Part shown: piece after piece, positions 1-64,000 of the stretch | Position numbering within the stretch: position 1 is the first letter of the stretch | Layout of the letters: each line of letters begins with the position of its first letter | IMG/VR virus record: IMGVR_UViG_3300007511_000004 | Coordinates: 1 to 64,000 of that record | Strand: one strand, 5' to 3' | From: a virus | Length of the DNA stretch: 64,000 nucleotides | Notes under the pieces: model-generated | Seen by the model: only the letters and a program-made list of their open reading frames with translations | Databases searched by the model: none | Told to the model about the DNA's origin: nothing | Made by a program: the position numbers and the translations under genes

Positions 1-2
1 AA

Positions 3-119
3 TTCCGGGCAGAAGACGCTGATGTACCTACAGAAGAGGTTTCATCATTTACTTCTGCCGATCAGGATCCGGGTGAGGAAGATACCCTGTCCTACTTCGC
101 TAAGCTAGCCGCCGGTTAA
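3..119 (+). CDS. gp32: 3' end of T4-like single-stranded DNA-binding protein (partial)
   Basis: Manual translation of frame 3 gives ...EEVSSFTSADQDPGEEDTLSYFAKLAAG*. The acidic tail ending in DTLSYFAKLA is typical of gp32 in marine T4-like phages. Not in the ORF track. Confidence 0.75.
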   Translation, partial: FRAEDADVPTEEVSSFTSADQDPGEEDTLSYFAKLAAG

Positions 120-1807
120 CGATAACCGTACATACCACTACCGGGTATACCTTGATACGTTCGGTTAAATCTATTATCGATAGTATCACCTATAGGAAGT
201 TTCGGAGCTTCAACATTAACAATCGGGGCGGGAGCTGGCTGGCTTCCGCCCTGAACTATTACTACAGGACTGCTACCACCTTCAGCAGAAAGAAGTGAAC
301 CTGCGCTCTGTCGAAGTCCTACTGGTAATTGCATAATTGCTTCATCTGACATAGATTGACGATATAAAGCGTTTGCTTGATTATAAAGTTCTTGGGCTCT
401 ATCCCCTAATGGGCCGTCTGGTTTTACAAAGGCGCCATTTTCAATTGCACCCATAGATTCCAGACGATTTCTAAGATTACCTAATTGAGTTCGGATATCT
501 ACATAATTATTTCCAAATGGAACAGCCATAGCCGCATCTTCTGCAGCAAGCTCAGGATTAATGTTCGCAATAGGACCAAAATAATCCTTTACCCTTTGTC
601 TAGCTAAATCCTGAACGTCTTCGCCCATCGCTTCAAGCATATTATCATTTCTATGATTCTGGATAGAATCTCGAATAGCTTGATCTATAATTTCATTCGG
701 GTCTCGATTAGGATTCATATTTATTGCAGTTGCTGCATTTGTGATAGCACCATTCGCAATGCTTTCCGCTGCTTCTTGTACTCTTGCTCGGTGCTCTTCT
801 GCAGTTTCCCCCAGCTTTTGAGAAGTTTGCAAAGCTTTACCAGTATTAATAATACCAGCGTTATCTCTACTATCAACAGTCGTTCCCTGCATAGTTCTTA
901 GTTTGGCGGCTTCTCTTATTCCGGCAGCCATTTCAGCCATCCCAGCAACATTGCTGGCTTCTGCTTGTTCTAATCTTTCATTAAACAGTTTAGTATTTTC
1001 TAGTGTTCTAGGATCATCAGGACCATAGTTTTCATTAGCATATATCATATCATCTAATGCCATTTGAAGTTGTCTAGAAACTAAGCCTACGTTCCCAGCT
1101 TCAATGGCAGCTGAACTTGCGGCCATTAGATTATCAACATTTTCTTGAGCCTTGGCTGTTTCACGATCAATATATCTTTGTAAAGCTTTGCCGAGGCCTA
1201 TACCGAATCCTGCAATACCAGATACTAGCATTCCAGCTGGCCCAAACATATATCCTATAGAGACCCCTTTGGCGGTCCATTCTGAAACGTCACCTAATGT
1301 TTGGCTTCCAGTGACTTCAGTAAGAAAATCGCCAAGTTCTTCAGCTGCAAAATATCCAATGCCAGCGACCAAGCCCTTTGATGCGGGTCCAACCAGTCTG
1401 GATAGCACCTTCTTTCCACCACCCCCACCTAATATGGATCCAAGACCAAATCCCCCTAATAGTGGGCCTAATATACCACCACCGCCACCAGAAGAGCCCT
1501 CGTCCTGAGGACTTCCTCCTCCGATGCGCCCGGCAGCTGCAGCACCACCATGAATGAAGGACCCGCCGACGGTCTTTCTCATCGCTTCACGATTTTGTTC
1601 TAAATCATCGAGCGTGGGTTTGAGACCCGCAAGTATATCTTCGGCTACCCCGGTTAGTTTCCTCAATCCGGCAACCACATTATCAGTATTATGCTTTACC
1701 TGGACAGTTTCCAACGCAATCAAGGCCAGGAGAGCTTGGTTGGTATCGAAGCCCCCATCAGGTCCATTACTCTGTCTTAATGTGCTACTTACGTTTGTTA
1801 GACTCAT
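116..1807 (-). CDS. Putative tape-measure / baseplate hub protein (gp29-like)
   Basis: 563 aa, Ala/Gly-rich and helical with Gly-rich hydrophobic segments. Lies directly downstream of gp26/gp51 with an ATGA overlap. Size is similar to T4 gp29. Confidence 0.5.
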   Translation of the reverse strand: MSLTNVSSTLRQSNGPDGGFDTNQALLALIALETVQVKHNTDNVVAGLRKLTGVAEDILAGLKPTLDDLEQNREAMRKTVGGSFIHGGAAAAGRIGGGSPQDEGSSGGGGGILGPLLGGFGLGSILGGGGGKKVLSRLVGPASKGLVAGIGYFAAEELGDFLTEVTGSQTLGDVSEWTAKGVSIGYMFGPAGMLVSGIAGFGIGLGKALQRYIDRETAKAQENVDNLMAASSAAIEAGNVGLVSRQLQMALDDMIYANENYGPDDPRTLENTKLFNERLEQAEASNVAGMAEMAAGIREAAKLRTMQGTTVDSRDNAGIINTGKALQTSQKLGETAEEHRARVQEAAESIANGAITNAATAINMNPNRDPNEIIDQAIRDSIQNHRNDNMLEAMGEDVQDLARQRVKDYFGPIANINPELAAEDAAMAVPFGNNYVDIRTQLGNLRNRLESMGAIENGAFVKPDGPLGDRAQELYNQANALYRQSMSDEAIMQLPVGLRQSAGSLLSAEGGSSPVVIVQGGSQPAPAPIVNVEAPKLPIGDTIDNRFNRTYQGIPGSGMYGYR

Positions 1808-1923
1808 TGGTTAGCCTTTGCTTTTTTCTCTTCTAGATGCTGTAATAGCAAGCCGACATAAATGTCTCTTTCATAGGGTAGCATATTATCCAGTTCAGTC
1901 AGACTGTATTTGTGGTGCTGCAT
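1804..1923 (-). CDS. gp51: Small baseplate hub assembly chaperone (gp51-like); possibly made as a -1 frameshift extension of gp26
   Basis: Manual translation MQHHKYSLTELDNMLPYERDIYVGLLLQHLEEKKAKANQ*, matching the conserved MQHHKYSLTE.. peptide of marine T4-likes. The frame is open upstream to the T8 run at the gp26 stop. Confidence 0.75.
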   Translation of the reverse strand: MQHHKYSLTELDNMLPYERDIYVGLLLQHLEEKKAKANQ

Positions 1924-1976
1924 TAATGCGAAATTGGTCTTATAATGATTGAGGAGATTATCATTACTCGACCATA

Positions 1977-2684
1977 TTAAAAAAAATGTTTAGCTTCTTT
2001 CACTTCATAATGATTGTCGTGACCGCATGAGATACATTTAAAATCAATATTATAAATTAGTTTTGGCCGGGATTCAACAAATCCGTGAATTTCTTTAAAC
2101 TGTTGCTCGCTTAAAGACTCTACGAAGTTAATAACGTCTTCAAATTTTTCCTCAGATACGTCAATGACTTCATCATTGGTGTATATTAATTTGATTGAAT
2201 GGGCAATAGTTTTAATAACCTTTTCATGCCGCTCTATTGCGTTCATTAAATCTTCATCATCAATCAATTGCAAAAATGATGGGATTTTTAGCTCAACAGA
2301 TATGTTGTCGTCTAATTTAATTTTTTTATTCGGCTCTTTTTGTTCACTGATTACAGAATCTATATTCACAGATACTTCATTTGCGGTATTGCATTTAGAA
2401 CATTTTATTTTTAAATTTGCTTCTTCTCCCGAAGATTTAGAACGAATCTTAGTAAACATATACTCCAGATCGTACATTGTCAGTTCGCTAATATCTGCTT
2501 GATCCCCAATACAAGATTGTACCGTTTCAGCGATTGCTTTATATCCATGTTTTTTATCTTCCGACTGAAAAGCTGTTAAAAGCACTTTTTCTTCTTTAAC
2601 CTTATAAGGTCGAAAACGGATTTCTTTACCAGTAGAAGGGATAACTAAGTCATATTTTGGGGTGTCGTTTAATGTAGGAATCAT
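1977..2684 (-). CDS. gp26: Baseplate hub subunit/chaperone
   Basis: PKYDLVIPSTGKEIRFRPYKVKEEKVLL, DLEYMFTKIRSKSSGE, two CxxC pairs, ends in FF*. Confidence 0.85.
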   Translation of the reverse strand: MIPTLNDTPKYDLVIPSTGKEIRFRPYKVKEEKVLLTAFQSEDKKHGYKAIAETVQSCIGDQADISELTMYDLEYMFTKIRSKSSGEEANLKIKCSKCNTANEVSVNIDSVISEQKEPNKKIKLDDNISVELKIPSFLQLIDDEDLMNAIERHEKVIKTIAHSIKLIYTNDEVIDVSEEKFEDVINFVESLSEQQFKEIHGFVESRPKLIYNIDFKCISCGHDNHYEVKEAKHFF

Positions 2685-3259
2685 TATTTGTTAATCCATC
2701 TTTTATATGATAATTGTACACTCAATTCTACTGGCTCGCCATTCGCATCATTAAATTGTACTGGGGTTATTGTAGTAGGGTAGGCATTTATTAGTTCAAC
2801 GCCGCTCATCCTCTTCGTCACTGGATCGCCATACTCATTGGGGGACCCAGCAATCGGGTGTCTTCGGCCGTCTTTCGATAGTTGGAAAATGTGAACACTT
2901 CTGGTATATTCATTCCGGTATTTGGGATAATGGACATCGGCACGGCCATGCGCCACAGCCCCCATCTGCCAGCCTTCGAAATACGATTTTACCCAATGAT
3001 CTTCGGTAAGATTAAATGTTAATGTTACATCGTCGTGAGCATATCCGTATGCAACCTTCTCGTGAGATAATCCGACTCTCCGGTCTACTGAAAGTATCTG
3101 TTTGCCCGGCAAATTAGAAGCTTTACATAGAACTTCGATATCGCGTTCCATGCCGTCATCGGCTGGGGGTAATTTAATAGCAAATTTATTACTTTTAGCA
3201 AATCCGCCGCCGTTCCCCATTACACTTTTGAGTTCGCCAACACTGAATTCGGTTATCAT
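2684..3259 (-). CDS. Tail tube-fold protein (gp54/gp19-like tail tube initiator)
   Basis: GGFAKSNKF, LCKASNLPGK, VTLTF..YFEGWQ, ELINAYPT, SVQLSYKRW tube-family motifs; synteny. Confidence 0.7.
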   Translation of the reverse strand: MITEFSVGELKSVMGNGGGFAKSNKFAIKLPPADDGMERDIEVLCKASNLPGKQILSVDRRVGLSHEKVAYGYAHDDVTLTFNLTEDHWVKSYFEGWQMGAVAHGRADVHYPKYRNEYTRSVHIFQLSKDGRRHPIAGSPNEYGDPVTKRMSGVELINAYPTTITPVQFNDANGEPVELSVQLSYKRWINK

Positions 3260-3843
3260 TAGATCATTCTCCTAGAATCTCTATAGACTTTATTTTCTGA
3301 AGCCTTTTTAAATTGAGCAGTTGGTAGAAACGTTGCGATCTCCCACTCGGGCGGGGGGATGTACGCAAATTTACTTTTTACGTGATTACTTAGGTAATGT
3401 TTAAAACAGGGCTTAAAGTGTCTAAGGGTGCCTGACGATTTCAATAGATCGTAATTTGCAGCTATTCGAGTAGATTCATCGAACTTCTTATTATTTAAAT
3501 TGGCCATCAATGCGTCCAATAATTTAGCTCTGAGTACTGGTGGGAGATAATGAAGATTTAGCCCATGAAACCCACCTTCGGCTGGTCCGACTAGAACTAC
3601 AAGGGGGAAGGTATCATAATAGGGTAACGTTTCTTTATGTTTAGGATCGTAAAAATACATATACATGCTACCAGGTTTGAATTCACCTACTTGTTTGATA
3701 GGATCCTCCCGCATGAGGGCTCTTCGATTAATCCCCGACATTTCGTCGGCTTTCTTACGGAACCAAGCAATGGATCGCTTAGTCCTCGGGGTAACCCCGT
3801 TTCGGAAAGCTTCGAGTTCCAACTTCTGGAAGATATTAGACAT
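3259..3843 (-). CDS. gp2: DNA end protector protein
   Basis: MYMYFYDPKHKETLPYYDTFPLV, GLNLHYLPP, PCFKHYL, EWEIATFLPTAQF. Confidence 0.92.
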   Translation of the reverse strand: MSNIFQKLELEAFRNGVTPRTKRSIAWFRKKADEMSGINRRALMREDPIKQVGEFKPGSMYMYFYDPKHKETLPYYDTFPLVVLVGPAEGGFHGLNLHYLPPVLRAKLLDALMANLNNKKFDESTRIAANYDLLKSSGTLRHFKPCFKHYLSNHVKSKFAYIPPPEWEIATFLPTAQFKKASENKVYRDSRRMI

Positions 3844-3848
3844 ATATT

Positions 3849-4361
3849 TTATTTCCTAGACTTCTTCCTTTTATTTATGGTACTTTTCTTCGCTTTTGGA
3901 AGCGGTTTTAATTTAGGAAGCTTTCGATCTTTCATGATCCCCATTTTCTTTAAAGTATCCTCGGTCCAAATTTCAAATACCCAACCCCGGTCAGCCGCAT
4001 ATTCTTTCGCAGCTTCCCATTTATTCTGATTTTTTATAAAGGTGAGTGACTCATTTAAATACCTTTTAGTCCGTCTCCCTTTGAATTCAGGAGCAGTGGT
4101 TTCCTTCTTAGGTTTAATCTCTATCAATATAATCCTATCATCATAGTGGATTAGCAGATCTACGAAATATCGATGATACCGCTTATCGACATCATAATAA
4201 TATGGCACCACAACTTCTTCACTTGACCACTTCTTTACTCCAGGGGTAACATCACACCACATAAAGCAGTATTTTTCCCACATAGATCGATATACGACTT
4301 TATCCGGATCACCCCGATACTTGTTCCTATTTTTTACTCTATATACTCCAGAATAAGCCAT
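3849..4361 (-). CDS. gp4: Head completion nuclease
   Basis: MAYSG...KYRGDP..VVYRSMWE, WSSEE, HRYFVD, IEIKP, NQNKWEAA. The likely start is the ATG at 4361 (track gives 4373). Confidence 0.92.
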   Translation of the reverse strand: MAYSGVYRVKNRNKYRGDPDKVVYRSMWEKYCFMWCDVTPGVKKWSSEEVVVPYYYDVDKRYHRYFVDLLIHYDDRIILIEIKPKKETTAPEFKGRRTKRYLNESLTFIKNQNKWEAAKEYAADRGWVFEIWTEDTLKKMGIMKDRKLPKLKPLPKAKKSTINKRKKSRK

Positions 4362-4370
4362 TAAATCCCA

Positions 4371-4402
4371 CATAAATAAACTAGAAAGACTTATTTATTT
4401 AT
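4371..4402. promoter_or_regulatory. Divergent T4-type late promoters between gp4 and gp48
   Basis: CATAAATA at 4371-4378 (+) and ATAAATAAATAA on the minus strand at about 4391-4402. Confidence 0.6.
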
Positions 4403-4414
4403 CGGTAGAGTTAT

Positions 4415-5293
4415 ATGACTAAGAAACTACAATACCCAAGAGATACTGACGATTTCGAGGGAAACGCGCAGATTGTCTTTAGCCGGCTGAGGGCAGTCAA
4501 CACGCACACGCACCCAGGCATGGGGGCCGAAGAATCAGTCGTAGTGGACCCGGGGACCGGCGAAGGGTTAATACCGGAAGAAGTAATCCGGATGTTCGTC
4601 CCGCCGGGTCTAGTGTTTCCTGATGGTTCTCAATATTCCAATACCGATTTAGGATTGGCCGGTGGCATGGTTGCATCGGCAGCTAGGGGCAAGATAGGTG
4701 AAGATGCAGCAAAGGCGGTGGAGAACATAAACTGGGACGAAGCCAAAGACTTCGCCTCTGGCGCTTTGATCGCCACTGGATTATCTGTAGCGGCGATGGC
4801 TGCAGGCAAACTTTTCGGTGATACCTTTGCCGGGGCAGTCGGCGGTGCAGTAGGGGTTGGAGCTCTAAGCCCCGGATTGAACTTCGGGACTGGAAGGGTT
4901 TTTAACCCCAACACCAAATCGCTCTTTCAGGGAGTTAATATCCGAAGCTTTACTTTCCAATTCCATATGATCCCCCAATCAGCCTTAGAGGCTGAGTCCG
5001 TTGCGGAGATCACCAAGATCTTTAGAAAGCACGTTTACCCCGAAAAAGTTACCACTGGGCTTTCTGTTAAATTTCCGGATAAATGGTTGGTCGAGATTTT
5101 TCCTGGCCCACTGGAAACGAAAGACGATTACAAGATTAAATTTAAGCCCGCGTTCCTGACAAGCATGAGTCGTACATATAACCCCACTGCAACTTCGTTC
5201 CATGCTGACGGTGCACCAGTCGAGACTTTAATTACATTGAATTTCACCGAAAGTGTGACAATCGATCAACAAGATGTTGAGGATGGATTCTAA
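4415..5293 (+). CDS. gp48: Baseplate tail tube cap
   Basis: LQYP start, FNPNTKSLFQGVNIRSFTFQFHMIPQSALEA, YNP...FHADGAPVET.ITLNFTE. Confidence 0.88.
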   Translation: MTKKLQYPRDTDDFEGNAQIVFSRLRAVNTHTHPGMGAEESVVVDPGTGEGLIPEEVIRMFVPPGLVFPDGSQYSNTDLGLAGGMVASAARGKIGEDAAKAVENINWDEAKDFASGALIATGLSVAAMAAGKLFGDTFAGAVGGAVGVGALSPGLNFGTGRVFNPNTKSLFQGVNIRSFTFQFHMIPQSALEAESVAEITKIFRKHVYPEKVTTGLSVKFPDKWLVEIFPGPLETKDDYKIKFKPAFLTSMSRTYNPTATSFHADGAPVETLITLNFTESVTIDQQDVEDGF

Positions 5294-6006
5294 TGCCATA
5301 TTTTAATAATTTCCCACAAACCTCTTATAAATTCGGAAATGAGAATTATGAGGTATCATTCCCCAATCTTACGGTTTATTCAGAGATTCTAGATGAAATT
5401 AAAAGTTCCGGTGTGTTCTATACCGAATATTATATTAAGCAGGGGGCTAGACCGGATCAGGTTTCATATGAATTATATGATAACCCAAAACACCACTGGA
5501 CGTTCTATCTACTTAATGATAAAATACGTGAACAAGGTTGGCCGCTTGATTACGATAATCTACAGGTAAAGATAAAAGAAAATTTTCCTAACACAACTAT
5601 TGTTACTCGTAATGAGATCTATGATAAATTTCTAGTCGGTAAAACCTTTACGGGTCTAACATCAGAAACTACTGCAACAGTTATTAAACGTAACCTTGAT
5701 TTGGGCCAGATCGTGGTATCAGGGACTAAGACCTTTACTGATGGCGAACTACTTGTAGATGAGGACGATAATACTATTACTCTCAATTCTGCAACGCCTG
5801 AAAAGGATTCGATTATATTCTACAGAGATGCGAATAAAGAAATTATCGATATCGATCCCTTTACTGGTCCGAGCGAGGGAGCGACCGGGGTAACCCATTC
5901 CGAATATTTTGATGAGCAAACTACCGAGATGAGACACATCATAGTATTAAAACCAGAAGTGCTCGAAAGAGTAGTTAATGAATTTAGAAGAGTCGTGACA
6001 CAGTAA
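5293..6006 (+). CDS. gp53: Baseplate wedge subunit
   Basis: MPYFNNFP, YYIKQGARPDQVSYELYDNPKHHWTFYLLND, WPL. Confidence 0.88.
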   Translation: MPYFNNFPQTSYKFGNENYEVSFPNLTVYSEILDEIKSSGVFYTEYYIKQGARPDQVSYELYDNPKHHWTFYLLNDKIREQGWPLDYDNLQVKIKENFPNTTIVTRNEIYDKFLVGKTFTGLTSETTATVIKRNLDLGQIVVSGTKTFTDGELLVDEDDNTITLNSATPEKDSIIFYRDANKEIIDIDPFTGPSEGATGVTHSEYFDEQTTEMRHIIVLKPEVLERVVNEFRRVVTQ

Positions 6007-7349
6007 TGGAAATCGGAACCGGTGCATATGCATACCAGTGGAAAAAGGCTTTACTTTCCGCTGATCGAGGGGGCGAGCTGGATATTGCGGATGCGATCCA
6101 AGAACTCAACGTCTATGAGACACTCGAACGAAACTTCCTTACTGGTGAGATAATCCTCATTGATAATTTCAACTTGAATGAATTCGTGAACTGGCAAGGT
6201 ACCGAATACTTTGATGTTGAAATAGTTCGGCCTGGAACGGATGATCAGATTGTCTTCAAAAAGAGATTTATAGTAAATAAGATTAACATCTCGAGGAAAT
6301 CCGGCCTAGCCTCTGCAGTTTATTCACTTGGTATAGTGGAGGATATTTTCTATAAGAGTTATATTGAAGTGAATAATGGGGCTTATGAAGGTAGGCCACA
6401 TGATATTATTTCATCTATATTAAAAGACTCCGGATTAGAAAAAGATCTTAAAGTAGATACGCCACCAGACCAGGGTGGGGTAAGGTACTTGGTCCCATCT
6501 ATCCCACCTTTACATGCCATCTCCAAATTAACCGAGATCTCTACGGATCCTGATGGTCTTCCATACTATTGTTATTCAGAGCTCGGATCGGATGAGTTGA
6601 TATTTAAATCGCTGGGAGAAATGCTAGCGGATGTGCTCCACCCCGAAGACTTCGAATTTAATGCAAATAAAGCGCTTCGAGACGTATCTGGAACTGGAGA
6701 GCCGGCGCACTCACTAGGCAGAAACATAGATGACTACAAGCATTGGAACAGTCAGGATCTATTGCACCAAGTTAATAGAGGAACAATTGGGTCTGAATGG
6801 ACCTTCCTGAACCTGAATCAATTTGTTACCAGAGAATCTCACCACTCCATTACCGACCTTTACGTACCATTGAAAAAGCATCTCCCGGAGGGTCAGGAGA
6901 TTGTAGGTTATGATGAGATAGCATTCGGGGGATTACATAATAAGAAATCTCGAGAGATCGTTTTCCCATTTTTAAGTAACGTTTACGATGATGATATGTA
7001 CAATATACATGATGTCGATGGCATTAATGGTCACAATAAACGGATAAAAGCCCATGCGCTTCGTGCGCTGGCGTCAAAAGATCCCATTGATATCAAATTA
7101 CCGGGCTATCATTTCTTCCCATCCTTGGAAGGGAAAGGTAACAGTATCGGCAAAGTAATACCACTATTATTCTACAATAACAATCTCGACCAAGATCTTG
7201 AAACTGATCCGCTTGCCGTTATCGACTATAAAATGTCTGGCCAATATTTAGTTTATAACTGCCGTCATCGTTTCGGGCAGATTAAATATGATGTATCGAT
7301 AACCTGTACTAAATTCTCAAACAAACGTAGGACCGCTTCCGATGATTAA
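6006..7349 (+). CDS. Baseplate hub protein (gp27-like)
   Basis: ELNVYETL..FLTGEIILID, MSGQYLVYNCRHRF; located between gp53 and gp5. Confidence 0.6.
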   Translation: MEIGTGAYAYQWKKALLSADRGGELDIADAIQELNVYETLERNFLTGEIILIDNFNLNEFVNWQGTEYFDVEIVRPGTDDQIVFKKRFIVNKINISRKSGLASAVYSLGIVEDIFYKSYIEVNNGAYEGRPHDIISSILKDSGLEKDLKVDTPPDQGGVRYLVPSIPPLHAISKLTEISTDPDGLPYYCYSELGSDELIFKSLGEMLADVLHPEDFEFNANKALRDVSGTGEPAHSLGRNIDDYKHWNSQDLLHQVNRGTIGSEWTFLNLNQFVTRESHHSITDLYVPLKKHLPEGQEIVGYDEIAFGGLHNKKSREIVFPFLSNVYDDDMYNIHDVDGINGHNKRIKAHALRALASKDPIDIKLPGYHFFPSLEGKGNSIGKVIPLLFYNNNLDQDLETDPLAVIDYKMSGQYLVYNCRHRFGQIKYDVSITCTKFSNKRRTASDD

Positions 7350-8184
7350 ATCATATTATGGGGATAATCTAAAATGGTGGTTCGGCGTAGTTATTAACAC
7401 GAAAGACGATCCGCTAGAGACCGGGCGAGCTAAGGTCAGGATCTATGGGGTACATGGTACTACAGTTCCAGATAGGGCGTTGCCCTGGGCATCAGTCATT
7501 GTCCCAACTACTGAAGGTGGGGTATCTGGCATTGGTCAGAACCCTCTATTGAAACCTGGTGCAAGGGTTATAGGATTTTTCCTTGATGGCGATGAAGCAC
7601 AGAATCCTGTTATATGGGGTTCCTTACCGGGAATAGAAGGATCGATCGAACATACGGCAGGGCCAGCTGTGGGTACGAGTGGCCCAGCAAATGAAAGTAC
7701 GGTAGCTCCCTTAAAGAATCCATCTGATGTGAGTGGCGGGTATCCTGCAGATCTATCTCGGGGAGAGATTGAAGGATGGATCCGCCAAGAGTCGGTGGCG
7801 CGGGGGATTAATCCGGAGGTTGCTATAACGGTATTCCGGCACGAGGGGGCTGGTTCATATCAATCTAGTGTGCCTAGATCTGGCAAGGGATCATTGAATG
7901 GACGTGAAGCTTCCTTTGGACCATATCAATTGTATGTTGGTGGCGGATTAGGAAACGACTACCAAAAGCGAACGGGTAGATCGCTTGTAAGAGATAATAC
8001 CAGAGATGGTATTTTGAATCAGATCAGGTACTCTTTGGACCAGGCTGCGCTGGGAGGTTGGTCACCGTGGTACGGATTCGATGCAGCATACGGCAGGAGA
8101 CGAGATTCTAACAACCGGCCCACTGATCTAGCACACTATAGGCGTGGTCTTACAAATGCCACTGCTATTAATAACTGGGGTTAA
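7342..8184 (+). CDS. gp5: gp5 N-terminal OB-fold fused to a lysozyme/transglycosylase-like domain
   Basis: WWFGVVINTKDDPLETGRAKVRIYGVH..LPWA..VIGFFLDG..Q.PVIWGS; C-terminal half has GINPEVAITVFRHEG, SFGPYQL, GWSPWYG. Confidence 0.8.
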   Translation: MIKSYYGDNLKWWFGVVINTKDDPLETGRAKVRIYGVHGTTVPDRALPWASVIVPTTEGGVSGIGQNPLLKPGARVIGFFLDGDEAQNPVIWGSLPGIEGSIEHTAGPAVGTSGPANESTVAPLKNPSDVSGGYPADLSRGEIEGWIRQESVARGINPEVAITVFRHEGAGSYQSSVPRSGKGSLNGREASFGPYQLYVGGGLGNDYQKRTGRSLVRDNTRDGILNQIRYSLDQAALGGWSPWYGFDAAYGRRRDSNNRPTDLAHYRRGLTNATAINNWG

Positions 8185-8186
8185 GA

Positions 8187-10046
8187 ATGACTGTAAGCAC
8201 AGAAAGTTTAAATAAGGCGGTTGGCCAGGTTTCGGGTAATGTTAGTACTACTACCGATCAAGCAAGATCTGAATTAATTGATTTATCAACCGCTGCACGT
8301 GCTACCAATTTCCAGGGGACCGCCGGAGAGGTGCTTGCGGGGATAGAGGCTGTGGCGTCCGTAGCGTCCACTAGCGTGCCGCTAGCGACCCTAACTGAAT
8401 CTATCCCTGGCCTATCCCAGGAATTAATACAGCAGATCGATCCTGGACTAATGGCAGGATTGAATGCGCTAGAGGGAACTTCCTCGTCTGCAGGAACCGC
8501 TTCGGAAGCATTCTTACACGAGGTAATTACGACCGGAACACCACAAGCAATCAATTCTGCTCTAAATGAACTTACTGGCAAATCCCCCAATCAACTTAAT
8601 AGAATATTGAGGGATATTGCTCCCAATGACGTTAAGGATCTGATTCTTGATGGTTTAAAGGAATTCGATGATGGTAAGGTAATAACTGGAAATAAGACAG
8701 AGAAAACCCTTGACACTATCAAAAATATATTGGGACAAGCCATCCCTAACATATCGGTTGCCGTGATCGATAATATTGCAATTGATCTTGATCCCGACAC
8801 TCAAAAGATTTTACAGGACGTATTGAATACCAACCGAATCCAGAATGATATCAAGGTTAGTATTCTTGAAAAAGTTTACAGGAAACAATTCCAAGCTGCT
8901 GCAGAAGTTGTAAGAAGTCAGAATGGTGAAATGTCGGATTTGGATGCCATCGTTAACGAGCTATTAAAGATCGAACTAAATCCTAGTAAGATGATTGGCG
9001 ATGCTCAGGATATGTCTACCATAAAAGAGGTAGATCATTCATATAAAAGCTTCGGTGCCGGTAATCACAGATTTGAATTTGTCGACACTGCCGAGGAGTT
9101 TGAGGCTATTATCGCTTCATCTGCTAGACCTATAAACACATTCGTTACATATAGCACTGGTACTACCATTGACGTCGATGCTAAATTTATTAACCAGATA
9201 CATACTGATGCAGGGTTCGATGGCATCCAATACCATTTCATTATTCGAAGAGACGGACGAGTGCAAATGGGTCGGCCTTTAAATACTGCAGGCTCTTCGG
9301 TATCGGGTTCGGATGTAGATCGAATTGTTAGTATTGCATTTATTGGGAATTCCGAAATTAATGTAGCCCAGGGTAAATCGTATCGGGAAATGATGAAAGC
9401 GGTATATCGGATTATCCCGGGCGCTTCCGTGGTTGAAGCGGCTGCTTTGGCCAATGTCGATAAAAGGGATCCGTCGGCACCACCGCCAACCGGATTCAGT
9501 CCTGAAACGGTCAACCCGTGTGTGTTCGGGGCAAGTGGGGGCACAAGCACTATTCCTGGCCAGGGATTAGAAGCAATTCAGGGTGAGCCGGGGCTAGAAA
9601 CAGCACTGCAGGCAGATCTCATCAACATCTTGACCCAGGCTGCAAATAATACCGCGGGGGTAAGTGGCTTACAGACTACTTCCGGCATAATCGGTAGAAC
9701 AAATTCGATTGGATCTGGGAGACATTATGAGGGATGGGCTTCAGATACCGCAATTCTAACAGGATCAGATAATCGTAGATGCTCAGTTACTGTTAGCGAA
9801 GATTTGACAATTATTCAAAACTTTACTCAGAATTTTATCAATATTGCCAGGTCAAGTGGATACCGCCCATCCGTAGGAATTGCCAATCCCGCCCTACCTC
9901 AGCATCTTTACATGAATGGTACGTCCTTCCATTATGATATTGCTGCCGGTATGACAACTGCCAAAGTAGTTAAAGCAGCTATTTGGGGGCACGATGAGGG
10001 CGCGGAAAGATACCCACCTAGCTGGCTCATGAAGATGTATTATTAG
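8187..10046 (+). CDS. Baseplate-associated cell-wall hydrolase: amidase_2-like plus M15-like peptidase domain
   Basis: INQIH..GFDGIQYHFIIRRDGRVQMGRP (T7-lysozyme-type amidase, first Zn-His apparently replaced). GRHYEGWASD...FHYD resembles the M15 HxxGxAxD/H motif. Confidence 0.6.
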   Translation: MTVSTESLNKAVGQVSGNVSTTTDQARSELIDLSTAARATNFQGTAGEVLAGIEAVASVASTSVPLATLTESIPGLSQELIQQIDPGLMAGLNALEGTSSSAGTASEAFLHEVITTGTPQAINSALNELTGKSPNQLNRILRDIAPNDVKDLILDGLKEFDDGKVITGNKTEKTLDTIKNILGQAIPNISVAVIDNIAIDLDPDTQKILQDVLNTNRIQNDIKVSILEKVYRKQFQAAAEVVRSQNGEMSDLDAIVNELLKIELNPSKMIGDAQDMSTIKEVDHSYKSFGAGNHRFEFVDTAEEFEAIIASSARPINTFVTYSTGTTIDVDAKFINQIHTDAGFDGIQYHFIIRRDGRVQMGRPLNTAGSSVSGSDVDRIVSIAFIGNSEINVAQGKSYREMMKAVYRIIPGASVVEAAALANVDKRDPSAPPPTGFSPETVNPCVFGASGGTSTIPGQGLEAIQGEPGLETALQADLINILTQAANNTAGVSGLQTTSGIIGRTNSIGSGRHYEGWASDTAILTGSDNRRCSVTVSEDLTIIQNFTQNFINIARSSGYRPSVGIANPALPQHLYMNGTSFHYDIAAGMTTAKVVKAAIWGHDEGAERYPPSWLMKMYY

Positions 10047-10054
10047 GAATTACT

Positions 10055-11239
10055 ATGACATTAGAAGCATTACCAGACCTTAGTTCCAAATTATATCAGA
10101 ATCAATCGATCGGATTGGTTCCTACAAACCCCACAGGTCTCCAGCAGGTGGATGGGGACTCGGGGGAACTCGATGATCTTAACTCGTCGATTATAAGGGC
10201 CGAGGGCTTACCTCGTATCGAAAACGCCGATCAGCCCACTACTAATTCTCAGGCTCGATCAAATAGTGGTGCAGAACTAAGAACCAATATGTCAATAGAA
10301 GGGCGGAACCTTTCATGTAATTCTGAAAGAGCTACTCAATACGGACAATCCACAGTCACTGAAACCGAAGCAGGTCATGTTATCACTCTTAATGACACAC
10401 TAGGATCAGAAAGAATACTGATCCGTCATTGCAATGGTACCGGGATCGAGCTTAGACCTGATGGCTCTATCTTCATCTCTAGTACAGATATCCATTTTGA
10501 TGTTGAAGGTGATATTAACCTCGGTCTGACCGGAAGTTTAAACCTCGATGCCCAAGGGGATTTAAATCTTAATGCCGGGGGAAAGGTAAACGTGTCTGCT
10601 ACTGGATATAGTAGCACTATCGATGGTAACGCAGATCATTATATCGGTGGCCAGAAGACTGAAACCATTCGTTCCAATGAACTTAAAACCGTTAGAGGAT
10701 ATACCGCTACGACACTCGTTGGCGCTGAAACCATAACTAATCTTGGCGGGCACGACCGGAATGTCAAGGGGGATTTAACTCTCAGAGTTGATGGCGATGG
10801 GGGATTATATGCGTCGGGACGTGTTGGAATTACCTCGGCGATTAAGGCCTTTATGTCGTCGCCGTCAACGGCAATTAATGGGGAACAGATTGAAATTATA
10901 GGTGCTACTGGTACGATTGGTGGTGAGGGGGTAGTGATGTACAATAGCAGCTCTATCAGTGCCAAATCAATCCAAGCCTTGACCGTTGAGACTAATGCGG
11001 TTCATGCGACACGGGTGAATGGTACCTTCTATGGGGATTTAAACGGGACTGCGACCCAAGCTGGAAGCCCTGGATCTGCATCAGATACAACAATCGACCT
11101 TAAAGAGACATTTGCTGCCACTTCAGCAACAACCCAAGCTAGATTAAAGACCCTAAATAATGGGATTAGGCAGGTTCAAATTGACCCAGGAAATTATATC
11201 AGAAATTCAATCGATAGATCTTATGCGACGGGTGGATAA
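10055..11239 (+). CDS. gp5 C-terminal spike (beta-helix) protein
   Basis: TETEAGHVITLNDTLGSERILIRHCNGTGIELRPDG followed by 8-residue VxG-type repeats. Confidence 0.75.
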   Translation: MTLEALPDLSSKLYQNQSIGLVPTNPTGLQQVDGDSGELDDLNSSIIRAEGLPRIENADQPTTNSQARSNSGAELRTNMSIEGRNLSCNSERATQYGQSTVTETEAGHVITLNDTLGSERILIRHCNGTGIELRPDGSIFISSTDIHFDVEGDINLGLTGSLNLDAQGDLNLNAGGKVNVSATGYSSTIDGNADHYIGGQKTETIRSNELKTVRGYTATTLVGAETITNLGGHDRNVKGDLTLRVDGDGGLYASGRVGITSAIKAFMSSPSTAINGEQIEIIGATGTIGGEGVVMYNSSSISAKSIQALTVETNAVHATRVNGTFYGDLNGTATQAGSPGSASDTTIDLKETFAATSATTQARLKTLNNGIRQVQIDPGNYIRNSIDRSYATGG

Positions 11240-11243
11240 TTAA

Positions 11244-12104
11244 ATGAGTACCAGAAATAAATTGAATGCTGGTGAGGTTAGCAGCAAATTAAGAAATAGT
11301 AATAATCGAGCTAATACTAAATTTCTACATAATCAAATTGGGGAAGGCACCCTAAACCCCAACTCTGTTACATCAGGCCCGCCAGATCTTCCGATTGTTC
11401 GCACCGGTGGTAGTAGGGGTATGACCGGAACCACACGACTGGGTACTGGTGCCAATGTAATTAAACCTTATATGCCTGTTCCGAGACTATCGACATTTAT
11501 CAAGAATGGTGAACATAATCCCGACACTTACTTGGATCACGGTCGAGCATTCACCGGAGGTCTGAACCTAACAAAGAATATTACCCTTGGGGCATATCTT
11601 AATGGAGCTACACAAAGGGTTAACCCGGCCGATGTCACGTTGGCCGATCAAGATAACCTATTGAAATACCTCTACGTTCAGGCCGAAATGTTGAAATCCG
11701 CAAGATCTCGACCTGAATTTCAGAAGTTTGATATCAAAGTGGAAGATGGTGTATATGTTTACGAAGACGTTGAAACTCGGACGACTGGAGATTTAGCTGA
11801 TTATGGTGCATATGGTAGAGCTATTTCATATAGTGTTAGGTATTTCAAACATGGCGGGGTCGATGCGCTTAAGACGTTCCAACTTGCTGAATACTGGGCT
11901 ACTTTACCCTGGTATGATAAGATTATTGTTGATTACAGTAACTTCGAAAATACTACTGCTCCGAAGATTAAGGTCTTCCTAGTACTTCCTGAATTAGATG
12001 ATGTCTATAATGGAACCTGGCAAAGAAAACAAGAAACTAGTTGGAATCTGCAAACCATGAGTGAGGCTCTTTTATTATTAGACCTCCAAGGTTATTACAC
12101 ATAA
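11244..12104 (+). CDS. Hypothetical baseplate-region protein
   Basis: 286-aa ORF co-oriented between the gp5 C-terminal gene and gp25. Confidence 0.5.
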   Translation: MSTRNKLNAGEVSSKLRNSNNRANTKFLHNQIGEGTLNPNSVTSGPPDLPIVRTGGSRGMTGTTRLGTGANVIKPYMPVPRLSTFIKNGEHNPDTYLDHGRAFTGGLNLTKNITLGAYLNGATQRVNPADVTLADQDNLLKYLYVQAEMLKSARSRPEFQKFDIKVEDGVYVYEDVETRTTGDLADYGAYGRAISYSVRYFKHGGVDALKTFQLAEYWATLPWYDKIIVDYSNFENTTAPKIKVFLVLPELDDVYNGTWQRKQETSWNLQTMSEALLLLDLQGYYT

Positions 12105-12148
12105 ATAATAAAAAGGGGATTTACAAACCAAGTAAAACCCGGTATAAT
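12100..12148 (+). promoter_or_regulatory. Late promoter (CATAAATA) plus sigma70-type promoter upstream of gp25
   Basis: CATAAATA 12100-12107; TTTACA 12120-12125, 17-bp spacer, TATAAT 12143-12148. Confidence 0.7.
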
Positions 12149-12179
12149 ATTAAAGAGCCTTTTGGGCGGGATAGAATAC

Positions 12180-12620
12180 ATGGCAAGAGCATTCGCAATA
12201 GAAGATGGATCTTTAACGACCAGTAAGATTGTTGCTAGTACCACTCGACAATATAAGGATATTGACCTTTTATTCCATGTTAATAATGTGGGAAATATCT
12301 ATAAGAAGGTTGATGCTGCAGCTGTTAAACAATCTGTTAAGAATATCATCACGACAGAGTTCGGAGAGAAACCATTTAATCCTGATTTCGGGGCTGGTCT
12401 ATCGACTGAATTGTTTGAGCTCTTTACACCTAATAGTGTATATGACCTAGACTTGAAGATCAGATCTGCGATCAATATCTGGGAGCCCAGAGCTAAGGTA
12501 GAAGATATTCGAATAAGGGAACTTACCGAACAGAATGCTTTATATATTACATTACGATTTAAAGTAGTAAATGTTGAAGAACTAGTTACTTTAAATGTCA
12601 CACTTTCAAGGTTAAGATAA
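12180..12620 (+). CDS. gp25: Baseplate wedge subunit
   Basis: YKDIDL.F, AVKQSVKNII.T..GEKPFNPDFG..L...LFE, WEPR. Likely start is the ATG at 12180. Confidence 0.92.
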   Translation: MARAFAIEDGSLTTSKIVASTTRQYKDIDLLFHVNNVGNIYKKVDAAAVKQSVKNIITTEFGEKPFNPDFGAGLSTELFELFTPNSVYDLDLKIRSAINIWEPRAKVEDIRIRELTEQNALYITLRFKVVNVEELVTLNVTLSRLR

Positions 12621-12621
12621 T

Positions 12622-14457
12622 ATGGCAACTACAATAGAATCGTCTAAATTAGACTTCAATAATATCAAGAGTAAGCTAAAGACCTATCTCAGTCAAGTTG
12701 ATGAATTCTCAGATTACGATTTCGAGGGATCCGGTCTTTCGAATATTCTTGATGTGCTGGCATATAATACCCATTTCAATTCTCTTATAGCTAATATGGC
12801 TATTAATGAGTCATTTCTCGAGACGGCACAACTACGTCCTAGCGTTCTGACCCATTCACAGTCGATTGGATATTATCCACGATCAAGAACTGCTGCTAAG
12901 GCACAAATTCGTCTGTCGGCTGATCTATCCTCATATGTGGGATCTCGCCCAGAAGTACTTACAATAGCACCAGGTAAAACGTTTACTGTAACTATTGATG
13001 GTACCGGCTATACATTTTCCACTAGAGAAACGTTATCAGCGACAGATGACGGCAACGGCGCTTATAAATTCCAGACCTCGGCCGGATCAGAAGAATTTTA
13101 TATCTATGAGGGTAGCACAAAGACTAAGACCTTCCTAGTACCCGATTCCGCTGATTCTCAGCTCTATGTTATACCCGATAAAAATGCAGATACGAGCACC
13201 TTCGATGTGCGGGTCTTCGGAAGTACCAGTACTACTGATTACGACACCTATAGCAATATCAGAGACGCCATTTCAATCAATACCGAATCGCGGAACTATA
13301 TTCTAAAAGAAAGCCCAAATGGCTACTATGAATTAGAATTCGGTAATGGTACTAATTTCGGGAATAAACCGAAACCCGGATATAAGATTACTGTTAGTTA
13401 TCTCTCTTCAAGTGGGGCAGATGCCAATGATGGCAAGGTATTCTCACCAAGTGCAGGTATTACTACAGGTGGCCAAACGTTCACTCTTACTAGCACTACA
13501 GTTACTAAATCAACCGCTGGTGCTGAAAAAGAGACAATCTCAGAGATTAGATCTAATGCGCCACTTACGTATGCAACTCAAAAACGAATGGTTACCGCCG
13601 AGGATTATAACACCCTAATTGCTGCCAACTATCCAACTGTCTCAGATATTACTTCATGGGGTGGTCAGGATAATATCCCGATAGATTATGGTGCAGTGTA
13701 CATATCATTAAAATTTCCCGAGAGTACAGACGCAGCAACCATTACAGCAACTAAGAGTGACATAAGTAAAAATCTAGTTGAGCCACTCTCGACTATTTCA
13801 ATTACTCCGAAATTTATTGATCCTGTAGTAACTTATTTGACCATTACAACTACATTTGATTATAACCCAACCCTTTCAGGCGTCACTCTCCATACTATGG
13901 AAAATAACGTATCCACCGCTATTTCGACATACTTTACAGCGAATCTAGACAAATTCAAAAAAGAATATCGTAGATCGAATCTGCTATCTGTTCTGGATGA
14001 AGTTAGCCCCGCCGTACTATCGACAAAAATCGAAGCGAAGATGTCTCAGCGGTTTACTCCCAAATTGAATACGAATCGAAACTATGACGTCAATTTTCCA
14101 TCACCTATAGCTGCCACGGATGATGAAAACTATATTATCACTTCATCGAGATTTATCTATAATGGGAATATCTGTACTATTCGGAATAAATTAGAGACTT
14201 ATAATTTAGAACTTGTTACTACTGCGGGAGAAGTCATACTAAATAATATTGGCACCTTTACCCCAGGTAACGGCACGGTATCCATTGTGAGTTTGAATCC
14301 CACATCAATCGTAGGTAATTTGAGCTACATTACTATTACTGCAGCTCCTGCTAACCAAGGTGCAATTAAACCTCTTAGAAATTATATCCTTTCACTTGAT
14401 CCTAATTCGACTACTAGGGGTATCATAGATTATCAAACCACTAGAGTGACTCTGTAA
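12622..14457 (+). CDS. gp6: Baseplate wedge subunit
   Basis: LDFNNIKSKLK.YL..EFSDYDFEGSGLSNILDVLAYNTH, ESFLETAQLR, RMVTAEDY. Confidence 0.95.
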   Translation: MATTIESSKLDFNNIKSKLKTYLSQVDEFSDYDFEGSGLSNILDVLAYNTHFNSLIANMAINESFLETAQLRPSVLTHSQSIGYYPRSRTAAKAQIRLSADLSSYVGSRPEVLTIAPGKTFTVTIDGTGYTFSTRETLSATDDGNGAYKFQTSAGSEEFYIYEGSTKTKTFLVPDSADSQLYVIPDKNADTSTFDVRVFGSTSTTDYDTYSNIRDAISINTESRNYILKESPNGYYELEFGNGTNFGNKPKPGYKITVSYLSSSGADANDGKVFSPSAGITTGGQTFTLTSTTVTKSTAGAEKETISEIRSNAPLTYATQKRMVTAEDYNTLIAANYPTVSDITSWGGQDNIPIDYGAVYISLKFPESTDAATITATKSDISKNLVEPLSTISITPKFIDPVVTYLTITTTFDYNPTLSGVTLHTMENNVSTAISTYFTANLDKFKKEYRRSNLLSVLDEVSPAVLSTKIEAKMSQRFTPKLNTNRNYDVNFPSPIAATDDENYIITSSRFIYNGNICTIRNKLETYNLELVTTAGEVILNNIGTFTPGNGTVSIVSLNPTSIVGNLSYITITAAPANQGAIKPLRNYILSLDPNSTTRGIIDYQTTRVTL

Positions 14458-15401
14458 TGTCAACAAGAACCCTATTCGAAAAAAATCGAAGACTCCCCAA
14501 TCTTCGAAAATCTAAAATTACGGAAGTTCTTCCAGGACATTATCCTGAGAGCTATCCTAATCTGGTAAAGTTCCTAGATGAATATTATGAATCAATGGAT
14601 CAACCGGGTGAAGTTACGGATACTCTGGAATATGGGTTATTTGCATTAAGAGACCTAGATGAGATAGAACTCGAATACATTGATCATTTATTCTATGAGA
14701 TTGGTAATGGTGCTGCAGCCGATTATTTTAAACATCCTAGGTTCGCCGGGAAACTTCTTACCCTTCTAATTCGGAATAAGGGTAATCTATTTTCGACCCA
14801 GCTGTTCTTCAGATTATTTTTCGACGAGGAACCAGAGGTCACCTATCCTAAGAATAACATTTTACATGTATTCAGCGGCGATAGTGACAAACAGGGTGAG
14901 GCTACTATCGGACCCGAAAGCCTCCGATACACGCAGGATGGCGCGAGATATCAACTACTATCGGTCCTTATTAAATCAGGTCAAAGCTTTGATAAGTGGT
15001 CGGAGCTTTATAAGAGATTCGTCCATCCGGCAGGATTCTATCTTTCTTCTGCAGTGGGTACAGAGTCTCTTGCTACAATGGACTTTGAGGCCAAATCGGC
15101 AATTAACGAACTTCCGACTGAAATCTCATTTGAACTTCCGGCATATATGGACTTCGGTACCCCTTATCCGGAAACTACACTACTTACAGATTCAGACGGT
15201 ACAACGTTTATCACTAACGCAGCGAAAACAATTGAGAGATATCAGGATCTGGCAATGAATGTCGTCGATTCTGCATACGATAATATCTTCCATGCGGTAC
15301 GACTAAATACATTTACACTGGATGATTCGGATGCCACTGGTCCAAGTGTTGATGGTACCTATGAAACAATTGATACGGATAAATATGATTCCACGTGGTA
15401 A
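14457..15401 (+). CDS. Baseplate wedge initiator (short gp7-like)
   Basis: YPNLVKFLDEYYESM, NKG..STQLFFRLFFDEEPEVTYPK, FVHPAGF. Confidence 0.7.
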   Translation: MSTRTLFEKNRRLPNLRKSKITEVLPGHYPESYPNLVKFLDEYYESMDQPGEVTDTLEYGLFALRDLDEIELEYIDHLFYEIGNGAAADYFKHPRFAGKLLTLLIRNKGNLFSTQLFFRLFFDEEPEVTYPKNNILHVFSGDSDKQGEATIGPESLRYTQDGARYQLLSVLIKSGQSFDKWSELYKRFVHPAGFYLSSAVGTESLATMDFEAKSAINELPTEISFELPAYMDFGTPYPETTLLTDSDGTTFITNAAKTIERYQDLAMNVVDSAYDNIFHAVRLNTFTLDDSDATGPSVDGTYETIDTDKYDSTW

Positions 15402-15417
15402 AGGGGTCATAAATTTA

Positions 15418-15425
15418 CATAAATA
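15418..15425 (+). promoter_or_regulatory. T4-type late promoter
   Basis: CATAAATA in the intergenic gap about 30 nt upstream of the gp9-like gene. Confidence 0.65.
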
Positions 15426-15453
15426 AAGTAAACATATTACAATTGGATGAGAA

Positions 15454-16236
15454 ATGACTAGAGAAAATCTTGCATTAGGATCTTCAGCTAACGATGGTAC
15501 AGGTGATACGTTACGAGCTGCTGGTACTAAGATCAACAACAACTTCGTAGAATTGTATCGAGCGTTCGGCATCGATAGCGATAACCTTTCGCTGAATGTT
15601 ACTCTTGACAGTGATCATGTAGTCTTTGCCGGTGCTAGTTATTCAACTTCGCTGGGTATTACCGCTCCAACTGCTAATCGATCTGTGGATCTTCCTGATG
15701 CTGCAGGTACAGTGGTACTTGATACCGCTACACAGACCCTTACGAATAAGACCCTTAAGTTACCTTCGATCAATGATTCCAATAATAATGAATTGATCAA
15801 GTTCACTACTACATCCTCGGCTATTAATGAATTCACGATCGCAAATGCTGCCTCCGGTGGTAAACCCACACTAACATCAACTGGTGGGGGTACCAATATT
15901 ACCATGAAACTAGCTGGTAAAGGCACCGGCTCTGTGGAAGTTGCCAAAGCCGCTTATTCCGCGGTAACTATTACAAGCAATGGTACTGCCTCTGAAATCG
16001 CATCATATATTATCTGTAATAAAGCTTCAGCATTAGCAGTTGTTCTTTCAGATGGTACAACAGATGGTGAATATAAAATCTTTACTAATAAAGGTGGTGG
16101 GACTGCAACAGTTACCCCAGATAATTTCTCTGCAGGCACCTCCTTCGCTCTACCTCAACATACAGGTGCTCAAACAATCTGGGACGGCACAAACTGGTAT
16201 TTAATCGGCGCGGATAGTGACGTAACCGTAAGCTAA
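15454..16236 (+). CDS. Baseplate wedge tail-fibre connector (gp9/gp10-like N-terminus)
   Basis: LGSSANDGTGDTLRAAGTKINNNFVELY motif. Confidence 0.75.
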   Translation: MTRENLALGSSANDGTGDTLRAAGTKINNNFVELYRAFGIDSDNLSLNVTLDSDHVVFAGASYSTSLGITAPTANRSVDLPDAAGTVVLDTATQTLTNKTLKLPSINDSNNNELIKFTTTSSAINEFTIANAASGGKPTLTSTGGGTNITMKLAGKGTGSVEVAKAAYSAVTITSNGTASEIASYIICNKASALAVVLSDGTTDGEYKIFTNKGGGTATVTPDNFSAGTSFALPQHTGAQTIWDGTNWYLIGADSDVTVS

Positions 16237-16248
16237 TAGGAATTAACA

Positions 16249-17589
16249 ATGGCAGCAATCCTCACAGATTCACTTAAAAGACAAATTCTGGATGGAGTCC
16301 TTACCTCAATTGGGACTGATTCGGATACATATTATATTGCAATTGGCCGATCGGAGCAGTGGAATGATTCGGATATCGCATCTGATCCCCAGAATCATGT
16401 TCACGATGAAAGAGATTTCCGCCTCAGTATGCAGTCTGTTAAATCTGCAGAAGACGTTTCATACGTGGCACCTAGAAATAATTGGACGGCGGGAGCGGTT
16501 TATACCGCTTATGACGATAAAGTGGTTGGCCATCCAGCCCAACCTTACTTTGTAATTACTGACGAACATAACGTATATCTTTGCATCCAACGAGGTTTGA
16601 ATACCGATGGTACCCAAAAGACTTCGCTAGTTAAACCTACTGGAACTGGTACTTCTCTCATTTCTACCGGAGATGGATATATCTGGAAATATATGTATTC
16701 AGTCTCGAGTGCATCCGCCCAGAAATACCTTTCTTCGAGCTATATGCCAGTACAGCAGACCGATTCAGATGCAGCCGTTGCAACACCCACAATTGATGGA
16801 TTACAATGGGCTGTACAAGGTGCAGCAATTGGCGGCGAGATTACTCAGATCGCAATTACTGATGGTGGTAGCGGATATGTATCTGCACCAACGGTCTCTA
16901 TTGAAGGAGATGGTTCCTCTGCGGCCGGTACGGCATACGTATCAGGTGGGCAAGTTAAAAAGGTCGAAATGACTAATAGAGGGTCAGGATATCAGTTTGC
17001 TAAAATCTCCTTTACTGGAGGTAGTGGCAGTGGAGCAAGCGCTCGTGCAGTTATCCCATCCAATAAAGAAGGTTTGGGTGATAATCCCATTTTGGACTTT
17101 AGAGCAAAAGCCGTACTTCTCAATACCAAACCCGATGGGCTAGAGGCTGGCGATTTCATTTTGAACGATTATCGCCAAATCGCGATCCTTAAGAATCCAA
17201 CTACCTATACTCACGATAGCGATTTTTATACGGGTACTTCGGCTTCAGCTCTTAAAACCATTCGTTTAACCCTAACCGGCGACGCGTCTTCATTCAGTAA
17301 CGATGATATCATCACAGGTAGCACGAGCGCAAGTCAAGCTATTCTTGATTACATTGATTCCGATACTCTATTCTTCCACCAGACCGATACAACAGGTTAT
17401 GGTAGCTTTACTACTGATATCGGTGGGGCAATCACTTCTAATAACGGTGGATCTGGAACTGTTCAAAGCCTTATAGATAGTTCAGATATTAATCCATTCT
17501 CTGGGGATATCCTATATATTGAGAATCGGGCAGCAATTACCAGAACCGAAACACAAACTGAGGATCTAAAGGTAATCATCCAACTTTAA
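16249..17589 (+). CDS. gp8: Baseplate wedge subunit
   Basis: PRNNWTAGAVY, YFVITDEHNVYLCI, GDGYIWKYMY, YRQIAILKNP, SGDILYIENR..TEDLKVIIQL. Confidence 0.9.
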   Translation: MAAILTDSLKRQILDGVLTSIGTDSDTYYIAIGRSEQWNDSDIASDPQNHVHDERDFRLSMQSVKSAEDVSYVAPRNNWTAGAVYTAYDDKVVGHPAQPYFVITDEHNVYLCIQRGLNTDGTQKTSLVKPTGTGTSLISTGDGYIWKYMYSVSSASAQKYLSSSYMPVQQTDSDAAVATPTIDGLQWAVQGAAIGGEITQIAITDGGSGYVSAPTVSIEGDGSSAAGTAYVSGGQVKKVEMTNRGSGYQFAKISFTGGSGSGASARAVIPSNKEGLGDNPILDFRAKAVLLNTKPDGLEAGDFILNDYRQIAILKNPTTYTHDSDFYTGTSASALKTIRLTLTGDASSFSNDDIITGSTSASQAILDYIDSDTLFFHQTDTTGYGSFTTDIGGAITSNNGGSGTVQSLIDSSDINPFSGDILYIENRAAITRTETQTEDLKVIIQL

Positions 17590-17601
17590 GGTTAAGGAAA
17601 T

Positions 17602-20600
17602 ATGGCAACAACACTAGTTCAAAATACATTTGCAAATACCTATAAGGATGATTATAGTGACAGCGATCATTATCATCGTATCTTATTTAATGGGGGTAAA
17701 GCTCTACAAGCTAGAGAACTGACTCAGTCGCAAACTATTATCCAAAAAGAAATCGAGAGACTTGGCAACAACCTCTTTAAAGACGGTGGCGCAGTTAATC
17801 CTGTTCAGAACGTCTTAGTAGATACTAACTATTCATTCGTTAAGCTGCAGGATGAGACTAGCCTTAGCTCGAGTCTCGTTGGCACCACTTTTACTGCGAC
17901 TTCCGGAGTAAAGGGTAAGGTTCTTCGGGTAATCTCCGCAGAAGACTCAGACCCAGCAACTCTATATGTCCAGTATATTTACGGTTCAGGCGTTTCAGCG
18001 CACAGCACATTCCAAGCCGGTGAAAATATTTCAAACGGCAGCGAGAGCTTCACAGTTCAGACAACTAACACTACGGCTAATCCAGCTGTTGGTAATGGTA
18101 CTAAAGCGAATGTTGACGCTGGTGATTTCTTTGCAGTAGGCCACTTCGTTCACGCCTCGGCACAAGAGGTTGTTCTAAGCAAATATTCCACTACTCCAAC
18201 AGAAGTTCTAGGCTTCATTGTTAACGAAGAGATCGTAACCGAAGCTGATGATACCGGATTATATGATAATCAATCCGGCAACCCTAATCTTACGGCGCCC
18301 GGTGCACACAGATATAGAATTAGATTAACTCTTAGCAAACAGTCTGATGCCGCTGCAACGGATACTTTCATTTTTGTCTGTAATATCATCAATGGCTCAG
18401 TAGAGCAGATTAATACCGGCCGTGATGATTACAATAAGATTTTAGATCTTATGGCAGAAAGAACTCGTGAAGAATCTGGAAGCTACGTTGTAAAACCCTT
18501 TACTGCGTTCTTTGAAGCAGACTCTGATGACGGATTCCTCAAACTGAATATTGCCGATGGTATTGGTTATATTAATGGTTATAGAGCGGCTCCAGGGCCT
18601 CAAAAGATTCGAGTATCGAAACCTACTACAACCCTTGCATTCAACAATGAAGCGGTTGCTGCGAATTACGGTAACTTTATTAACGTCTCTTCAATTAAGG
18701 GTCTACCTAATATTGGTACCTACGAAGTATGGAATTTAAAAGATAATGCTACCTATGCAAGTGGTAACACTATTGGTACTGCAAGAATCAGAGCCGTAGA
18801 AGAAAGTGGTGGAAATCATAGGTTCCACATCTTCGATCTTAAGATGCACACTGGAAAGAACTTCCGCGATGTAAGGTCTATCGGAACTAGCTCTACCCGA
18901 AGGGGGATATTGGTACTAGAGAATGGTGTTGCAGTAATCAAAGAGGCAAATAATAATAACGCGTTCTTTGCATTATCTAAATCTAGACCATCATCCATCG
19001 GTAATGATCATACCTATAACGTTCTTCGTTATGCAACAGGATCGGTTAGCTCTAATCAGACAACTATCTCCAATGCAGGCGCTTCAGAGGCTTGGTCAAG
19101 TACAGATGATTGGATCATTACTCGTGGTGATACCGGTGCGATAGTTACCCCAACATCCGTTACTATTTCTGAGCCGAATGCCACCATCAACACATCTGGT
19201 ATTTCCGATGCTACAACCCTGACGGTTATAGCGATCTGCCAAAAAGGTGCAGGATCACCAGTTCCTTATAAGACCAAAACTCTTACAGAAACTACTGCTA
19301 CTGCCAGTGTTACTACAGACTCTGATGGATCATATATTGATCTAGGTAAAGCGGATGTTTGGTCGGTCTCAAGAGTTAGAACTGTTGATTCCGATGGTAC
19401 TGACGTATCATCTCGCTTCTATGTAGATAATGGTCAAAGAGATAACTTTTACGATCACGGTCGAATGGTACTAGCACCAGGACAATCAGACCCCGGTGGT
19501 AACGTATTCGTACGCTTTAAATACTTTGCACATTCTGGTTCGGGTGACTTCTTTACAGTTAATTCGTATCCAGTTGGCACGGGGACAAATCAGATTACAT
19601 ATGCTCAGATCCCATCGTATCGTCAAAACGACGGTCAGACGATTGATCTTCGCGATGTACTGGACTTTAGACCTACTATCAATAATGCTGGCACAGGATA
19701 TAGTGGCACAGGAGCAATTGTAGCGGATCTTCCTAAGAATACCGACTTGATCACAATTGATCCCACTTACTATATTCCTAGAAAAGATAAATTGACTATC
19801 GAGGAAACTGGGACATTTAGATATGTCCAGGGAACATCAGACTTTGACCCTAAACTCCCACAGACCCCTGGCAATGCATTAGAACTTTATCACTTCTCAT
19901 TGAATGCAAACACGCTTGATAAGCAGGATCTAACCTCTAGATATATCGATAACCGTCGTTATACAATGAGAGATGTTGCAAAGCTTCATGATAAGATTAA
20001 TAAAGTTGAAGAACTAGCTACCCTGAGTCTACTGGACATCTCGGCCTCAACTCTTGAAGTACTAGACTCAAATGGCTTATCCAGAACTAAAGCTGGTTTC
20101 CTAACCGATGACTTTAAGGATCACCGTGCAGCTAACGTTGATGATCTGGAATATCGCGCATCCATTGATCCAACTATGGGTATCCTAAGACCTTCTTATA
20201 GAGAGAAGAACGTCGGCTTAGTATTCGATTCTGCTGATGGATCCGTATCTAATACAATCCTAATCGGCGACGATGTGATGCTTAATTATAGTGAAACCCT
20301 TCTGCTAGAGCAGACCCAGGCTTCTCGATTCCATAATGTTAACCCATATACCGTTATCAACTATAATGGTACACTTACAATATCGCCTAGTTCGGATGAG
20401 TCAAGAGACACAAGTACGATTTCACTCCGCACTAATGGTCAAAATGAAGTTAGCATTGAGACCTTCCTGAATAACGTATTAGGTGAACAAGATACTCAAA
20501 ACGTCCTTACTACCATTTCTAATAATCCTGAATTCGGTGGTCGGGAAGAGTTCATCCGTAATAACATCTCCCTACAAAGTGCGAATAACTTCACCTCACA

Positions 20601-22938
20601 GGGTTCGCTCGAAGATGCTCTTACTACCCTACCCCCATCGGTCGGCCAAATCCTCGGTTCAGTATTCGACCGCATCTCGCCAACCTGGAGAGAATACGTT
20701 TGGGGATGGGCAGGCGTTGATTCACGGGAGACTGAAGAACAACTTCTCAATGGTGGCATCGGTAGCACTAATGAGCAAACCTTTGGTAGATTTGCTACAA
20801 GATTGTTTATCCCACGTATTCGTTCAAGAGAGATCCGATTCCGTGCGACTGGGCTTCTTCCGAATACTCGCCACTATCCATTCTTTGATGGTACCCGCGT
20901 AGACGACTATACGGTACAGATGAGTCGGATCGGCGTTGAATTTGGCCCTTCAACTAATGGTGGTTGGAGATGGTCACGCCGAGCAGATTGGTGGGTATGG
21001 GCCGGATGGCGCAATCGTCTATTCCGTAGATGGTCGTGGCAGTATTGGCATCCTTATTGGGAGGAGACCGCACCAACTTCAACTGCAAGCGCTCTTATCT
21101 CAGATGCAAATGGTACGATTGAAGGATCTTTCTTTATACCAAATGATGACAACCTTCAATTCTTTGCGGGTACTAGAGTCTTTAGCCTCTTCGATATTAC
21201 TAATGAAGATGCAGAGAACTCGACATCACGTGCGTGGGCCGAGTATCTCGCAGAAGGTACAAATATAGTTAACTTCAGACGTCGCCCAGTTCCAAGACCC
21301 CCAAGGCCGCCGCGCGATGATGACGGCGGTGGCGGTGGTGGCGGCGGCACCGGTACCGCGCTCGTTCTTGGCCTATATCTGCTCTTCATATTCGATCCAG
21401 TAGCACAGTCGTTTAAAATCGATAATCCTGAAGGTGCGCATATCACTAAGATTGGGGTATACTTCCAATCTAAGGATACTGCAAACAATATACCGATCGA
21501 TTGTGAAATTAGACCTATGGTTAATGGTTATCCATCATCTGATACAATCGTCTCGGGCGCCTTTAAACAACTTACCCCGGGTGATGTCAATACTTCATCC
21601 GATGCAAGTGCGGTAACTTACTTCGAATTCGATCAGCCGGTATACCTCGAGGGTAACGGTAAAGAATATGCAATGGTCCTAAGAGCTGGTACTGATGCAT
21701 ATAACGTCTGGATCTCGAGAGTAGGTGACTTGATCTTAGGTTCTACGGATAAAAAGATCACTAAACAGCCCACTGTTGGATCATTCTTCAAATCGCAGAA
21801 CGGTTCGACCTGGGAGCCATCGCAATGGGATGACCTTAAGTTTGACATCTATAGAGCAGACTTTGAAACCTCTGGCACGGCTATTTTCCACAACGATGCA
21901 TATCCTTCGAAGCTTCTGATACCGAATCCGGTTCTATTCGATAGTGGGAATGATGAGGTTCGAGTTATTGATCCGAATCACGGTCTACAGGTTGGGGATA
22001 CAATCCAGTTGGAAGGGATTGACTCATCGGCATCTTATCCGCTTACGTCAGTAAACTCCATTGTCGGAGATCGAGTAATTACTAAGATCGATGGCACCGG
22101 ATTTACATTCGACGCTGACTCATCGGCAACAGCTTCAACTAGAACTGGTGGACACGGAGTATATACAGCAGATAACGTTCTTATGGATACGATCTATCTT
22201 TCAGCTGAAACTGCTACTCCACCCGGAACTGCCGTATCCTTCCAAGGTAAGTTCATGTCTGGTAAATCGCTAGCTGGTTCTGAAACCCCCTACGCATTAG
22301 AGGGATCATATGGACATTCGATGACCCCATTCCAAGAGTATAATTTCGATGCACCTAGAATGGTAGCTTCGGAGGTACTGGAAGGGGTTGGTAGTAATCC
22401 TACCCACAGTGCATACGTTAAAGGTAGCCTAACCACTCAATCAAGTTGGGTATCTCCTGTGATCTCTGCAGAGAGATGTTCAATTACCGCTATCAATAAC
22501 TTGATTGATAGGCAGGATTCCGCCGCTAGCACAAACTATAACGTACCTATTAGCTACATCGGTGAAGACGATCCATTTGGTGGTACGTCATTGGCTAAAT
22601 ACGTAACCAAATCGGTAACATTGGAAGAAGATGCAGTAGGTCTAAAAGTTATTATGGCTGCTCATAGACCGAGTGGGACTTACCTCGAGGTTTACTATAA
22701 AACCACTTCCGGTGATACGGCTCTTAATGATACTGGCTGGACACTTGCTCCTGTGGATAACGTGGTACAAACCGATGAGAATCCGAATAAGTATAGAGAA
22801 TATCGCTATACTATCGGTGGGGATAATGGCACACTTCCAGCATTCACTACTTTCCAAATGAAGGTAGTTATGAAATCTACCAATAGTTCTAAAGTTCCAA
22901 TTCTGAAGGACTTCCGAGCAATTGCACTTACAGTATAA
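17602..22938 (+). CDS. Large virion structural protein (VrlC/DUF4815-like)
   Basis: YKDDY..YHRILF..KALQARELTQSQ, APGAHRY, RTREESGSY, NRRYTMRD, DPVAQSF, GSFFKSQNGSTW, VPILKDFRAIA. Confidence 0.85.
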   Translation: MATTLVQNTFANTYKDDYSDSDHYHRILFNGGKALQARELTQSQTIIQKEIERLGNNLFKDGGAVNPVQNVLVDTNYSFVKLQDETSLSSSLVGTTFTATSGVKGKVLRVISAEDSDPATLYVQYIYGSGVSAHSTFQAGENISNGSESFTVQTTNTTANPAVGNGTKANVDAGDFFAVGHFVHASAQEVVLSKYSTTPTEVLGFIVNEEIVTEADDTGLYDNQSGNPNLTAPGAHRYRIRLTLSKQSDAAATDTFIFVCNIINGSVEQINTGRDDYNKILDLMAERTREESGSYVVKPFTAFFEADSDDGFLKLNIADGIGYINGYRAAPGPQKIRVSKPTTTLAFNNEAVAANYGNFINVSSIKGLPNIGTYEVWNLKDNATYASGNTIGTARIRAVEESGGNHRFHIFDLKMHTGKNFRDVRSIGTSSTRRGILVLENGVAVIKEANNNNAFFALSKSRPSSIGNDHTYNVLRYATGSVSSNQTTISNAGASEAWSSTDDWIITRGDTGAIVTPTSVTISEPNATINTSGISDATTLTVIAICQKGAGSPVPYKTKTLTETTATASVTTDSDGSYIDLGKADVWSVSRVRTVDSDGTDVSSRFYVDNGQRDNFYDHGRMVLAPGQSDPGGNVFVRFKYFAHSGSGDFFTVNSYPVGTGTNQITYAQIPSYRQNDGQTIDLRDVLDFRPTINNAGTGYSGTGAIVADLPKNTDLITIDPTYYIPRKDKLTIEETGTFRYVQGTSDFDPKLPQTPGNALELYHFSLNANTLDKQDLTSRYIDNRRYTMRDVAKLHDKINKVEELATLSLLDISASTLEVLDSNGLSRTKAGFLTDDFKDHRAANVDDLEYRASIDPTMGILRPSYREKNVGLVFDSADGSVSNTILIGDDVMLNYSETLLLEQTQASRFHNVNPYTVINYNGTLTISPSSDESRDTSTISLRTNGQNEVSIETFLNNVLGEQDTQNVLTTISNNPEFGGREEFIRNNISLQSANNFTSQGSLEDALTTLPPSVGQILGSVFDRISPTWREYVWGWAGVDSRETEEQLLNGGIGSTNEQTFGRFATRLFIPRIRSREIRFRATGLLPNTRHYPFFDGTRVDDYTVQMSRIGVEFGPSTNGGWRWSRRADWWVWAGWRNRLFRRWSWQYWHPYWEETAPTSTASALISDANGTIEGSFFIPNDDNLQFFAGTRVFSLFDITNEDAENSTSRAWAEYLAEGTNIVNFRRRPVPRPPRPPRDDDGGGGGGGGTGTALVLGLYLLFIFDPVAQSFKIDNPEGAHITKIGVYFQSKDTANNIPIDCEIRPMVNGYPSSDTIVSGAFKQLTPGDVNTSSDASAVTYFEFDQPVYLEGNGKEYAMVLRAGTDAYNVWISRVGDLILGSTDKKITKQPTVGSFFKSQNGSTWEPSQWDDLKFDIYRADFETSGTAIFHNDAYPSKLLIPNPVLFDSGNDEVRVIDPNHGLQVGDTIQLEGIDSSASYPLTSVNSIVGDRVITKIDGTGFTFDADSSATASTRTGGHGVYTADNVLMDTIYLSAETATPPGTAVSFQGKFMSGKSLAGSETPYALEGSYGHSMTPFQEYNFDAPRMVASEVLEGVGSNPTHSAYVKGSLTTQSSWVSPVISAERCSITAINNLIDRQDSAASTNYNVPISYIGEDDPFGGTSLAKYVTKSVTLEEDAVGLKVIMAAHRPSGTYLEVYYKTTSGDTALNDTGWTLAPVDNVVQTDENPNKYREYRYTIGGDNGTLPAFTTFQMKVVMKSTNSSKVPILKDFRAIALTV

Positions 22939-23153
22939 TGATTAGAGTAAAAGATAACCCGGACCTAGTAAAAGACCCTAGGTCCGGGGCAGTAATAAAC
23001 GTTAATAATCGGGCTATGTTGACAGCAAAGCAGCGGAAAGAGCGGAACAGGGAAAAAGAAGCTCGATTCGATCAATTGGAACATGATGTTAGTGACATGA
23101 AGGAGATCTTAGGAGCGATCCTGGATAAATTGAATAATGAGAAAAGAGATTGA
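22938..23153 (+). CDS. Small conserved coiled-coil protein typically following the VrlC-like gene
   Basis: MIRVKDNPDLVKDPRSGAVIN followed by a coiled coil. Confidence 0.65.
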   Translation: MIRVKDNPDLVKDPRSGAVINVNNRAMLTAKQRKERNREKEARFDQLEHDVSDMKEILGAILDKLNNEKRD

Positions 23154-23700
23154 ACTCGAATCCTTTGCAGGATTTTCTGAGAAGTTAGATAATTTAGATG
23201 AGTACTCTCGGTCAAAAATCATCGAATTAATTTGGTGCATTCGAAAGGGAAAATTATCTATTACGGCATGTACATTTGATTTTGATGCATTTCTAAATAT
23301 GCTCACTGGTCCATATAAAGAGATCATTATGGAAAGAGTTGATAGAGATGCAGATGGTTGGGCAATCGATTTAGAAAGTCTTGATGATGACCGGATGGGT
23401 AAATATTATGAATACTTTAAAAACTCGAATAAGGTGGCGATAGGATACAATCTTAATCTGGAAGAAGAGGTATTTGAAGTAAAAGAATATTTCGGAACTG
23501 ATCAATATATAAGAGCTTCCAAATCCGGAGATGAGGTTCAGATTGCCAAGGCTAGAGAAGAAATAGTGTCAATCGATAAATGGCCTGGACCTAAGGGATT
23601 GATTGATATCTGTAAAACCAAGAAACTCCAAATGGCGGTTTCAACAAAAAGAGATAAAGACCAATGGTATATGAGGATTCGCGATATCGGAATCATATAA
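23137..23700 (+). CDS. Hypothetical protein
   Basis: 187-aa ORF overlapping the upstream gene; no recognised motif. Confidence 0.55.
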   Translation: MRKEIELESFAGFSEKLDNLDEYSRSKIIELIWCIRKGKLSITACTFDFDAFLNMLTGPYKEIIMERVDRDADGWAIDLESLDDDRMGKYYEYFKNSNKVAIGYNLNLEEEVFEVKEYFGTDQYIRASKSGDEVQIAKAREEIVSIDKWPGPKGLIDICKTKKLQMAVSTKRDKDQWYMRIRDIGII

Positions 23701-23703
23701 ATA
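23696..23703 (+). promoter_or_regulatory. T4 late promoter
   Basis: TATAAATA 25 nt upstream of a fibre gene. Confidence 0.7.
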
Positions 23704-23728
23704 TAAGAAACCGTAGAGAGAAATCATA

Positions 23729-24913
23729 ATGACGCAGATCAACACTACTGATACCTTTAACACTTGGCGATTGGCCCACAACGGGCTAGATTCCGACTAC
23801 CGAGCGTTTGCAGCCGCGACGCCAGCTATCACTGTTAATGATACGGGTGGCTTAGGTGCACTATCATATAATGGTAGTAATGGAGTTATTACATACGTAG
23901 GCGCAAGTAATAGTGACATTAGATCTCTATTCTCTGTTGGGCCTGGCATCATCACATACGATAGCGCTACTGGTCAATTTACTAGTACGGATGTTGTAAC
24001 CGCTACCGATTCCGGCGCTGGTGTAGCTGCATTTAGTGCGGATAACTTCTTGATAGATGCAGGCGTCGTGTCGATCAAGGTGGGTGGTGTGGATTCCGAT
24101 AATCTTACATCCAACGCAGTCACTACTACAAAAATTGCTAATGATGCAGTGACCTACGCTAAAATCCAAAACGTTGGAACAGCTAATAGAGTACTTGGCT
24201 CAACTTCTGCCGGTGGCATAGTATCTGAGGTTCAGGTACAAACCAACATGATAGCGAACGTTGCAATTACTCAAGCCAAAATTGCTAATGATGCAGTAGG
24301 TACCGGCCAAATCGAAGCCCAGGGCGCTAATGAAGTCTTGATATTCGATGCATCGGGAGATCCAACTGCCAGTAAGATTTCCGCTAATAATATCAACAGT
24401 AATGCAGTCACTACTGCTAAGATTAACAGCAGCGCGGTTACTGCTACAGAACTTGCTAGTAATGCAGTCACTACTGCTAAGATTAACAATGACGCTGTCA
24501 CTACCGCTAAGATTAACAGCAGCGCAGTTACTGATACAGAACTTGCTAGTAATGCAGTCACTACTGCTAAGATTAACAATGACGCTGTCACTTATGCTAA
24601 AATCCAGAATGTTGTAACAGCTAATAGAGTACTTGGCTCAACTTCAGCTAGCGGCATAGTATCTGAGGTTCAGGTACAATCCAACATGGTAGCTGACGAT
24701 GCAATAACTTACGGGAAAATCCAGAATGTTGTAACGGCTAACAGACTATTAGGTTCAACTTCTGCCGGTGGCATAGTATCTGAGGTTCAGGTGCAAACCA
24801 ACATGGTAGCTGATGATGCAATAACTCGCGCTAAGCTTGCAAATGAGGTATCACTCGTGGTATATAACTCGGGCGGCTCGGCAGTTAAGACCCTATATGG
24901 GGCAGGATCATAA
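23729..24913 (+). CDS. Tail fibre-like repeat protein
   Basis: INTTDTFNTWR N-terminus; (N/S)xAVTTAKI decapeptide repeats. Confidence 0.75.
   Translation: MTQINTTDTFNTWRLAHNGLDSDYRAFAAATPAITVNDTGGLGALSYNGSNGVITYVGASNSDIRSLFSVGPGIITYDSATGQFTSTDVVTATDSGAGVAAFSADNFLIDAGVVSIKVGGVDSDNLTSNAVTTTKIANDAVTYAKIQNVGTANRVLGSTSAGGIVSEVQVQTNMIANVAITQAKIANDAVGTGQIEAQGANEVLIFDASGDPTASKISANNINSNAVTTAKINSSAVTATELASNAVTTAKINNDAVTTAKINSSAVTDTELASNAVTTAKINNDAVTYAKIQNVVTANRVLGSTSASGIVSEVQVQSNMVADDAITYGKIQNVVTANRLLGSTSAGGIVSEVQVQTNMVADDAITRAKLANEVSLVVYNSGGSAVKTLYGAGS
24112..24840 (+). repeat. Intragenic repeats: 30-nt units (NAVTTAKINN/S) and three copies of a ~40-aa module
   Basis: agtaatgcagtcactactgctaagattaac occurs three times in 24398-24580; the ANRVLGSTSAGGIVSEVQVQ module occurs three times. 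Confidence 0.85.
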
Positions 24914-24925
24914 TAAAGGTAGATT

Positions 24926-25852
24926 ATGGCAGTTCGTAGACCACTCATCCTTGATGGGTCCAATAACCTAATAGAAATGACTGATGCCCAGCTAAATCAG
25001 GTCAGAGATCGGTGTCGTTATCTGTATGGGGCTAGCCCATCTGTAACTCTTTCACGGGTCGCTTCCGCTGGTAGTCTGTCGGGATTTAATGACACTAGAA
25101 TGCAAGCTGGGGCGTATTCGACGAACGCATCCGGTTATCCGGCCGAAACCACAACGGCCGAACCATCAACGGTTACTGTTACCCATGATAAAATTTCTGA
25201 ATCGGTTGCCAGTACATCTCAACCTGCTGATACCAATAGTGTAGCGTTCCCGGTTTATAATAATGGTGGCAATATTCGGGCTATGACAGCAACGGATATG
25301 TATGACACCTTCATTTATAGTGCGATTGATACTATACAAGGTTCCACCGGTCAACCAGGAACTTATTATATCCACACCTCTACTTCTCTCAGTGGATATA
25401 CTGCTGTTAGTACAAGTTCGGTTTTCAGTGACACTCGAGCAAATACAGCGTCTTATACTGCAGCGGGTATTCCAGAAACACTAGATCAGCCATCTACGAT
25501 AACCAATTATTATCTTTTGAAGGCAAATAATATGGGCGCGCCGAGTATGTCTCTGCCGATTTATATTCGTAATTCTGATAAGAATTTGCAGCAATTTACT
25601 CAAGGTAATATAGATACCCAGCTACAGAATTTTATGAGACACGCTGCAGCGGGCGTGACTGGGACTAGATTGAGATTCAATGTTAATGGGTCTGGAACTA
25701 TCCAGGGAACGGGTATGGTAGATACTAAACTAAACGGTTCGGGTAATTATCAAACAAGGTTTGTTTCTGGGAACGATTACCGAGCGCAGGAATTCCCTAA
25801 CGGGTCCGCTGTTACTATCTCAACAAACTACCTAAGATTAAATCAAACATAA
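24926..25852 (+). CDS. Putative virion/fibre-associated protein
   Basis: Ser/Thr/Gly-rich 308 aa with internal duplication; directly after a fibre gene. Confidence 0.55.
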   Translation: MAVRRPLILDGSNNLIEMTDAQLNQVRDRCRYLYGASPSVTLSRVASAGSLSGFNDTRMQAGAYSTNASGYPAETTTAEPSTVTVTHDKISESVASTSQPADTNSVAFPVYNNGGNIRAMTATDMYDTFIYSAIDTIQGSTGQPGTYYIHTSTSLSGYTAVSTSSVFSDTRANTASYTAAGIPETLDQPSTITNYYLLKANNMGAPSMSLPIYIRNSDKNLQQFTQGNIDTQLQNFMRHAAAGVTGTRLRFNVNGSGTIQGTGMVDTKLNGSGNYQTRFVSGNDYRAQEFPNGSAVTISTNYLRLNQT

Positions 25853-25862
25853 GGCTTTCAAT

Positions 25863-26369
25863 ATGGGCGTACTCGAAAATCATAAAGTCGTATCGGCAAC
25901 ATTTTCTAATCCCCAACATGATACCATCGAGGTATTATGGGCGGACGAGGAAAATGTCATTCGATCTCACTTCATCCCAGCCAACGATCTGGAAAATGCG
26001 GATTATAAGTATCTTAGCTCAATTGGGTGGGATTATGAGCGAATTATCGTGGAAACATCTACAGTTCAAAGGGGCGAGATCAAGGCCCTTAGAACTATCC
26101 ATCGCTTTTTGGCGAAAGATGAGGTAGCTAGACTAGAGGCGGAACAACATAAAAAGCTCGATCAGCTTAAACAGGCAGAGCTTGAGAAATCCAATATCAT
26201 TAGTGCAATCCTAAATGGAAATAAAGACGATGAAGCGGTCTTTAGAGCTAAATTGGCGATCTTTGAAGTTCCGGCGATCAAGGAAAGCAAGGATAAGTCA
26301 CTTAAGACTAATATTCGTAAGTGTACTAATCTAATCGATCTTATTGTGCTACTTAAGGGTCATATCTAA
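25863..26369 (+). CDS. Hypothetical protein (possible fibre assembly chaperone)
   Basis: 168-aa ORF with a helical C-terminus, following fibre genes. Confidence 0.45.
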   Translation: MGVLENHKVVSATFSNPQHDTIEVLWADEENVIRSHFIPANDLENADYKYLSSIGWDYERIIVETSTVQRGEIKALRTIHRFLAKDEVARLEAEQHKKLDQLKQAELEKSNIISAILNGNKDDEAVFRAKLAIFEVPAIKESKDKSLKTNIRKCTNLIDLIVLLKGHI

Positions 26370-26395
26370 TCCTAACCTAATATAATGTGTAAATT

Positions 26396-26998
26396 ATGAA
26401 TGTAATTTTTGTTAAGTTTGGGGAGAAGTACAAATCCTCAGATGTTAATCGGTTAGCCTCCCTTAATACGGTTGGTAATATGTATTGCTATACCGATGAT
26501 CCGAAGGGTCTTGATCCCAGAATCACACCTATTGAACCGATAAGAAGATTAAATGGGGTTTGGAATAAATTAGCGCTATTCAGTAGAAATTTCCCCGTTC
26601 AGGGAACCTTCCTCTATGTGGATATCGACACGGTGGTCAGATCCTTACCGACCCTCTTTAATCCCCATGATTCCCTATACCTCATCCACAATTCCCAGAA
26701 GCTTGATCTTATAACCCCGACCAATTACGATGTTACAATTAATTCATCCGTTATGGTATACGATAACACTCGGGAGTCCATCCGGGGAATCTGGGATTAT
26801 TTTGTTGGGTCGGGTTTGACTGACTATTATCTTCGAAAATATTGTGGGATAGATCGTTTCATTTACCATGAAGGTTTCGAGACAAAGCCACACGGGTTAT
26901 CTTCCTCATATAAATATGATACGACCCACGATAGATCGTTTATAACCTATGAAGAATGTTACGATGAATATTTACAAAAACGCCCTGAAGCTAACTGA
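26396..26998 (+). CDS. GT-A-type glycosyltransferase
   Basis: VKFGEKY..DVNRL, YCYTDD, GVWNKLALF, LYVDID (DxD), INSSVM. Confidence 0.75.
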   Translation: MNVIFVKFGEKYKSSDVNRLASLNTVGNMYCYTDDPKGLDPRITPIEPIRRLNGVWNKLALFSRNFPVQGTFLYVDIDTVVRSLPTLFNPHDSLYLIHNSQKLDLITPTNYDVTINSSVMVYDNTRESIRGIWDYFVGSGLTDYYLRKYCGIDRFIYHEGFETKPHGLSSSYKYDTTHDRSFITYEECYDEYLQKRPEAN

Positions 26999-27581
26999 AG
27001 AAATCTACGAAATTTCTAAATATGGTGAAAACGATCTTTATAGAATTCCTGATATAGTGCACTCACTCGACTCTAAACAATGGGAGTCAAAGAAGTGGTT
27101 AGTAACCGAACTGGAAAAGGCATGGGAATGGGTAGGTGGTAGAATATATATTGCCGGCGGGTGGTATGGACTTCTAGCACATCTCCTCTATACTGGCAAA
27201 TTTACTCGGCCTGATTTCTATATCACAAGCGGCGACATCGATCCGGAGGCCTCTTACTATGGCCGAAAACTATTTCCTTCGGCTGATCACGATTTCCAAT
27301 TTGTTGAAGAAGATAGTTTTGCAGATCTTCCGGAATGTGAGATATGGATCACAACCTCTGGCGAGCATGTGGACCCCGATATTCTCAAAAAACTTATAAA
27401 GAATAAGCCGTATGAGATGTTAATGGTCGTACAATCGAACGATTATTTCAGTCACCCCAGTCATATCAACTGCTATAAGACCCTGGATGAATTTGTTAAT
27501 TCCCTAGGATTTCAATATGTTTGGTACCAAGGCGCACTCAATCTCGGGGATTTTAATAGATGGATGGTAATTGGACAATGA
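26949..27581 (+). CDS. Class I SAM-dependent methyltransferase-like protein
   Basis: QWESKKWL, IAGGWYG, DIDP, TTSGEH, QSNDY, RWMVIG. Confidence 0.65.
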   Translation: MKNVTMNIYKNALKLTEEIYEISKYGENDLYRIPDIVHSLDSKQWESKKWLVTELEKAWEWVGGRIYIAGGWYGLLAHLLYTGKFTRPDFYITSGDIDPEASYYGRKLFPSADHDFQFVEEDSFADLPECEIWITTSGEHVDPDILKKLIKNKPYEMLMVVQSNDYFSHPSHINCYKTLDEFVNSLGFQYVWYQGALNLGDFNRWMVIGQ

Positions 27582-28450
27582 CCAAAAAGATAATCTTCTC
27601 CATCTATATCGATATTCCCGAAGATCGACTGGATAATCCCGGTGGGTATGATTGGAAGACCGGTGAACAAAAGACTACTGATAAGAGCCTAAAGGTTAAG
27701 AATTCCTTTGCCGAGTATAGTAATGAACTGGAGTCGAGGCAGCGAGCATATGCCGAGACTATCGGTTCTCATTACGTTTTACATGAATACGATCAGGAGT
27801 ATCTAAATTTTTGCCAGATGTTCAAAGGGGAGTTTCCTCAGATATCAGAATATGATATTGTAAATTTCTACAAACATTGGTTAATGAAGGTACATGCCGA
27901 GAACTACGATCAAGTGTGTTACCTTGATTTTGATGTCATTCCCAACACTAATGAAGATATATTCGAAGCGCATGATAATGATAAGTTTGCCTGTGCCGAG
28001 CAGAATGATGACGCGTTTTGGGGCAAGAATTGTAAAGCTGATGCATATAACACCTGCATCAGGAATCCTGCATCGAAGTATTGGAATTGTCATGCCATGC
28101 TGATGGAGGAGGGATTCGATCCGGATACTGATGTATTTAATACTGCTATTATGATAGCTACCGCAGAACAAATTAAGAAGCTGGATTACTTTGGAGATTT
28201 CAAAGAGGTTCTAAACCTTATGACCGAACTAAAGAATGATGAATACTCGATGTATCCGTTCCAAATCCAACGTATTTTTAATTACGATAATGAAACGGTT
28301 TTTGCCTATAAAAGAGTGATTAATGGGATCGAGGTAGACTATATTGATGAGCTATGGCATAATAGGCTGACCCGTGCCCATCACGACATTAACCCTGAAG
28401 CTAAGATGTATCATGTCATACATAAAAGGTTTGATCTGGTGTTACTATGA
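27560..28450 (+). CDS. Glycosyltransferase-like protein (GT-A)
   Basis: FYKH, YDQVCYLDFDV (DxD), FNTAIM, DNET, MYHVIHK. Confidence 0.65.
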   Translation: MDGNWTMTKKIIFSIYIDIPEDRLDNPGGYDWKTGEQKTTDKSLKVKNSFAEYSNELESRQRAYAETIGSHYVLHEYDQEYLNFCQMFKGEFPQISEYDIVNFYKHWLMKVHAENYDQVCYLDFDVIPNTNEDIFEAHDNDKFACAEQNDDAFWGKNCKADAYNTCIRNPASKYWNCHAMLMEEGFDPDTDVFNTAIMIATAEQIKKLDYFGDFKEVLNLMTELKNDEYSMYPFQIQRIFNYDNETVFAYKRVINGIEVDYIDELWHNRLTRAHHDINPEAKMYHVIHKRFDLVLL

Positions 28451-29154
28451 TAGTCTATTGCGTTCGGATCGGTGAAAAGTATGGGATTGAATATGAGCAA
28501 TATATCGAGAAAAAGCTTTGCGACTATGACGTACAGTGGATAAGAGAACCGTATGCGGAGGGAGTCGCTTTACAGTGGAATAAGATGCTACCCATGTCAT
28601 TGGACATTAATGAGCCCGTGTGCGTAATCGACATTGACCTGTTTCTAATCAATGACTATATTAAACTGTTTGAATATCCAATTGAGCGTGGCGAGTTTCT
28701 TGCAATACCTGGTTGGTGGCGTGGCGAAGCGGATTATAAAATTAACGGAGGATTCTTTAAATACTATCCGACTGATTGTAAATACATTTACGATACCTTT
28801 ATGGAGGATCCTAGACATTGGCAGGATTACTATATCAAGAATGGCACTACGACCGGTCCAGTTAACGGGGAACAGTATTTTGTTGAGGACCAGGTTAACA
28901 AGCGGTTAAAGCTAAAATTGATCCCGGACTCATGGATCACTCGCTGGGCCACGGAAAGTACTATAGAGTATTCCAGCTACAATTATGACTTTGAAGAATG
29001 GTCAATGTTTATGAATATGGAGTATATTAAAAAGACCGGCAATGAATACTGTTACATGGAAGGGGAATTCCATCCTGATATCAAGATGGTACACTTCACT
29101 AACACCATAAACAAGCCCGACGAATGGGAACACTATGACGAATACGTTCGCTGA
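28447..29154 (+). CDS. GT-A-type glycosyltransferase
   Basis: CVRIGEKY, QWNKM, VIDID, INGGF, GEQYFV, KMVHF. Confidence 0.7.
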   Translation: MIVYCVRIGEKYGIEYEQYIEKKLCDYDVQWIREPYAEGVALQWNKMLPMSLDINEPVCVIDIDLFLINDYIKLFEYPIERGEFLAIPGWWRGEADYKINGGFFKYYPTDCKYIYDTFMEDPRHWQDYYIKNGTTTGPVNGEQYFVEDQVNKRLKLKLIPDSWITRWATESTIEYSSYNYDFEEWSMFMNMEYIKKTGNEYCYMEGEFHPDIKMVHFTNTINKPDEWEHYDEYVR

Positions 29155-29914
29155 CCATTACGATAATAATGAACTGATCATGTGGGTTGACCTATCGACA
29201 TATTGTAATGCTGGTTGTCCCCAGTGTCATAGGACCGAACTAGAGGGACTAGGAAAGATAGATTGGTTACCCCTCATACAATGGTCAATTCAAGAATTTA
29301 AGAGCGCTTTCCCGGTCGAGACATTATCCCATTATGCTAAATGGGAATTCTGCGGCACCTGGGGTGACCCAGTGATGAATAAGGATTTATTTAAAATTGT
29401 AGAATATGTCCTTGAGAATTCCGATGCCGGAATTCAGATCAACACTAATGGGAGTATAAGAGATCCTCAGTGGTGGTGGGATCTGGGGGTATTAGGCGGG
29501 GAAAGACTTCGGGTATGGTTTGATATAGATGGCGTCACACAGGAGATGCATAGTAAATATCGACAGAAAACTGATCTGGAAAAAATCAAAGAAAATGTAG
29601 AATCCTATTGTGCAACAAATGGAAAGGCGAACGTTATGGTTATCGTCTTCAAACACAACCAAGATCACCTCTGGGAAATTCATGATATGATTCGGGGGTT
29701 GGGTATGACCGGAGAGATTCTATTTACTGAATCCAACAGATTTTACCGTAGGGATTACCACCTCTCTCGAGATGAAAATGGCAATGAGGTGCGACTAGAA
29801 CAATCAACCTTAAATGGGGATCACCCCCTTCTAAGTGATAAGATACCTATAAGAGATCATAAATGGTTAAAAAAATTCATTGCAAGTGGGAACAAGACAA
29901 AAGACTGTTGGTAA
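29135..29914 (+). CDS. Radical SAM enzyme (core domain)
   Basis: CNAGCPQC, CGTWGDP, INTNGS, DIDG. Confidence 0.85.
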   Translation: MTNTFADHYDNNELIMWVDLSTYCNAGCPQCHRTELEGLGKIDWLPLIQWSIQEFKSAFPVETLSHYAKWEFCGTWGDPVMNKDLFKIVEYVLENSDAGIQINTNGSIRDPQWWWDLGVLGGERLRVWFDIDGVTQEMHSKYRQKTDLEKIKENVESYCATNGKANVMVIVFKHNQDHLWEIHDMIRGLGMTGEILFTESNRFYRRDYHLSRDENGNEVRLEQSTLNGDHPLLSDKIPIRDHKWLKKFIASGNKTKDCW

Positions 29915-30174
29915 ACCCCGACGGTCAGGCGTTTCCATGTTGTTACCTATCAAATCCCTATTATCAACGGGTAGTGGGAGTCGATGAAGGCTTCGTCCAG
30001 CATGTCATGGAAAAGTACCATACAGATCGTGATGATCTGAATGTATTTAAAGCTGACATAAAAGATATCATCAATCATAAATGGTTTACCGAGACCCTTC
30101 CTGAATCATGGGAAGATGATGATAAGGTACACTATCAATGTGTAAGAATGTGTGGTGTGGATGACGATGAATGA
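29863..30174 (+). CDS. SPASM/twitch Fe-S domain (stand-alone, or frameshifted tail of the upstream radical SAM)
   Basis: IHCKW..LLVNPDGQAFPCCY...CVRMCG; in the -1 frame and overlapping the upstream ORF. Confidence 0.75.
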   Translation: MVKKIHCKWEQDKRLLVNPDGQAFPCCYLSNPYYQRVVGVDEGFVQHVMEKYHTDRDDLNVFKADIKDIINHKWFTETLPESWEDDDKVHYQCVRMCGVDDDE

Positions 30175-31517
30175 ATTACACCGGACTATCATATGGGTTT
30201 CATGATGCTGCAATAGCATACATCAAAGATGATGAAATACTTGGCGCATATCACGCAGAACGCGAAAGCCGAGTTAAGAATGATCGAAATCCTAACCAAA
30301 GTTGGGAAGAAGCAATCCTAACCAAAGTTGGGAAAAAGTGCTTCTATGAGAAACCTTTTAAAAAGAATCTTAGAAGATTATATGCTGGTCAGAAGTGGAA
30401 GAAGGCACCCGACGCTGACTTCTACGTAGACCATCATTGGTCACATGCTGCAGCCGCATATTACACTCGTCCCTTTACAGAAGAGCCGGTTTGTGTCGTA
30501 ATTGACGCTATCGGTGAATGGGATACTGCCTCTATATGGTGGAAAAAGAAAAAAGTCTGGAGTATGAGATACCCCAAGTCTTTGGGATTATTCTATTCTG
30601 CAATTACCCAACATATCGGTCTCAAACCCAACGAAGATGAATATATTACTATGGGGATGGCTGCATATGGTGAGTCGATCTATAGCAGGCATATGGAATT
30701 CCTCACAAGAGAGAACCTACATACTGGGATACCTAGTTGGTTTATGAATTATGCTCGGCCTGAAGACGTTGCAGCTTCGGCTCAGGTTATCATTGAAGAT
30801 AAAATATTAGAAATTATTAACCGGGCTCGAAGATATTCAGAACATCTCTGTTACGGCGGGGGTGTTGCTTTAAATTGCGTAGCCAATAGTAAAATCCAAC
30901 CCCTATTTAAGAACATGTGGATCCTCCCATCCCCGGGCGATTCTGGTAGTGCTATCGGGGCAGCTGCTGCCATCAATGGGAAGATGTTAAACTGGATCGA
31001 TCCATACTTGGGATATGACATAAAGGGAGAAGTAAACCCCAAGACAGTTGTTAACCATCTGATCAAACATTCTTATTGTGGGATCGCGAGCGGTCGGGCG
31101 GAATTCGGCCCACGAGCACTGGGAAACAGAAGTCTTATTGCTGACCCTCGGTTAGATATTAAGGATACTGTCAATCGAATTAAACGAAGACAGAAGTTCC
31201 GGCCATTTGCGCCTGCTATCCTAGAAGAGCATGCTAATGAATATTTTGAAGGACCAATGAACGAATATATGCAATTTGTGGCAAGTGCAAAACATGATTA
31301 TAGCTCTGTTACTCATGTCGACGGGACTGCCAGGGTACAACTTGTAAGAAAAAATTGTAAGTCTATAATCCGGCCTATCCTTGAAGAATTCTATGAGCAA
31401 ACTGGGGTTCCCATGCTCCTTAATACAAGCCTAAATATTAAGGGACAGCCGATAGTTAACACAGAACGGCACGCAGAAGAATTTGAACGAGAGTATGGGG
31501 TTAGGGTATTTAAGTGA
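30171..31517 (+). CDS. O-carbamoyltransferase (NodU/CmcH family)
   Basis: GFHDAA, HHWSHAAAAY, VIDAIGE, SLGLFYS, GGVALNCVAN, EFGPRALGNRSL, FRPFAP, THVDGTARVQ, LLNTSLN. Confidence 0.95.
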   Translation: MNYTGLSYGFHDAAIAYIKDDEILGAYHAERESRVKNDRNPNQSWEEAILTKVGKKCFYEKPFKKNLRRLYAGQKWKKAPDADFYVDHHWSHAAAAYYTRPFTEEPVCVVIDAIGEWDTASIWWKKKKVWSMRYPKSLGLFYSAITQHIGLKPNEDEYITMGMAAYGESIYSRHMEFLTRENLHTGIPSWFMNYARPEDVAASAQVIIEDKILEIINRARRYSEHLCYGGGVALNCVANSKIQPLFKNMWILPSPGDSGSAIGAAAAINGKMLNWIDPYLGYDIKGEVNPKTVVNHLIKHSYCGIASGRAEFGPRALGNRSLIADPRLDIKDTVNRIKRRQKFRPFAPAILEEHANEYFEGPMNEYMQFVASAKHDYSSVTHVDGTARVQLVRKNCKSIIRPILEEFYEQTGVPMLLNTSLNIKGQPIVNTERHAEEFEREYGVRVFK

Positions 31518-32299
31518 CTTATATATTAGCGGTTGGGTGTAGTTTTACGGATCCTAAATGGAGATCTCATCAACATATTGATGATGAAGATCTTAGAGGC
31601 GATTGGCCAAGGTGGCCCGAAATAGTCGCTATGAAAAAAGGAATGGCCTGTAAAAATCTAGGTAGAGCTGGGGCTTCCAGTCATTTGATTATGCAGCTGG
31701 CCGCATCCAAAATACATTCCGATGATCCGCCACATACAGTACTTGTTCAATTGTCAGATTGGTCAAGATTCAGTGTCTATGGTGCCCGGAATATGGCATT
31801 CTATGCTACGGTAGATCAAGGGAATGAATTCGATACCAGGAATAGAACCGAGCTAGGCCTATATGTTTGGAAGCGATCTAAACTGGAAGATGTCATTACT
31901 GAAAACCTCCTCCTCATTTTGAATCTCATCCATTTATGTAAATCTAAGAAGATCAAGCTTTTAATTGGACAGAATCATATTGGACCTATCTGGACTGATT
32001 TATATAACACTCAGAAAAATACTATAGAGAGGATAATCCCCGACTTCTTTAACGGGAATGGGGATCAATGGATTAATAAAATAACCGTACCGCGAACATG
32101 GATGAACAATCCATATTTCTCCGAGATGGAAAAACATAAAGAGTACTTGATCGGTTGGCCTTTCATGGACTCTTTGGGCGGGGAGACGATATCTACTCGG
32201 AAACATGAGATATCTGACGTTGACCATCATCCGAATAAAAAAGGCCAAGAATATATTGCAGAAATGTTTTTAAGGAGTTGGGCCGATGTTAAAGTATAG
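31514..32299 (+). CDS. SGNH/GDSL-like hydrolase/acyltransferase
   Basis: GCSFT, NLGRAGAS, DHHPNKKGQ. Confidence 0.7.
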   Translation: MTYILAVGCSFTDPKWRSHQHIDDEDLRGDWPRWPEIVAMKKGMACKNLGRAGASSHLIMQLAASKIHSDDPPHTVLVQLSDWSRFSVYGARNMAFYATVDQGNEFDTRNRTELGLYVWKRSKLEDVITENLLLILNLIHLCKSKKIKLLIGQNHIGPIWTDLYNTQKNTIERIIPDFFNGNGDQWINKITVPRTWMNNPYFSEMEKHKEYLIGWPFMDSLGGETISTRKHEISDVDHHPNKKGQEYIAEMFLRSWADVKV

Positions 32300-32393
32300 A
32301 ATAAGAATTTGGATCTATAGGATCAAGAGATTGTTTCTCAAGGAGGATCGCGAAGTCCAAAATTTCATATACGATAATGATGAAGATAAATGA
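32286..32393 (+). CDS. Small basic peptide, 35 aa
   Basis: Manual translation MLKYRIRIWIYRIKRLFLKEDREVQNFIYDNDEDK*. AGGAG upstream; ATGA-coupled to the next gene; fills the only gap in the operon. Confidence 0.6.
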   Translation: MLKYRIRIWIYRIKRLFLKEDREVQNFIYDNDEDK

Positions 32394-32926
32394 AAGAATT
32401 ACGCTCCTCTCTAGATCCATTCCCCTTTGCGGTGATTGATGATATCATGGATCCCTATACATTCGGGTTAGTGAAGGAATATGGGTATCATGTTCTGAAT
32501 AGGTATGAAGAAAAAGGCATCCATCAGCATATAATGGATAAGAATGAATCCCCGTTATTATTCTCAGTACTAGAGGGCGTAAATGACGAATTCCGGGATA
32601 TCTATTATGATAAGTGGGGGATAGATAAGAATATTACCTCCCACACCAATGTTCAGTTCTCCTGCTATAACACCGATCATACTGATTATCCTGAATATAA
32701 TATTCACAATGATTCTAAAAAGAAAATCACGTCATGCGTTATTGCACTATCTGATAGGGGGAATATGACCGAAATCTATTCGGGTAAGAAGAAATTGGTG
32801 CATAGTCCTGAATGGAAACCGAACAGAGGGGTTCTATTCAAGAGAAGCGATACGAGTTGGCATAAGGTCGGGAACCCGTTGGGAGGGCCAAGGTTGTGTG
32901 TTAATATATTCAGAAGCGGGGCATAA
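32390..32926 (+). CDS. 2OG-Fe(II) oxygenase
   Basis: PFPFAVIDD, IHND, WKPNRGVLF, SWHKV, R. Confidence 0.8.
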   Translation: MKELRSSLDPFPFAVIDDIMDPYTFGLVKEYGYHVLNRYEEKGIHQHIMDKNESPLLFSVLEGVNDEFRDIYYDKWGIDKNITSHTNVQFSCYNTDHTDYPEYNIHNDSKKKITSCVIALSDRGNMTEIYSGKKKLVHSPEWKPNRGVLFKRSDTSWHKVGNPLGGPRLCVNIFRSGA

Positions 32927-32931
32927 TAGCC

Positions 32932-33888
32932 GTGACTTATCTTTTAGTGGGTGGGTGTAGTTGGAGCGATATAAATTATAATAGTCCCGACCCAGATTAT
33001 AATGGCCCAAAGGAATATTTGAAATGGTCTGAACATCTTGCAAATTACCTAGATGTACCGCTGGTATCCGTTGCTTGGTGTGGGCGGGGGCAATACTACA
33101 ATTACCCCCTACTGATGGATCGTATCTTATCTGATAACCCTCCTGAATATGTCGTCTGGCAACTATCGGGTAGTCGTAGATTCGAGATACCGGGCTCATC
33201 TATAGATTTCTGTAGTCCAATATTGAACCCCAAAGCAGGAAAAGAGTTAACAACTCTGGGTCATAGATATATGCGAGTTAATAATCGCGATGATCTTATT
33301 GATCTAGTGGAGAATGCAATGCCGTCTGCCGTTGAACGAAAGCACTTATATAATGTGGCTAAAAATCTCCTTGATTCTATATTTTATTATTCTACTAATA
33401 CGTACGATTTACTTGAAGAACAATTCCGAATGATTTATAGATTCAAAAGAACTTGTGAATTATTAGGTATTAAGTTTTTCGTATTTGCTACAGATGTTAA
33501 TATAATTGATAGGGATGGTCTTAGGGATAACCTACTAGAAACAGTTCCGGAATACCATGTTAATTCAGCTCATAATATAGCTCGAAAACTCCAGATGATG
33601 AGTCATCATCCGTTAGAAAAATATAAATCTAAGACATCGAAACAATTAGCATACGGCCAGGTTCTGAGACAAATTACGAGTACCGATATTTTTAAGACCC
33701 TTGAAGAGGACCATACAGGAATATATGGCTGGCCTTTCTTTCCCGAGCTCGGAGGGGAAACATTATGCGCATTGAGGGACCCGGAATATTCAAGGGGAGA
33801 GCTAACGGTAAGCGCGAAGGACCAGCATCCCAATTCCCTTGGACATAAAATTTTATTTGAAAAGGTCGCAAAAGAGTGGAACATCTAG
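32932..33888 (+). CDS. SGNH/GDSL-like protein
   Basis: GGCSWS, GWPFFPELGG, DQHPNSLGH; paralogous to 31514-32299. Confidence 0.7.
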   Translation: MTYLLVGGCSWSDINYNSPDPDYNGPKEYLKWSEHLANYLDVPLVSVAWCGRGQYYNYPLLMDRILSDNPPEYVVWQLSGSRRFEIPGSSIDFCSPILNPKAGKELTTLGHRYMRVNNRDDLIDLVENAMPSAVERKHLYNVAKNLLDSIFYYSTNTYDLLEEQFRMIYRFKRTCELLGIKFFVFATDVNIIDRDGLRDNLLETVPEYHVNSAHNIARKLQMMSHHPLEKYKSKTSKQLAYGQVLRQITSTDIFKTLEEDHTGIYGWPFFPELGGETLCALRDPEYSRGELTVSAKDQHPNSLGHKILFEKVAKEWNI

Positions 33889-34826
33889 AAAGAGCCGTAA
33901 TAGAGGTATTTGGGGGTTGCAACTATACTTGCGATATGTGCCCTCAGTCCTCGGGCAGAGGACGCGATTGGACGCGGAAAATGCCTCTTCGGTTATTTGA
34001 AAACATTCTGGATCAATTACCCGGAAAGCCTATTATTAACCTTGAAGGCTCTGGTGAACCTACGATGGCCAAGGATTTACCGAGATATGTTGAAGCGTGT
34101 ACGAACCGTGGTCTTAAAACATTTATGTTTACGAATGGTTCTTATTTCACGGGAGATCTTTTAAAAGATACAATTGATGCGGGTTTATCGTTTGTTAGGT
34201 TTTCATGCATAGGGTATAATCGAGATCTATATCAGAAATGGATGAGCCAAGATAACTTTAATATGCTGAAGAAGCACGTCACCGAGACTAATGACTATAT
34301 TAGTAAACGCAATAGTAATTGTGAGGTTAGTAGCTACCATCTAATTCTAGATAATGATAATGTAGAACATGAAATCGACGAGTATCGATCCAACTTTATT
34401 GATCCACTCGGTACTATAGGATATATTTGGAAAATGCACAATTGGAGTGGGAATTGGTCGCCCGAGTATGATAGGAAGTCTCCGGAAAAGCGGACATGCG
34501 GCCGGCCGTTCGCCCCCGAGATTACTATTAGAGCAGGTGGAGTGAATGGGTTAAGAGGGGCAGTCACTCCCTGTTGCCAGACTATGGGACCGCCCAATGA
34601 GGATAAGAGTGTGCTAGGTCATTTCCAGAATCAAACATTTGAAGATATTTGGTACGGTGATGAATATAACAAACTTCGGAAAGCCCATGAGCTCGGGGAA
34701 TGGCCTGATTATTGTGAGAATTGTGATTTCTTGATCGATGATAATGAGGTGTTAGTGTGGAGCAACGATCCTACTGCAAAAGTCCATAAGATGATCGGTG
34801 CAACGGATTTAGGGGAATATAGATGA
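33876..34826 (+). CDS. Radical SAM/SPASM enzyme
   Basis: CNYTCDMC, GSGEP, FTNG, C..PF...PCC...CENC. Confidence 0.9.
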   Translation: MEHLERAVIEVFGGCNYTCDMCPQSSGRGRDWTRKMPLRLFENILDQLPGKPIINLEGSGEPTMAKDLPRYVEACTNRGLKTFMFTNGSYFTGDLLKDTIDAGLSFVRFSCIGYNRDLYQKWMSQDNFNMLKKHVTETNDYISKRNSNCEVSSYHLILDNDNVEHEIDEYRSNFIDPLGTIGYIWKMHNWSGNWSPEYDRKSPEKRTCGRPFAPEITIRAGGVNGLRGAVTPCCQTMGPPNEDKSVLGHFQNQTFEDIWYGDEYNKLRKAHELGEWPDYCENCDFLIDDNEVLVWSNDPTAKVHKMIGATDLGEYR

Positions 34827-36364
34827 GAATATTAATTGCATACCCAAATCTACCCCTTATGCTCGTACCTGCTGTTACGGTCGGCCTGTTTACGGACATA
34901 TGCAAAAAAGAAAATGTTGAAATAGATCTCTTTGAGACTACTGCCTACAGTGATGATCCTGAAGCTGGTATGATCTTTAAAACCAAACTTGGAAACGGTA
35001 GGGCTTATTCTATTGAAGAGATTGGGATGGAGATCCGGTCAACTAATTATATGTTGGATGATTTCAGATCAAAGGTATTGGGGTATGATCCGGATCTGAT
35101 CTTGTTCTCAACGGTTGAAGATACCTTCAAAGATACGGTAGCAATGCTTGAAAAGATTGCTGATCTTGGAATCCCCCATATCGTGGGTGGCGTATTTCCC
35201 ATAGCGGCACCGGATCGATGCCTGGAACATCCTTTGATAAAAGCGATTTGCAGATTCGAGGGAGAATATGTAGTACGAGACGTTATTCGTAGGATGAAGG
35301 ATAATCTACCATGGGATGACGTTGCGGGTATATGGACCAAGGAGAAAAGAAACCCATTCCAGCCTCTGGTAGACATTGATGAATATAGCCCCGACTACAG
35401 TCTTTATCATCCCGATAGATTCCTGAGAGCCGTCGGAGGTAATATTGTTAGGTCGATTAATCTTGAATCGTATCGAGGGTGTCCATATTCTTGTACTTTT
35501 TGTAATAGTCCAATGACCCGTGGATTGGATAAGAAGTTTCTTAGAAGGAAATCAATCGGAGTATTGAAAAAGGAGATAGAGGAGTATATTGAACTGTATG
35601 ATCCCAGTTACTTCTTCTTCGTCGACGATTCATTCCTTGCCAGACCGAAACATGAGGTCTTTGCAATCTGTGATCTCATGGAGGAATACGGGATACCTTG
35701 GTGGTGTAATACTCGTATTGAAAACGTAAATGAAGAACTTCTTGCAGCAATGAAGAGAGGTAATTGCGATCGGATCCAATATGGCATTGAGTGTGGAAAC
35801 GACGAATATCGCAAGACCGTCTTAAAAAGAAATGTAACACTCGAACAATATCATGATAAAATTAATATAATAAATAACTCAGGTATACCATATGGTCTAA
35901 ATGTGATTATTGGTTTACCACATGAAACAAAAGAGATGGTGTTTGAGACTGTTGATCTGGTAAAAGAGTTTGGTGGTAATGATGGTATTGCAGTAGCTAT
36001 CTTTATTCCGTACCATGGCACCTTACTTAGAAAGTATGCCATTGATAATGGACTATTGGATCCTGACTGGATATCGGGAGATGGATATTTATTGGGAGGG
36101 TCTGCTCTAGTGCAACCCGAAGGTTACCTATCTAGGGAAGATATTTGGAATTTGGCAAATACGTTTAAATATTATGCTCTATTTAATAAGGACCTATGGC
36201 ATTTAATTGATGAGGATATTGAAAACGCCGAGAAACTATATAATGAGTCATTCTTTTTAGATAAAGCAGCAGATGGCATGACAAATATTATTAATCGAAC
36301 TAAGAAGATTTGGTCGTGTGAAACAGACGGATATCATGACGTTAGAATATTACAAAACGTATAG
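34823..36364 (+). CDS. Cobalamin-dependent (class B) radical SAM, probable methyltransferase
   Basis: B12-binding N-domain (HIVGGVFP, FEGE), RGCPYSCTFC, FVDDSF, GIECG, IIGLPHET, PYHGT. Confidence 0.88.
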   Translation: MRILIAYPNLPLMLVPAVTVGLFTDICKKENVEIDLFETTAYSDDPEAGMIFKTKLGNGRAYSIEEIGMEIRSTNYMLDDFRSKVLGYDPDLILFSTVEDTFKDTVAMLEKIADLGIPHIVGGVFPIAAPDRCLEHPLIKAICRFEGEYVVRDVIRRMKDNLPWDDVAGIWTKEKRNPFQPLVDIDEYSPDYSLYHPDRFLRAVGGNIVRSINLESYRGCPYSCTFCNSPMTRGLDKKFLRRKSIGVLKKEIEEYIELYDPSYFFFVDDSFLARPKHEVFAICDLMEEYGIPWWCNTRIENVNEELLAAMKRGNCDRIQYGIECGNDEYRKTVLKRNVTLEQYHDKINIINNSGIPYGLNVIIGLPHETKEMVFETVDLVKEFGGNDGIAVAIFIPYHGTLLRKYAIDNGLLDPDWISGDGYLLGGSALVQPEGYLSREDIWNLANTFKYYALFNKDLWHLIDEDIENAEKLYNESFFLDKAADGMTNIINRTKKIWSCETDGYHDVRILQNV

Positions 36365-37229
36365 AATTAATACTGCCGAGGCGTGGACAAAGGTTGATAT
36401 AGACCGCTCCCGGCTATGTTATATTAACTCTAGGGGTGCTTTTGGTTGGTGTGATATATTAGCAAAGCTTTCTGAAGTATTTCTGGATGCTCAATTAAAG
36501 AGTAGACTTACAGATAGAACCCCACATTATACGATTGTAACCCCGGAATGGGTATTGGACAAACTCTGGGAGGGTGACGAATACGAATCATATGATAGAA
36601 TCGAATTTGTAATAAACAACTTCATTCCTCCTGATAATGGTATTATAATATCGGTTTATATCATATCAGAGGAAGCCGATTTGAATTTATTTGAACCCTA
36701 TCATGATGATAAGGATAAAAGATCGAATGGGGTGGAATGGCCATTTATTACCAATACCAAATGGTCGCTCAAAGATCAGGGACTACCTAAAGAGTATGTG
36801 ACATGGAATAGACTTGGGAGAACCTTTCAGAAAGAGCAGTACCCACATTTACTCCAAATAGAGGAGTGGCTTGAGGAAGCATTAGATCGGTATGATATAC
36901 CACATAAAATAATTGATTATAGTATGAGTCCCAAGAGAACTTATGATATTATGTCGTCTAGTGCATTACACATCTCATACGTTGGGGCGACGTGGTGGCT
37001 AGCACATTATATGGATATTCCTATTTTTGATTATGGATTGACTGGGCCCATGGGTTCTCTATTCGGGGAATTAAGAGCGCCGGGAAGAGCCAAGAAACAT
37101 CCCCAAATGACCTGGGATTCTTCAATTGGAAGATTCAAGGAAAAGAAGCATTTACCACTTGTCCACCTATCCGGCCAATGTGATAAAGAAGAATTAGTAA
37201 GGAATTTATTAAAACATGTACCCTTATAA
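36318..37229 (+). CDS. Hypothetical protein, paralog 1 of 3 (possible GT-B-like)
   Basis: IDYS..LHISYVGATWWLAHYMDIP shared with the next two ORFs. Confidence 0.55.
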   Translation: MKQTDIMTLEYYKTYRINTAEAWTKVDIDRSRLCYINSRGAFGWCDILAKLSEVFLDAQLKSRLTDRTPHYTIVTPEWVLDKLWEGDEYESYDRIEFVINNFIPPDNGIIISVYIISEEADLNLFEPYHDDKDKRSNGVEWPFITNTKWSLKDQGLPKEYVTWNRLGRTFQKEQYPHLLQIEEWLEEALDRYDIPHKIIDYSMSPKRTYDIMSSSALHISYVGATWWLAHYMDIPIFDYGLTGPMGSLFGELRAPGRAKKHPQMTWDSSIGRFKEKKHLPLVHLSGQCDKEELVRNLLKHVPL

Positions 37230-38064
37230 GACCCTATATTTGGGTGCACCGGACACTGGTGAAATAGTCCTTCCGAATGAGGGGGATTTTCACCTCATGA
37301 ATACTAAATATGTAACGTGGTGCGATACGCTTTCCAGGCTAAGCGTAATGTTCCTGAATGCAGAAGTGAAAAGCCGGATGCATATTGGTCCCTCGAAAGC
37401 TACCCTTTATATCCCGGAAACATATCTGACAGATAAGTTTAAGGCGAAGGATAAGGAGCTACCGGTAGAAAGGATAGAGAAATTAATTTTCAGTCTCCGG
37501 AGACCGACCAACGGGTTGATAGTTACGATATATGTATTAGCCGATTGGGGATATCAACTAGAATTACCGCAATCTGCGTGGCCATTTTCGACTAATGTAT
37601 GTTGGCCGTTCAAATTCCCTCACATGCCCAAAGATTATATTACCATTCAAAAACATCAGGCTGGATCACCAGAGGGGGCTCATGTTATAGAGGTGCAGGA
37701 AAAAGTCATTGAGCATTTCGAGAATAAAGGGATCGATATCAGATATATCGATTACTCTCAAGATACCAATTATGTCCTTAATACTATGGCAGGTTCCAAA
37801 TTACACGTTTCGTATCGAGGCGCAAGTTGGTGGATTGCCCATTATCTAGAAATGCCAGTATTAGCATATGGTGATAAAAGGGGTTCACAAGCATTATTCG
37901 GTGCTCATAATAGTTCGGCATGTCAAGAGTATGGGCCCGAAAAACCCAGTATATTATCCTATAGAGGACATGATTTTGTTTTCGAGGCGAAACCAGAAGA
38001 ATATTCGATTAGTAGAGAAGATGATGTAGATGATACCATACAAAACAAAATATCTTGGTTGTGA
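37216..38064 (+). CDS. Hypothetical protein, paralog 2 of 3
   Basis: IDYS..LHVSYRGASWWIAHYLEMP. Confidence 0.55.
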   Translation: MYPYKTLYLGAPDTGEIVLPNEGDFHLMNTKYVTWCDTLSRLSVMFLNAEVKSRMHIGPSKATLYIPETYLTDKFKAKDKELPVERIEKLIFSLRRPTNGLIVTIYVLADWGYQLELPQSAWPFSTNVCWPFKFPHMPKDYITIQKHQAGSPEGAHVIEVQEKVIEHFENKGIDIRYIDYSQDTNYVLNTMAGSKLHVSYRGASWWIAHYLEMPVLAYGDKRGSQALFGAHNSSACQEYGPEKPSILSYRGHDFVFEAKPEEYSISREDDVDDTIQNKISWL

Positions 38065-38941
38065 TAATAATTCAGAAATTGCCGAAGCTGGCAAATCTGT
38101 TGCGGTAAGATTCTGCTGGGCGACGATGTATTCCTGGGCTACCATGGTTAATACGGTATCCCAAGCATTCGCTCAAGCCCAATTATTACATCAAGAAGGT
38201 GCATACAATGAGCCCGTAAGAGTTGCAGTGTTTTTCACCAAAGAAGAGCATAAGAAAAAAGAAGCGGATCCCGAAACAATTAATTATAGGATTGAGTGGC
38301 TATTCGAGAATATGATGCCGCCGGAATGTGGTATGATAGTGAGCTTTTACGAGCTACCCGAGGGCAAGGAACATATAGTAGTTCCATTCTTTATCTCCAC
38401 TTATTGGCCAACTAAAAAACAATGGAAGGGTGATGGGGACTTTATTACTATCCAGAAAACTGAAGCGGTTGGTGGACCAAAGAAATATCAGATATTTGAG
38501 GAAGCGCCACAGTATATTGAAATGGTAGAAGAACAGGCTACGAAATATGGGTACGATATTAAGTATATTGACTATACTATGCCATTTGATGAAATGCTAG
38601 ATCTTCTCATCCATACAAAACATCACTTCACCTATGCTGGGGCAACTTATTATTTCTGTGCATGCACTGGTACTCCGGTGACAGCTTGGACGTATTTCGA
38701 TCAAAAGATGAGACTTGGGACATATTATGACTATGATACCAAAGAACGAATCGATTGTATGATGCAGGATGCACAATGGGGTAAGATCACTAGTAATAAG
38801 GTAAGGTTGCTTCGATGGGATTGGGATCGGGGCGTAGTTCTAAATAAGACTGATGATTATGTACATCATTTAGAGGATATCTCTGAGCTAGAACGAATCT
38901 TTTATAAACGAATAGAAAATCCTAGATGCAAAGTTGCATAA
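38030..38941 (+). CDS. Hypothetical protein, paralog 3 of 3
   Basis: IDYT..HHFTYAGATYYFCACTGTP. Confidence 0.55.
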   Translation: MIPYKTKYLGCDNNSEIAEAGKSVAVRFCWATMYSWATMVNTVSQAFAQAQLLHQEGAYNEPVRVAVFFTKEEHKKKEADPETINYRIEWLFENMMPPECGMIVSFYELPEGKEHIVVPFFISTYWPTKKQWKGDGDFITIQKTEAVGGPKKYQIFEEAPQYIEMVEEQATKYGYDIKYIDYTMPFDEMLDLLIHTKHHFTYAGATYYFCACTGTPVTAWTYFDQKMRLGTYYDYDTKERIDCMMQDAQWGKITSNKVRLLRWDWDRGVVLNKTDDYVHHLEDISELERIFYKRIENPRCKVA

Positions 38942-38944
38942 ATA
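38937..38944 (+). promoter_or_regulatory. T4-type late promoter
   Basis: CATAAATA at the point where structural genes resume. Confidence 0.65.
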
Positions 38945-38971
38945 ATAGGAAAATAGATAAAGAGGATTGGT

Positions 38972-39325
38972 ATGGCGCAGTTCGAAGAACTTACAATTGA
39001 TCGTGGTGCTGACGCTTCCATTGAGTTGCATCTAGTAGAACCCAACGGTTCTGCCAAAGATCTGACTAATCATAGTGTTGCAGCTAAGATGAAGAAGACG
39101 TATAATAGTGACAGTGATGACACTGTGACTTTCTCTTGTTCTGTCCCCGTTCCCGCCACTGACGGCGTAGCAGTATTGAGTTTGACTAATACACAAACCG
39201 ATGCATTGAATCCGGGAAGATACGTTTACGATGTGGAATTATCCTTCCAAGATAGCGATGCTAATACTATCATCGAAAGAGTTTTAGAGGGTCAAATCAA
39301 TATCACCCCATCAGTGACTAGGTAA
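38972..39325 (+). CDS. Small virion adaptor protein (BppU-like Ig fold)
   Basis: LTIDRGAD, LSLTNTQT.AL.PGRYVYDVE, RVLEGQINITPSVT. Confidence 0.7.
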   Translation: MAQFEELTIDRGADASIELHLVEPNGSAKDLTNHSVAAKMKKTYNSDSDDTVTFSCSVPVPATDGVAVLSLTNTQTDALNPGRYVYDVELSFQDSDANTIIERVLEGQINITPSVTR

Positions 39326-39330
39326 GAAAT

Positions 39331-39588
39331 ATGGCTATTCGGGTCGGAACTAACGGTACGACAATTAAATCGGTAGCTGTGGCGGGATCTACCACCCAGG
39401 TCAAAAAGGTAGTAGTTGGTACACCGGTTCGGAGGATTTCTGTTTCCGGTGACACTATTGACACGCAGCTAGATGTTGACGCGTCAGCTAAACAACATGG
39501 AAGTCTTTTAATTTATGATTCCGACGGGACTAAGTGGACGGCTTCTATCGAATTGGAAAATCAAAACATTAACGGGGGCAATTACTAA
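39331..39588 (+). CDS. Small fibre-associated protein
   Basis: LDVD..GSLLIYDSDGTKW..INGGNY. Confidence 0.6.
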   Translation: MAIRVGTNGTTIKSVAVAGSTTQVKKVVVGTPVRRISVSGDTIDTQLDVDASAKQHGSLLIYDSDGTKWTASIELENQNINGGNY

Positions 39589-39613
39589 TGACTACCCCTA
39601 AAGGAGAACAATA

Positions 39614-41194
39614 ATGGCTGCGATCATAAGAATCAAAAGGTCTACTGGCACCAGTGCACCCGGATCGTTAAAATCCGGCGAAATCTCTTATTCTGCCGGT
39701 ACTGGCACTTCTGCCAATGGTGGCGATCGACTCTACTATGGTAAAGGCGATGATGGAGGAGGGAACGCTACCTCTATCGTTTCTATTGGTGGTGAATATC
39801 ACACTAATCAACTGGATCATACCCCTGGTACTCTTACAGCTTCGTCTGCTATTATTACCGATGCCTCGAGTAAGATCGATAATTTAAAAGTTGACAATCT
39901 GGATCTTAATGGTAATACTCTTAGTTCCACGGATACTAATGGTAATATCTCACTTAATCCTAATGGATCGGGTACGGTTGATGTTAATACCTCGAAGATC
40001 GTCAATGTCACCGATCCCGCTAGCGATCAAGATGCCGCTACAAAGGCCTATGTTGATACCCAAGTCGCAGGTAATAACAATTTAGATATTGCTGGTGACA
40101 CCGGCACAGATACCGTAGATCTTACATCTGAAACCCTGACCTTCTCTGGTGATTCAGATATCCTTGCTACGGTTACGAATAATACTGTTACTCTTACGCA
40201 TAGAGCCTCAGACGTCTCGGCTGGAACATATGGTTCTGCAACGGCAGTTCCAGTAATTACGGTTAATGCGAATGGTCACGTTGATACTGTTACAACAGCT
40301 TCCGTAGCTTCTCAGCTATCAATTGCTGATGATAATACAAATACGGATACGGTCAATCTTCTTAACGACACCCTTACGATCTCAGAGGGTGAAGGTATTA
40401 ATGCGGTTGTTAGCAACAATACTATTACAATCTCGGGTGAAGATGCCACGACCTCCAATAAAGGTGTAGCAAGTTTTAGCAGTGATAATTTTGCAGTCAC
40501 ATCTGGTGCAGTTACTATCAAAGATGGTGGCGTCGCAAACGCTGAACTGGCAAACTCTGCGGTCACTGTTGGTACAACTAGTATCTCACTTGGCGCTTCC
40601 TCTACAACCCTTGCCGGTCTAACCCAGATCGATGTTGATAATGTCCGAATCTTCGACAATACTGTTGCATCGTCTACTGGCGTTCTATATATTGATCCGA
40701 ATCCAATCGATTCTGATGGTGGCGAAGTTATTATCCGCGGCGACCTTACCATTCAAGGCACTACGACGACTGTTAATTCAACTACAGTATCGATCAATGA
40801 TAAGAATCTAGTATTAGCTGACTCGGCGGGTAATGCAGCTGCTGCTGATGGTGCAGGTATTACGGTTAATGGGCCGGGCACTCCAGCTACAATGACATAT
40901 AATGGTTCAACCGATCGATGGAACTTTAATAAAGATTTAGATCTATCAGCACTAACTGCTCTTAAGTTCTCGGGAGAGAATCTCACAGAGGCGCTGGAAG
41001 ATCATCTAGTTAACAACTTCTTCCTTGCCGGAGAAGGCATCGATCTAACATATGTTGACGGTTCGAATACCCTTACCGTTGCAGCCGAACTCGCAACCAC
41101 CACTAATAAGGGTGTTGCAAGCTTTGATACCGATCAATTCACTGTCACATCAGGTGCAGTAACTATCAGCGATATCGACGGCGGTACATATTAA
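39614..41194 (+). CDS. Tail fibre protein
   Basis: IIRIKRS..APGSL..GE, DAATKAYVD, GDLTIQGTTTTVNST, ends DGGTY. Confidence 0.8.
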   Translation: MAAIIRIKRSTGTSAPGSLKSGEISYSAGTGTSANGGDRLYYGKGDDGGGNATSIVSIGGEYHTNQLDHTPGTLTASSAIITDASSKIDNLKVDNLDLNGNTLSSTDTNGNISLNPNGSGTVDVNTSKIVNVTDPASDQDAATKAYVDTQVAGNNNLDIAGDTGTDTVDLTSETLTFSGDSDILATVTNNTVTLTHRASDVSAGTYGSATAVPVITVNANGHVDTVTTASVASQLSIADDNTNTDTVNLLNDTLTISEGEGINAVVSNNTITISGEDATTSNKGVASFSSDNFAVTSGAVTIKDGGVANAELANSAVTVGTTSISLGASSTTLAGLTQIDVDNVRIFDNTVASSTGVLYIDPNPIDSDGGEVIIRGDLTIQGTTTTVNSTTVSINDKNLVLADSAGNAAAADGAGITVNGPGTPATMTYNGSTDRWNFNKDLDLSALTALKFSGENLTEALEDHLVNNFFLAGEGIDLTYVDGSNTLTVAAELATTTNKGVASFDTDQFTVTSGAVTISDIDGGTY

Positions 41195-41249
41195 TATCAA
41201 TAGCCAAATATTTTTATATTAGGCTTAAAATAACCTTTTTTAAGGAGCC

Positions 41250-43736
41250 ATGATGGCTGTAGCAATTAAACATAAGAAGAGTTCTGTAAGTGACAACGCG
41301 CCGGGAACTGGCGACATTGGTTATGGCGAATTTGCCATCAACTATGCGGATGGTAGGCTATACTACAAGAACTCTTCAAATGCAATTAAGAACTTCATTG
41401 ATTCGGATTTAGTCCAGACGGCTATTACCACTACAGTCGATCAGGCATACCTTAACAGCAAGAATATTAATGCTGATACCCTTGATGGTCAACATGGATC
41501 ATATTACTTAGATTATAATAATTTTGTCAATACTCCTGCAGGTGGGTCCTCATGGGATTCTGCCACCACTAGAACGGTATTTAGTGTATCAGGTGATTTG
41601 GCTTATGATAGTGCTACTGGCCAATTCAGTGTTACTACATATAAAGATGCGGACTTCGATACTAGATTAGGGACAAAAACCACCGCTAATCTGACCGAAG
41701 GCAGTAATCTTTATTATACTGACACACGAGTTACCTCCCATGTAGATGCGGCGTACGTACAGGCAAGACAGGACTTTGCATATGCATCGTTAACTGGCGC
41801 GCCGAGTATCCCAACATTGGGTAATGATTATGTCGACTCTGGCCAGGTATCATCTATTATTACGGCAGACGTTGATGCAGCCTTTATTAATGCGCTAACT
41901 ATTGATGCCGACACACTTGGTGGGCAAAATAGTGCATATCATCTAAATTATAATAACTTTACCAATACCCCGACAATTCCATCTTTAGGTAATGACTACG
42001 TTGACTCTGGTCAGGTATCATCCATTATTACGGCAGATGTAGACGCGGCATTTATTAATGCGCTAACTATTGATGCCGATACACTTGGCAGCCAGGCAGG
42101 AAGCTATTATCTCAATTATAATAACTTTACTAATACTCCAACGATCCCATCTTTAGGCAACGACTACGTTGACTCTGCTCAAGTATCATCAATCATCACA
42201 GCAGACGTTGATGCAGCCTTTATTAATGCGCTAACCATTGATGCAGACACACTTGCAGGTCTTGCGAGTAGCTATTATTTAAATTACAACAATCTCAGCA
42301 ATAAGCCTACACTACCATCTCTTGGAAATGATTTCGTAGATAGTGCTGAAGGAAGAAAACTAATTTCGGTAACTGATGCCGGTGGGGATGGCTCTCTATC
42401 CTATAATAATGGTACAGGCGCCCTTACCTACACGGGGCCTTCTGCTTCGGATGTACGAGGACATTTCTCGGCAGGTGAAGGTGTATCGATCTCGAGCGGA
42501 GTGATATCAATTGCTCAGGCTGTCGATTCAACCGAGGACGTATATTTCGGAAGTGTTACTACTACGAGTAACATTATAGTTGGTGGGAACCTTACAGTAA
42601 ATGGTACTACTACCACACTTAATACTTCCACTCTTGACGTTGAAGATCTTAATATCACTGTTGCCAAAGACGCAGCAGATAGTGCTGCTGCAAACGGTGC
42701 TGGGCTTACAGTTGATGGTGCTGGTGCAACTCTTCTTTATAACCATAGTGGCAACCGGTGGGATTATAATAGAAGTATTAGTATCAATGGTAATCGTGTT
42801 CTAACAGTAGGCGACGAAGGCGCAGGTAACGGCCTTGATGCAGATACTTTAGATGGTCAGCAAGGATCATATTATCTCAATTATAATAACTTTACCAATA
42901 CTCCGGCTACAGATAATATCTTTAAGAACTTTGCAGTAAGTGGACAATCAACGGTTACTGCTGATACCAATAATGATACCCTAACCCTTGCAGAAGGATC
43001 TGGGGTAACCCTCACCACCAATGCCGGTACTGATACGATTACAATCTCCGCATCGTCTGGCGCGCCAACACAACCATCACCACCCGCCTCACCCTCTGAT
43101 GGGGATTTCTGGTGGGATGATTCCGCTGGCGATCTATACATCTATTATGTTGATAGCAGTTCGGGACAATGGGTACAAGCTTCACCTTCTATTCTGGCAG
43201 ATAACGCAGTCACCTATGCTAAGATGCAGGATATGACCACTGCACGAATTTTAGGACGTAATACCGCCGGTTCAGGAGATCCGGAGGAATTAACGGCAGC
43301 TACTGTCAGAACCATGCTTAATGTCGAAGACGGCGCTACTAACTATTCTCACCCGACCCATCCTGGAGATGACTTTAGTGTAGATACTGGTGCTTTAACC
43401 GGTGCGGTAGTCGTATCTGATATAGACATTAACGTCACTACGGATACGTCGGGTCACGTGACGGATGCCAACGGCTCAGTTTCTACCAGAACTTTAACAC
43501 TTGCTAATCTCGGTTATACTGGTGCTACCGACGCTAATAACTATTCTCACCCGAACCACACGGGTGATGTTACATCGTCGGGTGATGGGGCTACTACTAT
43601 TGCAAATAATGCAGTCACCAAGGCCAAAATGGCAAATGATGCAGTAGGGTCAGCTGAACTAGATGATGTAACATCCTTAGTAATATACAATTCTGGCGGA
43701 TCAGCAGTCAAAACTTTATACGGAGCCGGTAGCTAA
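41250..43736 (+). CDS. Tail fibre protein with 56-aa repeats
   Basis: [33 protein letters not shown] repeats, [10 protein letters not shown]. Confidence 0.8.
41811..42350 (+). repeat. 168-nt (56-aa) tandem repeat, three full copies plus a partial
   Basis: Units start at 41811, 41979, 42147 and 42315 ([36 protein letters not shown]...). Confidence 0.9.
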
Positions 43737-45172
43737 TGGCAAGATTAAATTTTCCTAATAACCCCTCAAATAATCAAGAATATACCGCCAACGGAAATAA
43801 GTATAAATTCCGTCTGAAGCCCGGTACCTCCCACGGGTCTTGGCGGGCGACAGCCTTCCAGGATGCGCCTAGAGGTATAGCAGCTGCCGTTGAATTCGGG
43901 ACAGTAACAACCGGGTCCGCAGGATCCGATGCTTCGGTTTCTAATTCCGGTACCTCAAGTGATGCAGTTTTCAATTTTACTATTCCGCGGGGAGACACTG
44001 GTCAAACTGGTGCTAAGGGTCAGAAAGGCGCTGTTGGCGCAACCGGAGCAAAGGGTCAGAAAGGCGCTGTTGGCGCAACTGGTAGTACTGGTTCTAAGGG
44101 TCAAAAGGGCGAGCTGGGATTAACTGGTGCTAAGGGTAATACTGGCTCGACTGGTAGTACTGGCTCGACGGGTAGTACCGGGGCAAAGGGTAATACTGGC
44201 TCGACTGGTAGTACTGGTGCTAAGGGTAATACTGGCTCGACTGGTAGTACTGGCTCTACCGGCTCGAAGGGGCAAAAGGGTGCCACCGGCGATATCCCCT
44301 CGTCGCCGACATTTACCGATGGATATGTCAATGGCTGGTGGAGAAATAATACCTCAGGCAAAGGTCTATATAACCAAGCAACGGGTCAACACTGGTATTC
44401 CGATAACGATGATTATTGGAATATTGCCGGTGGTACCGCTGCAAACGGTATTAGATTTAGAGACGACCACGACGGTACTATTCGGGGTTATATGTATGTT
44501 GACCAATCAAGTAACGTTGGTTTCCTAAACTCTGGCGGTCAATGGTCAATCCGTTGTCATATTCCCGATGGCGAATCACCTAACATTTACTTTGAAGAAA
44601 ATGCAAACACAACTTGGTCTGGCGACCCTGGCAATAACGAAGGTAAAATTGAATATCACTCTGACAGATTCTACATTGCAGCAGGGGCAAATTCGAACCG
44701 GGTTTGTCAATTTAGAAGGTCAGGTTCTGACGTAGCTTATGTTGACAACTCAGGGATTTACACCGGAACCGCAACATCAGCTCGATGGGCGGACGTTGCA
44801 GAGAGATATGCAGCAGATGGGGTATATCCACCGGGCACGGTACTTGCTATTGGTGGCGATAAAGAAGTAACCGAATATAAAGCTGGTATGCCCTTAGCTG
44901 GATGTGTCTCCACTAATCCTGGTGTACGGATGAACAACCACTTCGAGGTAGAAGACGAGAATTCTCCTGAAGCAGTTCTTCATCCATACGTTGCGCTTGC
45001 GGGGCGTATCCCAGTATCCATCAACGGGTCGGCTAAGAAGGGTGATTATATTGTAGCTGATGACAATGGTAAAGGCAAGGCCGTTTCGACCTTGCCCTCT
45101 GACATCAATTTCACGTTGATCGTCGGGATTGCATTAGAAGATGGTACAGATCTAGTTGAAGTGAAGGTCTAG
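43736..45172 (+). CDS. Collagen-containing tail fibre with C-terminal autocleaved chaperone-like domain
   Basis: 34 Gly-X-Y triplets; C-terminus [27 protein letters not shown]. Confidence 0.8.
43991..44296 (+). repeat. Collagen-like (Gly-X-Y)34 repeat, Pro-free, Y position mostly Thr/Lys
   Basis: [18 protein letters not shown] ... [12 protein letters not shown]. Confidence 0.92.
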
Positions 45173-45745
45173 TAAGTCTCCACAAGTACCCTCTGTAACC
45201 GGGATATCCCATTTATCGATCATCGCCTTATAAGCTTTATCCCAGATAGGTTGTAGATCAGCGTTCCCGGCATCACCTTGTCGGACACTATCCTCTGCCA
45301 TAGTGTGTTCGGGATTATGTCGTACGAAATAGACCTCGTCAAACTCTTTAGCCTGTTCTACTGCCATCTTTTCGTATTCAGGTTCGAGTTGACGATCACA
45401 AAGTCCTAACTCATGCGCCACTTTATTGAATACTACATAATCTAGGGGTAATCGCTTAGTGATGAATACGTCGCAACTATATTCATGTTCGAGCATTTGA
45501 CTCCAATGTCGATGGAATAACCAGCTGACCGAATAATAATTGCCCCCGATTTCCTTACCAAGAATTTCATGATCCATAAACATAGTAGATCTAACAGTTT
45601 CGGGCATATAGGTTACATTAGCACCTCTTACTCCAAACTTCTCTCGTTCAAGTAGTTTAATACAAATAGTATTTTTTCCCACCCCGTGCGCGCCTACGAC
45701 CGCGATTCTTTTATCGGATTTCCCCAAGGTCTTCTCCCTCATCAT
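45152..45745 (-). CDS. P-loop NTPase/kinase (AAA_28/NadR-like)
   Basis: [35 protein letters not shown]. Confidence 0.7.
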
Positions 45746-46292
45746 TAATAGTATATTGTGATAGATTTAGGGTCTGCATCGTTTTAGTATCGAATTCAAG
45801 CCCAAAATACGTTAAGTTTGTTATAGCAGGTTTTCTTATTGGATCCATGTCAGCGAAATGATCATGCACTAGGTTAACATCATTATGTAAAAAATAAATC
45901 TTAGCTTTATCTAACTGTCTTTCAAGTGTATAATATAATCCTATGCCTGATTTTAAAGGGTCTAATCTAGATCCCGGTGGAAGAGATGGTATAGGGTGTT
46001 TAGATAGATCCTGATCGTATATCTTAAGGATAGGAGAATCCTCGAACTCGATAGCATAATAATCACAGAACGCGTGGGGTTGAACATTGAATCTATTTCT
46101 AATATCTTCATCAGGATGCTGGTCATAGGTAATATTAATACTGGTATCACTAACACCGATAAGCTCAATACCCTCGTCTGTGATCCATGGACACTTAGCT
46201 CGAATCCCCATAGATTCTATGAGACCACGAGCTTTATCAGGCCTAAAGAATTCCTGCCTAGTACCTTCGGTTGTGACTTTCTCTTCAATCAC
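45711..46292 (-). CDS. Hypothetical protein
   Basis: 193-aa ORF overlapping both neighbours in the operon. Confidence 0.55.
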   Translation of the reverse strand: MIEEKVTTEGTRQEFFRPDKARGLIESMGIRAKCPWITDEGIELIGVSDTSINITYDQHPDEDIRNRFNVQPHAFCDYYAIEFEDSPILKIYDQDLSKHPIPSLPPGSRLDPLKSGIGLYYTLERQLDKAKIYFLHNDVNLVHDHFADMDPIRKPAITNLTYFGLEFDTKTMQTLNLSQYTINDEGEDLGEIR

Positions 46293-46677
46293 CTAATTCT
46301 TCCAAATAGTATTCGTAAACATCCGGTACCATCCCATCATCTCTATGTGATATATCAATTTCCTTGATAATCGCGTCGTATGTTTCCGGATCCTCATGAT
46401 AGGGTTTAAAATAGGGATCATCGGGGAGAAGATTCGGATATGATAATACGTCATAAAAGGTCTCGTTGAAATCTTCAGCAATCCAATTGGCATAACATAT
46501 TGCCACGAAATAAGACTTGGCCGGGTAGATCCACTTATCAACTCTTTCATAAAAGTGTTTAATTGCATCTGGTATGATAGTATCGGGCGCCCAGGTTATC
46601 TCGACTCGATTTAGGTCGTCTTTGGTGATATCCTTTAATCTCCGATATACCTCTTGTCTAACTTGCCATTCTTTCAC
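46285..46677 (-). CDS. Hypothetical protein
   Basis: 130 aa, YPAKSYFVAICYA..DPYFKPY; overlaps its neighbours. Confidence 0.55.
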   Translation of the reverse strand: MKEWQVRQEVYRRLKDITKDDLNRVEITWAPDTIIPDAIKHFYERVDKWIYPAKSYFVAICYANWIAEDFNETFYDVLSYPNLLPDDPYFKPYHEDPETYDAIIKEIDISHRDDGMVPDVYEYYLEELGD

Positions 46678-47923
46678 AGATCTTCCCTTCGATTATCGCA
46701 TAATATAATTCAGCGTCAACACTATATATTGAATCTACTAATCCAACTCCCTGTGCCACACAGTACCAATTGAAGGGGTTCCAGGGGAAAGCCATCGATC
46801 GGTTAGCAACACTCTCTACATTAAAATCCGTATCAAACCTGTCATCATTATAGTAGTGTAGTAGTATAAAATCTTTTATTTCATTAATTGAATTGAGTAG
46901 GGTGGCGTCTAACTCCCTATAATCGTAACCACTCTTAATAGATTCTCCGAACAATTTTGCGGCATAGACTATGAATTCGATATTAGTTGCTTCAAGAGGT
47001 TCTACAAAGTGTGCAGCTAACCCATTCGATAATACATTCTTATATGCAATTTTAGATAGGGCACCAGCTTCAAACCTCAGAATCCTACCACCTTCAATCC
47101 CCATTTCTGCTCGGGCTTCTTCGTCACTTATCCACTTGGAAGAATAAACATATCCCCTATTATTCCGATCCTGTAGGGGGATTGACCACTCCCAGCCATG
47201 TTCTCTTTTAATAGATTCGGTATAGTAGCATGGATCTGGTTCTTTAGAATACACTAGAGCCGAATCCAGATGTAGATCGTCAAAGGGAAGGTACTTGATA
47301 TCGAATGGATGAGATAATAGTCTTTTCTGGCCAGTACAATCCACATAGTAGTCTGCTACGTGTCCCTTTATCGATACTACACCATTATCATCAATTATTA
47401 CATCATTATCGTCAATCGTATCATAATGATGATTGATCTTACCTTTTAGGAAATCCCTAAGATAAGGTGCAACCAGATCATTTTGCCAATGGAGAGCTAT
47501 ATCCCACCAAAAGGGATCGTTACTTTCCAGGTCCGGTGGGATGTCGTCTAAAGCAAGTTGGGTATAGGGGCTTAGATTCTTAACCGGTTTCCCAGCCTTA
47601 AAGATATCCGTTAGAACATCCTGATCCGGAAAAAGCCTATCGATGAATGATTCACCGAAGGGATGGAAATACTCTTCTTCAGCCCAGTTAACGAAATTAA
47701 CCCCGTACTTCACGGTTGAATTGGTTTTTGAAATGAAATCTTTTAAATCAATATCCGCTGCTCTTAGAACATCTACTACGGTCTCAGTAACACTTTCGCC
47801 TACGCCAATCGGGGGAATAGTATTACTCTCGATAAGGGTAATATCAAAATCCTTATGGAGGATGAGAGCCGAGAACCAACCAGCGGTTCCACCGCCACAT
47901 ATTAATATCTTTTTTCGGTCCAT
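46658..47923 (-). CDS. Flavin-dependent tryptophan halogenase-like protein
   Basis: GGGTAGW, IGVGES, KYGVNFVNW, DCTG, GWEWSIPL, GYVYS, FVEPLEAT. Confidence 0.88.
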   Translation of the reverse strand: MDRKKILICGGGTAGWFSALILHKDFDITLIESNTIPPIGVGESVTETVVDVLRAADIDLKDFISKTNSTVKYGVNFVNWAEEEYFHPFGESFIDRLFPDQDVLTDIFKAGKPVKNLSPYTQLALDDIPPDLESNDPFWWDIALHWQNDLVAPYLRDFLKGKINHHYDTIDDNDVIIDDNGVVSIKGHVADYYVDCTGQKRLLSHPFDIKYLPFDDLHLDSALVYSKEPDPCYYTESIKREHGWEWSIPLQDRNNRGYVYSSKWISDEEARAEMGIEGGRILRFEAGALSKIAYKNVLSNGLAAHFVEPLEATNIEFIVYAAKLFGESIKSGYDYRELDATLLNSINEIKDFILLHYYNDDRFDTDFNVESVANRSMAFPWNPFNWYCVAQGVGLVDSIYSVDAELYYAIIEGKICERMAS

Positions 47924-48798
47924 TCTAATAATTCTCTATGCCCATTACATCCATCTGTTAAATCGTGTACGTACCTATAGTGCTCAGTAAGACACCTGCC
48001 GAAATAATCGCAATTGCGACAAATATCTGAAACGTTCTTGATTGGCTCGATCAGCGCCCATTTACGATATTCATCAAAACTGTCTAATTCTAAGAAATAT
48101 TCGCGATCCGACACATCAAATTCCAACACGCCGAATTTTCCGCTTGGGGTAATATATACGTGATTGTTACTGAAAGCGTTATAGTTTCCCGATATAGATT
48201 CCTCTATGCGATAGAGGTTTTCAAATTCGAATGGCAGATCTAACTCTAACCACTTTTTAACAAATTCTTCATAATCACTATGCTTAACATTGTGACAGTT
48301 AGCTTGGTTCGTTGAATATGGTTTGATCTCTACAGATCGAAGATTCGAGAGTAAAGATAATTCCTGTACCATGGAAGGTACATCCATATCAAGTACATTA
48401 CGACTTGCAAGTATAAGGACTGAGATTGGTACCGGTGATACTAGCATATTTGCAAATACTATATCACTCCGCTCTCTTGCAGCAAAGTCATATGAGACCG
48501 AAAGCGATATATCATTATCGTGCATGTATGTTTTAGGAGATGCGTAATTGGTAACAATATTAATTACACCATCATAATGCTTACGAATGATCTTCTTCAT
48601 ATCATAGAAGTAATCGTCACCTAATGTTGAGATCTCCCCGCCATATAAATCGATGTGGTGAATATCCGGGATCTCGCTCAACCTCTCATCTAATACCCTC
48701 AGATCAACCTTCTTCTTATCTGCTAATTGTTCACTAGTAAGATAACAAAAATCACATCGAAAATTGCAAAGATATGTGGGGTTGATCGATACGATCAT
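47902..48798 (-). CDS. Radical SAM enzyme with Cys-rich C-terminus
   Basis: CNFRCDFC, YGGE, CRNCDYFGRC..GC. Confidence 0.9.
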   Translation of the reverse strand: MIVSINPTYLCNFRCDFCYLTSEQLADKKKVDLRVLDERLSEIPDIHHIDLYGGEISTLGDDYFYDMKKIIRKHYDGVINIVTNYASPKTYMHDNDISLSVSYDFAARERSDIVFANMLVSPVPISVLILASRNVLDMDVPSMVQELSLLSNLRSVEIKPYSTNQANCHNVKHSDYEEFVKKWLELDLPFEFENLYRIEESISGNYNAFSNNHVYITPSGKFGVLEFDVSDREYFLELDSFDEYRKWALIEPIKNVSDICRNCDYFGRCLTEHYRYVHDLTDGCNGHRELLEWTEKRY

Positions 48799-49514
48799 AA
48801 CAATTGGGTCTCTTTATAGTATCCTGATTTCAATTTATTCTGACCCCATAGCTGGCTGTAGCCAAGAGTTGCAATGACTGTATATCGAGTTTTATCCGAA
48901 GTGAGCTCGGTCACCTTATGTACGAATGACGGATCATTATTATTTAAGATAATGATTTTATTACGATGTGGGGTATATCTTTGGGTTATCTCTACCTTAT
49001 CAGTGAGGATATCGTCTAACGAGGTCTCCGGTCTCCAATGAGGCATAGGATCACCAGGCTTCCATAGTATATCCGGTCTACCAACTAATAACTCTCCACC
49101 ATCTTCTTCGGTGAAGTCGTCCATATTAGGATAACAGAGTATTTGAAGTAATGTTCCATCATATCCATCAAAGTGCCAGGGTAACCCTCCGCCCTGACTC
49201 ACTTTATTAATATTGACGTGTATTTCGTCGAAATCTCCGTAGACGTGTCTCCAGTAATCGAAATAAGGTAACTGAACTATATCTTGGAAAAATTCTAAAT
49301 ACTGTTGCCGACCTTTAATGTAAACATCTTGATCTCTTTGGTGATATTCCCGATCCCAGACCGGATTCTGTACGATTGACCCATAACTACTTTCGGTACC
49401 AAAAGTCTCTGACATTAGCATGCTGAATAACATAGCGCTAAAAGAAGGATCCACGTCTACAATATCAGCGCCCTTCTTATATAAATCGTTGAAGTTAGGT
49501 ATCTCTTGTATCAT
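48795..49514 (-). CDS. 2OG-Fe(II) oxygenase
   Basis: WHFDG, GGEL, FVHKV, RYT. Confidence 0.8.
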   Translation of the reverse strand: MIQEIPNFNDLYKKGADIVDVDPSFSAMLFSMLMSETFGTESSYGSIVQNPVWDREYHQRDQDVYIKGRQQYLEFFQDIVQLPYFDYWRHVYGDFDEIHVNINKVSQGGGLPWHFDGYDGTLLQILCYPNMDDFTEEDGGELLVGRPDILWKPGDPMPHWRPETSLDDILTDKVEITQRYTPHRNKIIILNNNDPSFVHKVTELTSDKTRYTVIATLGYSQLWGQNKLKSGYYKETQLL

Positions 49515-50043
49515 AATTAAACGTCACTACAATTCGGGCTTCGGGAGATTTGGGCTGAGAAGAACTATGGAATTTTAATCCATTGAACCACATTGTTCTA
49601 TTTGCTACAGAATCACATACACTTTCTATAGTATATTCTTTATGTTGTTCCGGTCCATTCTCTTTATATATGTAGGTTGGAGCAGTACTATCCGTTACGT
49701 AATAGAGCTGGGTTGTGTGAGGTTGCATATAGTCTACATGGGGATCATGCACCATACCACCCTCATTACTATTAAATATATATCCGATTCGTATCCGGAT
49801 CAGACGACCGAAATCTAGGTTAATCAGTGGGGATAATAATCCAAACAATCTTTTATCATTGATATTCCCATTCCGATAAACCACAGTAGAGAATCCATTT
49901 TGGTTATCACTGCCCCCTTTCTTTACCACATTCTTATTAAACGTCCATTGGGTTTCGGGAGATAGGATTTCTTCATGAATTAGTTTGTGTGAAAAGGGAG
50001 TTAGGAAATTGTCAATTATTTGCATGAATAATCCTTTCTTCAA
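49495..50043 (-). CDS. 2OG-Fe(II) oxygenase
   Basis: PHVD, LYYVTDS, NR..WFNG..FHSS, RIVVTFN. Confidence 0.8.
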   Translation of the reverse strand: MKKGLFMQIIDNFLTPFSHKLIHEEILSPETQWTFNKNVVKKGGSDNQNGFSTVVYRNGNINDKRLFGLLSPLINLDFGRLIRIRIGYIFNSNEGGMVHDPHVDYMQPHTTQLYYVTDSTAPTYIYKENGPEQHKEYTIESVCDSVANRTMWFNGLKFHSSSQPKSPEARIVVTFNYDTRDT

Positions 50044-51004
50044 GCTCTTTCATTAGACTGCAATGCTTTTCCACCATATCATGCTGCTTCATATCCTTTA
50101 TGGTTTTCTTGCATCCATTACAGATCTGGAATAATGCACAGGCGTAACACCCGCTATGCATAGTCTGGATATCAAGCTCTTTCTGCAGCGGGGTGAAGAA
50201 TTCACCGGCCATCTCCTTTTCGAAGTCAATGGAGTATTCTCGATCATCCCCAAATGATCCGCAACTATAATAATCGCCACTTGGCTGCATCGCTCTAATT
50301 GTATAATCACAGTCTCTATTCTGTGGACAAACCATAGCCTCATTTCGGAGTCTCTTAACCATCTGCTTCGTATTAAATTCCCATTCCATTAGACCCGATT
50401 CATAGATCTCCAGATACTTGCTATACATCTTAGATAATTGATACGGTCGGGATTGAACGCCCGAAGCCATTGCGTAGTTTAGCTTACATTCAACTCCCAT
50501 CTCCTTTGCAAGTTTGACATTATCAAGTGCGGTATCTTCATTCTCTTCGTCGATAACTGATATGAAATCGGGTCTGTATCCGACCCATTCGAGCATCTTG
50601 TCTGATACCGCCCAGAAGTCTTCTTCCGTGAAAACGCTATAATCACCCTTCAGTCTCGAGCTGCCATAATGAAATGACGTGGTTATACCCATACGCGGAT
50701 GAGTAAAAATATCGATCCACTTCTCTGGCTTCTGGTAGAAAGGCCAGAGATTAGTTGTAAAGGAAACAGTTGCTCGATGATCGTGATCGTCAAGGTGTGC
50801 TAATAGTTTCTTATAATACGAAGGATCCATCATTAAAGGATCCCCGCCATTTACAATAATAGTGTTGGTATCCGGAAACCGCTCCAGGAATCTATAGATT
50901 CGGTTAAGTTCTATTTGATCCTTGACGTCGTCTGCAATTGACGTACTTGAGCAGAAAGTGCATTTGAAGTTGCAACGTTCCGTGGGCTTAATAATTAGTT
51001 CCAT
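50012..51004 (-). CDS. Radical SAM/SPASM enzyme
   Basis: IIKPTERCNFKCTFC, GGDPL, CP..RDC..YSC..CYACALFQICNGC. Confidence 0.92.
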   Translation of the reverse strand: MELIIKPTERCNFKCTFCSSTSIADDVKDQIELNRIYRFLERFPDTNTIIVNGGDPLMMDPSYYKKLLAHLDDHDHRATVSFTTNLWPFYQKPEKWIDIFTHPRMGITTSFHYGSSRLKGDYSVFTEEDFWAVSDKMLEWVGYRPDFISVIDEENEDTALDNVKLAKEMGVECKLNYAMASGVQSRPYQLSKMYSKYLEIYESGLMEWEFNTKQMVKRLRNEAMVCPQNRDCDYTIRAMQPSGDYYSCGSFGDDREYSIDFEKEMAGEFFTPLQKELDIQTMHSGCYACALFQICNGCKKTIKDMKQHDMVEKHCSLMKELEERIIHANN

Positions 51005-51630
51005 AATGAAATACCTGCATTGATGGTATACCGATTAACGTTATTATTGGTTAACCTCTTTACTGAATGTACCAAGCGGGGGTTTCCATTATTCAATAGA
51101 ATTACTTTCCCGTTAGCTGGATACACAGTGTGCTTAGTTTCGACCTCCCCGTCAGGCCAGGTTCTTTCGCCGAGTTTAAGATACGATTCCCACTCATTAT
51201 CCCATCTACTTTCCTCAGTGAAATAGATTAGGAATCCGATATCGTGATCTTCTACCCCATCCCAATGCCATCCAAGCTCCGCTGATCCGTTCCACACATC
51301 TATGAATTTTAATTTATGATTATAGCCGCAAGTTCTTTTAAACCACCCGGTGTAATGCGGATCACCGAATAATTCATTTATCACCTCTATATAAATTGGA
51401 GGAACAGACTCGACGCTTTTTTGATTGACTTGCCCCTCACGATCTCTGTGATATTTTTTAGCCTTCTCGGGTGCACCATCTGCTGCATTTATACTCCAGT
51501 CTGGCACACCTTTATATTCAATGTGATCTACCCAATTCTCAGATAAAAGCTGACCCCAGACCATAGCATTAAGATGGGTAGGCAGCTCCCATTCATCATA
51601 CCCATCCTTGTAGAATTTATCGACGTTCAT
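50995..51630 (-). CDS. 2OG-Fe(II) oxygenase (paralog of 48795-49514)
   Basis: WHWDG, LNNGNPRLVHSV, RYT. Confidence 0.8.
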   Translation of the reverse strand: MNVDKFYKDGYDEWELPTHLNAMVWGQLLSENWVDHIEYKGVPDWSINAADGAPEKAKKYHRDREGQVNQKSVESVPPIYIEVINELFGDPHYTGWFKRTCGYNHKLKFIDVWNGSAELGWHWDGVEDHDIGFLIYFTEESRWDNEWESYLKLGERTWPDGEVETKHTVYPANGKVILLNNGNPRLVHSVKRLTNNNVNRYTINAGISLWN

Positions 51631-52100
51631 ATTGCCGTTGTTCCTAGCCGAGTTTTTCCCTCACCTGTAATATATAGCTGAAGGTCTGATACCTTGGCTA
51701 TTCTAATGATACCGTAGAAGGGCGAGGCTGTGTGATAGACGTAAGCGGGGAAGGTTACTGTCATACCAGTAGTCGGTTTAATAATATATGGTTCGAAGTG
51801 TGAGGCCAACTGCGAGGGGTAGCCACGATTAGCATTACCTCGCGGGTCGTGAAGTATTAGTTCCCCGCCCTCCCCTGAGACGTGTTCATAGTAGATGGAT
51901 GTGAAGTGAGCGTGACCGTGATTATGAGTCGCTAGCCAATAGCCAGACTGTGGGCTTGTTTCCCAGTTACGGATAGCGTGATCAAGTTGATCAAGATCCT
52001 CCTGAAAATAGATTTGTAAATATTCTTTGAATCGTGTCCCAGGATCAGGGTTACCGTTCTCTTCAACGTGTATCGGGGTGGACCACATCATAAACCTCAC
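51627..52100 (-). CDS. Putative 2OG-Fe(II) oxygenase (TIGR02466-like)
   Basis: HNH, GGELILHDPR, FPAYVYH. Confidence 0.75.
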   Translation of the reverse strand: MRFMMWSTPIHVEENGNPDPGTRFKEYLQIYFQEDLDQLDHAIRNWETSPQSGYWLATHNHGHAHFTSIYYEHVSGEGGELILHDPRGNANRGYPSQLASHFEPYIIKPTTGMTVTFPAYVYHTASPFYGIIRIAKVSDLQLYITGEGKTRLGTTAI

Positions 52101-53052
52101 TTAAAAAACATGTATCTTGAGTTCTGAAACTTTGGATGTGGTTTGATAAAAAACATCCCATATTACAATACTGGAAGTGTGCACATTCAAGACAGTTGTA
52201 TTGTTTGAACCATTTCTCTTCCATCTCAAATTTGGATGGTTGATAATTCCGTTTTAGATCTTTTACTAGAATTGTACATGGGCCTGATGTTCCATCGGGT
52301 AAAATGGTAACAGTATCCATGCAGGTCATTTGCTTCTTTACCTTGTTTTGCATATCGTTAAAGGGTAGAACCTTTGGATACTTATCCAGCATGTATAGTA
52401 TAAAATCCCGAAGCATAATATCATTAGGTAGGAAGGTATCCATATTAGCTTCGGGCGTATAATAGTCAAAGTAGATACCAAATCGATCATAAAGGTAATC
52501 GAAAAACGGTACATCGTCTCTCATGAATTTCCGGATACTCGGCTTCGTCATAATGACATTCACCGATTTAATATAATCCCTATACCTTCTTACATTCTCC
52601 TGGAATATCGGAAAGGTGGTCTTATTGAATCGGGCAGAAGGGTCGTAACTAGTTAATAAAGTAACCGGATCCGATCCTAACATTATATCGAATCTTTCGG
52701 TGTTTGTAAATACGAAGTTAGTAGTAAAACAAATTTCTAGATTAATACCTTCGCTGAATGCCCAATTATTTAATTCACGTATGACCTTACCGTAATCCTG
52801 AAATACCCTATCAGGTAAAGCGTCAGCGAAGACCTCTCCGCCCATAAAATGTACACTATAGTCCTCTCGGGGTAAACTCTTAATCCGACCCTTGATTATA
52901 TCGATCTTTTCTAGAATGGTATCGATACCGAAAAAACTATTATGGTCCTGACTGCAGAATTTACAATTCAGATCGCAATATTCGAAGAGAGTGACGATGA
53001 TCTCTCCAGTCTTACCCCTTTTACCCGTCCGGCTTATTACATCAATTGACAT
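52063..53052 (-). CDS. Radical SAM/SPASM enzyme
   Basis: CDLNCKFC, MGGE, FTTN, CLECAHFQYCNMGC. Confidence 0.9.
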   Translation of the reverse strand: MSIDVISRTGKRGKTGEIIVTLFEYCDLNCKFCSQDHNSFFGIDTILEKIDIIKGRIKSLPREDYSVHFMGGEVFADALPDRVFQDYGKVIRELNNWAFSEGINLEICFTTNFVFTNTERFDIMLGSDPVTLLTSYDPSARFNKTTFPIFQENVRRYRDYIKSVNVIMTKPSIRKFMRDDVPFFDYLYDRFGIYFDYYTPEANMDTFLPNDIMLRDFILYMLDKYPKVLPFNDMQNKVKKQMTCMDTVTILPDGTSGPCTILVKDLKRNYQPSKFEMEEKWFKQYNCLECAHFQYCNMGCFLSNHIQSFRTQDTCFLSEVYDVVHPDTR

Positions 53053-53578
53053 TCTTGAATACCATATTACAAACCAAACTGATCCGGGTATCTTCTCCTA
53101 GGTATGGAGTTACTTCGTGCCAGATGTAATAAGGAGCTGCGATCAATAATCCGGTTTTTGGCTCTATCTCAACATAAGGTTCTCGACAGAATGATTTCCG
53201 ATTAGTGAACCTCGGGTCGTACAGTCTCAGCTTACCGCCTTCCTCTGATTCGTTTGAATAGTAAACGGCAAAGGCATCTATCTGATCATGGGTATGACAG
53301 GATTTGAAGTCCCCACGATCCATCGGATTGATGATATTAAAAGAATCCATATCATAGTCGGGTGGATGGTCATAGTGGAAACATAGTGCATCGAAAGCTG
53401 ATTTAAAGCGCTCGCGGATAGTTCTCATATTATCAGAGACCCACAAATCCACATTATAGTCAGCGGGTTTCGTTGGAAGAGTGGCGATAATAGCCTTGGA
53501 GGTATTTAAGATATCCTTATTAAACTCGTCGCTATCATCATATTGTTTAGTGTATATAAAGGATTCAAATTCTATCAT
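53042..53578 (-). CDS. Putative 2OG-Fe(II) oxygenase (TIGR02466-like)
   Basis: HTH, GGKLRLYDPR, WHEVTP, RISLVCN. Confidence 0.8.
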   Translation of the reverse strand: MIEFESFIYTKQYDDSDEFNKDILNTSKAIIATLPTKPADYNVDLWVSDNMRTIRERFKSAFDALCFHYDHPPDYDMDSFNIINPMDRGDFKSCHTHDQIDAFAVYYSNESEEGGKLRLYDPRFTNRKSFCREPYVEIEPKTGLLIAAPYYIWHEVTPYLGEDTRISLVCNMVFKNVN

Positions 53579-54705
53579 AACCTAAAATTATTCAATTCTC
53601 CACTATTAGCATTTTTCAATTTATAGATGTAGTTTAGGAATAATACATTTACCTTCAATCGATCTTCACATTCGAATGCCGAAGTGGAAAGGGGCTTCAG
53701 TTCTTCCGCCATGATCGAACCAATTCCCGCAGTGTCGATATACCCCAGTGACAGAGAATCGTATACAGCATCCATTATAGTATCAGATAGATTTTCCTCG
53801 AATGGGGTTTGGCTATTCTGGGTAACTGCTTGCATCATTTCAGATCGGATTGTCGAGAATCGGATATTAGGATGACGGTTTACATAATCGACTCTGTGGT
53901 ACTTTCCTTCATCATCGAATAACCAGCGGGTTCTATCATTAGTATCCTTAAGCGCTATTAGATCATCTTCAGCATTCACATCACTGATCCCGAGAACCCC
54001 TTGGACCCAGCTTTTATAGATGTTATAGAATAGGTGAGATTTGAGGAACTGAACCTCCTCGTTACATTTCTTACCCAATAGTTTTAACATCTTCTTTCCG
54101 AGGCTACCATTATGATCAGACCCGCTTGCGAGGTAATTTGCAATTAAGAACTCCACCCCGATATTAGGAATAATCTCCGATCGTAATACCGAATAATCTG
54201 CCCATGATAGATCTAACGTTATGGCATTCCACTTAGTGATAAATTCAGACTTACTTAGATAAGTAATCCCCTTAGCATTATTCTTTTGTTTTTCCAGCCC
54301 ATCGTTTGCGCCCCATAGAAAAGTAGTGGTATTTTCTAACTGGGAATTGAGACTGAATGTATTATAAATCTTCCATGCTATATCAACATGTAAAGTTTCA
54401 AATAGTAGCTTTATGAATTTAATAATTATCTTATCATAATTATCACGATTGACGTGGATATTCACTGTACCTTTATTCTTAAGCGCAGTAAAGAAATCTT
54501 TATCATTATCATATGGGGCGTCATCCCCGGTCCACAGTTCCTCTAGGTCGTCTACATTGTGCATCTGGGCCTTCAGATCCCTCCAGGCAGTCTTCAAATC
54601 TTCGAGGAAGATGGAGTTTAAATTAGGGGTAATAACCATGTTATCGACATTATTGTCCATTAAGTAATCGTACTTAACGTAAACTTTATCAAAGAGCAGA
54701 AACAT
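53575..54705 (-). CDS. Hypothetical protein
   Basis: 376-aa ORF coupled within the operon. Confidence 0.6.
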   Translation of the reverse strand: MFLLFDKVYVKYDYLMDNNVDNMVITPNLNSIFLEDLKTAWRDLKAQMHNVDDLEELWTGDDAPYDNDKDFFTALKNKGTVNIHVNRDNYDKIIIKFIKLLFETLHVDIAWKIYNTFSLNSQLENTTTFLWGANDGLEKQKNNAKGITYLSKSEFITKWNAITLDLSWADYSVLRSEIIPNIGVEFLIANYLASGSDHNGSLGKKMLKLLGKKCNEEVQFLKSHLFYNIYKSWVQGVLGISDVNAEDDLIALKDTNDRTRWLFDDEGKYHRVDYVNRHPNIRFSTIRSEMMQAVTQNSQTPFEENLSDTIMDAVYDSLSLGYIDTAGIGSIMAEELKPLSTSAFECEDRLKVNVLFLNYIYKLKNANSGELNNFRL

Positions 54706-55432
54706 ACTCTAATTCCTTTTGCATTTGGTGTTGAAAGTCTTCATGGATAATTTCCCCTGATGAGACCCCATATGTTAACATAGCCATGAAATTATTAGGA
54801 GTAGTCCAATAGTAAAACATATTTTTACCTTTGAACATCGGTTCGTTGAATTGTTTTTCCATATAGTATACTGGGATATCTAATGCGAGGATGGCCTGAG
54901 CCTCCTCCCATTCATACATTTTTACATAATTTACCCCAATGTAATCATAGTCGTCAATTGTCTCAAACTCGTTCTTTGCTGCTTCCCGTATCGCTTCATC
55001 ATTAATGGTAGTTACATTAAAAACTGACCCGGAAGCAATAGCGGTTAGCCACCTATTAATTATTTCAGGATTCTCTGATCGGAATTCCGCCATCTCATCA
55101 TCATTTAGAATATATTCAATATCGTAAATCTCGTCGATCCATTCGAACCCGGCTTCTTGATAGAGCATTTTAAGTACGGTCAATTCGGAATGAACCGAGT
55201 TAATGATCAACCTATGGTTCATATAGACCAGAATATAGTTTTTACGATCAGCTAATGATACCTTATCCCAGCCAACTATATTACAGGGGATATCCAGATT
55301 GCTGACGTAGGTAATCAACTTATCTTCTTTTAATATGCTTTCGCTATAATCAATATTAAAGATGATACTATCATCATTAAAATACTCCTTCAATTCCTCC
55401 ATGGGAATAGGAGCCACAGTATCTTTTATCAT
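54689..55432 (-). CDS. Hypothetical protein
   Basis: 247-aa acidic ORF immediately downstream of the candidate precursor. Confidence 0.6.
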   Translation of the reverse strand: MIKDTVAPIPMEELKEYFNDDSIIFNIDYSESILKEDKLITYVSNLDIPCNIVGWDKVSLADRKNYILVYMNHRLIINSVHSELTVLKMLYQEAGFEWIDEIYDIEYILNDDEMAEFRSENPEIINRWLTAIASGSVFNVTTINDEAIREAAKNEFETIDDYDYIGVNYVKMYEWEEAQAILALDIPVYYMEKQFNEPMFKGKNMFYYWTTPNNFMAMLTYGVSSGEIIHEDFQHQMQKELEYVSAL

Positions 55433-55435
55433 AAT

Positions 55436-56011
55436 TTATCTACGTCCTCTTGAAGTGTGACAGTCGTAATGACAACTATAATGACAGGTATCAATGTCTC
55501 GGGTGAGGGCGGAATCCCTTACATTCCGATATGCGGTTCGTACTGATGACAGATACGATTCCATTTCACTGGAGGATATGGTCCTACCAGAATTCACTGT
55601 ACTGGAATACCCTGGCGCGGATACGGATGATCGAGCATTGTATGTTCCGGATGTGGGCTGATACGCTTTAGCAGTACTATCAATCTGCAACTCACTAGTA
55701 CCATTGTTATCGAAATATCTTCGAGCCCGCATATTCCTCATATGGGTCCAGTCAGTTGCGCCGGTGACCATCCCAGTCCGGACTGTCGAAGCAGTAATAG
55801 TTCCCCCGGAAGAACCTAGATCATTATCTGACATATATCCAGTGCTGCTAGGTAAAGATGCAGTAGAACCCCCGAACCGATCGTTAGGCATTTCGGAAAA
55901 AGGTTTACTGTTAGTCCCCCATGATACTGAGGCTTTCGCGTCGGCCGCAACATAATCCTGCCATCTCTTACGAACGTTACTTCGACTGATATTATTTGTT
56001 AAGGATACCAT
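55436..56011 (-). CDS. Ser/Thr-rich protein with C-terminal (CHxx)3-RGRR tail; candidate radical SAM substrate/precursor
   Basis: Ends DTCHYSCHYDCHTSRGRR*; these are the only Cys in the protein; embedded among maturase-type enzymes. Confidence 0.65.
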   Translation of the reverse strand: MVSLTNNISRSNVRKRWQDYVAADAKASVSWGTNSKPFSEMPNDRFGGSTASLPSSTGYMSDNDLGSSGGTITASTVRTGMVTGATDWTHMRNMRARRYFDNNGTSELQIDSTAKAYQPTSGTYNARSSVSAPGYSSTVNSGRTISSSEMESYLSSVRTAYRNVRDSALTRDIDTCHYSCHYDCHTSRGRR

Positions 56012-56012
56012 A

Positions 56013-57035
56013 TTAAATCCTGTCGATCTGTTTATTTGTATTTATGTCTTTTAACAACATCATTAGAGTTTTCGGGGAGGGACATGTATCACCTTCCCAT
56101 TCTAATTGATGGCAATCTGATCCACACACGTCGAATACCGGGCATTCGAAACAAGCGGGGTTTCGATTCAATTCCTTCATTATAATACTACATCTGCCGT
56201 TTGATTTTAAAACTTCAGACGCAGGCTGATTTATATGCCCATATGCGTTTTGGGGAGCGGTATTAGGGCATCCAGCAATTGAACCATCAGCATTAATAGT
56301 AATTAACTTTTGTTCACAGTCTCGACACCAGGTACCTTGGCTCGGATTGTTTTTCTCGAACTTGGCGTAAATATTCTCCATGATTACATGATATATGGAA
56401 TCCCGGTCATTCAATTGATTGTGGTATCTAACAAACCAATTATCGATCTCTTTATTCGAAGGCCATAATCCGGAATTAAGCTTGGCGTTGCCATCCATAG
56501 TAATCCGCTCAAAGTCTAATTCATGGATACCGAGACTTGACATGTAGGCAATGATCTGCTTCGGTGGCATATCTAGAACAGATTTACTCATACTAACGAA
56601 GCATTTAACAGTATATCCCATACCCACTAATAATTTGACATTATCCTCCCATAATCTTCGCTGTTTTACATTGGCGAATCTGATAGTAGGATCCCAAGAA
56701 GTACCGATGCGCTTATTGAGAACATCCTCAAAGAATTTGAGCTTCTCTTCGGTGAGTTTATACGTAAGGTTTGATGTGATACCATAATTATCCCCATCGG
56801 TCAATTCAACGAATCTTCGCAACGAGGACACGGGCGCGAGCATTGGCTCACCACCATGAAACTCATACCAAATAGAATCTGCAGTTAATTGATTAACCCA
56901 GGCTGCAGTTGCCTCGGGATCGAAGTAGATCTTCTGACCAGAAATCCCAGAAGTGAAACAATGAGAACAATTGAGATTACAGGTCTCAGTTGTTTTCACA
57001 TAAACGGATAAGCGTTTCGGTGTCGTTAATTGCAT
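56013..57035 (-). CDS. Radical SAM/SPASM enzyme
   Basis: YVKTTETCNLNCSHC, FHGGEP, CRDC..GCP..CFECPVFDVCGSDC..CP. Confidence 0.92.
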   Translation of the reverse strand: MQLTTPKRLSVYVKTTETCNLNCSHCFTSGISGQKIYFDPEATAAWVNQLTADSIWYEFHGGEPMLAPVSSLRRFVELTDGDNYGITSNLTYKLTEEKLKFFEDVLNKRIGTSWDPTIRFANVKQRRLWEDNVKLLVGMGYTVKCFVSMSKSVLDMPPKQIIAYMSSLGIHELDFERITMDGNAKLNSGLWPSNKEIDNWFVRYHNQLNDRDSIYHVIMENIYAKFEKNNPSQGTWCRDCEQKLITINADGSIAGCPNTAPQNAYGHINQPASEVLKSNGRCSIIMKELNRNPACFECPVFDVCGSDCHQLEWEGDTCPSPKTLMMLLKDINTNKQIDRI

Positions 57036-57456
57036 ATGAAACCATTAATGCCTTTTTATCGTTGATTGCCCGATGCCGGACGTTTGCCGGGATTAGTAGG
57101 GTCTCTCCAGGATGAATCGTATACACCTTACCCTCGACCTCCATCACTTTCTCTCCATCATGACATTCTATGTGAACATCATGTGGATCTGTATGCTCTT
57201 TGAATGTAGTACCATGTGCCGGATTGTAGAAGAAATGCATAGTTCTATCGTTTAGTTGATACAATCTTTCCATCTGCTCAACCTTAATAGTGCATTGACC
57301 CTCTGCTATAATAACCCCCAGTCGGGCTAAATATCCACAAAAGTCCAGATCACTATTAAGATAATGTTGAAGGCCGTCTCTATCTATATACGACACATCA
57401 TGATTTAGGTAGCACTCGGGAGAGTCTACGAAATTAAAAAAGTCTTTGAAAAACAT
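56986..57456 (-). CDS. Cupin/JmjC-like protein
   Basis: FKEHTDPHDV..C.DGEK, PGETLLIPANVRHRA. Confidence 0.75.
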   Translation of the reverse strand: MFFKDFFNFVDSPECYLNHDVSYIDRDGLQHYLNSDLDFCGYLARLGVIIAEGQCTIKVEQMERLYQLNDRTMHFFYNPAHGTTFKEHTDPHDVHIECHDGEKVMEVEGKVYTIHPGETLLIPANVRHRAINDKKALMVSYAINDTETLIRLCENN

Positions 57457-57457
57457 T

Positions 57458-57465
57458 CATAAATA
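57458..57465 (+). promoter_or_regulatory. T4-type late promoter for the GT25-PLOD gene
   Basis: CATAAATA in the divergent intergenic region. Confidence 0.55.
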
Positions 57466-57486
57466 TTCCTGTATGTGCTACGTATA

Positions 57487-57515
57487 ATTATATCAGGTTT
57501 ATCTACATTTGTAAA
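57487..57515 (-). promoter_or_regulatory. Sigma70-type promoter driving the minus-strand radical SAM operon
   Basis: On the minus strand: GGGGG-TTTACA-17 bp-TATAAT, about 30 nt upstream of the cupin ATG. Confidence 0.75.
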
Positions 57516-57520
57516 CCCCC

Positions 57521-59458
57521 TTGGAGAATATTATGAGAAAAATTTGTATAAATCTTAAATCGCGCCGGGATAGACGAACTCGGATCAATACTGAGATAGC
57601 TCCTAAAATTGGTGAGATTGAGTTCATTACCGCTGTAGACGGTAAAACCGCTGACTTCAGTTCACCTATTAATAATACCAACTTTTCTTCCAAGAAGGGG
57701 TGGCGAGATCCATTCTCCCGACGGCCTATTACGGTTGGTGAAATGGGATGTTTTGCTTCCCATTTTAAAGCGTGGGAAATGGTCTTAGAAGCGGCTGAGC
57801 CTTGCATTATATTTGAAGATGATATCGATATTAACTGGGACCTTTGGGATGAATCGAAGCTCGAAGAAATCATGAAGGTGAATAAGGGGGATATTAGCCT
57901 TCTTCTCTTGGGATATAATGAAAATGAACCGGAAAATGTTATCCAACATCCAGAGTATGATAATGTTATCATTCCGGCCTACCCCTACAATGCACACGCT
58001 TACATATTGAATCCCCACGCAGCACAGTGGATGGTTGCATGCGAAATCAATAAGGAAGTTATCCCTGTTGATGAATTCATTTCAGATATGAGAAGGGAAT
58101 ATGGCAAAAACGTCAGAGCGCTAGATACCAATTGGGTCAATCAATTACCTAGATCTGAGTGGGGGAGTAATATAGAACCACAATCTGATCAGGATTGGTT
58201 TATTGATTTTGGTATGCACGCCGTAACAGTTGGCACGGATACCACTCGATGCAATAAGTTAATGTCCAGCGCTACCATAAATGGGTTTGATGTAAAGAAC
58301 CTCGGGATCAATAAAAAATGGACTGGTGGCGATATGACAGTAACTGGCGGGGCGATGAAGATCCGCTTACTACGAGAATATCTTACCAAATTAAAACCCC
58401 ATGACGTGGTTCTGTTTACGGATGCCTATGATGTATTTTACACGGGTTCATTGGAAGAGATCGTCCGCCGATATTTAGATACAAAGTTTGATATTCTATT
58501 TGCCGGAGAGAACAACTGCTGGCCCGATGAATCTTTAGGAGATCTGTTCCCCGATACTATTTCTGAATACAAGTATCTGAACAGTGGTACCTTTATAGGC
58601 ACGTCGAGTGCTATATTGCAGCTAATTCAATCAGATGTTCCTGATGATTATGATGATCAGCTCTATTATCAACAAAGGGTATTGAATATCCCTATCAATA
58701 ATCAGCATATCCAGGACCACGGTTTAACTATTGGATTAGATGTTGAACAATACATCTTTACCACCTATGATCCTGAATGTTACGTATTGAATAATCAGGT
58801 CTTTAATCCCAAGACGCATTGTTACGGATTAGTGTATCACGGAAACGGAGGGACCGAGGCAAAGGAAGACTTTGCACGGAAATACGATCAGATATTTAAA
58901 CCTTCCACTGCTTTGTATATCCCATCCATGGGAAAGTTTGATATACTTGAAAAGGATATGCTACTTGTTGATTTCATGACAAGTGATCAATGTGAACAGT
59001 TAATTGAAATTGCTGATGGGCACGGGGAATGGGAGCCATTACCTGGAGATAAATTCCCAGCCTATGAAATTCGAATGAAAGAATTGGGCCTATGGAATGA
59101 TCTCCTTAAACATTGGGAAGAAAATCTCTATCCTATTATCGAGAAGCATTGGTGGCCAATTCAAATGTATGGTTTGAGAGATGCCTTTGTAATGAGGTAT
59201 TCAGTTGATACACAGAAATCTCTCGCTATGCACCATGATGCAAGTCTTGTTACGGCTTCAGTTAAGTTGAATGATAATTATAAAGGGGCGGTATTAGAAT
59301 TTCCTCGGCAGGGTATCAGTAATGCGGATATCCCACCAGGTAAGGCAATATTATTTCCGGGTATGGTTACCCACGGACATGAATGCACTACCTTACAAGA
59401 GGGGGTTAAATATAGCCTTACTATGTGGTCAAGTCGCTATACTGGAGATGAAAATTAA
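57521..59458 (+). CDS. Tri-domain protein: GT25 (COLGALT-like) + PLOD-type glycosyltransferase + lysyl-hydroxylase-like 2OG dioxygenase
   Basis: INLKSRRDRR, AVDG, WRDPFSRRPITVGEMGCFASH, FEDD; GGAMKIRLL, LFTDAYDV, AGENNCWPD, YLNSGTFIG, DDQLYY; FVMRY, HHDAS, FPG.VTHGHE. Likely start is the ATG at 57533. Confidence 0.85.
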   Translation: MENIMRKICINLKSRRDRRTRINTEIAPKIGEIEFITAVDGKTADFSSPINNTNFSSKKGWRDPFSRRPITVGEMGCFASHFKAWEMVLEAAEPCIIFEDDIDINWDLWDESKLEEIMKVNKGDISLLLLGYNENEPENVIQHPEYDNVIIPAYPYNAHAYILNPHAAQWMVACEINKEVIPVDEFISDMRREYGKNVRALDTNWVNQLPRSEWGSNIEPQSDQDWFIDFGMHAVTVGTDTTRCNKLMSSATINGFDVKNLGINKKWTGGDMTVTGGAMKIRLLREYLTKLKPHDVVLFTDAYDVFYTGSLEEIVRRYLDTKFDILFAGENNCWPDESLGDLFPDTISEYKYLNSGTFIGTSSAILQLIQSDVPDDYDDQLYYQQRVLNIPINNQHIQDHGLTIGLDVEQYIFTTYDPECYVLNNQVFNPKTHCYGLVYHGNGGTEAKEDFARKYDQIFKPSTALYIPSMGKFDILEKDMLLVDFMTSDQCEQLIEIADGHGEWEPLPGDKFPAYEIRMKELGLWNDLLKHWEENLYPIIEKHWWPIQMYGLRDAFVMRYSVDTQKSLAMHHDASLVTASVKLNDNYKGAVLEFPRQGISNADIPPGKAILFPGMVTHGHECTTLQEGVKYSLTMWSSRYTGDEN

Positions 59459-59466
59459 TATAAATA
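59459..59466 (+). promoter_or_regulatory. T4 late promoter
   Basis: TATAAATA upstream of gp13. Confidence 0.75.
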
Positions 59467-59500
59467 GAAGTAAATATAGTATAAACTAATAGGATCTCAA

Positions 59501-60253
59501 ATGGCAGTAACCTCTAGATCAGCTTTATCAGATTACGCACTAAGAAAGTTAGGTTCTCCGGTGATCGAGATTAATGTCGATCCAGACCAAATTGAGGATC
59601 GCATCGATGAAGCGCTGGAAAAATATCGGGAATTCCATGCCGATGGAACGGTAAGGACTTTCGTTAAACATCAGATGTCCGCGGCGGATATCACGAATGG
59701 ATACATAACTCTATCCTCGGATATCATCTCAGTCACTAGAATGTTTTCCCTCACTTCTTCATTCCAAACTTCGAGGAACTTCTTCGATGTTAAGTATCAA
59801 ATGATGCTCAACGATATTACTGATATGCAGAGTTACGTTGGAGGTCTGGCTTTCTATGAACAAACCCAACAGTACCTTTCCATGTTGGACATGAAGTTAA
59901 ATGGTGCACCAACTACTACATTTGCACGTAGACAGAACAGACTCTACATCCATGGGGATACAGTTGATGGCGATCTCGTTGAGGACGATTATGTCGTACT
60001 AGAGGCTTATGCGATTGTCGATGGCACTACATATACCTCTGTTTGGGATGATATGTGGCTCAAGAAATTCGCCACGGCTCTTATTAAAAGACAGTGGGGC
60101 AACAATATGCTAAAATTCGAGGGTATGCAATTACCGGGCGGGGTCACCTTAAATGGCAGACAGATCTACGACGACGCGATCCAGGAGATTGAGAAACTAG
60201 AGGAAGACTTGAGACTGACCTATGAGCTTCCTGCAGATATGATGATAGGCTAA
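59501..60253 (+). CDS. gp13: Neck protein
   Basis: YALRKLGSPVIEINVDPDQIEDRIDEAL, LIKRQWG.N..KF.GMQLPGGVTLNG. Confidence 0.95.
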   Translation: MAVTSRSALSDYALRKLGSPVIEINVDPDQIEDRIDEALEKYREFHADGTVRTFVKHQMSAADITNGYITLSSDIISVTRMFSLTSSFQTSRNFFDVKYQMMLNDITDMQSYVGGLAFYEQTQQYLSMLDMKLNGAPTTTFARRQNRLYIHGDTVDGDLVEDDYVVLEAYAIVDGTTYTSVWDDMWLKKFATALIKRQWGNNMLKFEGMQLPGGVTLNGRQIYDDAIQEIEKLEEDLRLTYELPADMMIG

Positions 60254-60257
60254 TAAA

Positions 60258-61148
60258 ATGCGTAATCCGTATTTCAGATATGATGTAAGATCAGAACAAA
60301 ATCTTTTCGAAGATATCACTATTGAATCCTTGAAAATTTATGGTCAGGATATCTACTATCTTCCACGCGATATTATTGCTGAAGATAAGATCTTAGGTGA
60401 AGACGTCACTTCTAGGTTTAACTCGTCATATAAAGTTGAGATGTACATCGAGAACACTGATGGCTTTGATGGAGAGGGAGATCTATTCACCCGATTCGGT
60501 ATCGAAATTCGGGATCAGGCAACCTTCGTTGTTTCTCGTAAGAGGTGGCAACAGACGGTTCAGAGGTATGATAATGATATCAATGCTCCTCGGCCCGCAG
60601 AAGGGGATTTACTTTATATCCCATTTTCCCGTAAGTTATTTCAGATCATGCACGTTGAGCATGAACAGCCATTCTATCAGTTAACCAACCTTCCGACATA
60701 TTCACTACGTTGTGAACTATTCGAGTATAACGGAGAAGATTTCGATACTGACGTAGAGGTTATCGATTCCATTGAGCGGGATTATGCGTATACCTATATG
60801 CTTACCCTTAACGATAGCGCTCAATCTGGTACATTCGTATTAGGGGAAACTGCTAATATGACCCTTGCATCCGGTACTATTATCTCGGGTGAGGTATCTC
60901 GTTGGAGCGATTCGGATAATAAGCTGGGGCTTATCCACGTCGGAGCTAATGATGGTAACTATCACGTATTTGTTACGGATAGAAGTATTAGCGGTGCATC
61001 CTCTTCTGCAACAGGTACTGTAACGTTAGTAGAAGAAGAGGGTCTAATCAAAGCCGGATCAACTGATACTGAGCAGAACCAATATTTCGATAGTCTAGTT
61101 GATTTCTTGGACTTCTCAGAAAGCAATCCATTCGGAGATCCCGCATGA
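60258..61148 (+). CDS. gp14: Neck protein
   Basis: SEQNL.ED..IES.KIYGQD.YYLPR, GDLFTRFG, P.EGDLLY, DFSESNPFG. Confidence 0.95.
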   Translation: MRNPYFRYDVRSEQNLFEDITIESLKIYGQDIYYLPRDIIAEDKILGEDVTSRFNSSYKVEMYIENTDGFDGEGDLFTRFGIEIRDQATFVVSRKRWQQTVQRYDNDINAPRPAEGDLLYIPFSRKLFQIMHVEHEQPFYQLTNLPTYSLRCELFEYNGEDFDTDVEVIDSIERDYAYTYMLTLNDSAQSGTFVLGETANMTLASGTIISGEVSRWSDSDNKLGLIHVGANDGNYHVFVTDRSISGASSSATGTVTLVEEEGLIKAGSTDTEQNQYFDSLVDFLDFSESNPFGDPA

Positions 61149-61196
61149 CATTTAAAGTATTTTTAATAAACTTATCCAGAGTGTAGGAGCAGGAAT

Positions 61197-61958
61197 TTGT
61201 TTGGATCACATTTCTACCATGAAAGGATTAGGAAATCAGTAGCCACCTTCGGCTCACTGTTTAATAACCTATATGTGGTACGGCAGGATGCTTCGGGTGG
61301 GGTATTAAACCAGCAGAAGGTTCCACTGGCATACGCACCGCGGATGAAATACCTTGAGAGGATTCGGGAACAGCAGGATCTGGCTACTGATCAAAAGGTG
61401 GCGCTGAAGCTCCCCCGCATTTCGTTTGAAATGACTTCGATTCAGTATGATTCGACACGTATGACCAGTAAAACAAACAAATTTAGTGCTTATGATACAG
61501 ATACCAATAAGAAAGTTTTTTATGCGGGTGTACCATATAACCTATATTTCGACTTAAACATATATGCTAATACGCAAGAAGATGCGCTGCAAATAGTCGA
61601 GCAGATCATTCCATATTTTGCTCCGCAGTACACATTGACCCTTAAACCATTTAATGCTTATCCGACTATCAAAGAAGATGTTCCGATCACTATTGTATCA
61701 TCGGCCTTCACTGATGACTTCGAAGGTCCGGTAGACGTACGAAGAACTATTATCTACACGCTTTCATTTGAGATGAAAGTAATGTTCTACGGGCCAATCG
61801 GGGATGCATCCATTATCAGGAGTGTACAAACTAATTACTTCCTTATGGGTGATTCTGACGGACCAGTTACCGAGATTACAACAGTACCGAACCCGCTTGA
61901 CGTCGATCCGGATTCCGACTACGGCTTCACAACTACGAAGGTGGATTATATAGGATAA
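61197..61958 (+). CDS. gp15: Tail sheath stabilizer/terminator
   Basis: MFGSHFYHERIRKSVATFGSLFN, VPLAYAP, LPRISFE, QIVEQIIPYF; TTG start with AGGAG SD. Confidence 0.95.
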   Translation: MFGSHFYHERIRKSVATFGSLFNNLYVVRQDASGGVLNQQKVPLAYAPRMKYLERIREQQDLATDQKVALKLPRISFEMTSIQYDSTRMTSKTNKFSAYDTDTNKKVFYAGVPYNLYFDLNIYANTQEDALQIVEQIIPYFAPQYTLTLKPFNAYPTIKEDVPITIVSSAFTDDFEGPVDVRRTIIYTLSFEMKVMFYGPIGDASIIRSVQTNYFLMGDSDGPVTEITTVPNPLDVDPDSDYGFTTTKVDYIG

Positions 61959-61962
61959 GATA

Positions 61963-62328
61963 ATGAGTGACTCTGATAGACAAGTTGAAGATGATTTTGA
62001 ATATTCTCGTAAGGTATATCTGGATTTAATTGCTACCGGGCAAGAAGCCCTGGGATCAATGTTAGATGTGGCGGATGAGAGCCAACACCCTAGATCTTAT
62101 GAAGTACTGTCCGGTATGATTAAGAATATTAGTGATGTAAACGACCGGCTTATGGATATCCATAAAAAGAAGAAAGATATCGCAAAGCCCGCTGATCAAG
62201 CTGCCTTACCCCCCACCACCAATAATCTATTCGTAGGATCAACTGCAGAATTACAGAAGATGCTTATTTCGAATAAAAAGGAGGAAGATAACGTGATTGA
62301 TGTGAGTGAATATAGTGATGACAAATGA
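61963..62328 (+). CDS. gp16: Terminase small subunit
   Basis: DFEYSR, HPRSYEV, NNLFVGSTAELQKML. Confidence 0.92.
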   Translation: MSDSDRQVEDDFEYSRKVYLDLIATGQEALGSMLDVADESQHPRSYEVLSGMIKNISDVNDRLMDIHKKKKDIAKPADQAALPPTTNNLFVGSTAELQKMLISNKKEEDNVIDVSEYSDDK

Positions 62329-62701
62329 TGAGGGCTATTTAGGTAACGCTAACATTAAACGCGATGGCGTTATCCACAATTTCACAGAATATGAAGTCCA
62401 AGAATATATTAAATGTTCAACGGATCCTGCTTATTTCGCAAAGATATACTGTAAAGTAATCTCTCTGGATAAAGGCCTTGTACCCTTTGACCTTTATCCC
62501 TATCAGGAGAGAATGTTCGAACATTTCAATGATAATAGATTCTCTATTGTCCTGGCATGTCGTCAATCCGGGAAGTGTCAAAAATCTGATTCTTATATAC
62601 ACATACGTAACAAGAAAACAAATAAAGAAGAACGTATAGCTATAGGTGATTTTCATGAAAGAATTAAAAGAAATATGCAGCAAGATAATCAAGGAATCTA
62701 G
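62306..62701 (+). CDS. gp17: Terminase large subunit N-terminal fragment fused to a split-intein N-part
   Basis: YLGNANIK..EYIKC..DP.YF..LYPYQ..CRQSGK, then CQKSDSYIHIR...*. Likely start is the ATG at 62318. Confidence 0.9.
   Translation: MNIVMTNDEGYLGNANIKRDGVIHNFTEYEVQEYIKCSTDPAYFAKIYCKVISLDKGLVPFDLYPYQERMFEHFNDNRFSIVLACRQSGKCQKSDSYIHIRNKKTNKEERIAIGDFHERIKRNMQQDNQGI
62576..62698 (+). mobile_element. Split intein N-fragment (41 aa)
   Basis: Cys1 immediately after the Walker A Lys; block A-like CQKSDSYIHIR..IAIGDF. Confidence 0.8.
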
Positions 62702-63077
62702 TGCAAAGGGAAGGTCTAAACATCCATTATACGCAGATAACATAGATGCCATCATATCAACTCATGATATGATATTTGAGCATATGAAGCACAAGCCTAT
62801 AGGTCAAAAAATATCGAGGCTGTATGCAGAATTAGAAAAGGATGGCTCGGGCAAGGTAGTTTGTGTGGTGTGCAATGTATATACTAGAGATGATATTACC
62901 CAACATATACGCAGGTCTCATAATATGGATATTATCACAGAGTATAAACATATGAATTTTTATGATTGCTTCAAAAAAGAACAAGCCATATTAAGAGAAT
63001 ATAAAGATCACAGGATTAATATAAATTATAATGGATTTAAAACGACAGAGGCATTCAATGCAGCGGTTGCTATCTGA
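62646..63077 (+). CDS. Free-standing ORF between the intein halves; probable degenerate homing endonuclease
   Basis: CxxC..HxxxxH zinc finger; C-terminal EQAIL...GFKTTEAF resembles the tail of a GIY-YIG/T5orf172 domain; no N-terminal catalytic motif seen. Confidence 0.45.
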   Translation: MIFMKELKEICSKIIKESSAKGRSKHPLYADNIDAIISTHDMIFEHMKHKPIGQKISRLYAELEKDGSGKVVCVVCNVYTRDDITQHIRRSHNMDIITEYKHMNFYDCFKKEQAILREYKDHRININYNGFKTTEAFNAAVAI

Positions 63078-63429
63078 TAATACAGAGAGAAAATTCATTG
63101 AAGAGTTTGACGTTTCCGATTATGAAATTCTTACTGAAGATGGGTATAAGGATATTACATCATCCAAAAAGACCATCAAATATGATATATGGAAAGTAAC
63201 CTGTGAGAATGGGCATTTCATAGAATGCGCTGATACCCACATTATTATAGATTCGAATGGCACTGAGATATATGCTAAGGATTCTTTGGGTGCATTGATA
63301 CAGACTATTGACGGTAACAGTAAAGTAATATCTGTGGTTAAGGATAATATTCCCCCAGAACATATGTATGATTTATCTGTCAACTCTGATACACATACGT
63401 TTTATTCTAATGGTATATTAAGTCATAAT
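63058..63429 (+). mobile_element. Split intein C-fragment (124 aa)
   Basis: ILTEDGYKDI, IECADTH (block B), MYDLSV..HTFYSNGILSHN/S (blocks F and G). Confidence 0.88.
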
Positions 63430-64000
63430 AGCATCAGTTCAGTTGCGTATCTATTGTGGTATGCGATTTTCACCCCCGAGAAAACAGTTGCAATCCTGGC
63501 TAACAAAGGGGATACCGCCCGAGAGATGTTGGCGCGGGTTACCTTAATGCTGGAGAATCTCCCGTTCTTCCTTCAGCCAGGAACAAAGGTTTTAAATAAA
63601 GGCTCTTTAGAATTTAGTAACCATAGTCGTATCATCGCCCGAGCGACTTCCGGCTCATCTATTCGTGGTATGTCGGTTAACTTACTTTACTTGGATGAGT
63701 TTGCCTTTGTGGAACGTGCTACTGAGTTCTATACATCAACTTATCCCGTGGTATCTTCAGGTAAAGATACTAAGGTTATTATCACCTCCACCGCTAATGG
63801 AATAGGGAACATATATCATAAATTATGGGAGGGTGCGGTTCAGGGCACTAATGATTATAAACCCTTTAGAGTTGATTGGTGGGATGTACCCGGCCGCGAT
63901 GAAGAGTGGAAGAAACAAACTATTGCTAATACTTCTCCGTTGCAATTTGAACAGGAGTTCTTAAATTCATTCCTGGGGACGGGAGACACTCTAGTTGCTG
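63058..64000 (+). CDS. gp17: Split-intein C-part fused to terminase large subunit C-terminal fragment (runs off the window)
   Basis: Manual translation MQRLLSD...NGILSHN|SISSVAYLLWYAIF..AILANK..IRGMSVNLLYLDEFAF..IITSTANG..FEQEF; GAGG SD upstream. Confidence 0.92.
   Translation, partial: MQRLLSDNTERKFIEEFDVSDYEILTEDGYKDITSSKKTIKYDIWKVTCENGHFIECADTHIIIDSNGTEIYAKDSLGALIQTIDGNSKVISVVKDNIPPEHMYDLSVNSDTHTFYSNGILSHNSISSVAYLLWYAIFTPEKTVAILANKGDTAREMLARVTLMLENLPFFLQPGTKVLNKGSLEFSNHSRIIARATSGSSIRGMSVNLLYLDEFAFVERATEFYTSTYPVVSSGKDTKVIITSTANGIGNIYHKLWEGAVQGTNDYKPFRVDWWDVPGRDEEWKKQTIANTSPLQFEQEFLNSFLGTGDTLVA

Follow-up and report, generated by a model that had tools for sequence, protein, structure and literature searches.

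The window, the whole 64,000-nucleotide stretch analysed here, is the first 64 kb of the complete 146.6-kb genome of an uncultured marine T4-like phage. The Asp-Ser-Asp tripeptide (DSD) occurs 29 times across all of its open reading frames (ORFs). On the plus strand, a gp7-like baseplate wedge protein (14457–15401, 314 aa) has three copies, at residues 142, 245 and 290, and a gp9/gp10-like protein with a T4_gp9_10_N domain (15454–16236, 260 aa) has another three, at residues 41, 52 and 254; site 290 of the former and site 41 of the latter (LG.DSD.LS) are DSD in all six aligned phages. The gp8 baseplate wedge protein (16249–17589, plus strand, 446 aa) carries five, at residues 24, 40, 172, 323 and 370. 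It is identified by its match to phrog_438 (8e-86), by a Foldseek match to the T4 gp8 fold (1n7z, E = 5e-13) and by the gene order gp6-gp7-gp10-gp8, as in the T4 gp8 class. The VrlC-like/DUF4815 structural protein (17602–22938, plus strand, 1778 aa) has five DSD and two DSA, and its site 20 is DSD in five of six aligned phages and DSA in the remaining one.

Fibres and adaptors, all on the plus strand, together contribute eight DSD: two in a tail fibre protein (23729–24913, 394 aa; phrog_892 and others), two in a phrog_1084 protein (38972–39325, 117 aa) of a family related to ‘L-shaped tail fibre assembly’, one in an 85-aa protein (39331–39588), two in a structural or fibre protein (39614–41194, 526 aa) and one in a tail fibre of 828 aa (41250–43736). 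This last protein also has six DSA and two DSG, and four of these eight DS[AG] sites (two of each kind) lie within the repeat GND[YF]VDS[GA]. Further along the plus strand, the gp14 neck protein (60258–61148, phrog_460) has one DSD and the gp15 tail sheath stabiliser (61197–61958, phrog_227) has two. Phage C48C1 shares the DSD at residue 94 of the phrog_1084 protein and the DPDSDYGF segment of gp15. The gp16 small terminase (61963–62328, plus strand), which is not a virion protein, has one DSD at residue 3, no more than chance could give with its composition (0.21 expected). The original prediction had put about 28 DSD in structural proteins, and our per-protein counts agree exactly with its list; the single copy that it noticed among enzyme genes is in a 2OG-Fe(II) oxygenase (53042–53578, minus strand). 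The DSD tag is all but absent from capsid, tube, sheath and inner baseplate.

The enrichment of DSD is confirmed and lies far above chance. Within-protein shuffles of all window ORFs, which correct for composition, give 8.4 expected against the 29 observed (z = 7.3), the highest z of any tripeptide. For the set of 14 outer-baseplate, fibre and neck proteins (5.6 kaa), 28 DSD compare with 3.6 ± 1.8 expected, about eight times chance, and the maximum in 5000 shuffles is 13. The other orderings of the same residues are rare in this set (DDS 2, SDD 3); of 33 tripeptides built from two D and one S, 28 are DSD (p = 1.5e-9). Over the whole genome, where no post hoc choice of proteins enters, the fraction is 38 of 58 (p = 5e-7), with DSD 10, DDS 6 and SDD 9 in the remaining 41 kaa. 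The sites are encoded by 13 distinct 9-mers with background codon usage, so selection acts at the protein level, as the original prediction had proposed from the varied codons. An excess beyond composition that is limited to a defined protein set is what is generally expected of a modification sequon.

The identity of the motif is strict. Ser is the middle residue in 28 of 61 D-x-D tripeptides, next to a single DGD, a single DND and four DTD (4.1 expected after correction for composition), and D comes next after 28 of 57 DS dipeptides. Neither Thr nor Asn nor Glu takes a place in the motif; DSE, ESD and ESE all number 0. There are no SD repeats, and the sites are isolated tripeptides; Gly follows at 7 of the 29 (6 of 28 in the virion-set proteins). 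Many DSA and DSG had also been predicted. DSA is indeed enriched, but mildly (12, against 2–7 for other orderings, four of the 12 in one tandem repeat), whereas DSG is not (4, against 0–11). A need for a Ser hydroxyl with Asp on either side is more in keeping with recognition by an enzyme than with a general preference for acidic residues or turns.

Placement was assessed on a predicted structure of gp8, the only protein modelled (pLDDT 94.4), with secondary structure assigned by DSSP. In this model all five sites fall in loops, at a helix N-cap or at a hairpin tip, so that in gp8 DSD appears to sit at exposed turns. DSD followed by Gly (D-S-D-G) is also well suited to a type I turn, and T4 gp10 has D-G-D at the gp10 site that is conserved throughout; structure could thus account for part of the signal.

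Conservation of the tag, within a single clade of uncultured marine T4-like phages, is a new finding. Across 119 metagenomic gp8 relatives the ratio DSD:DDS:SDD is 222:18:10. In relatives of at least 50% identity, sites 24, 40 and 370 are still DSD in 79–88% of sequences, placing them at the 97th–99th percentile of tripeptide conservation (mean 20%). The motif is thus kept more than its surroundings, with turnover of sites: gp8 has about ten recurrent DSD positions whose occupancy is lineage-specific, with both gain and loss, and conserved sites exchange DSD for DSA or DSN. Such turnover and exchange are the behaviour of sequons, and in some lineages Asp-Ser-Ala is the preferred form. Five relatives found through gp8 have a ratio of 75:7:11, with the tag always in the gp7-like, gp10-like, gp8 and VrlC/DUF4815 proteins, no DSD in their gp5, gp25 or gp53 and a single one in gp6 (that of L172). 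C48C1 is likewise tag-positive (42:10:13). Tag-free controls with the same protein folds are provided by cyanophage-like loci (75:58:87 in 284 kaa) and the pelagiphages Mosig (9:14:15) and HTVC008M (3:7:2), none of which has a DSD excess.

We tentatively favour, with a probability of about 0.45, a reading in which DSD is a recognition tag for a phage-encoded serine-modifying enzyme, most plausibly one of O-glycosylation, that coats host-facing tail parts. Selection would keep the short linear motif on exposed turns of the outer baseplate, fibres and neck; the enzyme would read Asp-Ser-Asp as a sequon and act on its central serine in the cytoplasm, either ahead of assembly or while it proceeds. 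The adduct would most plausibly be an O-linked sugar, and the host-facing tail parts would thereby carry a phage-made coat. We infer the serine modification, the sugar adduct and the identity of the enzyme. Among the points against this reading, a promiscuous cytoplasmic enzyme might cause DSD to be avoided in non-target proteins, and we see no avoidance there (10 observed, 11.8 expected).

The genome has at least eight glycosyltransferase (GT) genes. Three GT8/glycogenin-like genes with a DxD motif adjoin the fibre genes of the window on the plus strand, at 26396–26998, 27560–28450 and 28447–29154; a methyltransferase-like gene (26949–27581, plus strand) lies within the same candidate glycosylation genes (26396–29154). 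Family HMMs and profile matches together with DxD place all three in the GT8 class; the second matches PF01501 (24.7 bits, cut-off 24.3), and D-x-D is invariant in the family alignment. In profile searches against the PDB, the small GT family (genes at 26396 and 28447) matches Skp1 alpha-galactosyltransferase (6mw5, 6.5e-6) and glycogenin (about 1e-4) around DxD, although the alignment covers only about 75 residues. Both of these are cytoplasmic, protein-directed GT8 enzymes of the GT-A fold; glycogenin adds glucose to one of its own Tyr residues, and the substrate that Gat1 lengthens is a glycan already in place. Another GT gene, of GT25-PLOD type, is found at 57521. Much of the rest of the island (29135–36364, plus strand) consists not of GTs but of a split radical SAM plus SPASM gene (29135–30174), a carbamoyltransferase (30171–31517), a 2OG oxygenase (32390–32926), a radical SAM-SPASM gene (33876–34826) and a B12-radical SAM gene (34823–36364). 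The original prediction had this island glycosylate the DSD serines. The position of the GT8-like genes beside target genes agrees with that proposal, but tag-free Mosig carries homologues of the island's small GT8-like, methyltransferase-like and 168-aa genes, and a role of the island as writer of the tag is not supported.

A better enzyme candidate lies outside the window. A 207-aa protein (genome position 135849–136472) is encoded in a GT25-GT25-GT8-like cassette, in a region (130–136 kb) with a GT8, two GT25 and one GT8-like gene. Among 50,697 phage records its sole homologue is in tag-positive C48C1, and among the phages tested the family and the GT cassette occur only in tag-positive ones; this co-occurrence is confounded by shared ancestry, and it was the candidate gene that led to the carriers. 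The gp8-derived tag-positive relatives (L172–L177) are not among the 80 matches listed. All carriers tested have a D-S-[DA] excess: DSD:DDS:SDD is 46:6:11 in G006, 21:1:2 in G009, 9:3:0 in G007, 15:4:2 in G008 and 11:1:0 in G018, which also has 22 DSA; G010 has 47 DSA against 7–13 for other orderings, and G016 has 11 D-S-[DA] motifs in one 613-aa protein. With its GT25-GT25-GT8-like neighbours, the 207-aa protein thus appears to be the best candidate for the tag enzyme, above the in-window island.

The 207-aa protein is weakly MptE/Maf-like. Enzymes of the Maf (motility accessory factor, PF01973) family attach nonulosonic acids to exposed Ser/Thr of a filament protein, flagellin, and the 207-aa protein resembles them in a weak PF01973 match and in adjoining sugar-pathway and GT genes. 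However, the similarity reaches none of the thresholds (Pfam E = 0.12, 12.6 bits, cut-off 34.6) and the protein has about one-third of the Maf length; the profile search gave no PDB match and no Maf, and we identified no nonulosonic-acid pathway in the phage. In one Atlas cluster, only 13% of the members have PF01973.

Known systems share parts of the proposed arrangement. SdgB and SdgA O-GlcNAcylate staphylococcal Ser-Asp repeat adhesins (PMC3794999, PMC8561734). As in the phage motif, their acceptor Ser has an Asp before and after it (DSD inside SD repeats), and dedicated cytoplasmic GTs act on many sites per surface-exposed protein, as we propose for the phage. Their acceptor is, however, a long, disordered, low-complexity SD repeat, whereas the phage sites are isolated tripeptides on predicted turns of varied folds; and their enzymes are GT-B (GT4), whereas the phage GTs are GT8- or GT25-like GT-A. 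Pfam and NCBIfam scans of the island gave GT8 and GT25 families only, with no SdgB-like gene. Among viruses, mycobacteriophages O-glycosylate capsid and tail-tube proteins, and chlorovirus PBCV-1 carries capsid glycans at non-canonical sequons. There too the virus's own GTs act on structural proteins in the cytoplasm, outside host secretory glycosylation, as may be the case here. Their targets are capsid, tail-tube or Ser/Thr-rich C-terminal tails, whereas capsid and tube are essentially tag-free in our phage. To our knowledge, no three-residue Ser sequon across baseplate, fibres and neck has been described.

Among other readings, DSD could act without any enzyme, as a Ca2+/Mg2+-binding site or as a stable turn or helix cap that stiffens the outer tail in sea water. 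We consider this unlikely, although several observations fit it: the hairpin-tip, loop and N-cap positions in the gp8 model, a following Gly as in half a DxDxDG loop, the turn formers DG, NG, NN and DGD that orthologues hold at DSD positions, the failure of Glu ever to replace Asp, as is usual for Ca2+ loops, and the marine habitat. Yet DxD cation sites leave the central residue free, whereas here it is so often Ser, and the motif is lacking in phages that share these folds and this habitat (the cyanophage-like phages, Mosig and HTVC008M). Sites also come and go singly, without conserved partner ligands, and DSA, found at conserved sites and dominant in G010 and G018, costs one carboxylate.

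Improbable, too, is a different covalent change: phosphorylation, radical SAM/SPASM oxidation or cross-linking, or carbamoylation of the serine, or the action of a 2OG or cupin oxygenase that hydroxylates one of the neighbouring Asp residues. The phage has unusually many enzymes of protein-modifying type among its structural genes, including at least three radical SAM-SPASM proteins, a B12-radical SAM protein, a carbamoyltransferase, numerous 2OG oxygenases and a cupin with a weak resemblance to Asp/Asn hydroxylases. The radical SAM-SPASM gene at 33876–34826 is shared by tag-positive phages (this phage, G006, C48C1 and G010) and absent from Mosig. However, its close homologues of 58–71% identity occur on over 100 viral contigs, some of them jumbo-phage fragments, that have no DSD excess (DSD:DDS:SDD of 79:41:92 in the flanks, and of 2:2:2 and 2:0:1 in giant structural proteins). 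Tag-free pelagiphages commonly carry carbamoyltransferase, 2OG oxygenase and Asp_Arg_Hydrox genes, and L180, the relative with the smallest island seen, is tag-positive with none of these enzymes in the stretch covered, from gp8 to the small-terminase gene.

Also unlikely is non-enzymatic docking, in which DSD would be bound by another part of the virion, by a factor that helps assembly or by the host surface, as in cation-bridged adhesion of outer baseplate and fibres to the cell envelope. In its favour, the tag is limited to the host-facing periphery and fibres, and repeated fibre segments have it once in each unit, as in the eight copies of LDL[VI]TDSDIT in C48C1, and in the TTAF[GQ]NADSD repeats of an L204 protein with 19 DSD. 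But the neck proteins gp14 and gp15, distant from the host surface, carry the tag as well, three residues are short for a protein–protein interface, and no partner was identified.

The original prediction had linked the motif to the O-glycosylation sequon of Bacteroidetes, D-(S/T)-(A/I/L/V/M/T), which is very doubtful here. The two share a length of three residues and an Asp followed by an acceptor Ser, and the DSA variant fits, mildly enriched in this phage and strongly in G010 and G018. That sequon, however, excludes DSD and uses Thr, which the phage does not. Its class is at expectation (DS[AILVMT] 18 against 17.6, DT[AILVMT] 23 against 19.8) and DS[ILVMT] falls short of it (6 against 13.8). 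Bacteroidetes O-glycosylation acts in the periplasm on exported proteins, whereas tailed-phage virions assemble in the cytoplasm; nor is there any sign of a Bacteroidetes host, the nearest isolates infecting Pelagibacter, Methylophilales and cyanobacteria. Protein-level selection, confinement to virion proteins and placement on turns are supported from the earlier interpretation; the Bacteroidetes sequon and the island as writer are not supported. Finally, chance, composition or a DNA-level signal can be set aside: D and S are abundant in the tagged proteins, but the shuffles, the scarcity of DDS and SDD and the 13 encoding 9-mers all speak against it, and the pattern recurs in independent relatives.

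The tripeptide Asp-Ser-Asp (DSD) ranks first among all tripeptides for over-representation in translations of the 68 open reading frames (ORFs) of the window, with 29 copies against 8.4 expected from within-protein shuffles (z 7.3). Fourteen outer-baseplate, fibre and neck proteins (5,627 aa) hold 28 DSD where 3.6 ± 1.8 are expected, and the highest count for this set in 5000 shuffles was 13. The permuted forms of identical composition, DDS and SDD, number 2 and 3 there (p 1.5e-9 against DSD). Genome-wide, with no selection of proteins, DSD makes up 38 of the 58 arrangements of D, D and S (p 5e-7), and the 41 kaa outside the tagged set give DSD:DDS:SDD counts of 10:6:9. None of gp5, gp25, gp6, gp13 and the collagen-like fibre has more than one DSD, and the same holds for each of the large ORFs that follow the window, whose assignment as capsid, portal, sheath and tube rests on T4 gene order only. 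This distribution agrees exactly with the original count, down to the sole DSD in an enzyme gene (a 2OG oxygenase, 53042-53578), and the enrichment over shuffled proteins holds for both the window ORFs and the virion set.

The motif is strict. In the tagged proteins D follows half of the DS dipeptides and precedes half of the SD dipeptides. Thr in place of Ser shows no excess (DTD 4 versus 4.1 expected), and neither Glu nor Asn substitutes, with DSE, ESD and ESE at zero each. Abundant DSA and DSG had also been described: DSA is mildly enriched (12 versus 2–7 for the other orderings, partly inside one repeat), and DSG is not. The DSD sites are encoded by 13 different 9-mers with ordinary, background codon usage, which rules out a DNA-level signal and bears out the earlier view that selection acts on the protein.

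The window covers the first 64 kb of a virus genome that is a single 146,556-bp contig with terminal repeats. Its gene content and order are T4-like: gp25, gp6, gp7-like, gp9/10-like, gp8, VrlC/DUF4815, fibres and an enzyme island, followed by further fibres, an enzyme operon on the minus strand and, lastly, gp13–gp17. The phage database yielded no near-identical relative; its nearest record is Phage C48C1 (Kyanoviridae), with 36–38% identity in the baseplate wedge protein gp8. C48C1 gp8 lacks all five DSD of the window phage (residues 24, 40, 172, 323 and 370), reading SSN, ELD, EPT, DGD and VDT at those positions, and C48C1 fibres are full of DSD.

A large protein collection supplied 119 gp8 relatives of graded identity (43–81%), in which DSD:DDS:SDD counts are 222:18:10. 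Among those with at least 50% identity, sites 24, 40 and 370 are still DSD in 79–88% of sequences, placing them at the 97th–99th percentile of tripeptide conservation (mean 20%); in more distant relatives the conserved sites are 323 and 370, and DSD recurs at about ten gp8 positions, depending on the lineage. Five relatives were fetched with their gene neighbours (gp8 identity to the window phage 45–58%; three gp8-derived metagenomic contigs were followed 10 kb further), and together they give 75:7:11. All five carry DSD in gp7-like, gp10-like, gp8 and DUF4815 proteins, with more in fibres, gp14 and gp15; none has it in gp5, gp25 or gp53, and one of the five has a single copy in gp6. Alignment of the six phages identifies universal sites in gp7-like and gp10-like proteins (6/6 each) and two DUF4815 sites that are DSD in five phages and DSA in the sixth, and many other sites were gained or lost between them. 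Two separate features involve the DUF4815/VrlC-like genes of the gp8-derived loci. In L172 the end of this gene is overlapped by a gene of the HlyC family (RTX toxin-activating lysine acyltransferases; 14271-14756), which hints that the protein may be acylated, and in L173 the protein (11367-17042) contains a Hom_end_hint (intein) domain.

Controls with the same folds show no such bias: 80 cyanophage-like loci give DSD:DDS:SDD of 75:58:87 in 284 kaa, the pelagiphage Mosig 9:14:15 genome-wide and the structural region of pelagiphage HTVC008M 3:7:2. By these sequence comparisons, the tag is a derived, selected trait of one uncultured marine phage clade and not a property of the folds. A gp8 model predicted from a 96-sequence alignment (pLDDT 94.4; a model from 35 distant sequences reached pLDDT 54 and was unusable) resembles T4 gp8 (1n7z, E 5e-13). 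In it the five DSD fall in two loops, a helix N-cap, another loop and the two-residue tip of a β-hairpin, placements that may correspond, for gp8, to the surface loops expected. Orthologues have other turn formers at these positions (DG, NG, NN), and DSD therefore appears to colonize pre-existing turns that are predicted to be exposed.

We consider a sequon for serine modification the leading explanation of the tag, with a probability of roughly 45%, and O-glycosylation the most plausible chemistry for such a modification. The closest precedents are glycosylation of staphylococcal SD repeats by SdgB and SdgA for the acceptor context and virus-encoded virion glycosylation for the biology. A structural or metal-binding role, which had been raised as a Ca2+ site, is an unlikely alternative that would suit the predicted turns; four features favour a sequon over both a cation site and a generic turn: D-S-D identity is strict with Ser required, the tag is limited to a particular group of exposed proteins, its sites are conserved yet turn over and exchange DSD for DSA, and the phage has an unusual load of glycosyltransferase (GT) genes. 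The window also encodes radical SAM and oxygenase enzymes, and a modification other than glycosylation is rated somewhat less probable again. A docking role is the least probable of these. The originally proposed Bacteroidetes sequon, D-(S/T)-(A/I/L/V/M/T), is rejected: DSD falls outside it, the class is at expectation in the tagged proteins (DS[AILVMT] 18 versus 17.6, DT[AILVMT] 23 versus 19.8) with DS[ILVMT] depleted and Thr never used in the tag, and the Bacteroidetes pathway acts on exported proteins.

The in-window island had been proposed to write the modification. Three GT8/glycogenin-like genes sharing an invariant DxD motif (at 26396, 27560 and 28447) lie in it, together with genes for a carbamoyltransferase, a 2OG oxygenase and a methyltransferase-like protein and with radical SAM genes, namely a split radical SAM + SPASM pair, a radical SAM-SPASM gene (33876-34826) and a B12-radical SAM gene. 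The island is partly syntenic in relatives. GT genes are thus present as described, but their role as tag writer is not upheld, the small GT8-like family also occurring in tag-free Mosig; the methyltransferase-like and 168-aa genes likewise have homologues there and fail as discriminators. C48C1 gives the only phage-database match to the radical SAM-SPASM gene at 33876-34826, which was rejected as writer since it is common on jumbo-phage contigs without DSD excess. Its homologues, at 58–71% identity, lie on more than 100 viral contigs, including jumbo-phage fragments with genes for structural proteins longer than 5,000 aa.

By co-occurrence, a 207-aa protein encoded outside the window (genome positions 135849-136472) is the best candidate for the tag enzyme. 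Its signal for PF01973, the Maf family, is weak, a PDB profile search with the 207-aa family gave nothing significant, and a Maf assignment would be tentative. The ORF sits in a second sugar cluster with a GT8, an epimerase, two GT25 and a GT8-like gene, and the order GT25, GT25, GT8-like, 207-aa (133952-136472 in the genome) is kept on 43–47 of 49 IMG/VR loci. Among 50,697 phage records, C48C1 alone has a homologue. Marine metagenomes yield at least 540 matches to the profile of the 207-aa family; the best 80 of them do not include two gp8-derived loci (L172 and L175) and are uninformative on gene presence there. All carriers that could be tested show an excess of D-S-[DA], a co-occurrence confounded by ancestry in carriers picked through the gene itself; they include four lineages whose gp8 is as far from that of the window phage as cyanophage gp8 is. 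DSD:DDS:SDD counts are 42:10:13 in the whole C48C1 genome and 46:6:11, 21:1:2, 9:3:0 and 15:4:2 in carriers G006, G009, G007 and G008, and in G016 one 613-aa protein has 11 motifs. In the more distant carriers G010 (L251–L256) and G018 (L349–L350) D-S-A dominates over D-S-D, with DSA at 47 versus 7–13 for other orderings in the former and 22 versus 0–7, alongside 11:1:0, in the latter; lineages therefore differ in the third residue of the tag. Mosig and HTVC008M lack the gene, as do five partial contigs that are tag-negative. In another locus, L204, the 207-aa gene lies about 450 bp from a gene (11054-13609, minus strand) for a fibre-like protein of 851 aa, rich in Ala, whose 19 DSD fall mostly in a ~33-residue repeat, TTAF[GQ]NADSD[AV].

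Taken as a whole, a tentative and rather doubtful scheme would have a three-residue code, D-S-D (D-S-A in sister lineages), mark dozens of specific serines of the outer baseplate, fibres and neck for a modification made by the phage, in an abundant uncultured clade of marine T4-like phages. The writer would be a previously unrecognized, virus-only 207-aa enzyme family acting with the conserved GT25-GT25-GT8 cassette, and the tail coat would evolve as its sites are acquired and lost, in the manner of viral glycan shields. If true, a sequon-directed glycan coat would be known for the first time from a phage tail; literature searches found no paper describing a DSD motif or virion sequon in phages. 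Modified serines would provide a widespread group of ocean phages with a programmable chemical coat on tail and receptor-binding proteins, its positions readable straight from sequence. It would matter for how hosts are recognized, for the stability of particles in sea water and their resistance to proteases and grazing, and for how sequence-predicted fibre and baseplate structures are read. It would also offer a simple test (DSD above DDS and SDD) for recognizing phages whose virions are modified, and would narrow down the enzymes worth expressing. Even as a cation site, a strict tripeptide confined to one clade on conserved folds would be an unusual and testable convergent gain of a motif.

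The collagen-repeat tail fibre (PF01391, 43736-45172) has zero DSD, and a single 645-aa ORF (57521-59458) joins GT25, PLOD-type GT and 2OG oxygenase domains, a set resembling collagen lysyl hydroxylase plus glycosyltransferases; apparently it belongs to a distinct second system of virion modification, which may target the collagen-like fibre. The minus-strand operon (45152-57456) encodes a tryptophan-halogenase-like protein, four radical SAM proteins, several 2OG oxygenases and a cupin, weakly Asp/Asn-hydroxylase-like, with no homologue of these enzymes in C48C1 or the relatives' fetched stretches. The large terminase (TerL) gene appears split into an N-terminal part (62306-62701) and a remainder (63031-64776, past the window end) with 73% identity to C48C1 TerL. 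Between them, a 143-aa ORF (62646-63077) with a weak match to T5orf172 (endonuclease-type) points to an intron or another kind of insertion that carries a homing endonuclease.

What the first reader, a model, noticed from the sequence alone, without database searches (positions are those of the whole stretch)
45152..57515. Phage-encoded RiPP-like maturation operon around a protein ending in (CHxx)3-RGRR
Seen: 16 tightly coupled minus-strand genes behind one near-consensus sigma70 promoter, inserted between the tail fibre and neck genes. They encode four radical SAM enzymes with SPASM-type Cys tails, five 2OG-Fe(II) oxygenases, a cupin, a flavin halogenase-like protein, a P-loop protein and four unknowns. 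The remaining gene is a 191-aa Ser/Thr-rich protein whose only cysteines lie in the tail CHYSCHYDCHTSRGRR. Known: rSAM/SPASM enzymes cross-link Cys and aromatic/His residues in ribosomal peptides (sactipeptides, ranthipeptides, triceptides, His-Xaa-Ser systems), and 2OG oxygenases and halogenases are common RiPP tailoring enzymes. Inference: this is a dedicated pathway that hyper-modifies the tail of a virion-like protein, or a peptide released from it, for example a cross-linked or metal-binding receptor-binding tip. I do not know of a characterised phage pathway of this kind.
Basis: partly seen in the sequence, partly recalled or inferred. Interest (0 to 1): 0.93.

Follow-up and report, generated by a model that had tools for sequence, protein, structure and literature searches.

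The report
Radical-SAM cassette maturing phage virion protein
A marine T4-like phage carries a widespread but unstudied set of radical-SAM and iron-oxygenase enzymes. They sit around one folded protein whose last 16 residues, (Cys-His-x-Ser)x3-Arg-Gly-Arg-Arg, hardly vary in any relative. Because a relative of that protein is found in purified phage particles, the enzymes probably modify a virion component chemically, which I found described in no paper.

Summary
Seventeen overlapping minus-strand genes (45152-57456) encode four radical-SAM enzymes (three with full SPASM motifs), a JmjC-like cupin, four Pfam-supported 2OG oxygenases plus one candidate, a flavin halogenase, a weak P-loop protein, four unknowns and a 191-aa protein ending CHYSCHYDCHTSRGRR.

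All 98 related loci carry the tail C-H-x-S-C-H-x-x-C-H-x-S-R-G-R-R at the C-terminus. The adjacent radical-SAM gene is present wherever the contig allows. The conserved core is cupin, rSAM1, tail protein, two unknowns, rSAM2-4, a 130-aa unknown and one 2OG oxygenase. The halogenase, P-loop and extra oxygenases are add-ons of this marine lineage and track tyrosine in the tail (8/8 versus 2/44 loci).

The cassette also occurs in cultured jumbo phages (RSL2, RSF1, FLC6, Atu_ph07) and in Bdellovibrionota MAGs. Published proteomics places the Atu_ph07 homologue gp170 in virions, peaking in the top gel slice, without the enzymes.

The best reading is enzymatic maturation of a virion protein's tail. 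The chemistry is unknown. The closest characterised analogue is the bacterial HXS system, and membership was tested and not met.

This scan has already reported the same cassette on other DNA (65 findings, at least 47 genomes). A check of that claim elsewhere found that "part of it fell".

The parts
57487..57515 (-). Sigma-70-like promoter TTTACA-17 nt-(TG)TATAAT upstream of the first gene
   Evidence: 11 of 12 matches with an extended -10. Consensus match only. An equal match lies at 52710-52682.
56986..57456 (-). Cupin / JmjC-like Fe(II) oxygenase (core gene)
   Evidence: Pfam Cupin_2 E 2e-9; JmjC_2 and Asp_Arg_Hydrox weak. H88-x-D90...H128 is invariant in 19 homologues. Present in 70 of 86 loci.
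56013..57035 (-). rSAM1: radical SAM/SPASM enzyme without an RRE domain (core gene). Its stop lies one nucleotide before the substrate gene.
   Evidence: CX3CX2C at residue 19 plus the full SPASM Cys pattern. TIGR04085 SPASM 28.2 bits against a cutoff of 27. The profile's best full-length PDB relative is anSME 4K36, E 2.6e-6. Found in 83 of 86 loci; the three without it are cut by contig ends.
56039..56046 (-). CATAAATA, a T4-type late-promoter-like motif 34 nt before the tail-protein ATG, inside the 3' end of rSAM1
   Evidence: ATAAATA lies within 80 nt upstream of this gene in 27 of 62 non-redundant loci, against 7 of 236 for neighbours -1, +1, +2 and +3.
55436..56011 (-). Cys-His-tailed protein (191 aa): a folded alpha/beta domain (about residues 10-175) plus a 16-residue tail. 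It is the proposed substrate and virion component.
   Evidence: AF2 pLDDT 85.8 and pTM 0.79, with the tail at about 50. No PDB fold match. The homologue Atu_ph07 gp170 is in virions.
55439..55486 (-). Codons for the tail CHYS-CHYD-CHTS-RGRR (residues 176-191)
   Evidence: C176, H177, C180, C184, H185, R188, G189, R190 and R191 are invariant. It is the only such pattern in the genome.
54689..55432 (-). Unknown 247-aa protein (core gene, phrog_20767), a candidate maturation helper
   Evidence: Found in 80 of 86 loci directly after the tail protein. AF2 pLDDT 90.4, with no known fold: best Z 4.6 over 54 residues. The Atu_ph07 homologue gp169 is not listed among virion proteins.
53575..54705 (-). 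Unknown 376-aa protein (core by position, N-terminus MF(H/L)LFxKVY)
   Evidence: A 360-405 aa gene holds this position in all 23 loci aligned with the window's protein. RSL2 ORF069 shares the N-terminal motif. No Pfam, NCBIfam or PDB hit.
53042..53578 (-). 2OG-Fe(II) oxygenase (accessory; 25 of 86 loci)
   Evidence: PF13759 E 1.6e-8.
52063..53052 (-). rSAM2: radical SAM/SPASM enzyme (core)
   Evidence: Found in 72 of 86 loci.
51627..52100 (-). 2OG-Fe(II) oxygenase (core; 54 of 86 loci)
   Evidence: PF13759 E 2.5e-10.
50995..51630 (-). 2OG-Fe(II) oxygenase (accessory; 19 of 86 loci)
   Evidence: PF13661 E 7.7e-5, below the cutoff.
50012..51004 (-). rSAM3: radical SAM/SPASM enzyme (core, the most conserved gene)
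   Evidence: It is 56% identical to the RSL2 enzyme and 49-63% to those of the MAG loci.
49495..50043 (-). Unknown 182-aa protein, a possible fifth oxygenase (accessory; 9 of 86 loci)
   Evidence: No Pfam hit. Hits phrog_274, labelled 'endonuclease V'. An HxD...H-like pattern is visible. Weak BLASTP match to 53042-53578.
48795..49514 (-). 2OG-Fe(II) oxygenase (accessory; 11 of 86 loci)
   Evidence: PF13640 E 3.9e-6.
47902..48798 (-). rSAM4: radical SAM enzyme with a shortened C-terminal Cys set (core)
   Evidence: Found in 55 of 86 loci.
46658..47923 (-). Flavin-dependent halogenase (accessory; 10 of 86 loci)
   Evidence: PF04820 at 212.7 bits. GGGTAG and WEWSIP motifs are present. It co-occurs with tyrosine in the tail in 8 of 8 loci, against 2 of 44 without tyrosine.
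46285..46677 (-). Unknown 130-aa protein (core, phrog_20737), usually right after rSAM4
   Evidence: Found in 47 of 86 loci, including RSL2 ORF081.
45711..46292 (-). Unknown 193-aa protein (accessory; 12 of 86 loci)
45152..45745 (-). P-loop protein (accessory; 3 of 86 loci)
   Evidence: AAA_28 E 5e-4, below the cutoff. A Walker-A-like motif is present.

Best explanation
The cluster is a phage-encoded post-translational maturation system for one virion protein.

Proposed steps:
1. The 191-aa protein folds into a compact alpha/beta domain and leaves a flexible 16-residue tail, (Cys-His-x-Ser)x3-Arg-Gly-Arg-Arg-COOH.
2. The four radical-SAM enzymes have no RRE domain. Three are SPASM type with an anSME-like build. 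They bind this tail directly, possibly helped by the three conserved unknown proteins.
3. They use 5'-deoxyadenosyl radicals to abstract hydrogen from Cys, His or Ser side chains. The product would be cross-links (thioether or His-Ser type) or oxidised residues.
4. The JmjC-like cupin and the 2OG oxygenases add hydroxylations.
5. In this marine lineage, a flavin halogenase and extra oxygenases further decorate the tyrosines that only this lineage has in the tail.
6. The finished protein is built into the particle. The enzymes are not.

Shown: the gene content, the invariance of the tail, its strict linkage to the enzymes, the fold prediction, and virion presence of a homologue.

Inferred: that the tail is the substrate, every chemical step, the timing of expression, and the role in the virion.
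For: 1. Tail invariance. The tail is the most conserved part of a family whose body drifts to 23-30% identity. C176, H177, C180, C184, H185 and R188-R191 are invariant. All 98 loci have it at the very C-terminus. The family has 783 clusters at 50% identity.

2. Linkage. rSAM1 lies directly upstream in 83 of 86 loci, and the three exceptions are cut by contig ends. The order cupin, rSAM1, tail protein, u247, a ~370-aa gene, then rSAM2-4 is kept across T4-like, phiKZ-like (RSL2) and Rak2-like (Atu_ph07) phages and Bdellovibrionota MAGs.

3. Single candidate substrate. Only one such motif exists in the 146-kb genome.

4. Fold. AF2 gives a confident folded domain with a low-confidence tail, as expected for an accessible substrate segment.

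5. Enzyme build. rSAM1-3 have full SPASM motifs and no RRE. The nearest solved full-length relative is anSME, which acts on whole proteins.

6. Cupin. It has an invariant HxD...H triad.

7. Virion proteomics. Atu_ph07 gp170 (31.89 kDa, tail FCHSSCHASCHNSRSRR) was found in purified virions with 8 unique peptides and 35% coverage. It peaked in gel slice 1, where 87-127 kDa proteins run. gp165-169, 171 and 172 are not listed (PMC6102473 Table S5).

8. Late-promoter motif. A late-promoter-like ATAAATA sits just upstream of the tail-protein gene in 27 of 62 loci, against 7 of 236 for its neighbours. It is present in the window as CATAAATA.

9. Tyrosine and halogenase. Tyrosine in the tail tracks the halogenase, 8 of 8 against 2 of 44.

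10. Precedent. HxsB and HxsC radical-SAM enzymes mature the protein HxsA at a His-x-Ser repeat (+8 Da) (PMC13128918).
Against: - No mass-spectrometric or biochemical evidence of any modification exists for any member. The Atu_ph07 study did not look for one.
- Its loading buffer lists no reducing agent. The top-of-gel signal may therefore be disulfide-linked or SDS-stable oligomers rather than enzyme-made cross-links.
- Three Cys plus three His could simply be a metal site.
- All similarities to characterised maturases are far below family cutoffs, so no chemistry can be assigned.
- Oxygen-sensitive radical-SAM enzymes and oxygen-dependent oxygenases and halogenase share one operon.
- The tyrosine-halogenase link is confounded by shared ancestry (about three sublineages). 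Two halogenase loci have no tyrosine.
- The promoter motifs are consensus matches only.
- The scan index says that a check of 'the same claim on other DNA' found that part of it fell. I could not learn which part.
Confidence: 0.65

Rival explanations
1. The tail is an unmodified metal-binding or disulfide-forming module (Cys3His3) of a virion protein. The neighbouring enzymes act on something else, such as other fibre or collagen-like proteins, cell-surface glycans or a small molecule.
For: CHxxCHxxCH is a plausible Zn/Fe/Cu ligand set. From my own knowledge, T4 fibre tips use His-x-His metal sites. Collagen-like fibre genes and a PLOD-like enzyme lie next to the cluster. The high-molecular-weight gp170 species was seen under apparently non-reducing conditions.
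Against: This reading does not explain why the tail protein and rSAM1 are adjacent in every testable locus, across unrelated phage types and in bacteria. It also does not explain why Ser, Gly and the C-terminal RGRR are as invariant as Cys and His. The collagen and PLOD genes are absent from nearly all other loci (2 of 86 each).
Confidence: 0.15
2. It is a classical RiPP or cofactor pathway. The tail is modified and then cut off and released as a small bioactive peptide, metallophore or redox cofactor, as for PQQ or mycofactocin.
For: The target is C-terminal and the system has several radical-SAM/SPASM enzymes plus tailoring oxygenases and a halogenase. From my own knowledge, PQQ and mycofactocin also derive from precursor peptides made by SPASM enzymes.
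Against: There is no protease, exporter or RRE in the core. The body of the protein is a conserved, confidently folded domain. The homologue is a virion protein. The gene carries a late-promoter-like motif typical of structural genes.
Confidence: 0.07
3. It is a conflict device related in principle to HXS. The matured His-x-Ser protein would block DNA entry of competing phages (superinfection exclusion), or act as a decoy against host HXS-like defence.
For: The tail contains three His-x-Ser units followed by basic residues. In HXS such repeats, matured by radical-SAM enzymes, block phage DNA entry.
Against: Pfam finds no domain in the protein, so no peptidoglycan-binding domain was detected; a signal peptide was not tested. 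There is no family membership. HXS is 99.7% Pseudomonadota with the order HxsD-B-C-A. The homologue is packaged in virions.
Confidence: 0.05

Closest known systems
HXS antiphage system (HxsA matured by the radical-SAM enzymes HxsB and HxsC with HxsD; Li et al., Nat Commun 2026, PMC13128918)
   Same: Several radical-SAM enzymes plus a small helper mature a roughly 200-residue protein, not a short peptide. They act at tandem His-x-Ser repeats rich in basic residues, and a covalent +8 Da change maps to an S-H-R-S-S motif. The phage tail holds three His-x-Ser units followed by RGRR.
   Different: No gene reaches the Hxs family cutoffs: rSAM1 scores 35 bits against 370 for HxsB, and rSAM3 scores 31.6 against 268 for HxsC. 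There is no HxsA or HxsD hit. A Cys precedes every His. The repeats are at the extreme C-terminus. Pfam detects no peptidoglycan-binding domain, and N-terminal processing is unknown. The phage system has four radical-SAM enzymes plus a cupin and 2OG oxygenases. It is phage-encoded and the product is in the virion. HXS is a bacterial defence (99.7% Pseudomonadota).
Anaerobic sulfatase-maturating enzyme (anSME, TIGR03942, PDB 4K36-4K39) acting on sulfatases
   Same: It is a minimal radical SAM + SPASM build of about 340-370 residues without an RRE, and it acts on a short motif of a whole protein. It is the best full-length solved relative of rSAM1 and its top NCBIfam hit. The last repeat, C-H-[GST]-S-R, has Cys and Arg spaced as in the sulfatase motif C-x-[PA]-x-R. 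That motif is from my own knowledge.
   Different: The score is 43 bits against a cutoff of 349. The Pro/Ala position is Gly, Ser or Thr. There are three repeats and four enzymes. No sulfatase is present.
QhpD/QhpC, PapB/PapA and NxxcB thioether systems, and the CXXX-repeat target family (TIGR04114/TIGR04115)
   Same: Radical SAM/SPASM enzymes cross-link regularly spaced cysteines. QhpC is a protein subunit that is also modified by a flavoprotein (my own knowledge). The phage tail is literally (CXXX)x3.
   Different: All scores are far below the cutoffs: PapB 39 against 340, QhpD 18 against 453, and the CXXX-repeat maturase 21.5 against 350. The acceptor residues differ. Those systems make peptides or enzyme subunits, not virion parts.
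Covalent maturation of phage particles, for example HK97 capsid isopeptide 'chainmail' (my own knowledge)
   Same: A virion protein is chemically altered after translation. The Atu_ph07 homologue's run at the top of the gel would fit cross-linking.
   Different: HK97 cross-linking is autocatalytic and needs no dedicated enzymes. Here about ten dedicated genes are involved, and cross-linking is not shown.
Cyanophage flavin halogenase VirX1 (named in an earlier scan note; paper not read here)
   Same: It is a flavin halogenase of the Trp_halogenase family encoded by a marine T4-like phage. Homologues of the window's enzyme at 27-31% identity are annotated in many cyanophages and in pelagiphage HTVC008M.
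   Different: Its native substrate is unknown. Here the genomic context offers one, the tyrosine-bearing tail, by co-occurrence only.

Membership tests
HXS system (HxsA/B/C/D) | Substrate matches HxsA (TIGR03979) | tested here: not met
   NCBIfam scan of the 191-aa protein gave no family at E <= 0.1.
HXS system (HxsA/B/C/D) | Radical-SAM enzymes reach the HxsB (TIGR03978, 370 bits) and HxsC (TIGR03977, 267.9 bits) cutoffs | tested here: not met
   rSAM1 scores 35.2 bits against HxsB. rSAM3 scores 31.6 bits and rSAM4 16.1 bits against HxsC.
HXS system (HxsA/B/C/D) | HxsD partner (TIGR03976) | tested here: not met
   No NCBIfam hit for the 247-, 376-, 130-, 182- or 193-aa unknowns.
HXS system (HxsA/B/C/D) | Tandem His-Xaa-Ser repeats in the matured protein | tested here: met
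   There are three H-x-S units in the consensus tail CHASCHSSCHGSRGRR. The window has HYS, HYD and HTS.
Anaerobic sulfatase-maturating enzyme | Score above the TIGR03942 cutoff (349 bits) | tested here: not met
   rSAM1 scores 43.2 bits and rSAM3 36.2 bits.
Anaerobic sulfatase-maturating enzyme | Radical SAM core plus SPASM domain, no RRE | tested here: met
   Cys motifs. TIGR04085 at 28.2 bits against a cutoff of 27 for rSAM1. CX3CX2C starts at residues 11-26. No PqqD hit.
Anaerobic sulfatase-maturating enzyme | Substrate motif C/S-x-P/A-x-R | tested here: inconclusive
   The last repeat is C-H-[GSTNVF]-[SN]-R. Cys and Arg are spaced correctly, but Pro/Ala is replaced. The motif definition is from my own knowledge.
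Radical-SAM RiPPs (sacti-, ranthi-, triceptides) | Short precursor with leader and core, and an RRE/PqqD recognition domain | tested here: not met
   The substrate is a 191-aa protein with a confident fold. No RRE/PqqD hit appears in any cluster protein.
Radical-SAM RiPPs (sacti-, ranthi-, triceptides) | Leader peptidase and/or exporter in the cluster | tested here: not met
   None is present among the 17 genes or in the conserved core.
Radical-SAM RiPPs (sacti-, ranthi-, triceptides) | Maturase adjacent to its substrate gene | tested here: met
   The gap is one nucleotide here. The genes are adjacent in 83 of 86 loci.
Flavin-dependent halogenase (PF04820) | Pfam score above the cutoff, with GxGxxG and WxWxIP motifs | tested here: met
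   212.7 bits against a cutoff of 21. GGGTAG at residue 10 and WEWSIP at residue 244.
JmjC/cupin Fe(II)-2OG oxygenase | HxD/E...H facial triad | tested here: met
   H88, D90 and H128 are invariant in 19 homologues. Cupin_2 at 37.5 bits against a cutoff of 27.2. JmjC_2 at 22.0 bits, exactly at its cutoff of 22.
Phage virion structural protein | Detected in purified particles | not testable with these tools
   This is shown only for the homologue Atu_ph07 gp170 (PMC6102473 Table S5; identity by exact mass of 31.89 kDa). No data exist for this uncultured phage.

The most novel reading that the evidence does not exclude
Phages of several unrelated lineages, and predatory Bdellovibrio-like bacteria, use a dedicated multi-radical-SAM and oxygenase pathway to build a new kind of cross-linked, possibly metal-binding or covalently anchoring, Cys/His/Ser structure at the C-terminus of a particle protein. 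This would be enzyme-made chemical maturation of a virion, with new radical-SAM chemistry on a (Cys-His-x-Ser)3 motif. In this lineage it would also include the first natural protein substrate of a phage halogenase.
Probability: 0.3. Interest if true: 0.92.

Novelty: new variant of a known kind. Interest (0 to 1): 0.8.

Why it matters
Virion proteins are usually thought to mature by folding, proteolysis or self-catalysed cross-links. A dedicated enzyme pathway of about ten genes for one particle protein would be a new layer of phage assembly biology. It is conserved from marine T4-like phages to soil jumbo phages and predatory bacteria.

It would also define new radical-SAM chemistry on a fixed 16-residue tag. 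That is of interest for protein engineering.

It may give the long-unexplained radical-SAM, 2OG-oxygenase and halogenase genes in the 'host recognition cluster' of marine myoviruses a concrete substrate.

It is directly testable, because cultured phages carry the cassette: Atu_ph07, RSL2, RSF1, FLC6, FLC8 and SURPRISE13.

Tried and rejected
- DNA and protein searches of the cultured-phage collection with the cluster and with the window's tail protein found nothing. Relatives appeared only through rSAM1 and u247 and then by reading the genes in between.
- Fold searches found no known fold for the tail protein: Foldseek PDB gave no E <= 0.001 and VIA-wide gave a best Z of 4.5.
- Fold searches for u247 also found no known fold. 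The best Z was 4.6, over the first 57 residues only. Weak Z of about 3 matches to radical-SAM barrels are too weak to use.
- ESM Atlas look-ups of u247 and u376 were uninformative because the Atlas models are poor.
- Profile searches of u247 and u376 against PDB sequences gave nothing.
- PADLOC gave only generic viperin-like N-terminal radical-SAM matches.
- Complex prediction, intended for the tail protein with u247, was not available.
- The RSL2/RSF1 virion proteomics paper (Virology 2016) is not held.
- The strict T4 late promoter TATAAATA is not upstream of cluster genes in this window. Only the relaxed NATAAATA form is present.
- I considered nucleotide or DNA hypermodification and small-molecule roles for the enzymes. 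I ranked them low because of the strict linkage to the tail protein.

Full report
**What is there**

The window is the first 64 kb of a 146.5-kb viral genome with direct terminal repeats. It is a T4-like marine myovirus. gp14 (60258-61148), gp15 (61197-61958) and a VrlC-like DUF4815 giant protein (17602-22938) are recognisable. The nearest cultured relative by gp15 is phage C48C1 (56%), then cyanomyoviruses (44%).

The finding lies in what the pelagimyophage literature calls the 'host recognition cluster', between VrlC and gp14. [quoted passage not shown]

Seventeen minus-strand genes run from 57456 to 45152. Junctions range from a 50-nt overlap to a 3-nt gap.
- Four radical-SAM enzymes. Three have complete SPASM cysteine patterns and the fourth has a shortened one.
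- A cupin.
- Four 2OG oxygenases with Pfam support.
- A flavin halogenase (213 bits; GxGxxG and WxWxIP present).
- A weak P-loop protein.
- The 191-aa protein whose only cysteines are in CHYSCHYDCHTSRGRR.

The 'fifth' oxygenase (49495-50043) rests on a motif and a weak pairwise match only. The promoter at 57515-57487 is an 11/12 consensus match, but an equal one lies inside the cluster.

**Is the tail meaningful?**

Yes. A word-indexed search found 27 metagenomic homologues. An exhaustive profile search found 783 clusters at 50% identity.

In alignments the body drifts to 23-30% identity. C176, H177, C180, C184, H185 and R188-G-R-R191 stay invariant, and the motif always ends the protein.

I fetched 98 loci from IMG/VR, metagenomes, MAGs and cultured phages. 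Every one encodes a protein ending C-H-x-[SNA]-C-H-x-x-C-H-x-[SN]-R-[GS]-R-R. There are 31 variants, and the only other deviation is Phe for the middle His in two loci. The phage genome has no second copy of the pattern.

**Linkage**

I ran a tblastn matrix of all 17 proteins against 86 loci.
- rSAM1 lies immediately upstream of the tail protein in 83 loci. The three exceptions are truncated contigs.
- u247 lies immediately downstream in 80 loci.
- A 360-405 aa gene, too divergent for BLAST but with a shared N-terminus, follows it in every locus examined.
- Then come rSAM2 (72 loci), rSAM3 (60), rSAM4 (55), a 130-aa unknown (47) and one 2OG oxygenase (54).
- The cupin precedes rSAM1 in 70 loci.

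The halogenase (10), P-loop (3), three further oxygenases (11-25), u182 (9) and u193 (12) are confined to the window's marine lineage. The conserved system is therefore about ten genes, and this window holds an extended version.

**Cultured carriers and virion evidence**

rSAM1 (39-47% identity) and u247 occur together in 15 records of cultured jumbo phages.

In Ralstonia phage RSL2 the order is:
- ORF066, cupin
- ORF067, rSAM1
- ORF068
- ORF069, u376-like
- ORF070, u247-like
- ORF072, ORF075 and ORF077, radical-SAM enzymes
- ORF081, u130

ORF068 (186 aa) ends VCHSSCHTSCHGSRGRR. The genome papers for these phages list the genes only as accessory 'cupin, Fe-S oxidoreductase, radical SAM, 2OG oxygenase' (PMC8066314; PMC11898562).

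In Agrobacterium phage Atu_ph07, gp170 (296 aa) ends FCHSSCHASCHNSRSRR. It sits between the rSAM1 homologue gp171 and the u247 homologue gp169. Its computed mass of 31.89 kDa equals that of 'gp170' in Supplementary Table S5 of Attai et al. 2018.

That table records gp170 in purified virions with 8 unique peptides and 35% coverage. It appears in gel slices 1-9 and is most abundant in slice 1. Slice 1 holds 87-127 kDa proteins, whereas other ~30 kDa proteins peak in slices 7-8. None of gp165-169, 171 or 172 is listed.

So a family member is a particle protein, the enzymes are not packaged, and the protein runs as a high-mass species. The stated loading buffer contains no reductant, so disulfides could explain that last point.

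**Timing**

The T4-type late-promoter core ATAAATA lies within 80 nt upstream of the tail-protein gene, inside the end of rSAM1, in 27 of 62 non-redundant loci. The comparison figure is 7 of 236 for the four flanking gene positions (Fisher 3e-15, not corrected for relatedness). It is often the full TATAAATA.

The window has CATAAATA 34 nt before the ATG. This suggests extra late transcription of the substrate, as for structural genes. It is an inference from motifs only.

**Structures**

AF2 with a 25-sequence alignment gives the tail protein pLDDT 85.8 and pTM 0.79. It predicts a compact alpha/beta domain (helices 10-26, 74-90 and 147-165; strands 91-117 and 169-175), with residues 176-191 at pLDDT of about 50.

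No PDB fold matches it. The BFVD hits are uncharacterised viral relatives, including the Atu_ph07 protein and three 504-660 aa paralogues in one uncultured myovirus.

u247 folds confidently (pLDDT 90.4) into no recognised fold. The cupin keeps an invariant H-x-D...H triad.

A profile of rSAM1 finds anSME (4K36) as the best full-length solved relative (E 2.6e-6). All NCBIfam matches (anSME, PapB, DynA, HxsB, HxsC and others) are 16-44 bits against cutoffs of 268-650. No chemistry can be assigned by homology.

**Lineage-specific point for this window**

Among 52 loci with enough downstream sequence, tyrosine occurs in the tail only where a halogenase is present (8 of 8). Only 2 of 44 tyrosine-free loci have a halogenase.

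The eight loci belong to about three related sublineages, so this is suggestive and not independent evidence. It offers tyrosine in the tail as a candidate substrate for the phage halogenase and the extra oxygenases.

**Beyond phages**

Eight MAG contigs hold the motif, and most of them carry cassette genes. Several are 178-382 kb contigs of Bacteriovoracaceae or Halobacteriovoraceae. Two of these were scanned, and their flanking genes are cellular: 3-hydroxyacyl-CoA dehydrogenase in one and a 2-oxoacid dehydrogenase E1 in the other. The first also has a fibre-type Peptidase_S74 protein next to the cassette.

**Comparison with known systems**

The nearest characterised analogue is the bacterial HXS defence. 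There, radical-SAM enzymes HxsB and HxsC, with HxsD, mature the protein HxsA at a His-x-Ser repeat (+8 Da on SHRSS) (PMC13128918). I took that lead from earlier notes of this scan and read the paper myself.

The phage tail contains three His-x-Ser units followed by basic residues. Every membership test failed, however, and the substrate, gene set, location and carrier differ.

anSME-sulfatase, QhpD-QhpC and the PapB/CXXX-repeat systems share the principle of SPASM enzymes acting on spaced cysteines or on whole proteins. None is a family match.

Literature searches found no description of a phage virion protein matured by radical-SAM enzymes.

**Earlier scan notes**

The scan has already reported this cassette many times: 65 findings in at least 47 genomes, with readings like mine. 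The index adds that a check of the same claim on other DNA found 'part of it fell', without saying which part. The chemical and virion-role steps should therefore be treated as unproven.

**Verdict**

The tail-enzyme linkage is about as strong as comparative genomics can make it. The virion location is supported by one published proteome of a homologue. The chemistry and function are open.

I put 0.65 on enzymatic modification of the tail of a virion protein. It is a new variant of radical-SAM protein maturation, undescribed for phages in the papers I could search, and readily testable in cultured phages.

Noticed in passing
window 57521-59458 (+) and 43736-45172 (+): A 645-aa protein combines GT25, the PLOD glycosyltransferase domain and a 2OG oxygenase domain (a collagen lysyl-hydroxylase/glycosyltransferase build). 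It lies beside the cluster, and a collagen-repeat fibre gene lies on the other side. These may form a second, separate protein-modification pair. Homologues are next to the cassette in only 2 of 86 loci each.
   Followed up: partly
L095 (Halobacteriovoraceae MAG, 382-kb contig) and L089/L093 (Bacteriovoracaceae MAGs): The cassette, with a Cys-His-tailed protein, sits in long MAG contigs. In the two scanned (L095, L089) the flanks are cellular metabolic genes. In L095 it lies next to a Peptidase_S74 fibre-type protein, a clostripain and a transglutaminase-like gene. It may be chromosomal in predatory bacteria, or a prophage.
   Followed up: partly
L094 9186-10027: One Rhodobacteraceae-bin contig encodes two tandem small proteins that both end in the Cys-His tail. 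It also has a homologue (53% identity) of the window's collagen-like fibre protein.
   Followed up: no
window 49495-50043 (-): This 182-aa protein hits phrog_274, labelled 'DNA endonuclease V' (E 1e-30). It has no Pfam hit and carries an HxD...H-like pattern. The PHROG label may not describe it.
   Followed up: partly
L006 13958-15760; L095 17513-19252: Some relatives of the cassette add a roughly 580-600 aa radical-SAM enzyme. The L095 protein has a B12-binding domain (class B methyltransferase-like). The enzyme set therefore varies between lineages.
   Followed up: no
BFVD hits A0A8S5USJ7, A0A8S5USJ8 and A0A8S5USV2 (Myoviridae sp. ctijX18): Three 504-660 aa proteins of one uncultured myovirus contain the tail-protein fold. 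The domain can therefore be part of larger, paralogous proteins.
   Followed up: no
window 57499-57972 (-): This 157-aa ORF overlaps the start of the plus-strand PLOD-like gene and the promoter region. It is probably not a gene.
   Followed up: no
window 62306-64000: Earlier scan notes describe a terminase large subunit split by an intein here. I confirmed only a weak, below-cutoff DNA_Packaging hit for the ORF at 61963-62328.
   Followed up: no

Follow-up and report, generated by a model that had tools for sequence, protein, structure and literature searches.

A conserved C-terminal Cys-His repeat tail encoded beside radical-SAM enzymes in phages and predatory bacteria

Radical-SAM (rSAM) maturation is known mainly from small secreted peptides, to which a small number of whole proteins have recently been added. 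In the classical rSAM RiPPs (sactipeptides, ranthipeptides, and triceptides), a short leader precursor is combined with an RRE, and a Cys- or aromatic-rich core is encoded beside its rSAM/SPASM maturase. For the triceptide rSAMs that act on His motifs (e.g., HaaB/HtkB; PMC11499958) and form three-residue cyclophanes, the crosslinked unit is reported to consist of an aromatic residue, any residue, and a third residue. As for whole proteins, HxsA of the HXS antiphage system (Li et al., Nat Commun 2026, PMC13128918) comprises 214 aa with five HxS repeats and is matured by HxsB/HxsC; a change of +8 Da occurs on SHRSS, and His and Ser are essential. CrpA of Methanococcus voltae is reported (PMC13692751) to acquire ranthionine (thioether) crosslinks from the rSAM/SPASM enzyme CrpC. 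The anaerobic sulfatase-maturating enzyme, anSME (PDB 4k36/4k37), acts on a whole protein, a sulfatase, in which a Cys or Ser within a short motif is modified.

We analyzed 64,000 nucleotides of viral DNA (IMGVR_UViG_3300007511_000004:1-64000; hereafter, "the window"), which derive from a complete virus genome of 146,556 bp with terminal repeats. The virus is a marine T4-like phage, with homologues of the neck proteins gp13, gp14, and gp15 encoded at 59501-61958 and tail-fibre genes at 41250-45172. Between these genes, the window encodes a 191-aa protein whose last 16 residues (176-191) read CHYS-CHYD-CHTS-RGRR. These residues are called the tail below, and their carrier the tail protein.

This protein resembles HxsA in being a full-size folded protein with tandem H-x-S units that is encoded together with several rSAM/SPASM enzymes. 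The differences are as follows. Here, an invariant Cys opens each unit, the period is four residues, there are three units, and the protein ends in R-x-R-R. The enzymes are four rSAMs with a cupin and 2OG oxygenases, with no HxsD, and the carriers are phages and predatory bacteria, whereas HXS is a host defence island. Moreover, one homologue here, gp170 of Agrobacterium phage Atu_ph07, is a virion protein. A likeness to HxsA had been proposed in a sequence-only reading of the same DNA, and the H-x-S motif itself bears this out, but models for HxsA, HxsB, HxsC, and HxsD all remained below their cutoffs. When the HxsA model (TIGR03976-03979 set) was compared with the tail protein and four homologues, there was no match at E ≤ 10, and the two have nothing but bare H-x-S spacing in common. 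The enzyme encoded directly upstream, rSAM1, scored 35.2 bits against HxsB (cutoff 370), and rSAM3 scored 31.6 bits against HxsC (cutoff 267.9), which is no better than their scores against many other rSAM families; a search for HxsD among the cassette proteins p130, p193, p197, p182, and the cupin gave no match. Judged by these model comparisons, the tail protein is not a member of the HXS system. It might nevertheless be a phage counterpart of the HXS effector, i.e., an rSAM-matured basic DNA binder used in superinfection exclusion or counter-defence: HxsA is a full-size, rSAM-matured HxS-repeat protein that binds DNA, and the window protein has a pI of 9.4 and the basic RGRR end. We consider this highly improbable, given that no HXS model reached its cutoff. 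In addition, the window protein has no signal-like N-terminus or peptidoglycan-binding domain that is visible in its sequence or in Pfam, and other members are not basic (pI 6.4 for gp170 and 6.6 for RSL2 ORF068).

Similar comparisons were made with the other systems. CrpA is likewise a Cys-rich full-length protein encoded beside the rSAM/SPASM enzyme of which it is reported to be the substrate. CrpC is reported to contain an RRE and N-terminal recognition domains, whereas rSAM1 has none; the organisms and the motif also differ. The H-x-S spacing fits the three-residue cyclophane unit, whereas the cyclophane substrates are short leader-containing peptides, unlike the tail protein. The window rSAMs matched the cyclophane-maturase models weakly, and no better than they matched other rSAM families. 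With the classical rSAM RiPPs, the tail protein shares the Cys-/aromatic-rich core encoded beside an rSAM/SPASM maturase, but its precursor is not a short leader peptide, and rSAM1 has no RRE.

The tail, its conservation, and the protein that carries it

The gene of the tail protein (191 aa, 20.9 kDa) lies on the minus strand at 55436..56011. The tail itself is encoded at 55439..55486 (minus strand) and is followed by the stop codon TAA at 55436-55438. Read from 55486 to 55436, the DNA consists of three 12-nt units, TGTCATTATAGT, TGTCATTACGAC, and TGTCACACTTCA, each of which is led by TGTCAY, and then of four Arg/Gly codons, AGAGGACGTAGA, and TAA. Minus-strand translation confirmed the earlier claim that periodic TGTCAY units encode CHYS-CHYD-CHTS-RGRR. 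The gene also begins one nucleotide past the stop codon of the preceding rSAM gene, as had been noted (TAA at 56015..56013, a single base at 56012, and the ATG from 56011).

The pattern (TGYCAY N6)x3 occurs at one site in the complete virus genome and at none in a reversed control, and (Cys-His-x-x)x3 is likewise a single occurrence in that genome. By our own arithmetic, the full tail DNA pattern has a per-position chance of about 1e-14; nonetheless, it matched at least 120 IMG/VR contigs, of which 118 contained an ORF ending in the motif (143 such ORFs). In prokaryotic contigs sampled at one genome per species, the pattern matched 47 sites, about 38 of which were genuine ORF ends. The tail motif is real and far from chance.

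A word-indexed search recovered 27 homologues with 32-62% identity. The tail was present in all 27, with nine invariant positions (C176, H177, C180, C184, H185, R188, G189, R190, and R191), and the mean column identity in this set was 48%. An exhaustive profile search then gave 608 representative clusters (E ≤ 1e-3; clustering at 50% identity), and the best 150 of these 608 were surveyed for the tail. In approximately 146 of the best 150, the motif C-H-x-S-C-H-x-[S/N]-C-H-x-S-R-x-R-R formed the exact C-terminus. An end of the type CH..CH..CH..RGRR was found in 99 of the 150, and nearly all the others varied solely at the Gly (R-[S/I/V/T/L/N]-R-R); the exceptions were a handful of sequences with two or four repeats or an altered second unit, and two that were apparently truncated. 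The RGRR end of the sequence-only reading is thereby retained in its three Arg, but not in its Gly, which varies across the family (S, I, V, T, L, N). Of 99 sequences, 94, 77, and 88 had Ser at position 4 of units 1, 2, and 3, respectively, and most of the others had Asn there. The profile included the tail, so that this survey is somewhat biased; nevertheless, most of the score came from the body, for which the mean column identity was about 21%. These alignments show stronger conservation in the tail than anywhere else in the protein. Variation of the tail among close homologues had been raised as a possible objection to a modifiable core; when checked, the tail proved to be the least variable part.

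AlphaFold2, run on the 27 sequences, predicted the body as a confident, compact alpha/beta domain (pLDDT 83.8, pTM 0.79). Residues 178-186 of the tail were drawn as a short helix, with a low pLDDT of 43-53 for the tail. The N-terminal region had previously been read as a phage structural or fibre domain, a view that does not agree with this compact alpha/beta model, for which no PDB fold was matched. Foldseek returned nothing against the PDB at E ≤ 0.001, an exhaustive structural search (VIA wide) found no PDB relative (best Z 3.8), and the BFVD matches were uncharacterised phage proteins only, including Atu_ph07 gp170. Scans of the tail protein with Pfam, PHROG, and NCBIfam assigned no family, and NCBIfam gave 0 families even at E ≤ 10 for the tail protein and four homologues. 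A tblastn search of the 191-aa protein, the tail of which is short and repetitive, against 50,697 phage records found nothing, as did a megablast search of 10 kb of the window against phage records. Pfam 38.1 includes PF27846 (rSAM target, Cxxx repeat), and a neighbouring Atlas cluster has this label on 19% of its members.

Profile comparison indicated that the last 62 residues (helix, strand, and tail) are common to the window family and gp170, with a probability of 97.6%, and that only the last 26 residues are common to the window family and RSL2 ORF068. Members of the family are folded precursor proteins of 170-300 aa. On the strength of these profiles, we describe the family as a conserved C-terminal module of about 60 residues on variable folded bodies; by the same sequence comparisons, it is a large family without a name, with members in phages and in Bdellovibrionota.

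A tail of this composition could be an unmodified metal- or redox-active site, in which case the neighbouring rSAMs would act elsewhere. The three Cys and three His, spaced i/i+4, would then lie on adjacent helix faces and bind Zn, Fe, Cu, or an Fe-S cluster; the ligands could be shared between the chains of an oligomer, as the sequence-only reading suggested for a trimer, or the Cys could form intermolecular disulfides. We regard such a site as unlikely. Cys and His are classical metal ligands, a helix was predicted at residues 178-186, and in T4-type fibres metal ions are held by His residues contributed by three chains, all of which would suit it. However, a metal alone leaves both the near-invariant Ser at repeat position 4 and the fixed R-x-R-R end unexplained, the helix belongs to the part of the model with low confidence, and the body was modelled as a compact, monomer-like domain that is neither a coiled coil nor a fibre.

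The enzyme cassette around the tail gene

Seventeen packed minus-strand genes (45152-57456) lie between the plus-strand fibre and neck genes, with intergenic gaps of -50 to +3 nt. They encode a cupin, four rSAM/SPASM enzymes, five or six 2OG-Fe(II) oxygenase-like proteins, a flavin halogenase, a P-loop protein, the tail protein, and several unknowns. The first gene of the cassette (56986..57456) encodes a cupin/JmjC-like protein of 156 aa (Cupin_2, E = 2e-9) and is kept upstream of rSAM1 in most loci. It is followed by rSAM1 (56013..57035), the tail gene, and, directly after the tail gene, p247 (54689..55432; phrog_20767 by PHROG). The AlphaFold2 model of p247 has a pLDDT of 92; a Foldseek search with it, made with a peptidase or an RRE in mind, gave no fold match, and in VIA its best Z was 4.7 over 54 residues, with values of about 3.5 to the C-terminal halves of rSAMs that are too weak for use. 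Next comes p376 (53575..54705), which has a weak similarity to RSL2 ORF069 (E = 6e-5). The remainder of the cassette, 45152..53578, consists of genes that are found again in related loci. According to family scans (Pfam/PHROG-type), it contains, in the direction of the minus strand, a 2OG oxygenase (53042-53578), rSAM2 (52063-53052), two 2OG oxygenases (51627-52100 and 50995-51630), rSAM3 (50012-51004), the cassette ORF p182 (49495-50043), a 2OG oxygenase (48795-49514), rSAM4 (47902-48798), and, at the far end of the cassette, a tryptophan-halogenase-like flavin halogenase (46658-47923; Pfam E = 1e-62), followed by the cassette ORFs p130 (46285-46677), p193 (45711-46292), and the P-loop protein p197 (45152-45745). 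The flavin halogenase gene is also present in some related loci (L002, L006, and L024) and lies outside the conserved core.

At 57521-59458 on the plus strand, a single 645-aa ORF combines a GT25 domain, a PLOD-type GT, and a C-terminal 2OG oxygenase-like part (PF01755, PF25342, and phrog_61), and resembles a collagen lysyl hydroxylase/glycosyltransferase; it adjoins tail-fibre genes with collagen-like PHROG matches (43736-45172). Before the cupin gene, a near-consensus sigma-70-type promoter, TTTACA-17-(TG)TATAAT, was identified by consensus match at 57487..57515 (minus strand). A second sigma-70-type match, TTTACA-17-TATAAT (11/12), lies at 52682-52710 on the minus strand, inside the rSAM2 gene.

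The number of oxidative tailoring enzymes is unusually high (four rSAMs, approximately six oxygenases/cupins, and the flavin halogenase). This would suit a scaffold for a small molecule or cofactor, which would be built from the C-terminal residues and then released in the manner of PqqA, MftA, or pearlin. The position of the core at the extreme C-terminus also agrees with this, the core of mycofactocin being found at the same place. We nonetheless consider such a scaffold very unlikely. Scans of the cassette with Pfam, PHROG, and NCBIfam picked out neither a protease nor a peptidase. Furthermore, the carrier is a conserved folded protein with a homologue found in virions, and the halogenase and several of the oxygenases fall outside the conserved core.

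The enzyme rSAM1 (340 aa) was classified as a radical-SAM/SPASM enzyme by family scans and alignment. It has CxxxCxxC at residues 19-26 and eight further invariant Cys in its SPASM part, as would be expected for two auxiliary clusters. It lacks an N-terminal recognition domain, and the stretch before the rSAM motif leaves no space for an RRE. All of its family scores fall well short of the curated cutoffs; the highest was that for anSME (TIGR03942), at 43.2 bits against an equivalog cutoff of 349.45, and PapB, DynA, and HxsB scored closely behind. The sole end-to-end match in the PDB was anSME 4k37 (query 11-318 against chain 12-333). Both enzymes have the rSAM core near residue 15-20, a SPASM part with two auxiliary clusters, and no leader-recognition domain. 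rSAM1 is built on the minimal plan of enzymes that, like anSME, act on whole proteins. The substrates can also be compared: the last repeat, C-H-x-S-R, shares its Cys and the Arg at +4 with the sulfatase motif C-x-P-x-R. However, the sulfatase motif has Pro/Ala at +2, which the tail lacks; its +2 residue is G, S, N, or T with no preference for P or A, and the tail protein is not a sulfatase.

Gene order and distribution in phages and bacteria

Tail proteins were found in two forms. For the 165-365-aa form, there were 70 informative loci, i.e., loci with sufficient sequence around the gene; rSAM1 was directly upstream of the tail gene in 61 of these 70, and p247 was directly downstream in 65. 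The usual spacing between rSAM1, the tail gene, and p247 is -17 to +2 nt, as would suit translational coupling. In metagenome contigs, at least 118 of them from IMG/VR, the genes recur in the order cupin - rSAM1 - tail protein - p247 - (p376) - rSAM2 - rSAM3 - rSAM4 - p130, with oxygenases in between; jumbo phages of the phiKZ-like and Rak2-like types and the chromosomes of Bdellovibrionota show the same order. If the tail were an unmodified metal or redox site, it would have to be by coincidence that unrelated phage lineages and bacteria share so tight and ancient a linkage to rSAM1. The second form consists of two tail proteins in tandem (approximately 126 and 127 aa), immediately preceded by a giant ORF of up to 2824 aa, with paralogous 340-420-aa proteins (phrog_31457) downstream and the rSAM genes more distant (loci L008, L036, L083, L114, L069, and L041 are among those of this form).

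The cassette is also present in cultured phages. Ralstonia/Burkholderia Chiangmaivirus phages carry it, for example as ORF066-069 of RSL2, in which ORF068 ends in VCHSSCHTSCHGSRGRR. In Atu_ph07, the cassette corresponds to gp172-165, and gp170 ends in FCHSSCHASCHNSRSRR, also given as CHSSCHASCHNSRSRR. ORF78 of RP31, a virion protein encoded near the rSAM genes of that phage, was considered as a member of the family and rejected, the region being without the motif.

About 27 of the approximately 38 genuine prokaryotic sites were in Bdellovibrionota, which are predatory bacteria, and were surrounded by the same enzymes. Complete chromosomal cassettes of this phylum were found at L177/L178 (G002:C1:~302900-313800) and L179/L180 (G001:C2). 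An 11-kb cassette is located in a 1.29-Mb contig of Halobacteriovoraceae amid apparent housekeeping genes, as judged by N-terminal sequences, and no phage genes were apparent in flanks of about 15 kb on each side. In a Bacteriovoracaceae genome (G001), a 2355-aa ORF with a signal-like N-terminus adjoins the tail gene. In the rSAM1 tree, 11 of 15 Bdellovibrionota copies formed one clade nested among viral copies; this tree was made by a quick method with midpoint rooting and is indicative only. Our literature search found no description of the cassette or of its tail chemistry; Nishimura et al. (2017) only gave a count of rSAM genes, which were many, for marine viral genomes of the T4-like type.

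Virion association, late expression, and possible maturation of the tail

The published virion proteome of Atu_ph07 (PMC6102473 Table S5) lists gp170 as a protein of 31.89 kDa with eight unique peptides and 35% coverage. The mass that we computed from the gene following the rSAM gene (locus L182:6056-6946) is exactly the listed 31.89 kDa. The neighbouring gp165, 168, 169, 171, and 172, which include the rSAM, cupin, and p247 neighbours, are absent from the same table. The extension of the term "virion protein" to the window phage is indirect, because significant homology with gp170 is limited to the last 62 residues. In RefSeq, RSL2 ORF068 is annotated as "hypothetical protein" and the nearby ORF065 as "virion structural protein."

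In the gel of the same proteome study, gp170 was spread over bands 1-9, with its maximum in band 1, at the top of the gel, whereas other Atu_ph07 proteins of 29-32 kDa peaked in band 8 (PMC6102473). This position suggests an SDS-stable form of high mass, held together either by an enzymatic crosslink or by plain disulfides. The high-mass species could be ordinary disulfides, because the published loading buffer lists no reductant (PMC6102473), and a disulfide-linked species would also fit the unmodified redox-active tail considered above.

The upstream sequences were also surveyed for late promoters. The window contains CATAAATA, a 7/8 match to the T4 late box TATAAATA, at 56039..56046 (minus strand); this site falls within the 3' end of rSAM1, 27 nt ahead of the ATG of the tail gene. 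Of 133 related loci, 24 had ATAAATA (mostly as the full TATAAATA) in the 70 nt upstream of the tail gene, and the box was found upstream of the cupin gene in 16 of 56 loci. The corresponding numbers were 1/72 for rSAM1, 1/86 for p247, 1/39 for rSAM3, and 0/28 for rSAM4. A separate late promoter for the tail gene fits a substrate made in bulk, in stoichiometric amounts, beside catalytic enzymes. Perfect TATAAATA boxes occur three times in the 64-kb window, all on the plus strand, and one of them, at 59459-59466, is 35 nt before the gp13-like neck gene.

Against late expression, the first promoter of the cassette in the window looks sigma-70-like, i.e., of an early type. We had therefore considered the cassette to be an early, non-structural operon, but this reading is weakened by the late-box survey and by the Atu_ph07 proteome. 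The same leading promoter would also suit the phage counterpart of the HXS effector, for which the virion location of gp170 and the late-promoter boxes point elsewhere.

Taking these results together, we consider it reasonably likely that the tail protein is a late, particle-associated protein and that the adjacent rSAM enzymes use its tail as their substrate. The location of the cassette between the tail-fibre genes and the gp13-15 neck genes agrees with this explanation, as does the end-to-end match of rSAM1 to anSME, a protein-modifying rSAM; HxsA and CrpA may serve as precedents for the modification of whole proteins by rSAMs. In contrast, four rSAM enzymes exceed what a simple enzyme-substrate pair would need for one 16-residue tail. 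The inference of the sequence-only reading, a structural protein that carries a modifiable core, stands in part. The near-invariant, target-like tail, the linkage to rSAM1, and the virion homologue gp170 all favour it, but the fibre part finds no support. In the form of a full-size and probably structural protein with a modifiable core, it is the best-supported reading, and we hold it with moderate confidence.

In the proposed maturation, rSAM1 would act on the tail, probably together with the other rSAM paralogues and the Fe(II) oxygenases that the cassette encodes. The first chemical step would be the abstraction of a hydrogen atom within the tail. The outcome may be a thioether, in which a Cys sulfur is joined to carbon in a neighbouring residue or protein, a cyclophane-type C-C crosslink from His to Ser, or the oxidation of Cys. 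The matured protein would be made late and would become part of the virus particle or attach to its surface, close to the fibre/baseplate apparatus. The rSAMs may also staple the tail protein covalently to itself or to another protein of the particle, and the giant fibre or baseplate proteins that often adjoin the tail gene are candidate partners; we regard stapling as a rather doubtful possibility. If it is true, an SDS-stable, enzyme-made crosslink would exist in the host-gripping apparatus of phages and predatory bacteria. It would represent a new kind of virion maturation chemistry and would account for the appearance of a 32-kDa homologue at the top of a gel.

To our knowledge, the covalent chemistry of phage particles, such as the isopeptide bonds of HK97, forms without a dedicated enzyme. 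The system described here is very widespread: it includes 608 protein clusters, and it was seen in no fewer than 118 contigs of viruses, in several jumbo phages in culture, and in the predatory Bdellovibrionota. As much as 12 kb of enzyme genes is devoted to a single tail of 16 residues, the carrier of which has a homologue, gp170, that is found in virions. It is directly testable in the cultured phages RSL2, RSF1, FLC6, SURPRISE13, and Atu_ph07. If the tail is modified, this would be a new post-translational chemistry on Cys, His, or Ser and a new step in phage assembly, and it would functionally link phages to bacterial predators.

Follow-up and report, generated by a model that had tools for sequence, protein, structure and literature searches.

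The large terminase subunit gene (terL) of a marine T4-like phage is broken inside its Walker A motif, between Lys and Ser (..ACRQSGK/C; a slash marks a junction), and the two pieces are most likely joined after translation by a split intein. The locus lies at the end of the window, as the analyzed stretch of 64,000 nucleotides is called here. The gene is read as a "fractured gene" in the sense of Dassa 2009 in which a class-1 intein is atypically split, after helix α1, and the probability of this reading is put at about 0.88. The host ORF is divided between two adjacent ORFs on the same strand, the first ending and the second beginning with one half of a split intein. Arrangements of this kind have been known since 2009 and occur commonly in phage metagenomes.

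Anatomy of the broken terminase gene

The source genome (146.5 kb) is rated 100% complete and has terminal repeats, and terL gave one match in the whole of it. The dependence of the phage on this terL, as claimed by the original prediction, is thus upheld by its being the sole copy. Next to terL lies a gp16-like small terminase subunit gene (61963 to 62328, plus strand; Pfam DNA_Packaging, 5e-5, below the curated cut-off), whose stop overlaps the terL start by 11 nt. On the side opposite to terL, this gene is flanked by a T4 gp15-like gene (61197 to 61958; PF16724, 7.8e-66).

At terL, three ORFs overlap on the same strand. ORF-B shares 47 nt with the end of ORF-A and 20 nt with the start of ORF-C, which is in a different frame from ORF-A. 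ORF-A starts at GTG 62306 or at ATG 62318, the latter being the start in the database gene call, and ends at 62701; it reads ...NDNRFSIVLACRQSGK/CQKSDSYIHIRNKKTNKEERIAIGDFHERIKRNMQQDNQGI followed by a stop. Its first part is the TerL N-extein (62318 to 62575, plus strand), with 86 aa counted from ATG 62318 and a match to PHROG 5989, terminase large subunit (1.5e-18). The remainder is the N-terminal intein half, IntN (62576 to 62701, plus strand), consisting of Cys1, 40 further residues and the stop, as delimited by comparison of 15 loci. All 15 loci read GK/C, then 33 to 49 aa and then a stop, and the nucleophile at intein position 1, encoded at 62576 directly after ..RQSGK, is Cys in every one of them. 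The conserved core of IntN comprises the first ~32 residues (62576 to 62671), covering β1-β2 and helix α1, and the last 7 to 9 residues are a variable tail that is extra relative to the nearest relatives.

ORF-C has its own Shine-Dalgarno sequence (GAGG, 63047 to 63050) and starts at ATG 63058. The C-terminal intein half, IntC (124 aa; 63058 to 63429, plus strand), was recognized by matches to inteins in the PDB, by its invariant residues and by its pN/pS. It contains blocks B (ECADTHIII), F (EHMYDLSV..HTFY) and G (ILSHN), after which the sequence continues with SISSVAYLLWYAIF... The TerL C-extein begins at Ser+1, the Ser/Thr of Walker A, and occupies the rest of the window (63430 to 64000, plus strand; Pfam Terminase_6N, 7e-19); ORF-C extends past the window to genome position 64776, giving a C-extein of 448 aa in total. 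The original prediction had given the position of the break, the 41- and 124-aa lengths, a separate Shine-Dalgarno sequence and ATG for ORF-C, and blocks B, F and G ending SHN/S, and the ORF anatomy agrees with it on each of these points. Its expected spliced product, RQSGK-SISSVAYLLW, is found letter for letter in uninterrupted relatives, which read RQSGKSISSVAYLLW across the predicted junction. Among 120 listed relatives, 107 continue RQxGK-S/T without an intein.

Both frame breaks were recovered in Logan contigs from 4 runs of 2 studies without indels, and they are not assembly errors. The sole differences were 62599 A>T, which is silent, and 62600 C>T, which changes His9 to Tyr as in the related locus L004. 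The window is metagenome-assembled and one of the matched runs may be its own source, so that an assembly or sequencing error, or the dead allele of a defective phage genome, had to be weighed as the origin of the breaks. This was judged the least credible alternative. The independent contigs of the 2 studies agree, one run gave a read depth of up to ~21x, and the genome, with its terminal repeats, is complete. Identical stops and starts also recur in divergent contigs from many samples: the layout was found in ~20 independent viral contigs with IntC identities of 43 to 79%, and ten protein clusters end after IntN, one of them seen on 60 contigs. The pN/pS was 0.18 to 0.30 for IntC, 0.24 to 0.48 for IntN and 0.20 to 0.27 for the exteins, indicating purifying selection on both intein halves; with synonymous sites saturated among the window, L004 and L010, these ratios are given as pN/pS only, not dN/dS, and do not date the deletion in ORF-B described below.

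Fold and relatives of the split intein

The window IntN and IntC together tile a contiguous 152-aa homologue in another locus (L024, positions 2884 to 3339), with IntN aligning to residues 1 to 32. The model of this homologue had a pLDDT of 93.5, and its top PDB matches were all inteins: the VidaL crystal structure came first (TM 0.79/0.83, rmsd 2.0 Å), followed by dozens of others. In the model, helix 23-28 is followed by a loop of low confidence, and the break maps to this loop. The two window halves are therefore predicted to form one HINT domain, the fold being that modelled for the contiguous homologue. In sequence comparisons with inteins of the PDB, IntC alone matched gp41-1 (3.6e-5), VidaL (1.5e-3) and CatC (1.9e-3), and the IntC family profile matched the same solved inteins at 2e-10, 7.6e-10 and 2.9e-6, respectively. 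These values, with the terminase-family matches of the two extein parts, argue against a chance pattern. When the N-extein together with IntN was searched against the PDB, for the window and for site 3 of L024, nothing meaningful was returned.

Across the loci examined, the catalytic set is invariant, comprising Cys1, the block-B His, the block-F Asp and His, the terminal His-Asn and Ser/Thr+1. In IntC, H61, D105, H113, H123 and N124 were the same in all 12 sequences compared, and the +1 residue was Ser or Thr in all of them. The block-B Thr of TxxH is replaced by Ala in the window, and the alignment places the same replacement in the fast-splicing VidaL. IntN has a net charge of +3 and IntC of -11, within family ranges of 0 to +6 and -10 to -21.

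The invariance of all splicing residues down to 43% identity would be needless if the intein halves served only as a dimerization module and the TerL fragments assembled non-covalently. Such assembly does occur elsewhere: the NrdA of phage Aeh1, split by a homing endonuclease, works without ligation, and T-even phages have split genes that need no splicing to work (cited in PMC2677866). At terL, however, the break falls between the P-loop Lys and Ser, where a HINT domain of ~150 aa, if left unexcised, would occupy the ATP-binding loop, and the contiguous homologues at the same site (in phages Kuja and VP-1 and in L024) must splice to function. Non-covalent assembly is therefore considered very improbable, and joining by the split intein is the preferred reading.

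The fractured genes of Dassa 2009 (PMC2677866) share with the window the overlapping same-strand ORFs and the phage context, but they contain an intact endonuclease gene where the window has a decayed remnant. That study included a single gp17-like terminase locus, from Lake Gatun, the sole case there with a break outside the canonical endonuclease-insertion region; it resembles the window in its T4-type terminase host and its atypical break near the N terminus. GOS-TerL, the published descendant of the Lake Gatun locus, has Ser1 and Cys+1, whereas the window has Cys1 and Ser+1.

The original prediction had likened the window intein to AceL-TerL and GOS-TerL, and the likeness holds for the mode of splitting. 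AceL-TerL, GOS-TerL and their consensus, Cat (PDB 6DSL), are class-1 inteins of the same host protein, and they are broken after helix α1, as is the window intein. This split position was defined as S2 in PMC13014065, and the window intein agrees with it in its short IntN, long IntC and break after helix α1. The published IntN are 25 to 37 aa and the IntC 104 to 115 aa (PMC11766414, PMC13014065), compared with 41 aa (core ~32) and 124 aa in the window. The likeness does not extend to the site in TerL. The published AceL-TerL, GOS-TerL and Cat inteins have Cys+1 (table in PMC11766414), and the window intein does not share that residue or, by the available comparisons, that insertion point. CatC matched the third TerL intein of L024 (REFE/C...SHN/C) at 1.1e-14 with 57.8 bits and a Walker-B-side intein at 2.5e-9, whereas its match to the window IntC scored 21.6 bits. 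Because CatC matches another TerL site far better, and because Ser+1 stands against Cys+1, the window intein appears to occupy a different TerL site and would not be an allele of AceL-TerL or GOS-TerL, whose own insertion point is likewise deduced from sequence. The description of the short-N type as rare stands for characterized inteins and fails for phage metagenomes.

VidaL (PDB 6VGV) and gp41-1 (PDB 6QAZ) are the nearest solved relatives by sequence, with identities of only ~20 to 25%, and terminase is absent from the entry title and molecule name of both chains. VidaL, the nearest by fold, is also naturally and atypically split and shares the block-B Ala, but it is split earlier than the window intein, after β2 (S1), with a 16-aa IntN; gp41-1, unlike the window intein, is split at the canonical site (PMC13014065, PMC2677866).

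Cultured phages also have TerL inteins, which are 35 to 42% identical to the window IntC. Vibrio phages Kuja and VP-1 and Serratia phage 2050H1 (Ackermannviridae) use exactly the same site (RQSGK/C...SHN/T), but their inteins are contiguous mini-inteins. Campylobacter phage CPt10 also differs from the window in having a contiguous mini-intein, whereas its congener F379 shares the three-ORF layout of the window and has a homologous T5orf172 endonuclease inserted after helix α1. The Campylobacter inteins are inserted three residues upstream of the window site (PRQ/C...SHN/SSKS), and that of Campylobacter phage IBB_35 has been described as "intein plus intron" (PMC3322345). The P-loop Lys/Thr position is a "classic" intein site, and the TerL1-a inteins of mycobacteriophages, which are unrelated, occupy it as well (PMC5050341). 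In the intein tree, the deep branches were without resolution, and no order of events or donor is claimed.

In the Walker-A TerL inteins, Cys1 is paired with Ser or Thr at +1, the break lies at S2, and VidaL is the nearest in fold.

The endonuclease gene between the intein halves

ORF-B, which the original prediction did not mention, encodes 140 aa (62655 to 63077, plus strand) behind a Shine-Dalgarno sequence AGGTGA (62643 to 62648). It is collinear with a 348-aa ORF of L004 except for one in-frame gap of 208 residues. Judged by this collinearity and its Pfam T5orf172 match, ORF-B is a decayed free-standing homing endonuclease gene of the T5orf172 type (GIY-YIG superfamily), and its position between the halves would account for the two frame breaks. 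ORF-B retains its zinc-finger part (CxxC..HxxxxH) at the N terminus and, of the T5orf172 nuclease domain, no more than the final ~50 residues, so that the domain is not complete; the match to the Pfam profile covers only positions 38 to 89 of 101 and, at 17.2 bits, stays under the 20-bit cut-off. The L004 ORF reached 24.0 bits over positions 1 to 87, and L004 and L012 both exceeded the cut-off.

The deletion junction in ORF-B, ..RRSHN/MDIITEY.., lies at 62919 to 62933 (plus strand) in the alignment with L004, and the missing segment includes GILYLIKF..FWKVGITS. ORF-B is probably inactive, because the 208 lost residues include the first half of the nuclease domain. The surviving parts gave a pN/pS of 0.26 to 0.29 against L004, which suggests that ORF-B may keep some function or that the deletion may be recent. 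In run X1, a 394-nt contig matches the window up to 62933 and then diverges, encoding ..DDYKSKYNSP, which resembles the undeleted L004 form (..SEYKDRYDSA). Contigs of runs X4 and X5 join 62732 to 62925, which would be a further in-frame deletion of 192 nt, and an X2 contig joins 62768 to 62890; with only 29 nt and 22 nt on one side, respectively, these junctions are too short to count.

Intact 348-aa homing endonucleases are present in relatives 79% identical to the window. At the same place in the gene, L004 and L012 carry intact endonuclease genes of 348 to 392 aa, and L016, L018 and L021 carry one of the Vsr/DUF559 type; in L010, L015 and L020 the endonuclease gene is lost or absent, and the window has only the 140-aa remnant. 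The intact relatives of the window are thus of the T5orf172 type, a branch of the GIY-YIG superfamily, whereas other members of the same intein family carry an endonuclease of the Vsr-like type.

The translation-start region of ORF-C lies within the 3' end of ORF-B (63030 to 63057, plus strand), and its nucleotides are near-invariant among relatives. The window, L004, L010 and L012 all keep the sequence TATAATGGATTTAAAACnACnGAGGCATT, despite the saturation of synonymous sites elsewhere. The reading frame and last ~40 nt of ORF-B were probably kept for the ribosome-binding region of ORF-C that they carry. A broader proposal is that the Walker-A TerL inteins form a separate, biochemically uncharacterized lineage of atypically split inteins and, in addition, that the last ~40 nt of ORF-B were co-opted as the start region of ORF-C; this joint reading is tentative, with the odds somewhat against it.

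The 47- and 20-nt overlaps between the ORFs would be compatible with a join made before or during translation, by an RNA intron, frameshifting or bypassing, that yields a contiguous intein-containing TerL or an IntN-endonuclease fusion. This was regarded as highly doubtful, since ORF-B and ORF-C each have their own Shine-Dalgarno sequence and ATG, and since L015, L020 and L022, which are without the middle ORF, still have a stop after IntN and a new out-of-frame ATG for IntC. An Rfam scan of 62200 to 63600 with E up to 1 found no intron, only two chance matches to miRNA families. RNA folding at both ORF junctions in the window and L004 gave z values of -1.8 to +0.4 with nothing conserved, and this absence of significant or conserved structure also leaves no backing for hairpin control elements of the kind reported from some fractured genes. 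A promoter scan gave 13 sigma-70-like sites where 9.3 were expected, and a terminator scan gave none. The T4 late-promoter box TATAAATA was absent from the locus, the nearest copy being at 59459.

Proposed splicing route and its meaning

Joining of separately translated halves by the intein is preferred, and the following route is proposed. A free-standing homing-endonuclease gene would have split a class-1 mini-intein at the DNA level, in the loop after the first helix. ORF-A, ORF-B and ORF-C would most likely be translated from one late transcript, and the basic IntN and acidic IntC would associate into a complete HINT domain. Trans-splicing would then proceed by an N-S acyl shift at Cys1, attack by Ser+1, cyclization of Asn124 and an O-N shift, and the product would be a TerL of 534 aa whose P-loop (RQSGKS) is intact. 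No packaging ATPase could form without splicing. The pairing of Cys1 with Ser+1 needs a thioester-to-oxyester step, which is common in contiguous inteins; for the window family, this step is predicted to occur in trans.

For protein engineering, few characterized natural split inteins have an N piece short enough to be made by peptide synthesis (IntN of 15 to 37 aa), and the Walker-A family offers a core IntN of ~32 aa with Ser rather than Cys at the junction. If the separate lineage is real, it would provide efficient trans-splicing that is orthogonal to Cat and AceL-TerL and leaves Ser instead of Cys. If the co-option of the ORF-B 3' end is real, the remnant of a selfish gene would have become a signal without which an essential phage gene is not expressed. 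Neither the engineering point nor the phage-biology point alters current understanding. For the biology of these phages, the locus would illustrate cleanly how an essential gene can depend entirely on post-translational ligation. Together with its relatives, it displays, at a single site, the full life cycle that a selfish element passes through, from the contiguous mini-intein, through invasion by either of two unrelated endonuclease types and stepwise in-frame decay of the endonuclease, to a split that persists after the endonuclease is lost.

Terminase locus and frame breaks

The source record (146,556 bp; the window covers its first 64 kb) has direct terminal repeats and is rated 100% complete. 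A search of the whole genome found the gp17-like large terminase gene, terL, in single copy. In the window it is surrounded by a T4-type late-gene block, with a gp15-like tail sheath stabiliser gene (61197-61958, forward strand; PF16724, 7.8e-66) and, between this gene and terL, a gp16-like small terminase gene (61963-62328, forward strand). terL is spread over three overlapping ORFs, all on the forward strand. ORF-A (ATG at 62318, GTG at 62306, end at 62701) encodes 86 aa of TerL up to ..ACRQSGK, followed by Cys1 (62576) and 40 further residues of the N-terminal intein half (IntN). ORF-B (62655-63077; SD AGGTGA) encodes 140 aa. ORF-C (SD GAGG) runs from an ATG at 63058 to genome position 64776 and encodes the C-terminal half (IntC), 124 aa up to ..ILSHN, and then SISSVAYLLW..., 448 aa. 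Terminase large-subunit families were matched by both ORF-A and ORF-C in profile searches. In PHROG 36964, an 890-position terminase profile, positions 17-99 correspond to ORF-A and 413-638 to ORF-C, and an insert of about 310 positions would fit between them.

Both frame breaks were spanned without indels by Logan contigs from four runs of two studies of marine/seawater metagenomes, one run possibly being the source sample, indicating that the breaks are real. The only differences from the window were 62599 A>T (silent) and 62600 C>T, which changes IntN His9 to Tyr, the state in L004-type relatives. These variants, present in three of the four runs compared, are a population polymorphism.

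The original prediction of a terL split at Walker A into IntN and IntC ORFs was borne out by this ORF anatomy and by its recurrence in other viral contigs. Independently of the window, IntC relatives (42-79% identity) are encoded on 24 viral contigs. In every contig reaching far enough upstream, the TerL N-piece ends with GK/C (slash, splice junction) plus 33-49 residues and a stop, except in contig L024, where the intein is contiguous. IntC in the split contigs has its own start codon, usually in a different frame from the N-piece. Among the best 120 ORF-A relatives in the database, 10 clusters stop after IntN (one of them found on 60 contigs) and 107 read on through Walker A. Several of these 107 have exactly RQSGK-SISSVAYLLW, the sequence that splicing was predicted to restore. 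The original observation is thus confirmed, and its reading as a trans-spliced terminase is supported.

Intein identity and comparison with characterised TerL inteins

Against solved inteins, IntC alone matched gp41-1 (3.6e-5), VidaL (1.5e-3) and CatC (1.9e-3), and a family profile of 12 sequences matched the same three at 2e-10, 7.6e-10 and 2.9e-6, respectively. Invariant positions in the sequences compared were Cys1, His of block B, Asp and His of block F, the His-Asn end and Ser/Thr at +1. The contiguous 152-aa homologue in L024 occupies the same site (GK/C...SHN/S); its residues 1-32 align with the window IntN and those from about 38 with IntC. In its AlphaFold model (pLDDT 93.5), strands (7-12, 18-22) precede a helix (23-28), after which comes the sole low-confidence stretch, residues 31-40. 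VidaL is the nearest solved structure (TM 0.79/0.83, rmsd 2.0 Å), and many other inteins rank behind it. Because the alignment puts the break in the loop after helix 23-28, the model places the window split at S2, the position after helix α1 that is assigned to AceL-TerL and GOS-TerL (PMC13014065). IntN has a basic net charge (+3) and IntC an acidic one (-11); this pattern holds across the family and fits the electrostatic pairing described for split-intein halves (PMC2677866). The pN/pS values were 0.18-0.30 for IntC, 0.24-0.48 for IntN and 0.20-0.27 for the exteins, with synonymous sites saturated.

The characterised atypically split TerL inteins are AceL-TerL (25/104 aa, Cys1/Cys+1), GOS-TerL (37/115 aa, Ser1/Cys+1) and Cat (30/104 aa) (PMC11766414). 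The likeness to AceL-TerL and GOS-TerL holds for the split style, with S2 and a short IntN, but not for the allele: the window intein has the Walker A Ser at +1 rather than Cys, and CatC matches inteins of other TerL sites better. Judged from sequence, the window intein is predicted to work like these three, yet not to be their allele; it differs from them in where it is inserted, in its junction residue and in its nearest relatives, and has a decayed endonuclease alongside. The P-loop Lys/Ser or Thr junction is a classic intein site (PMC5050341).

L024 (2605-5565) encodes a single 986-aa TerL ORF with three contiguous mini-inteins: at Walker A (2884-3339, GK/C..SHN/S), just after Walker B (3625-4023, DEMDFIE/C..SHN/C; CatC match 2.5e-9) and at REFE/C..SHN/C (4282-4671; CatC match 1.1e-14, the closest relative of engineered Cat). 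The CatC matches to the second and third far exceed that to the Walker A family.

Decay of the middle ORF

At the position of ORF-B, the L004 group (79% IntC identity) has a 348-aa ORF and contig L012 a 392-aa ORF, both exceeding the Pfam T5orf172 cut-off. ORF-B is collinear with the L004 ORF except for one in-frame 208-residue gap, by which the first half of the nuclease domain is lost, and the remnant scores under the cut-off. By this comparison, ORF-B is a decayed homing-endonuclease gene. The middle ORF is reduced to a 32-aa in-frame remnant in L010 and L011; L015, L020 and L022 are without it, and their inteins are split nonetheless. Both well-supported deletions are in frame. A 394-nt contig from run X1 departs from the window exactly at the deletion junction, 62933, and then resembles the undeleted form, so that sample probably contains both forms. 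In runs X4 and X5, a 499-nt contig has 62732 joined to 62925, a weak indication with only 29 nt on the left; ORF-B would here have lost another 64 codons in frame, with the same right-hand junction. The last ~40 nt of ORF-B, including the ORF-C SD, are nearly invariant in nucleotides among the window, L004, L010 and L012. We infer that this tail was retained because ORF-C expression depends on it.

Gain, loss and possible spread of the intein family

Among cultured phages, 337 records have an IntC homologue of 35-42% identity, and the host protein was TerL in every record opened. The Vibrio phages Kuja and VP-1 and Serratia phage 2050H1 have a contiguous intein at an RQSGK/C site identical to that of the window; the one in Campylobacter phage CPt10 is likewise contiguous and is inserted three residues upstream of this site. 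The viable Campylobacter isolate F379 has a fractured form, interrupted by a T5orf172 gene homologous to the window-family endonuclease.

A different endonuclease, with a DUF559/MTES_1575 (Vsr-like) C-terminal domain, lies between the halves in L016, L017, L018, L021 and L023; this family was first described in fractured genes (PMC2677866). The deep branches of the intein tree are poorly supported, and well-supported tip groups are of mixed state. The split, Vsr-type inteins of L016 and L017 group with the contiguous one of L024 (support 99/97); that of F379, split by T5orf172, groups with contiguous CPt10 (100/100); and L018 and L021, split and Vsr-type, group with L020, which is split and has no endonuclease (100/99). 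The family history shows repeated gain and loss. Compared with L024 DNA, L016 has an endonuclease cassette with its own SD between ..TCTATTGAA and ATGGAAACTGAAAAATTC.., the intein being otherwise collinear.

L018 (2992-5477) has a second terL break. Its IntC-initial ORF ends ..AIRGFSIS/CVTGDTKITIRDTETGEVKEVTMREFEEMINKTS*, a tail that looks like another short IntN just before Walker B, and about 1.4 kb further downstream the C-extein restarts in a different frame; its sister contig, L023, has no break at that point. This terminase would therefore be in at least three pieces. In L019 (1926-3962), the same intein family with the same split point lies in Walker A of a DnaB/gp41-like helicase (junctions ..GSAGLGK/C.. 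and ..SHN/TLILGN), and its halves are separated by a short remnant of a Vsr-like endonuclease. Such a location suggests intein movement between P-loops of different ATPases. Caulobacter phage Cr30 (KF301602.1, 2342-3364) encodes a 340-aa "hypothetical protein" that is 41% identical to the middle of the L004-type endonuclease; the gene is free-standing, immediately upstream of an apparently unbroken terL. The ORF-A relatives P0010, P0013, P0018, P0021, P0035 and P0044 (140-229 aa, from contigs of 90-143 kb) represent the N-terminal part of TerL, with Walker A uninterrupted and an early stop. These terminases may be fractured elsewhere.

The window layout is the one that Dassa et al. (2009) called a fractured gene; their list includes one gp17-like terminase locus, whose split intein is the only one of theirs with a break outside the canonical region (PMC2677866). 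The locus is thus a further member of an already known arrangement. Its value lies in a possibly orthogonal short-N split intein with Ser+1 and in a tidy natural series from endonuclease invasion to decay.
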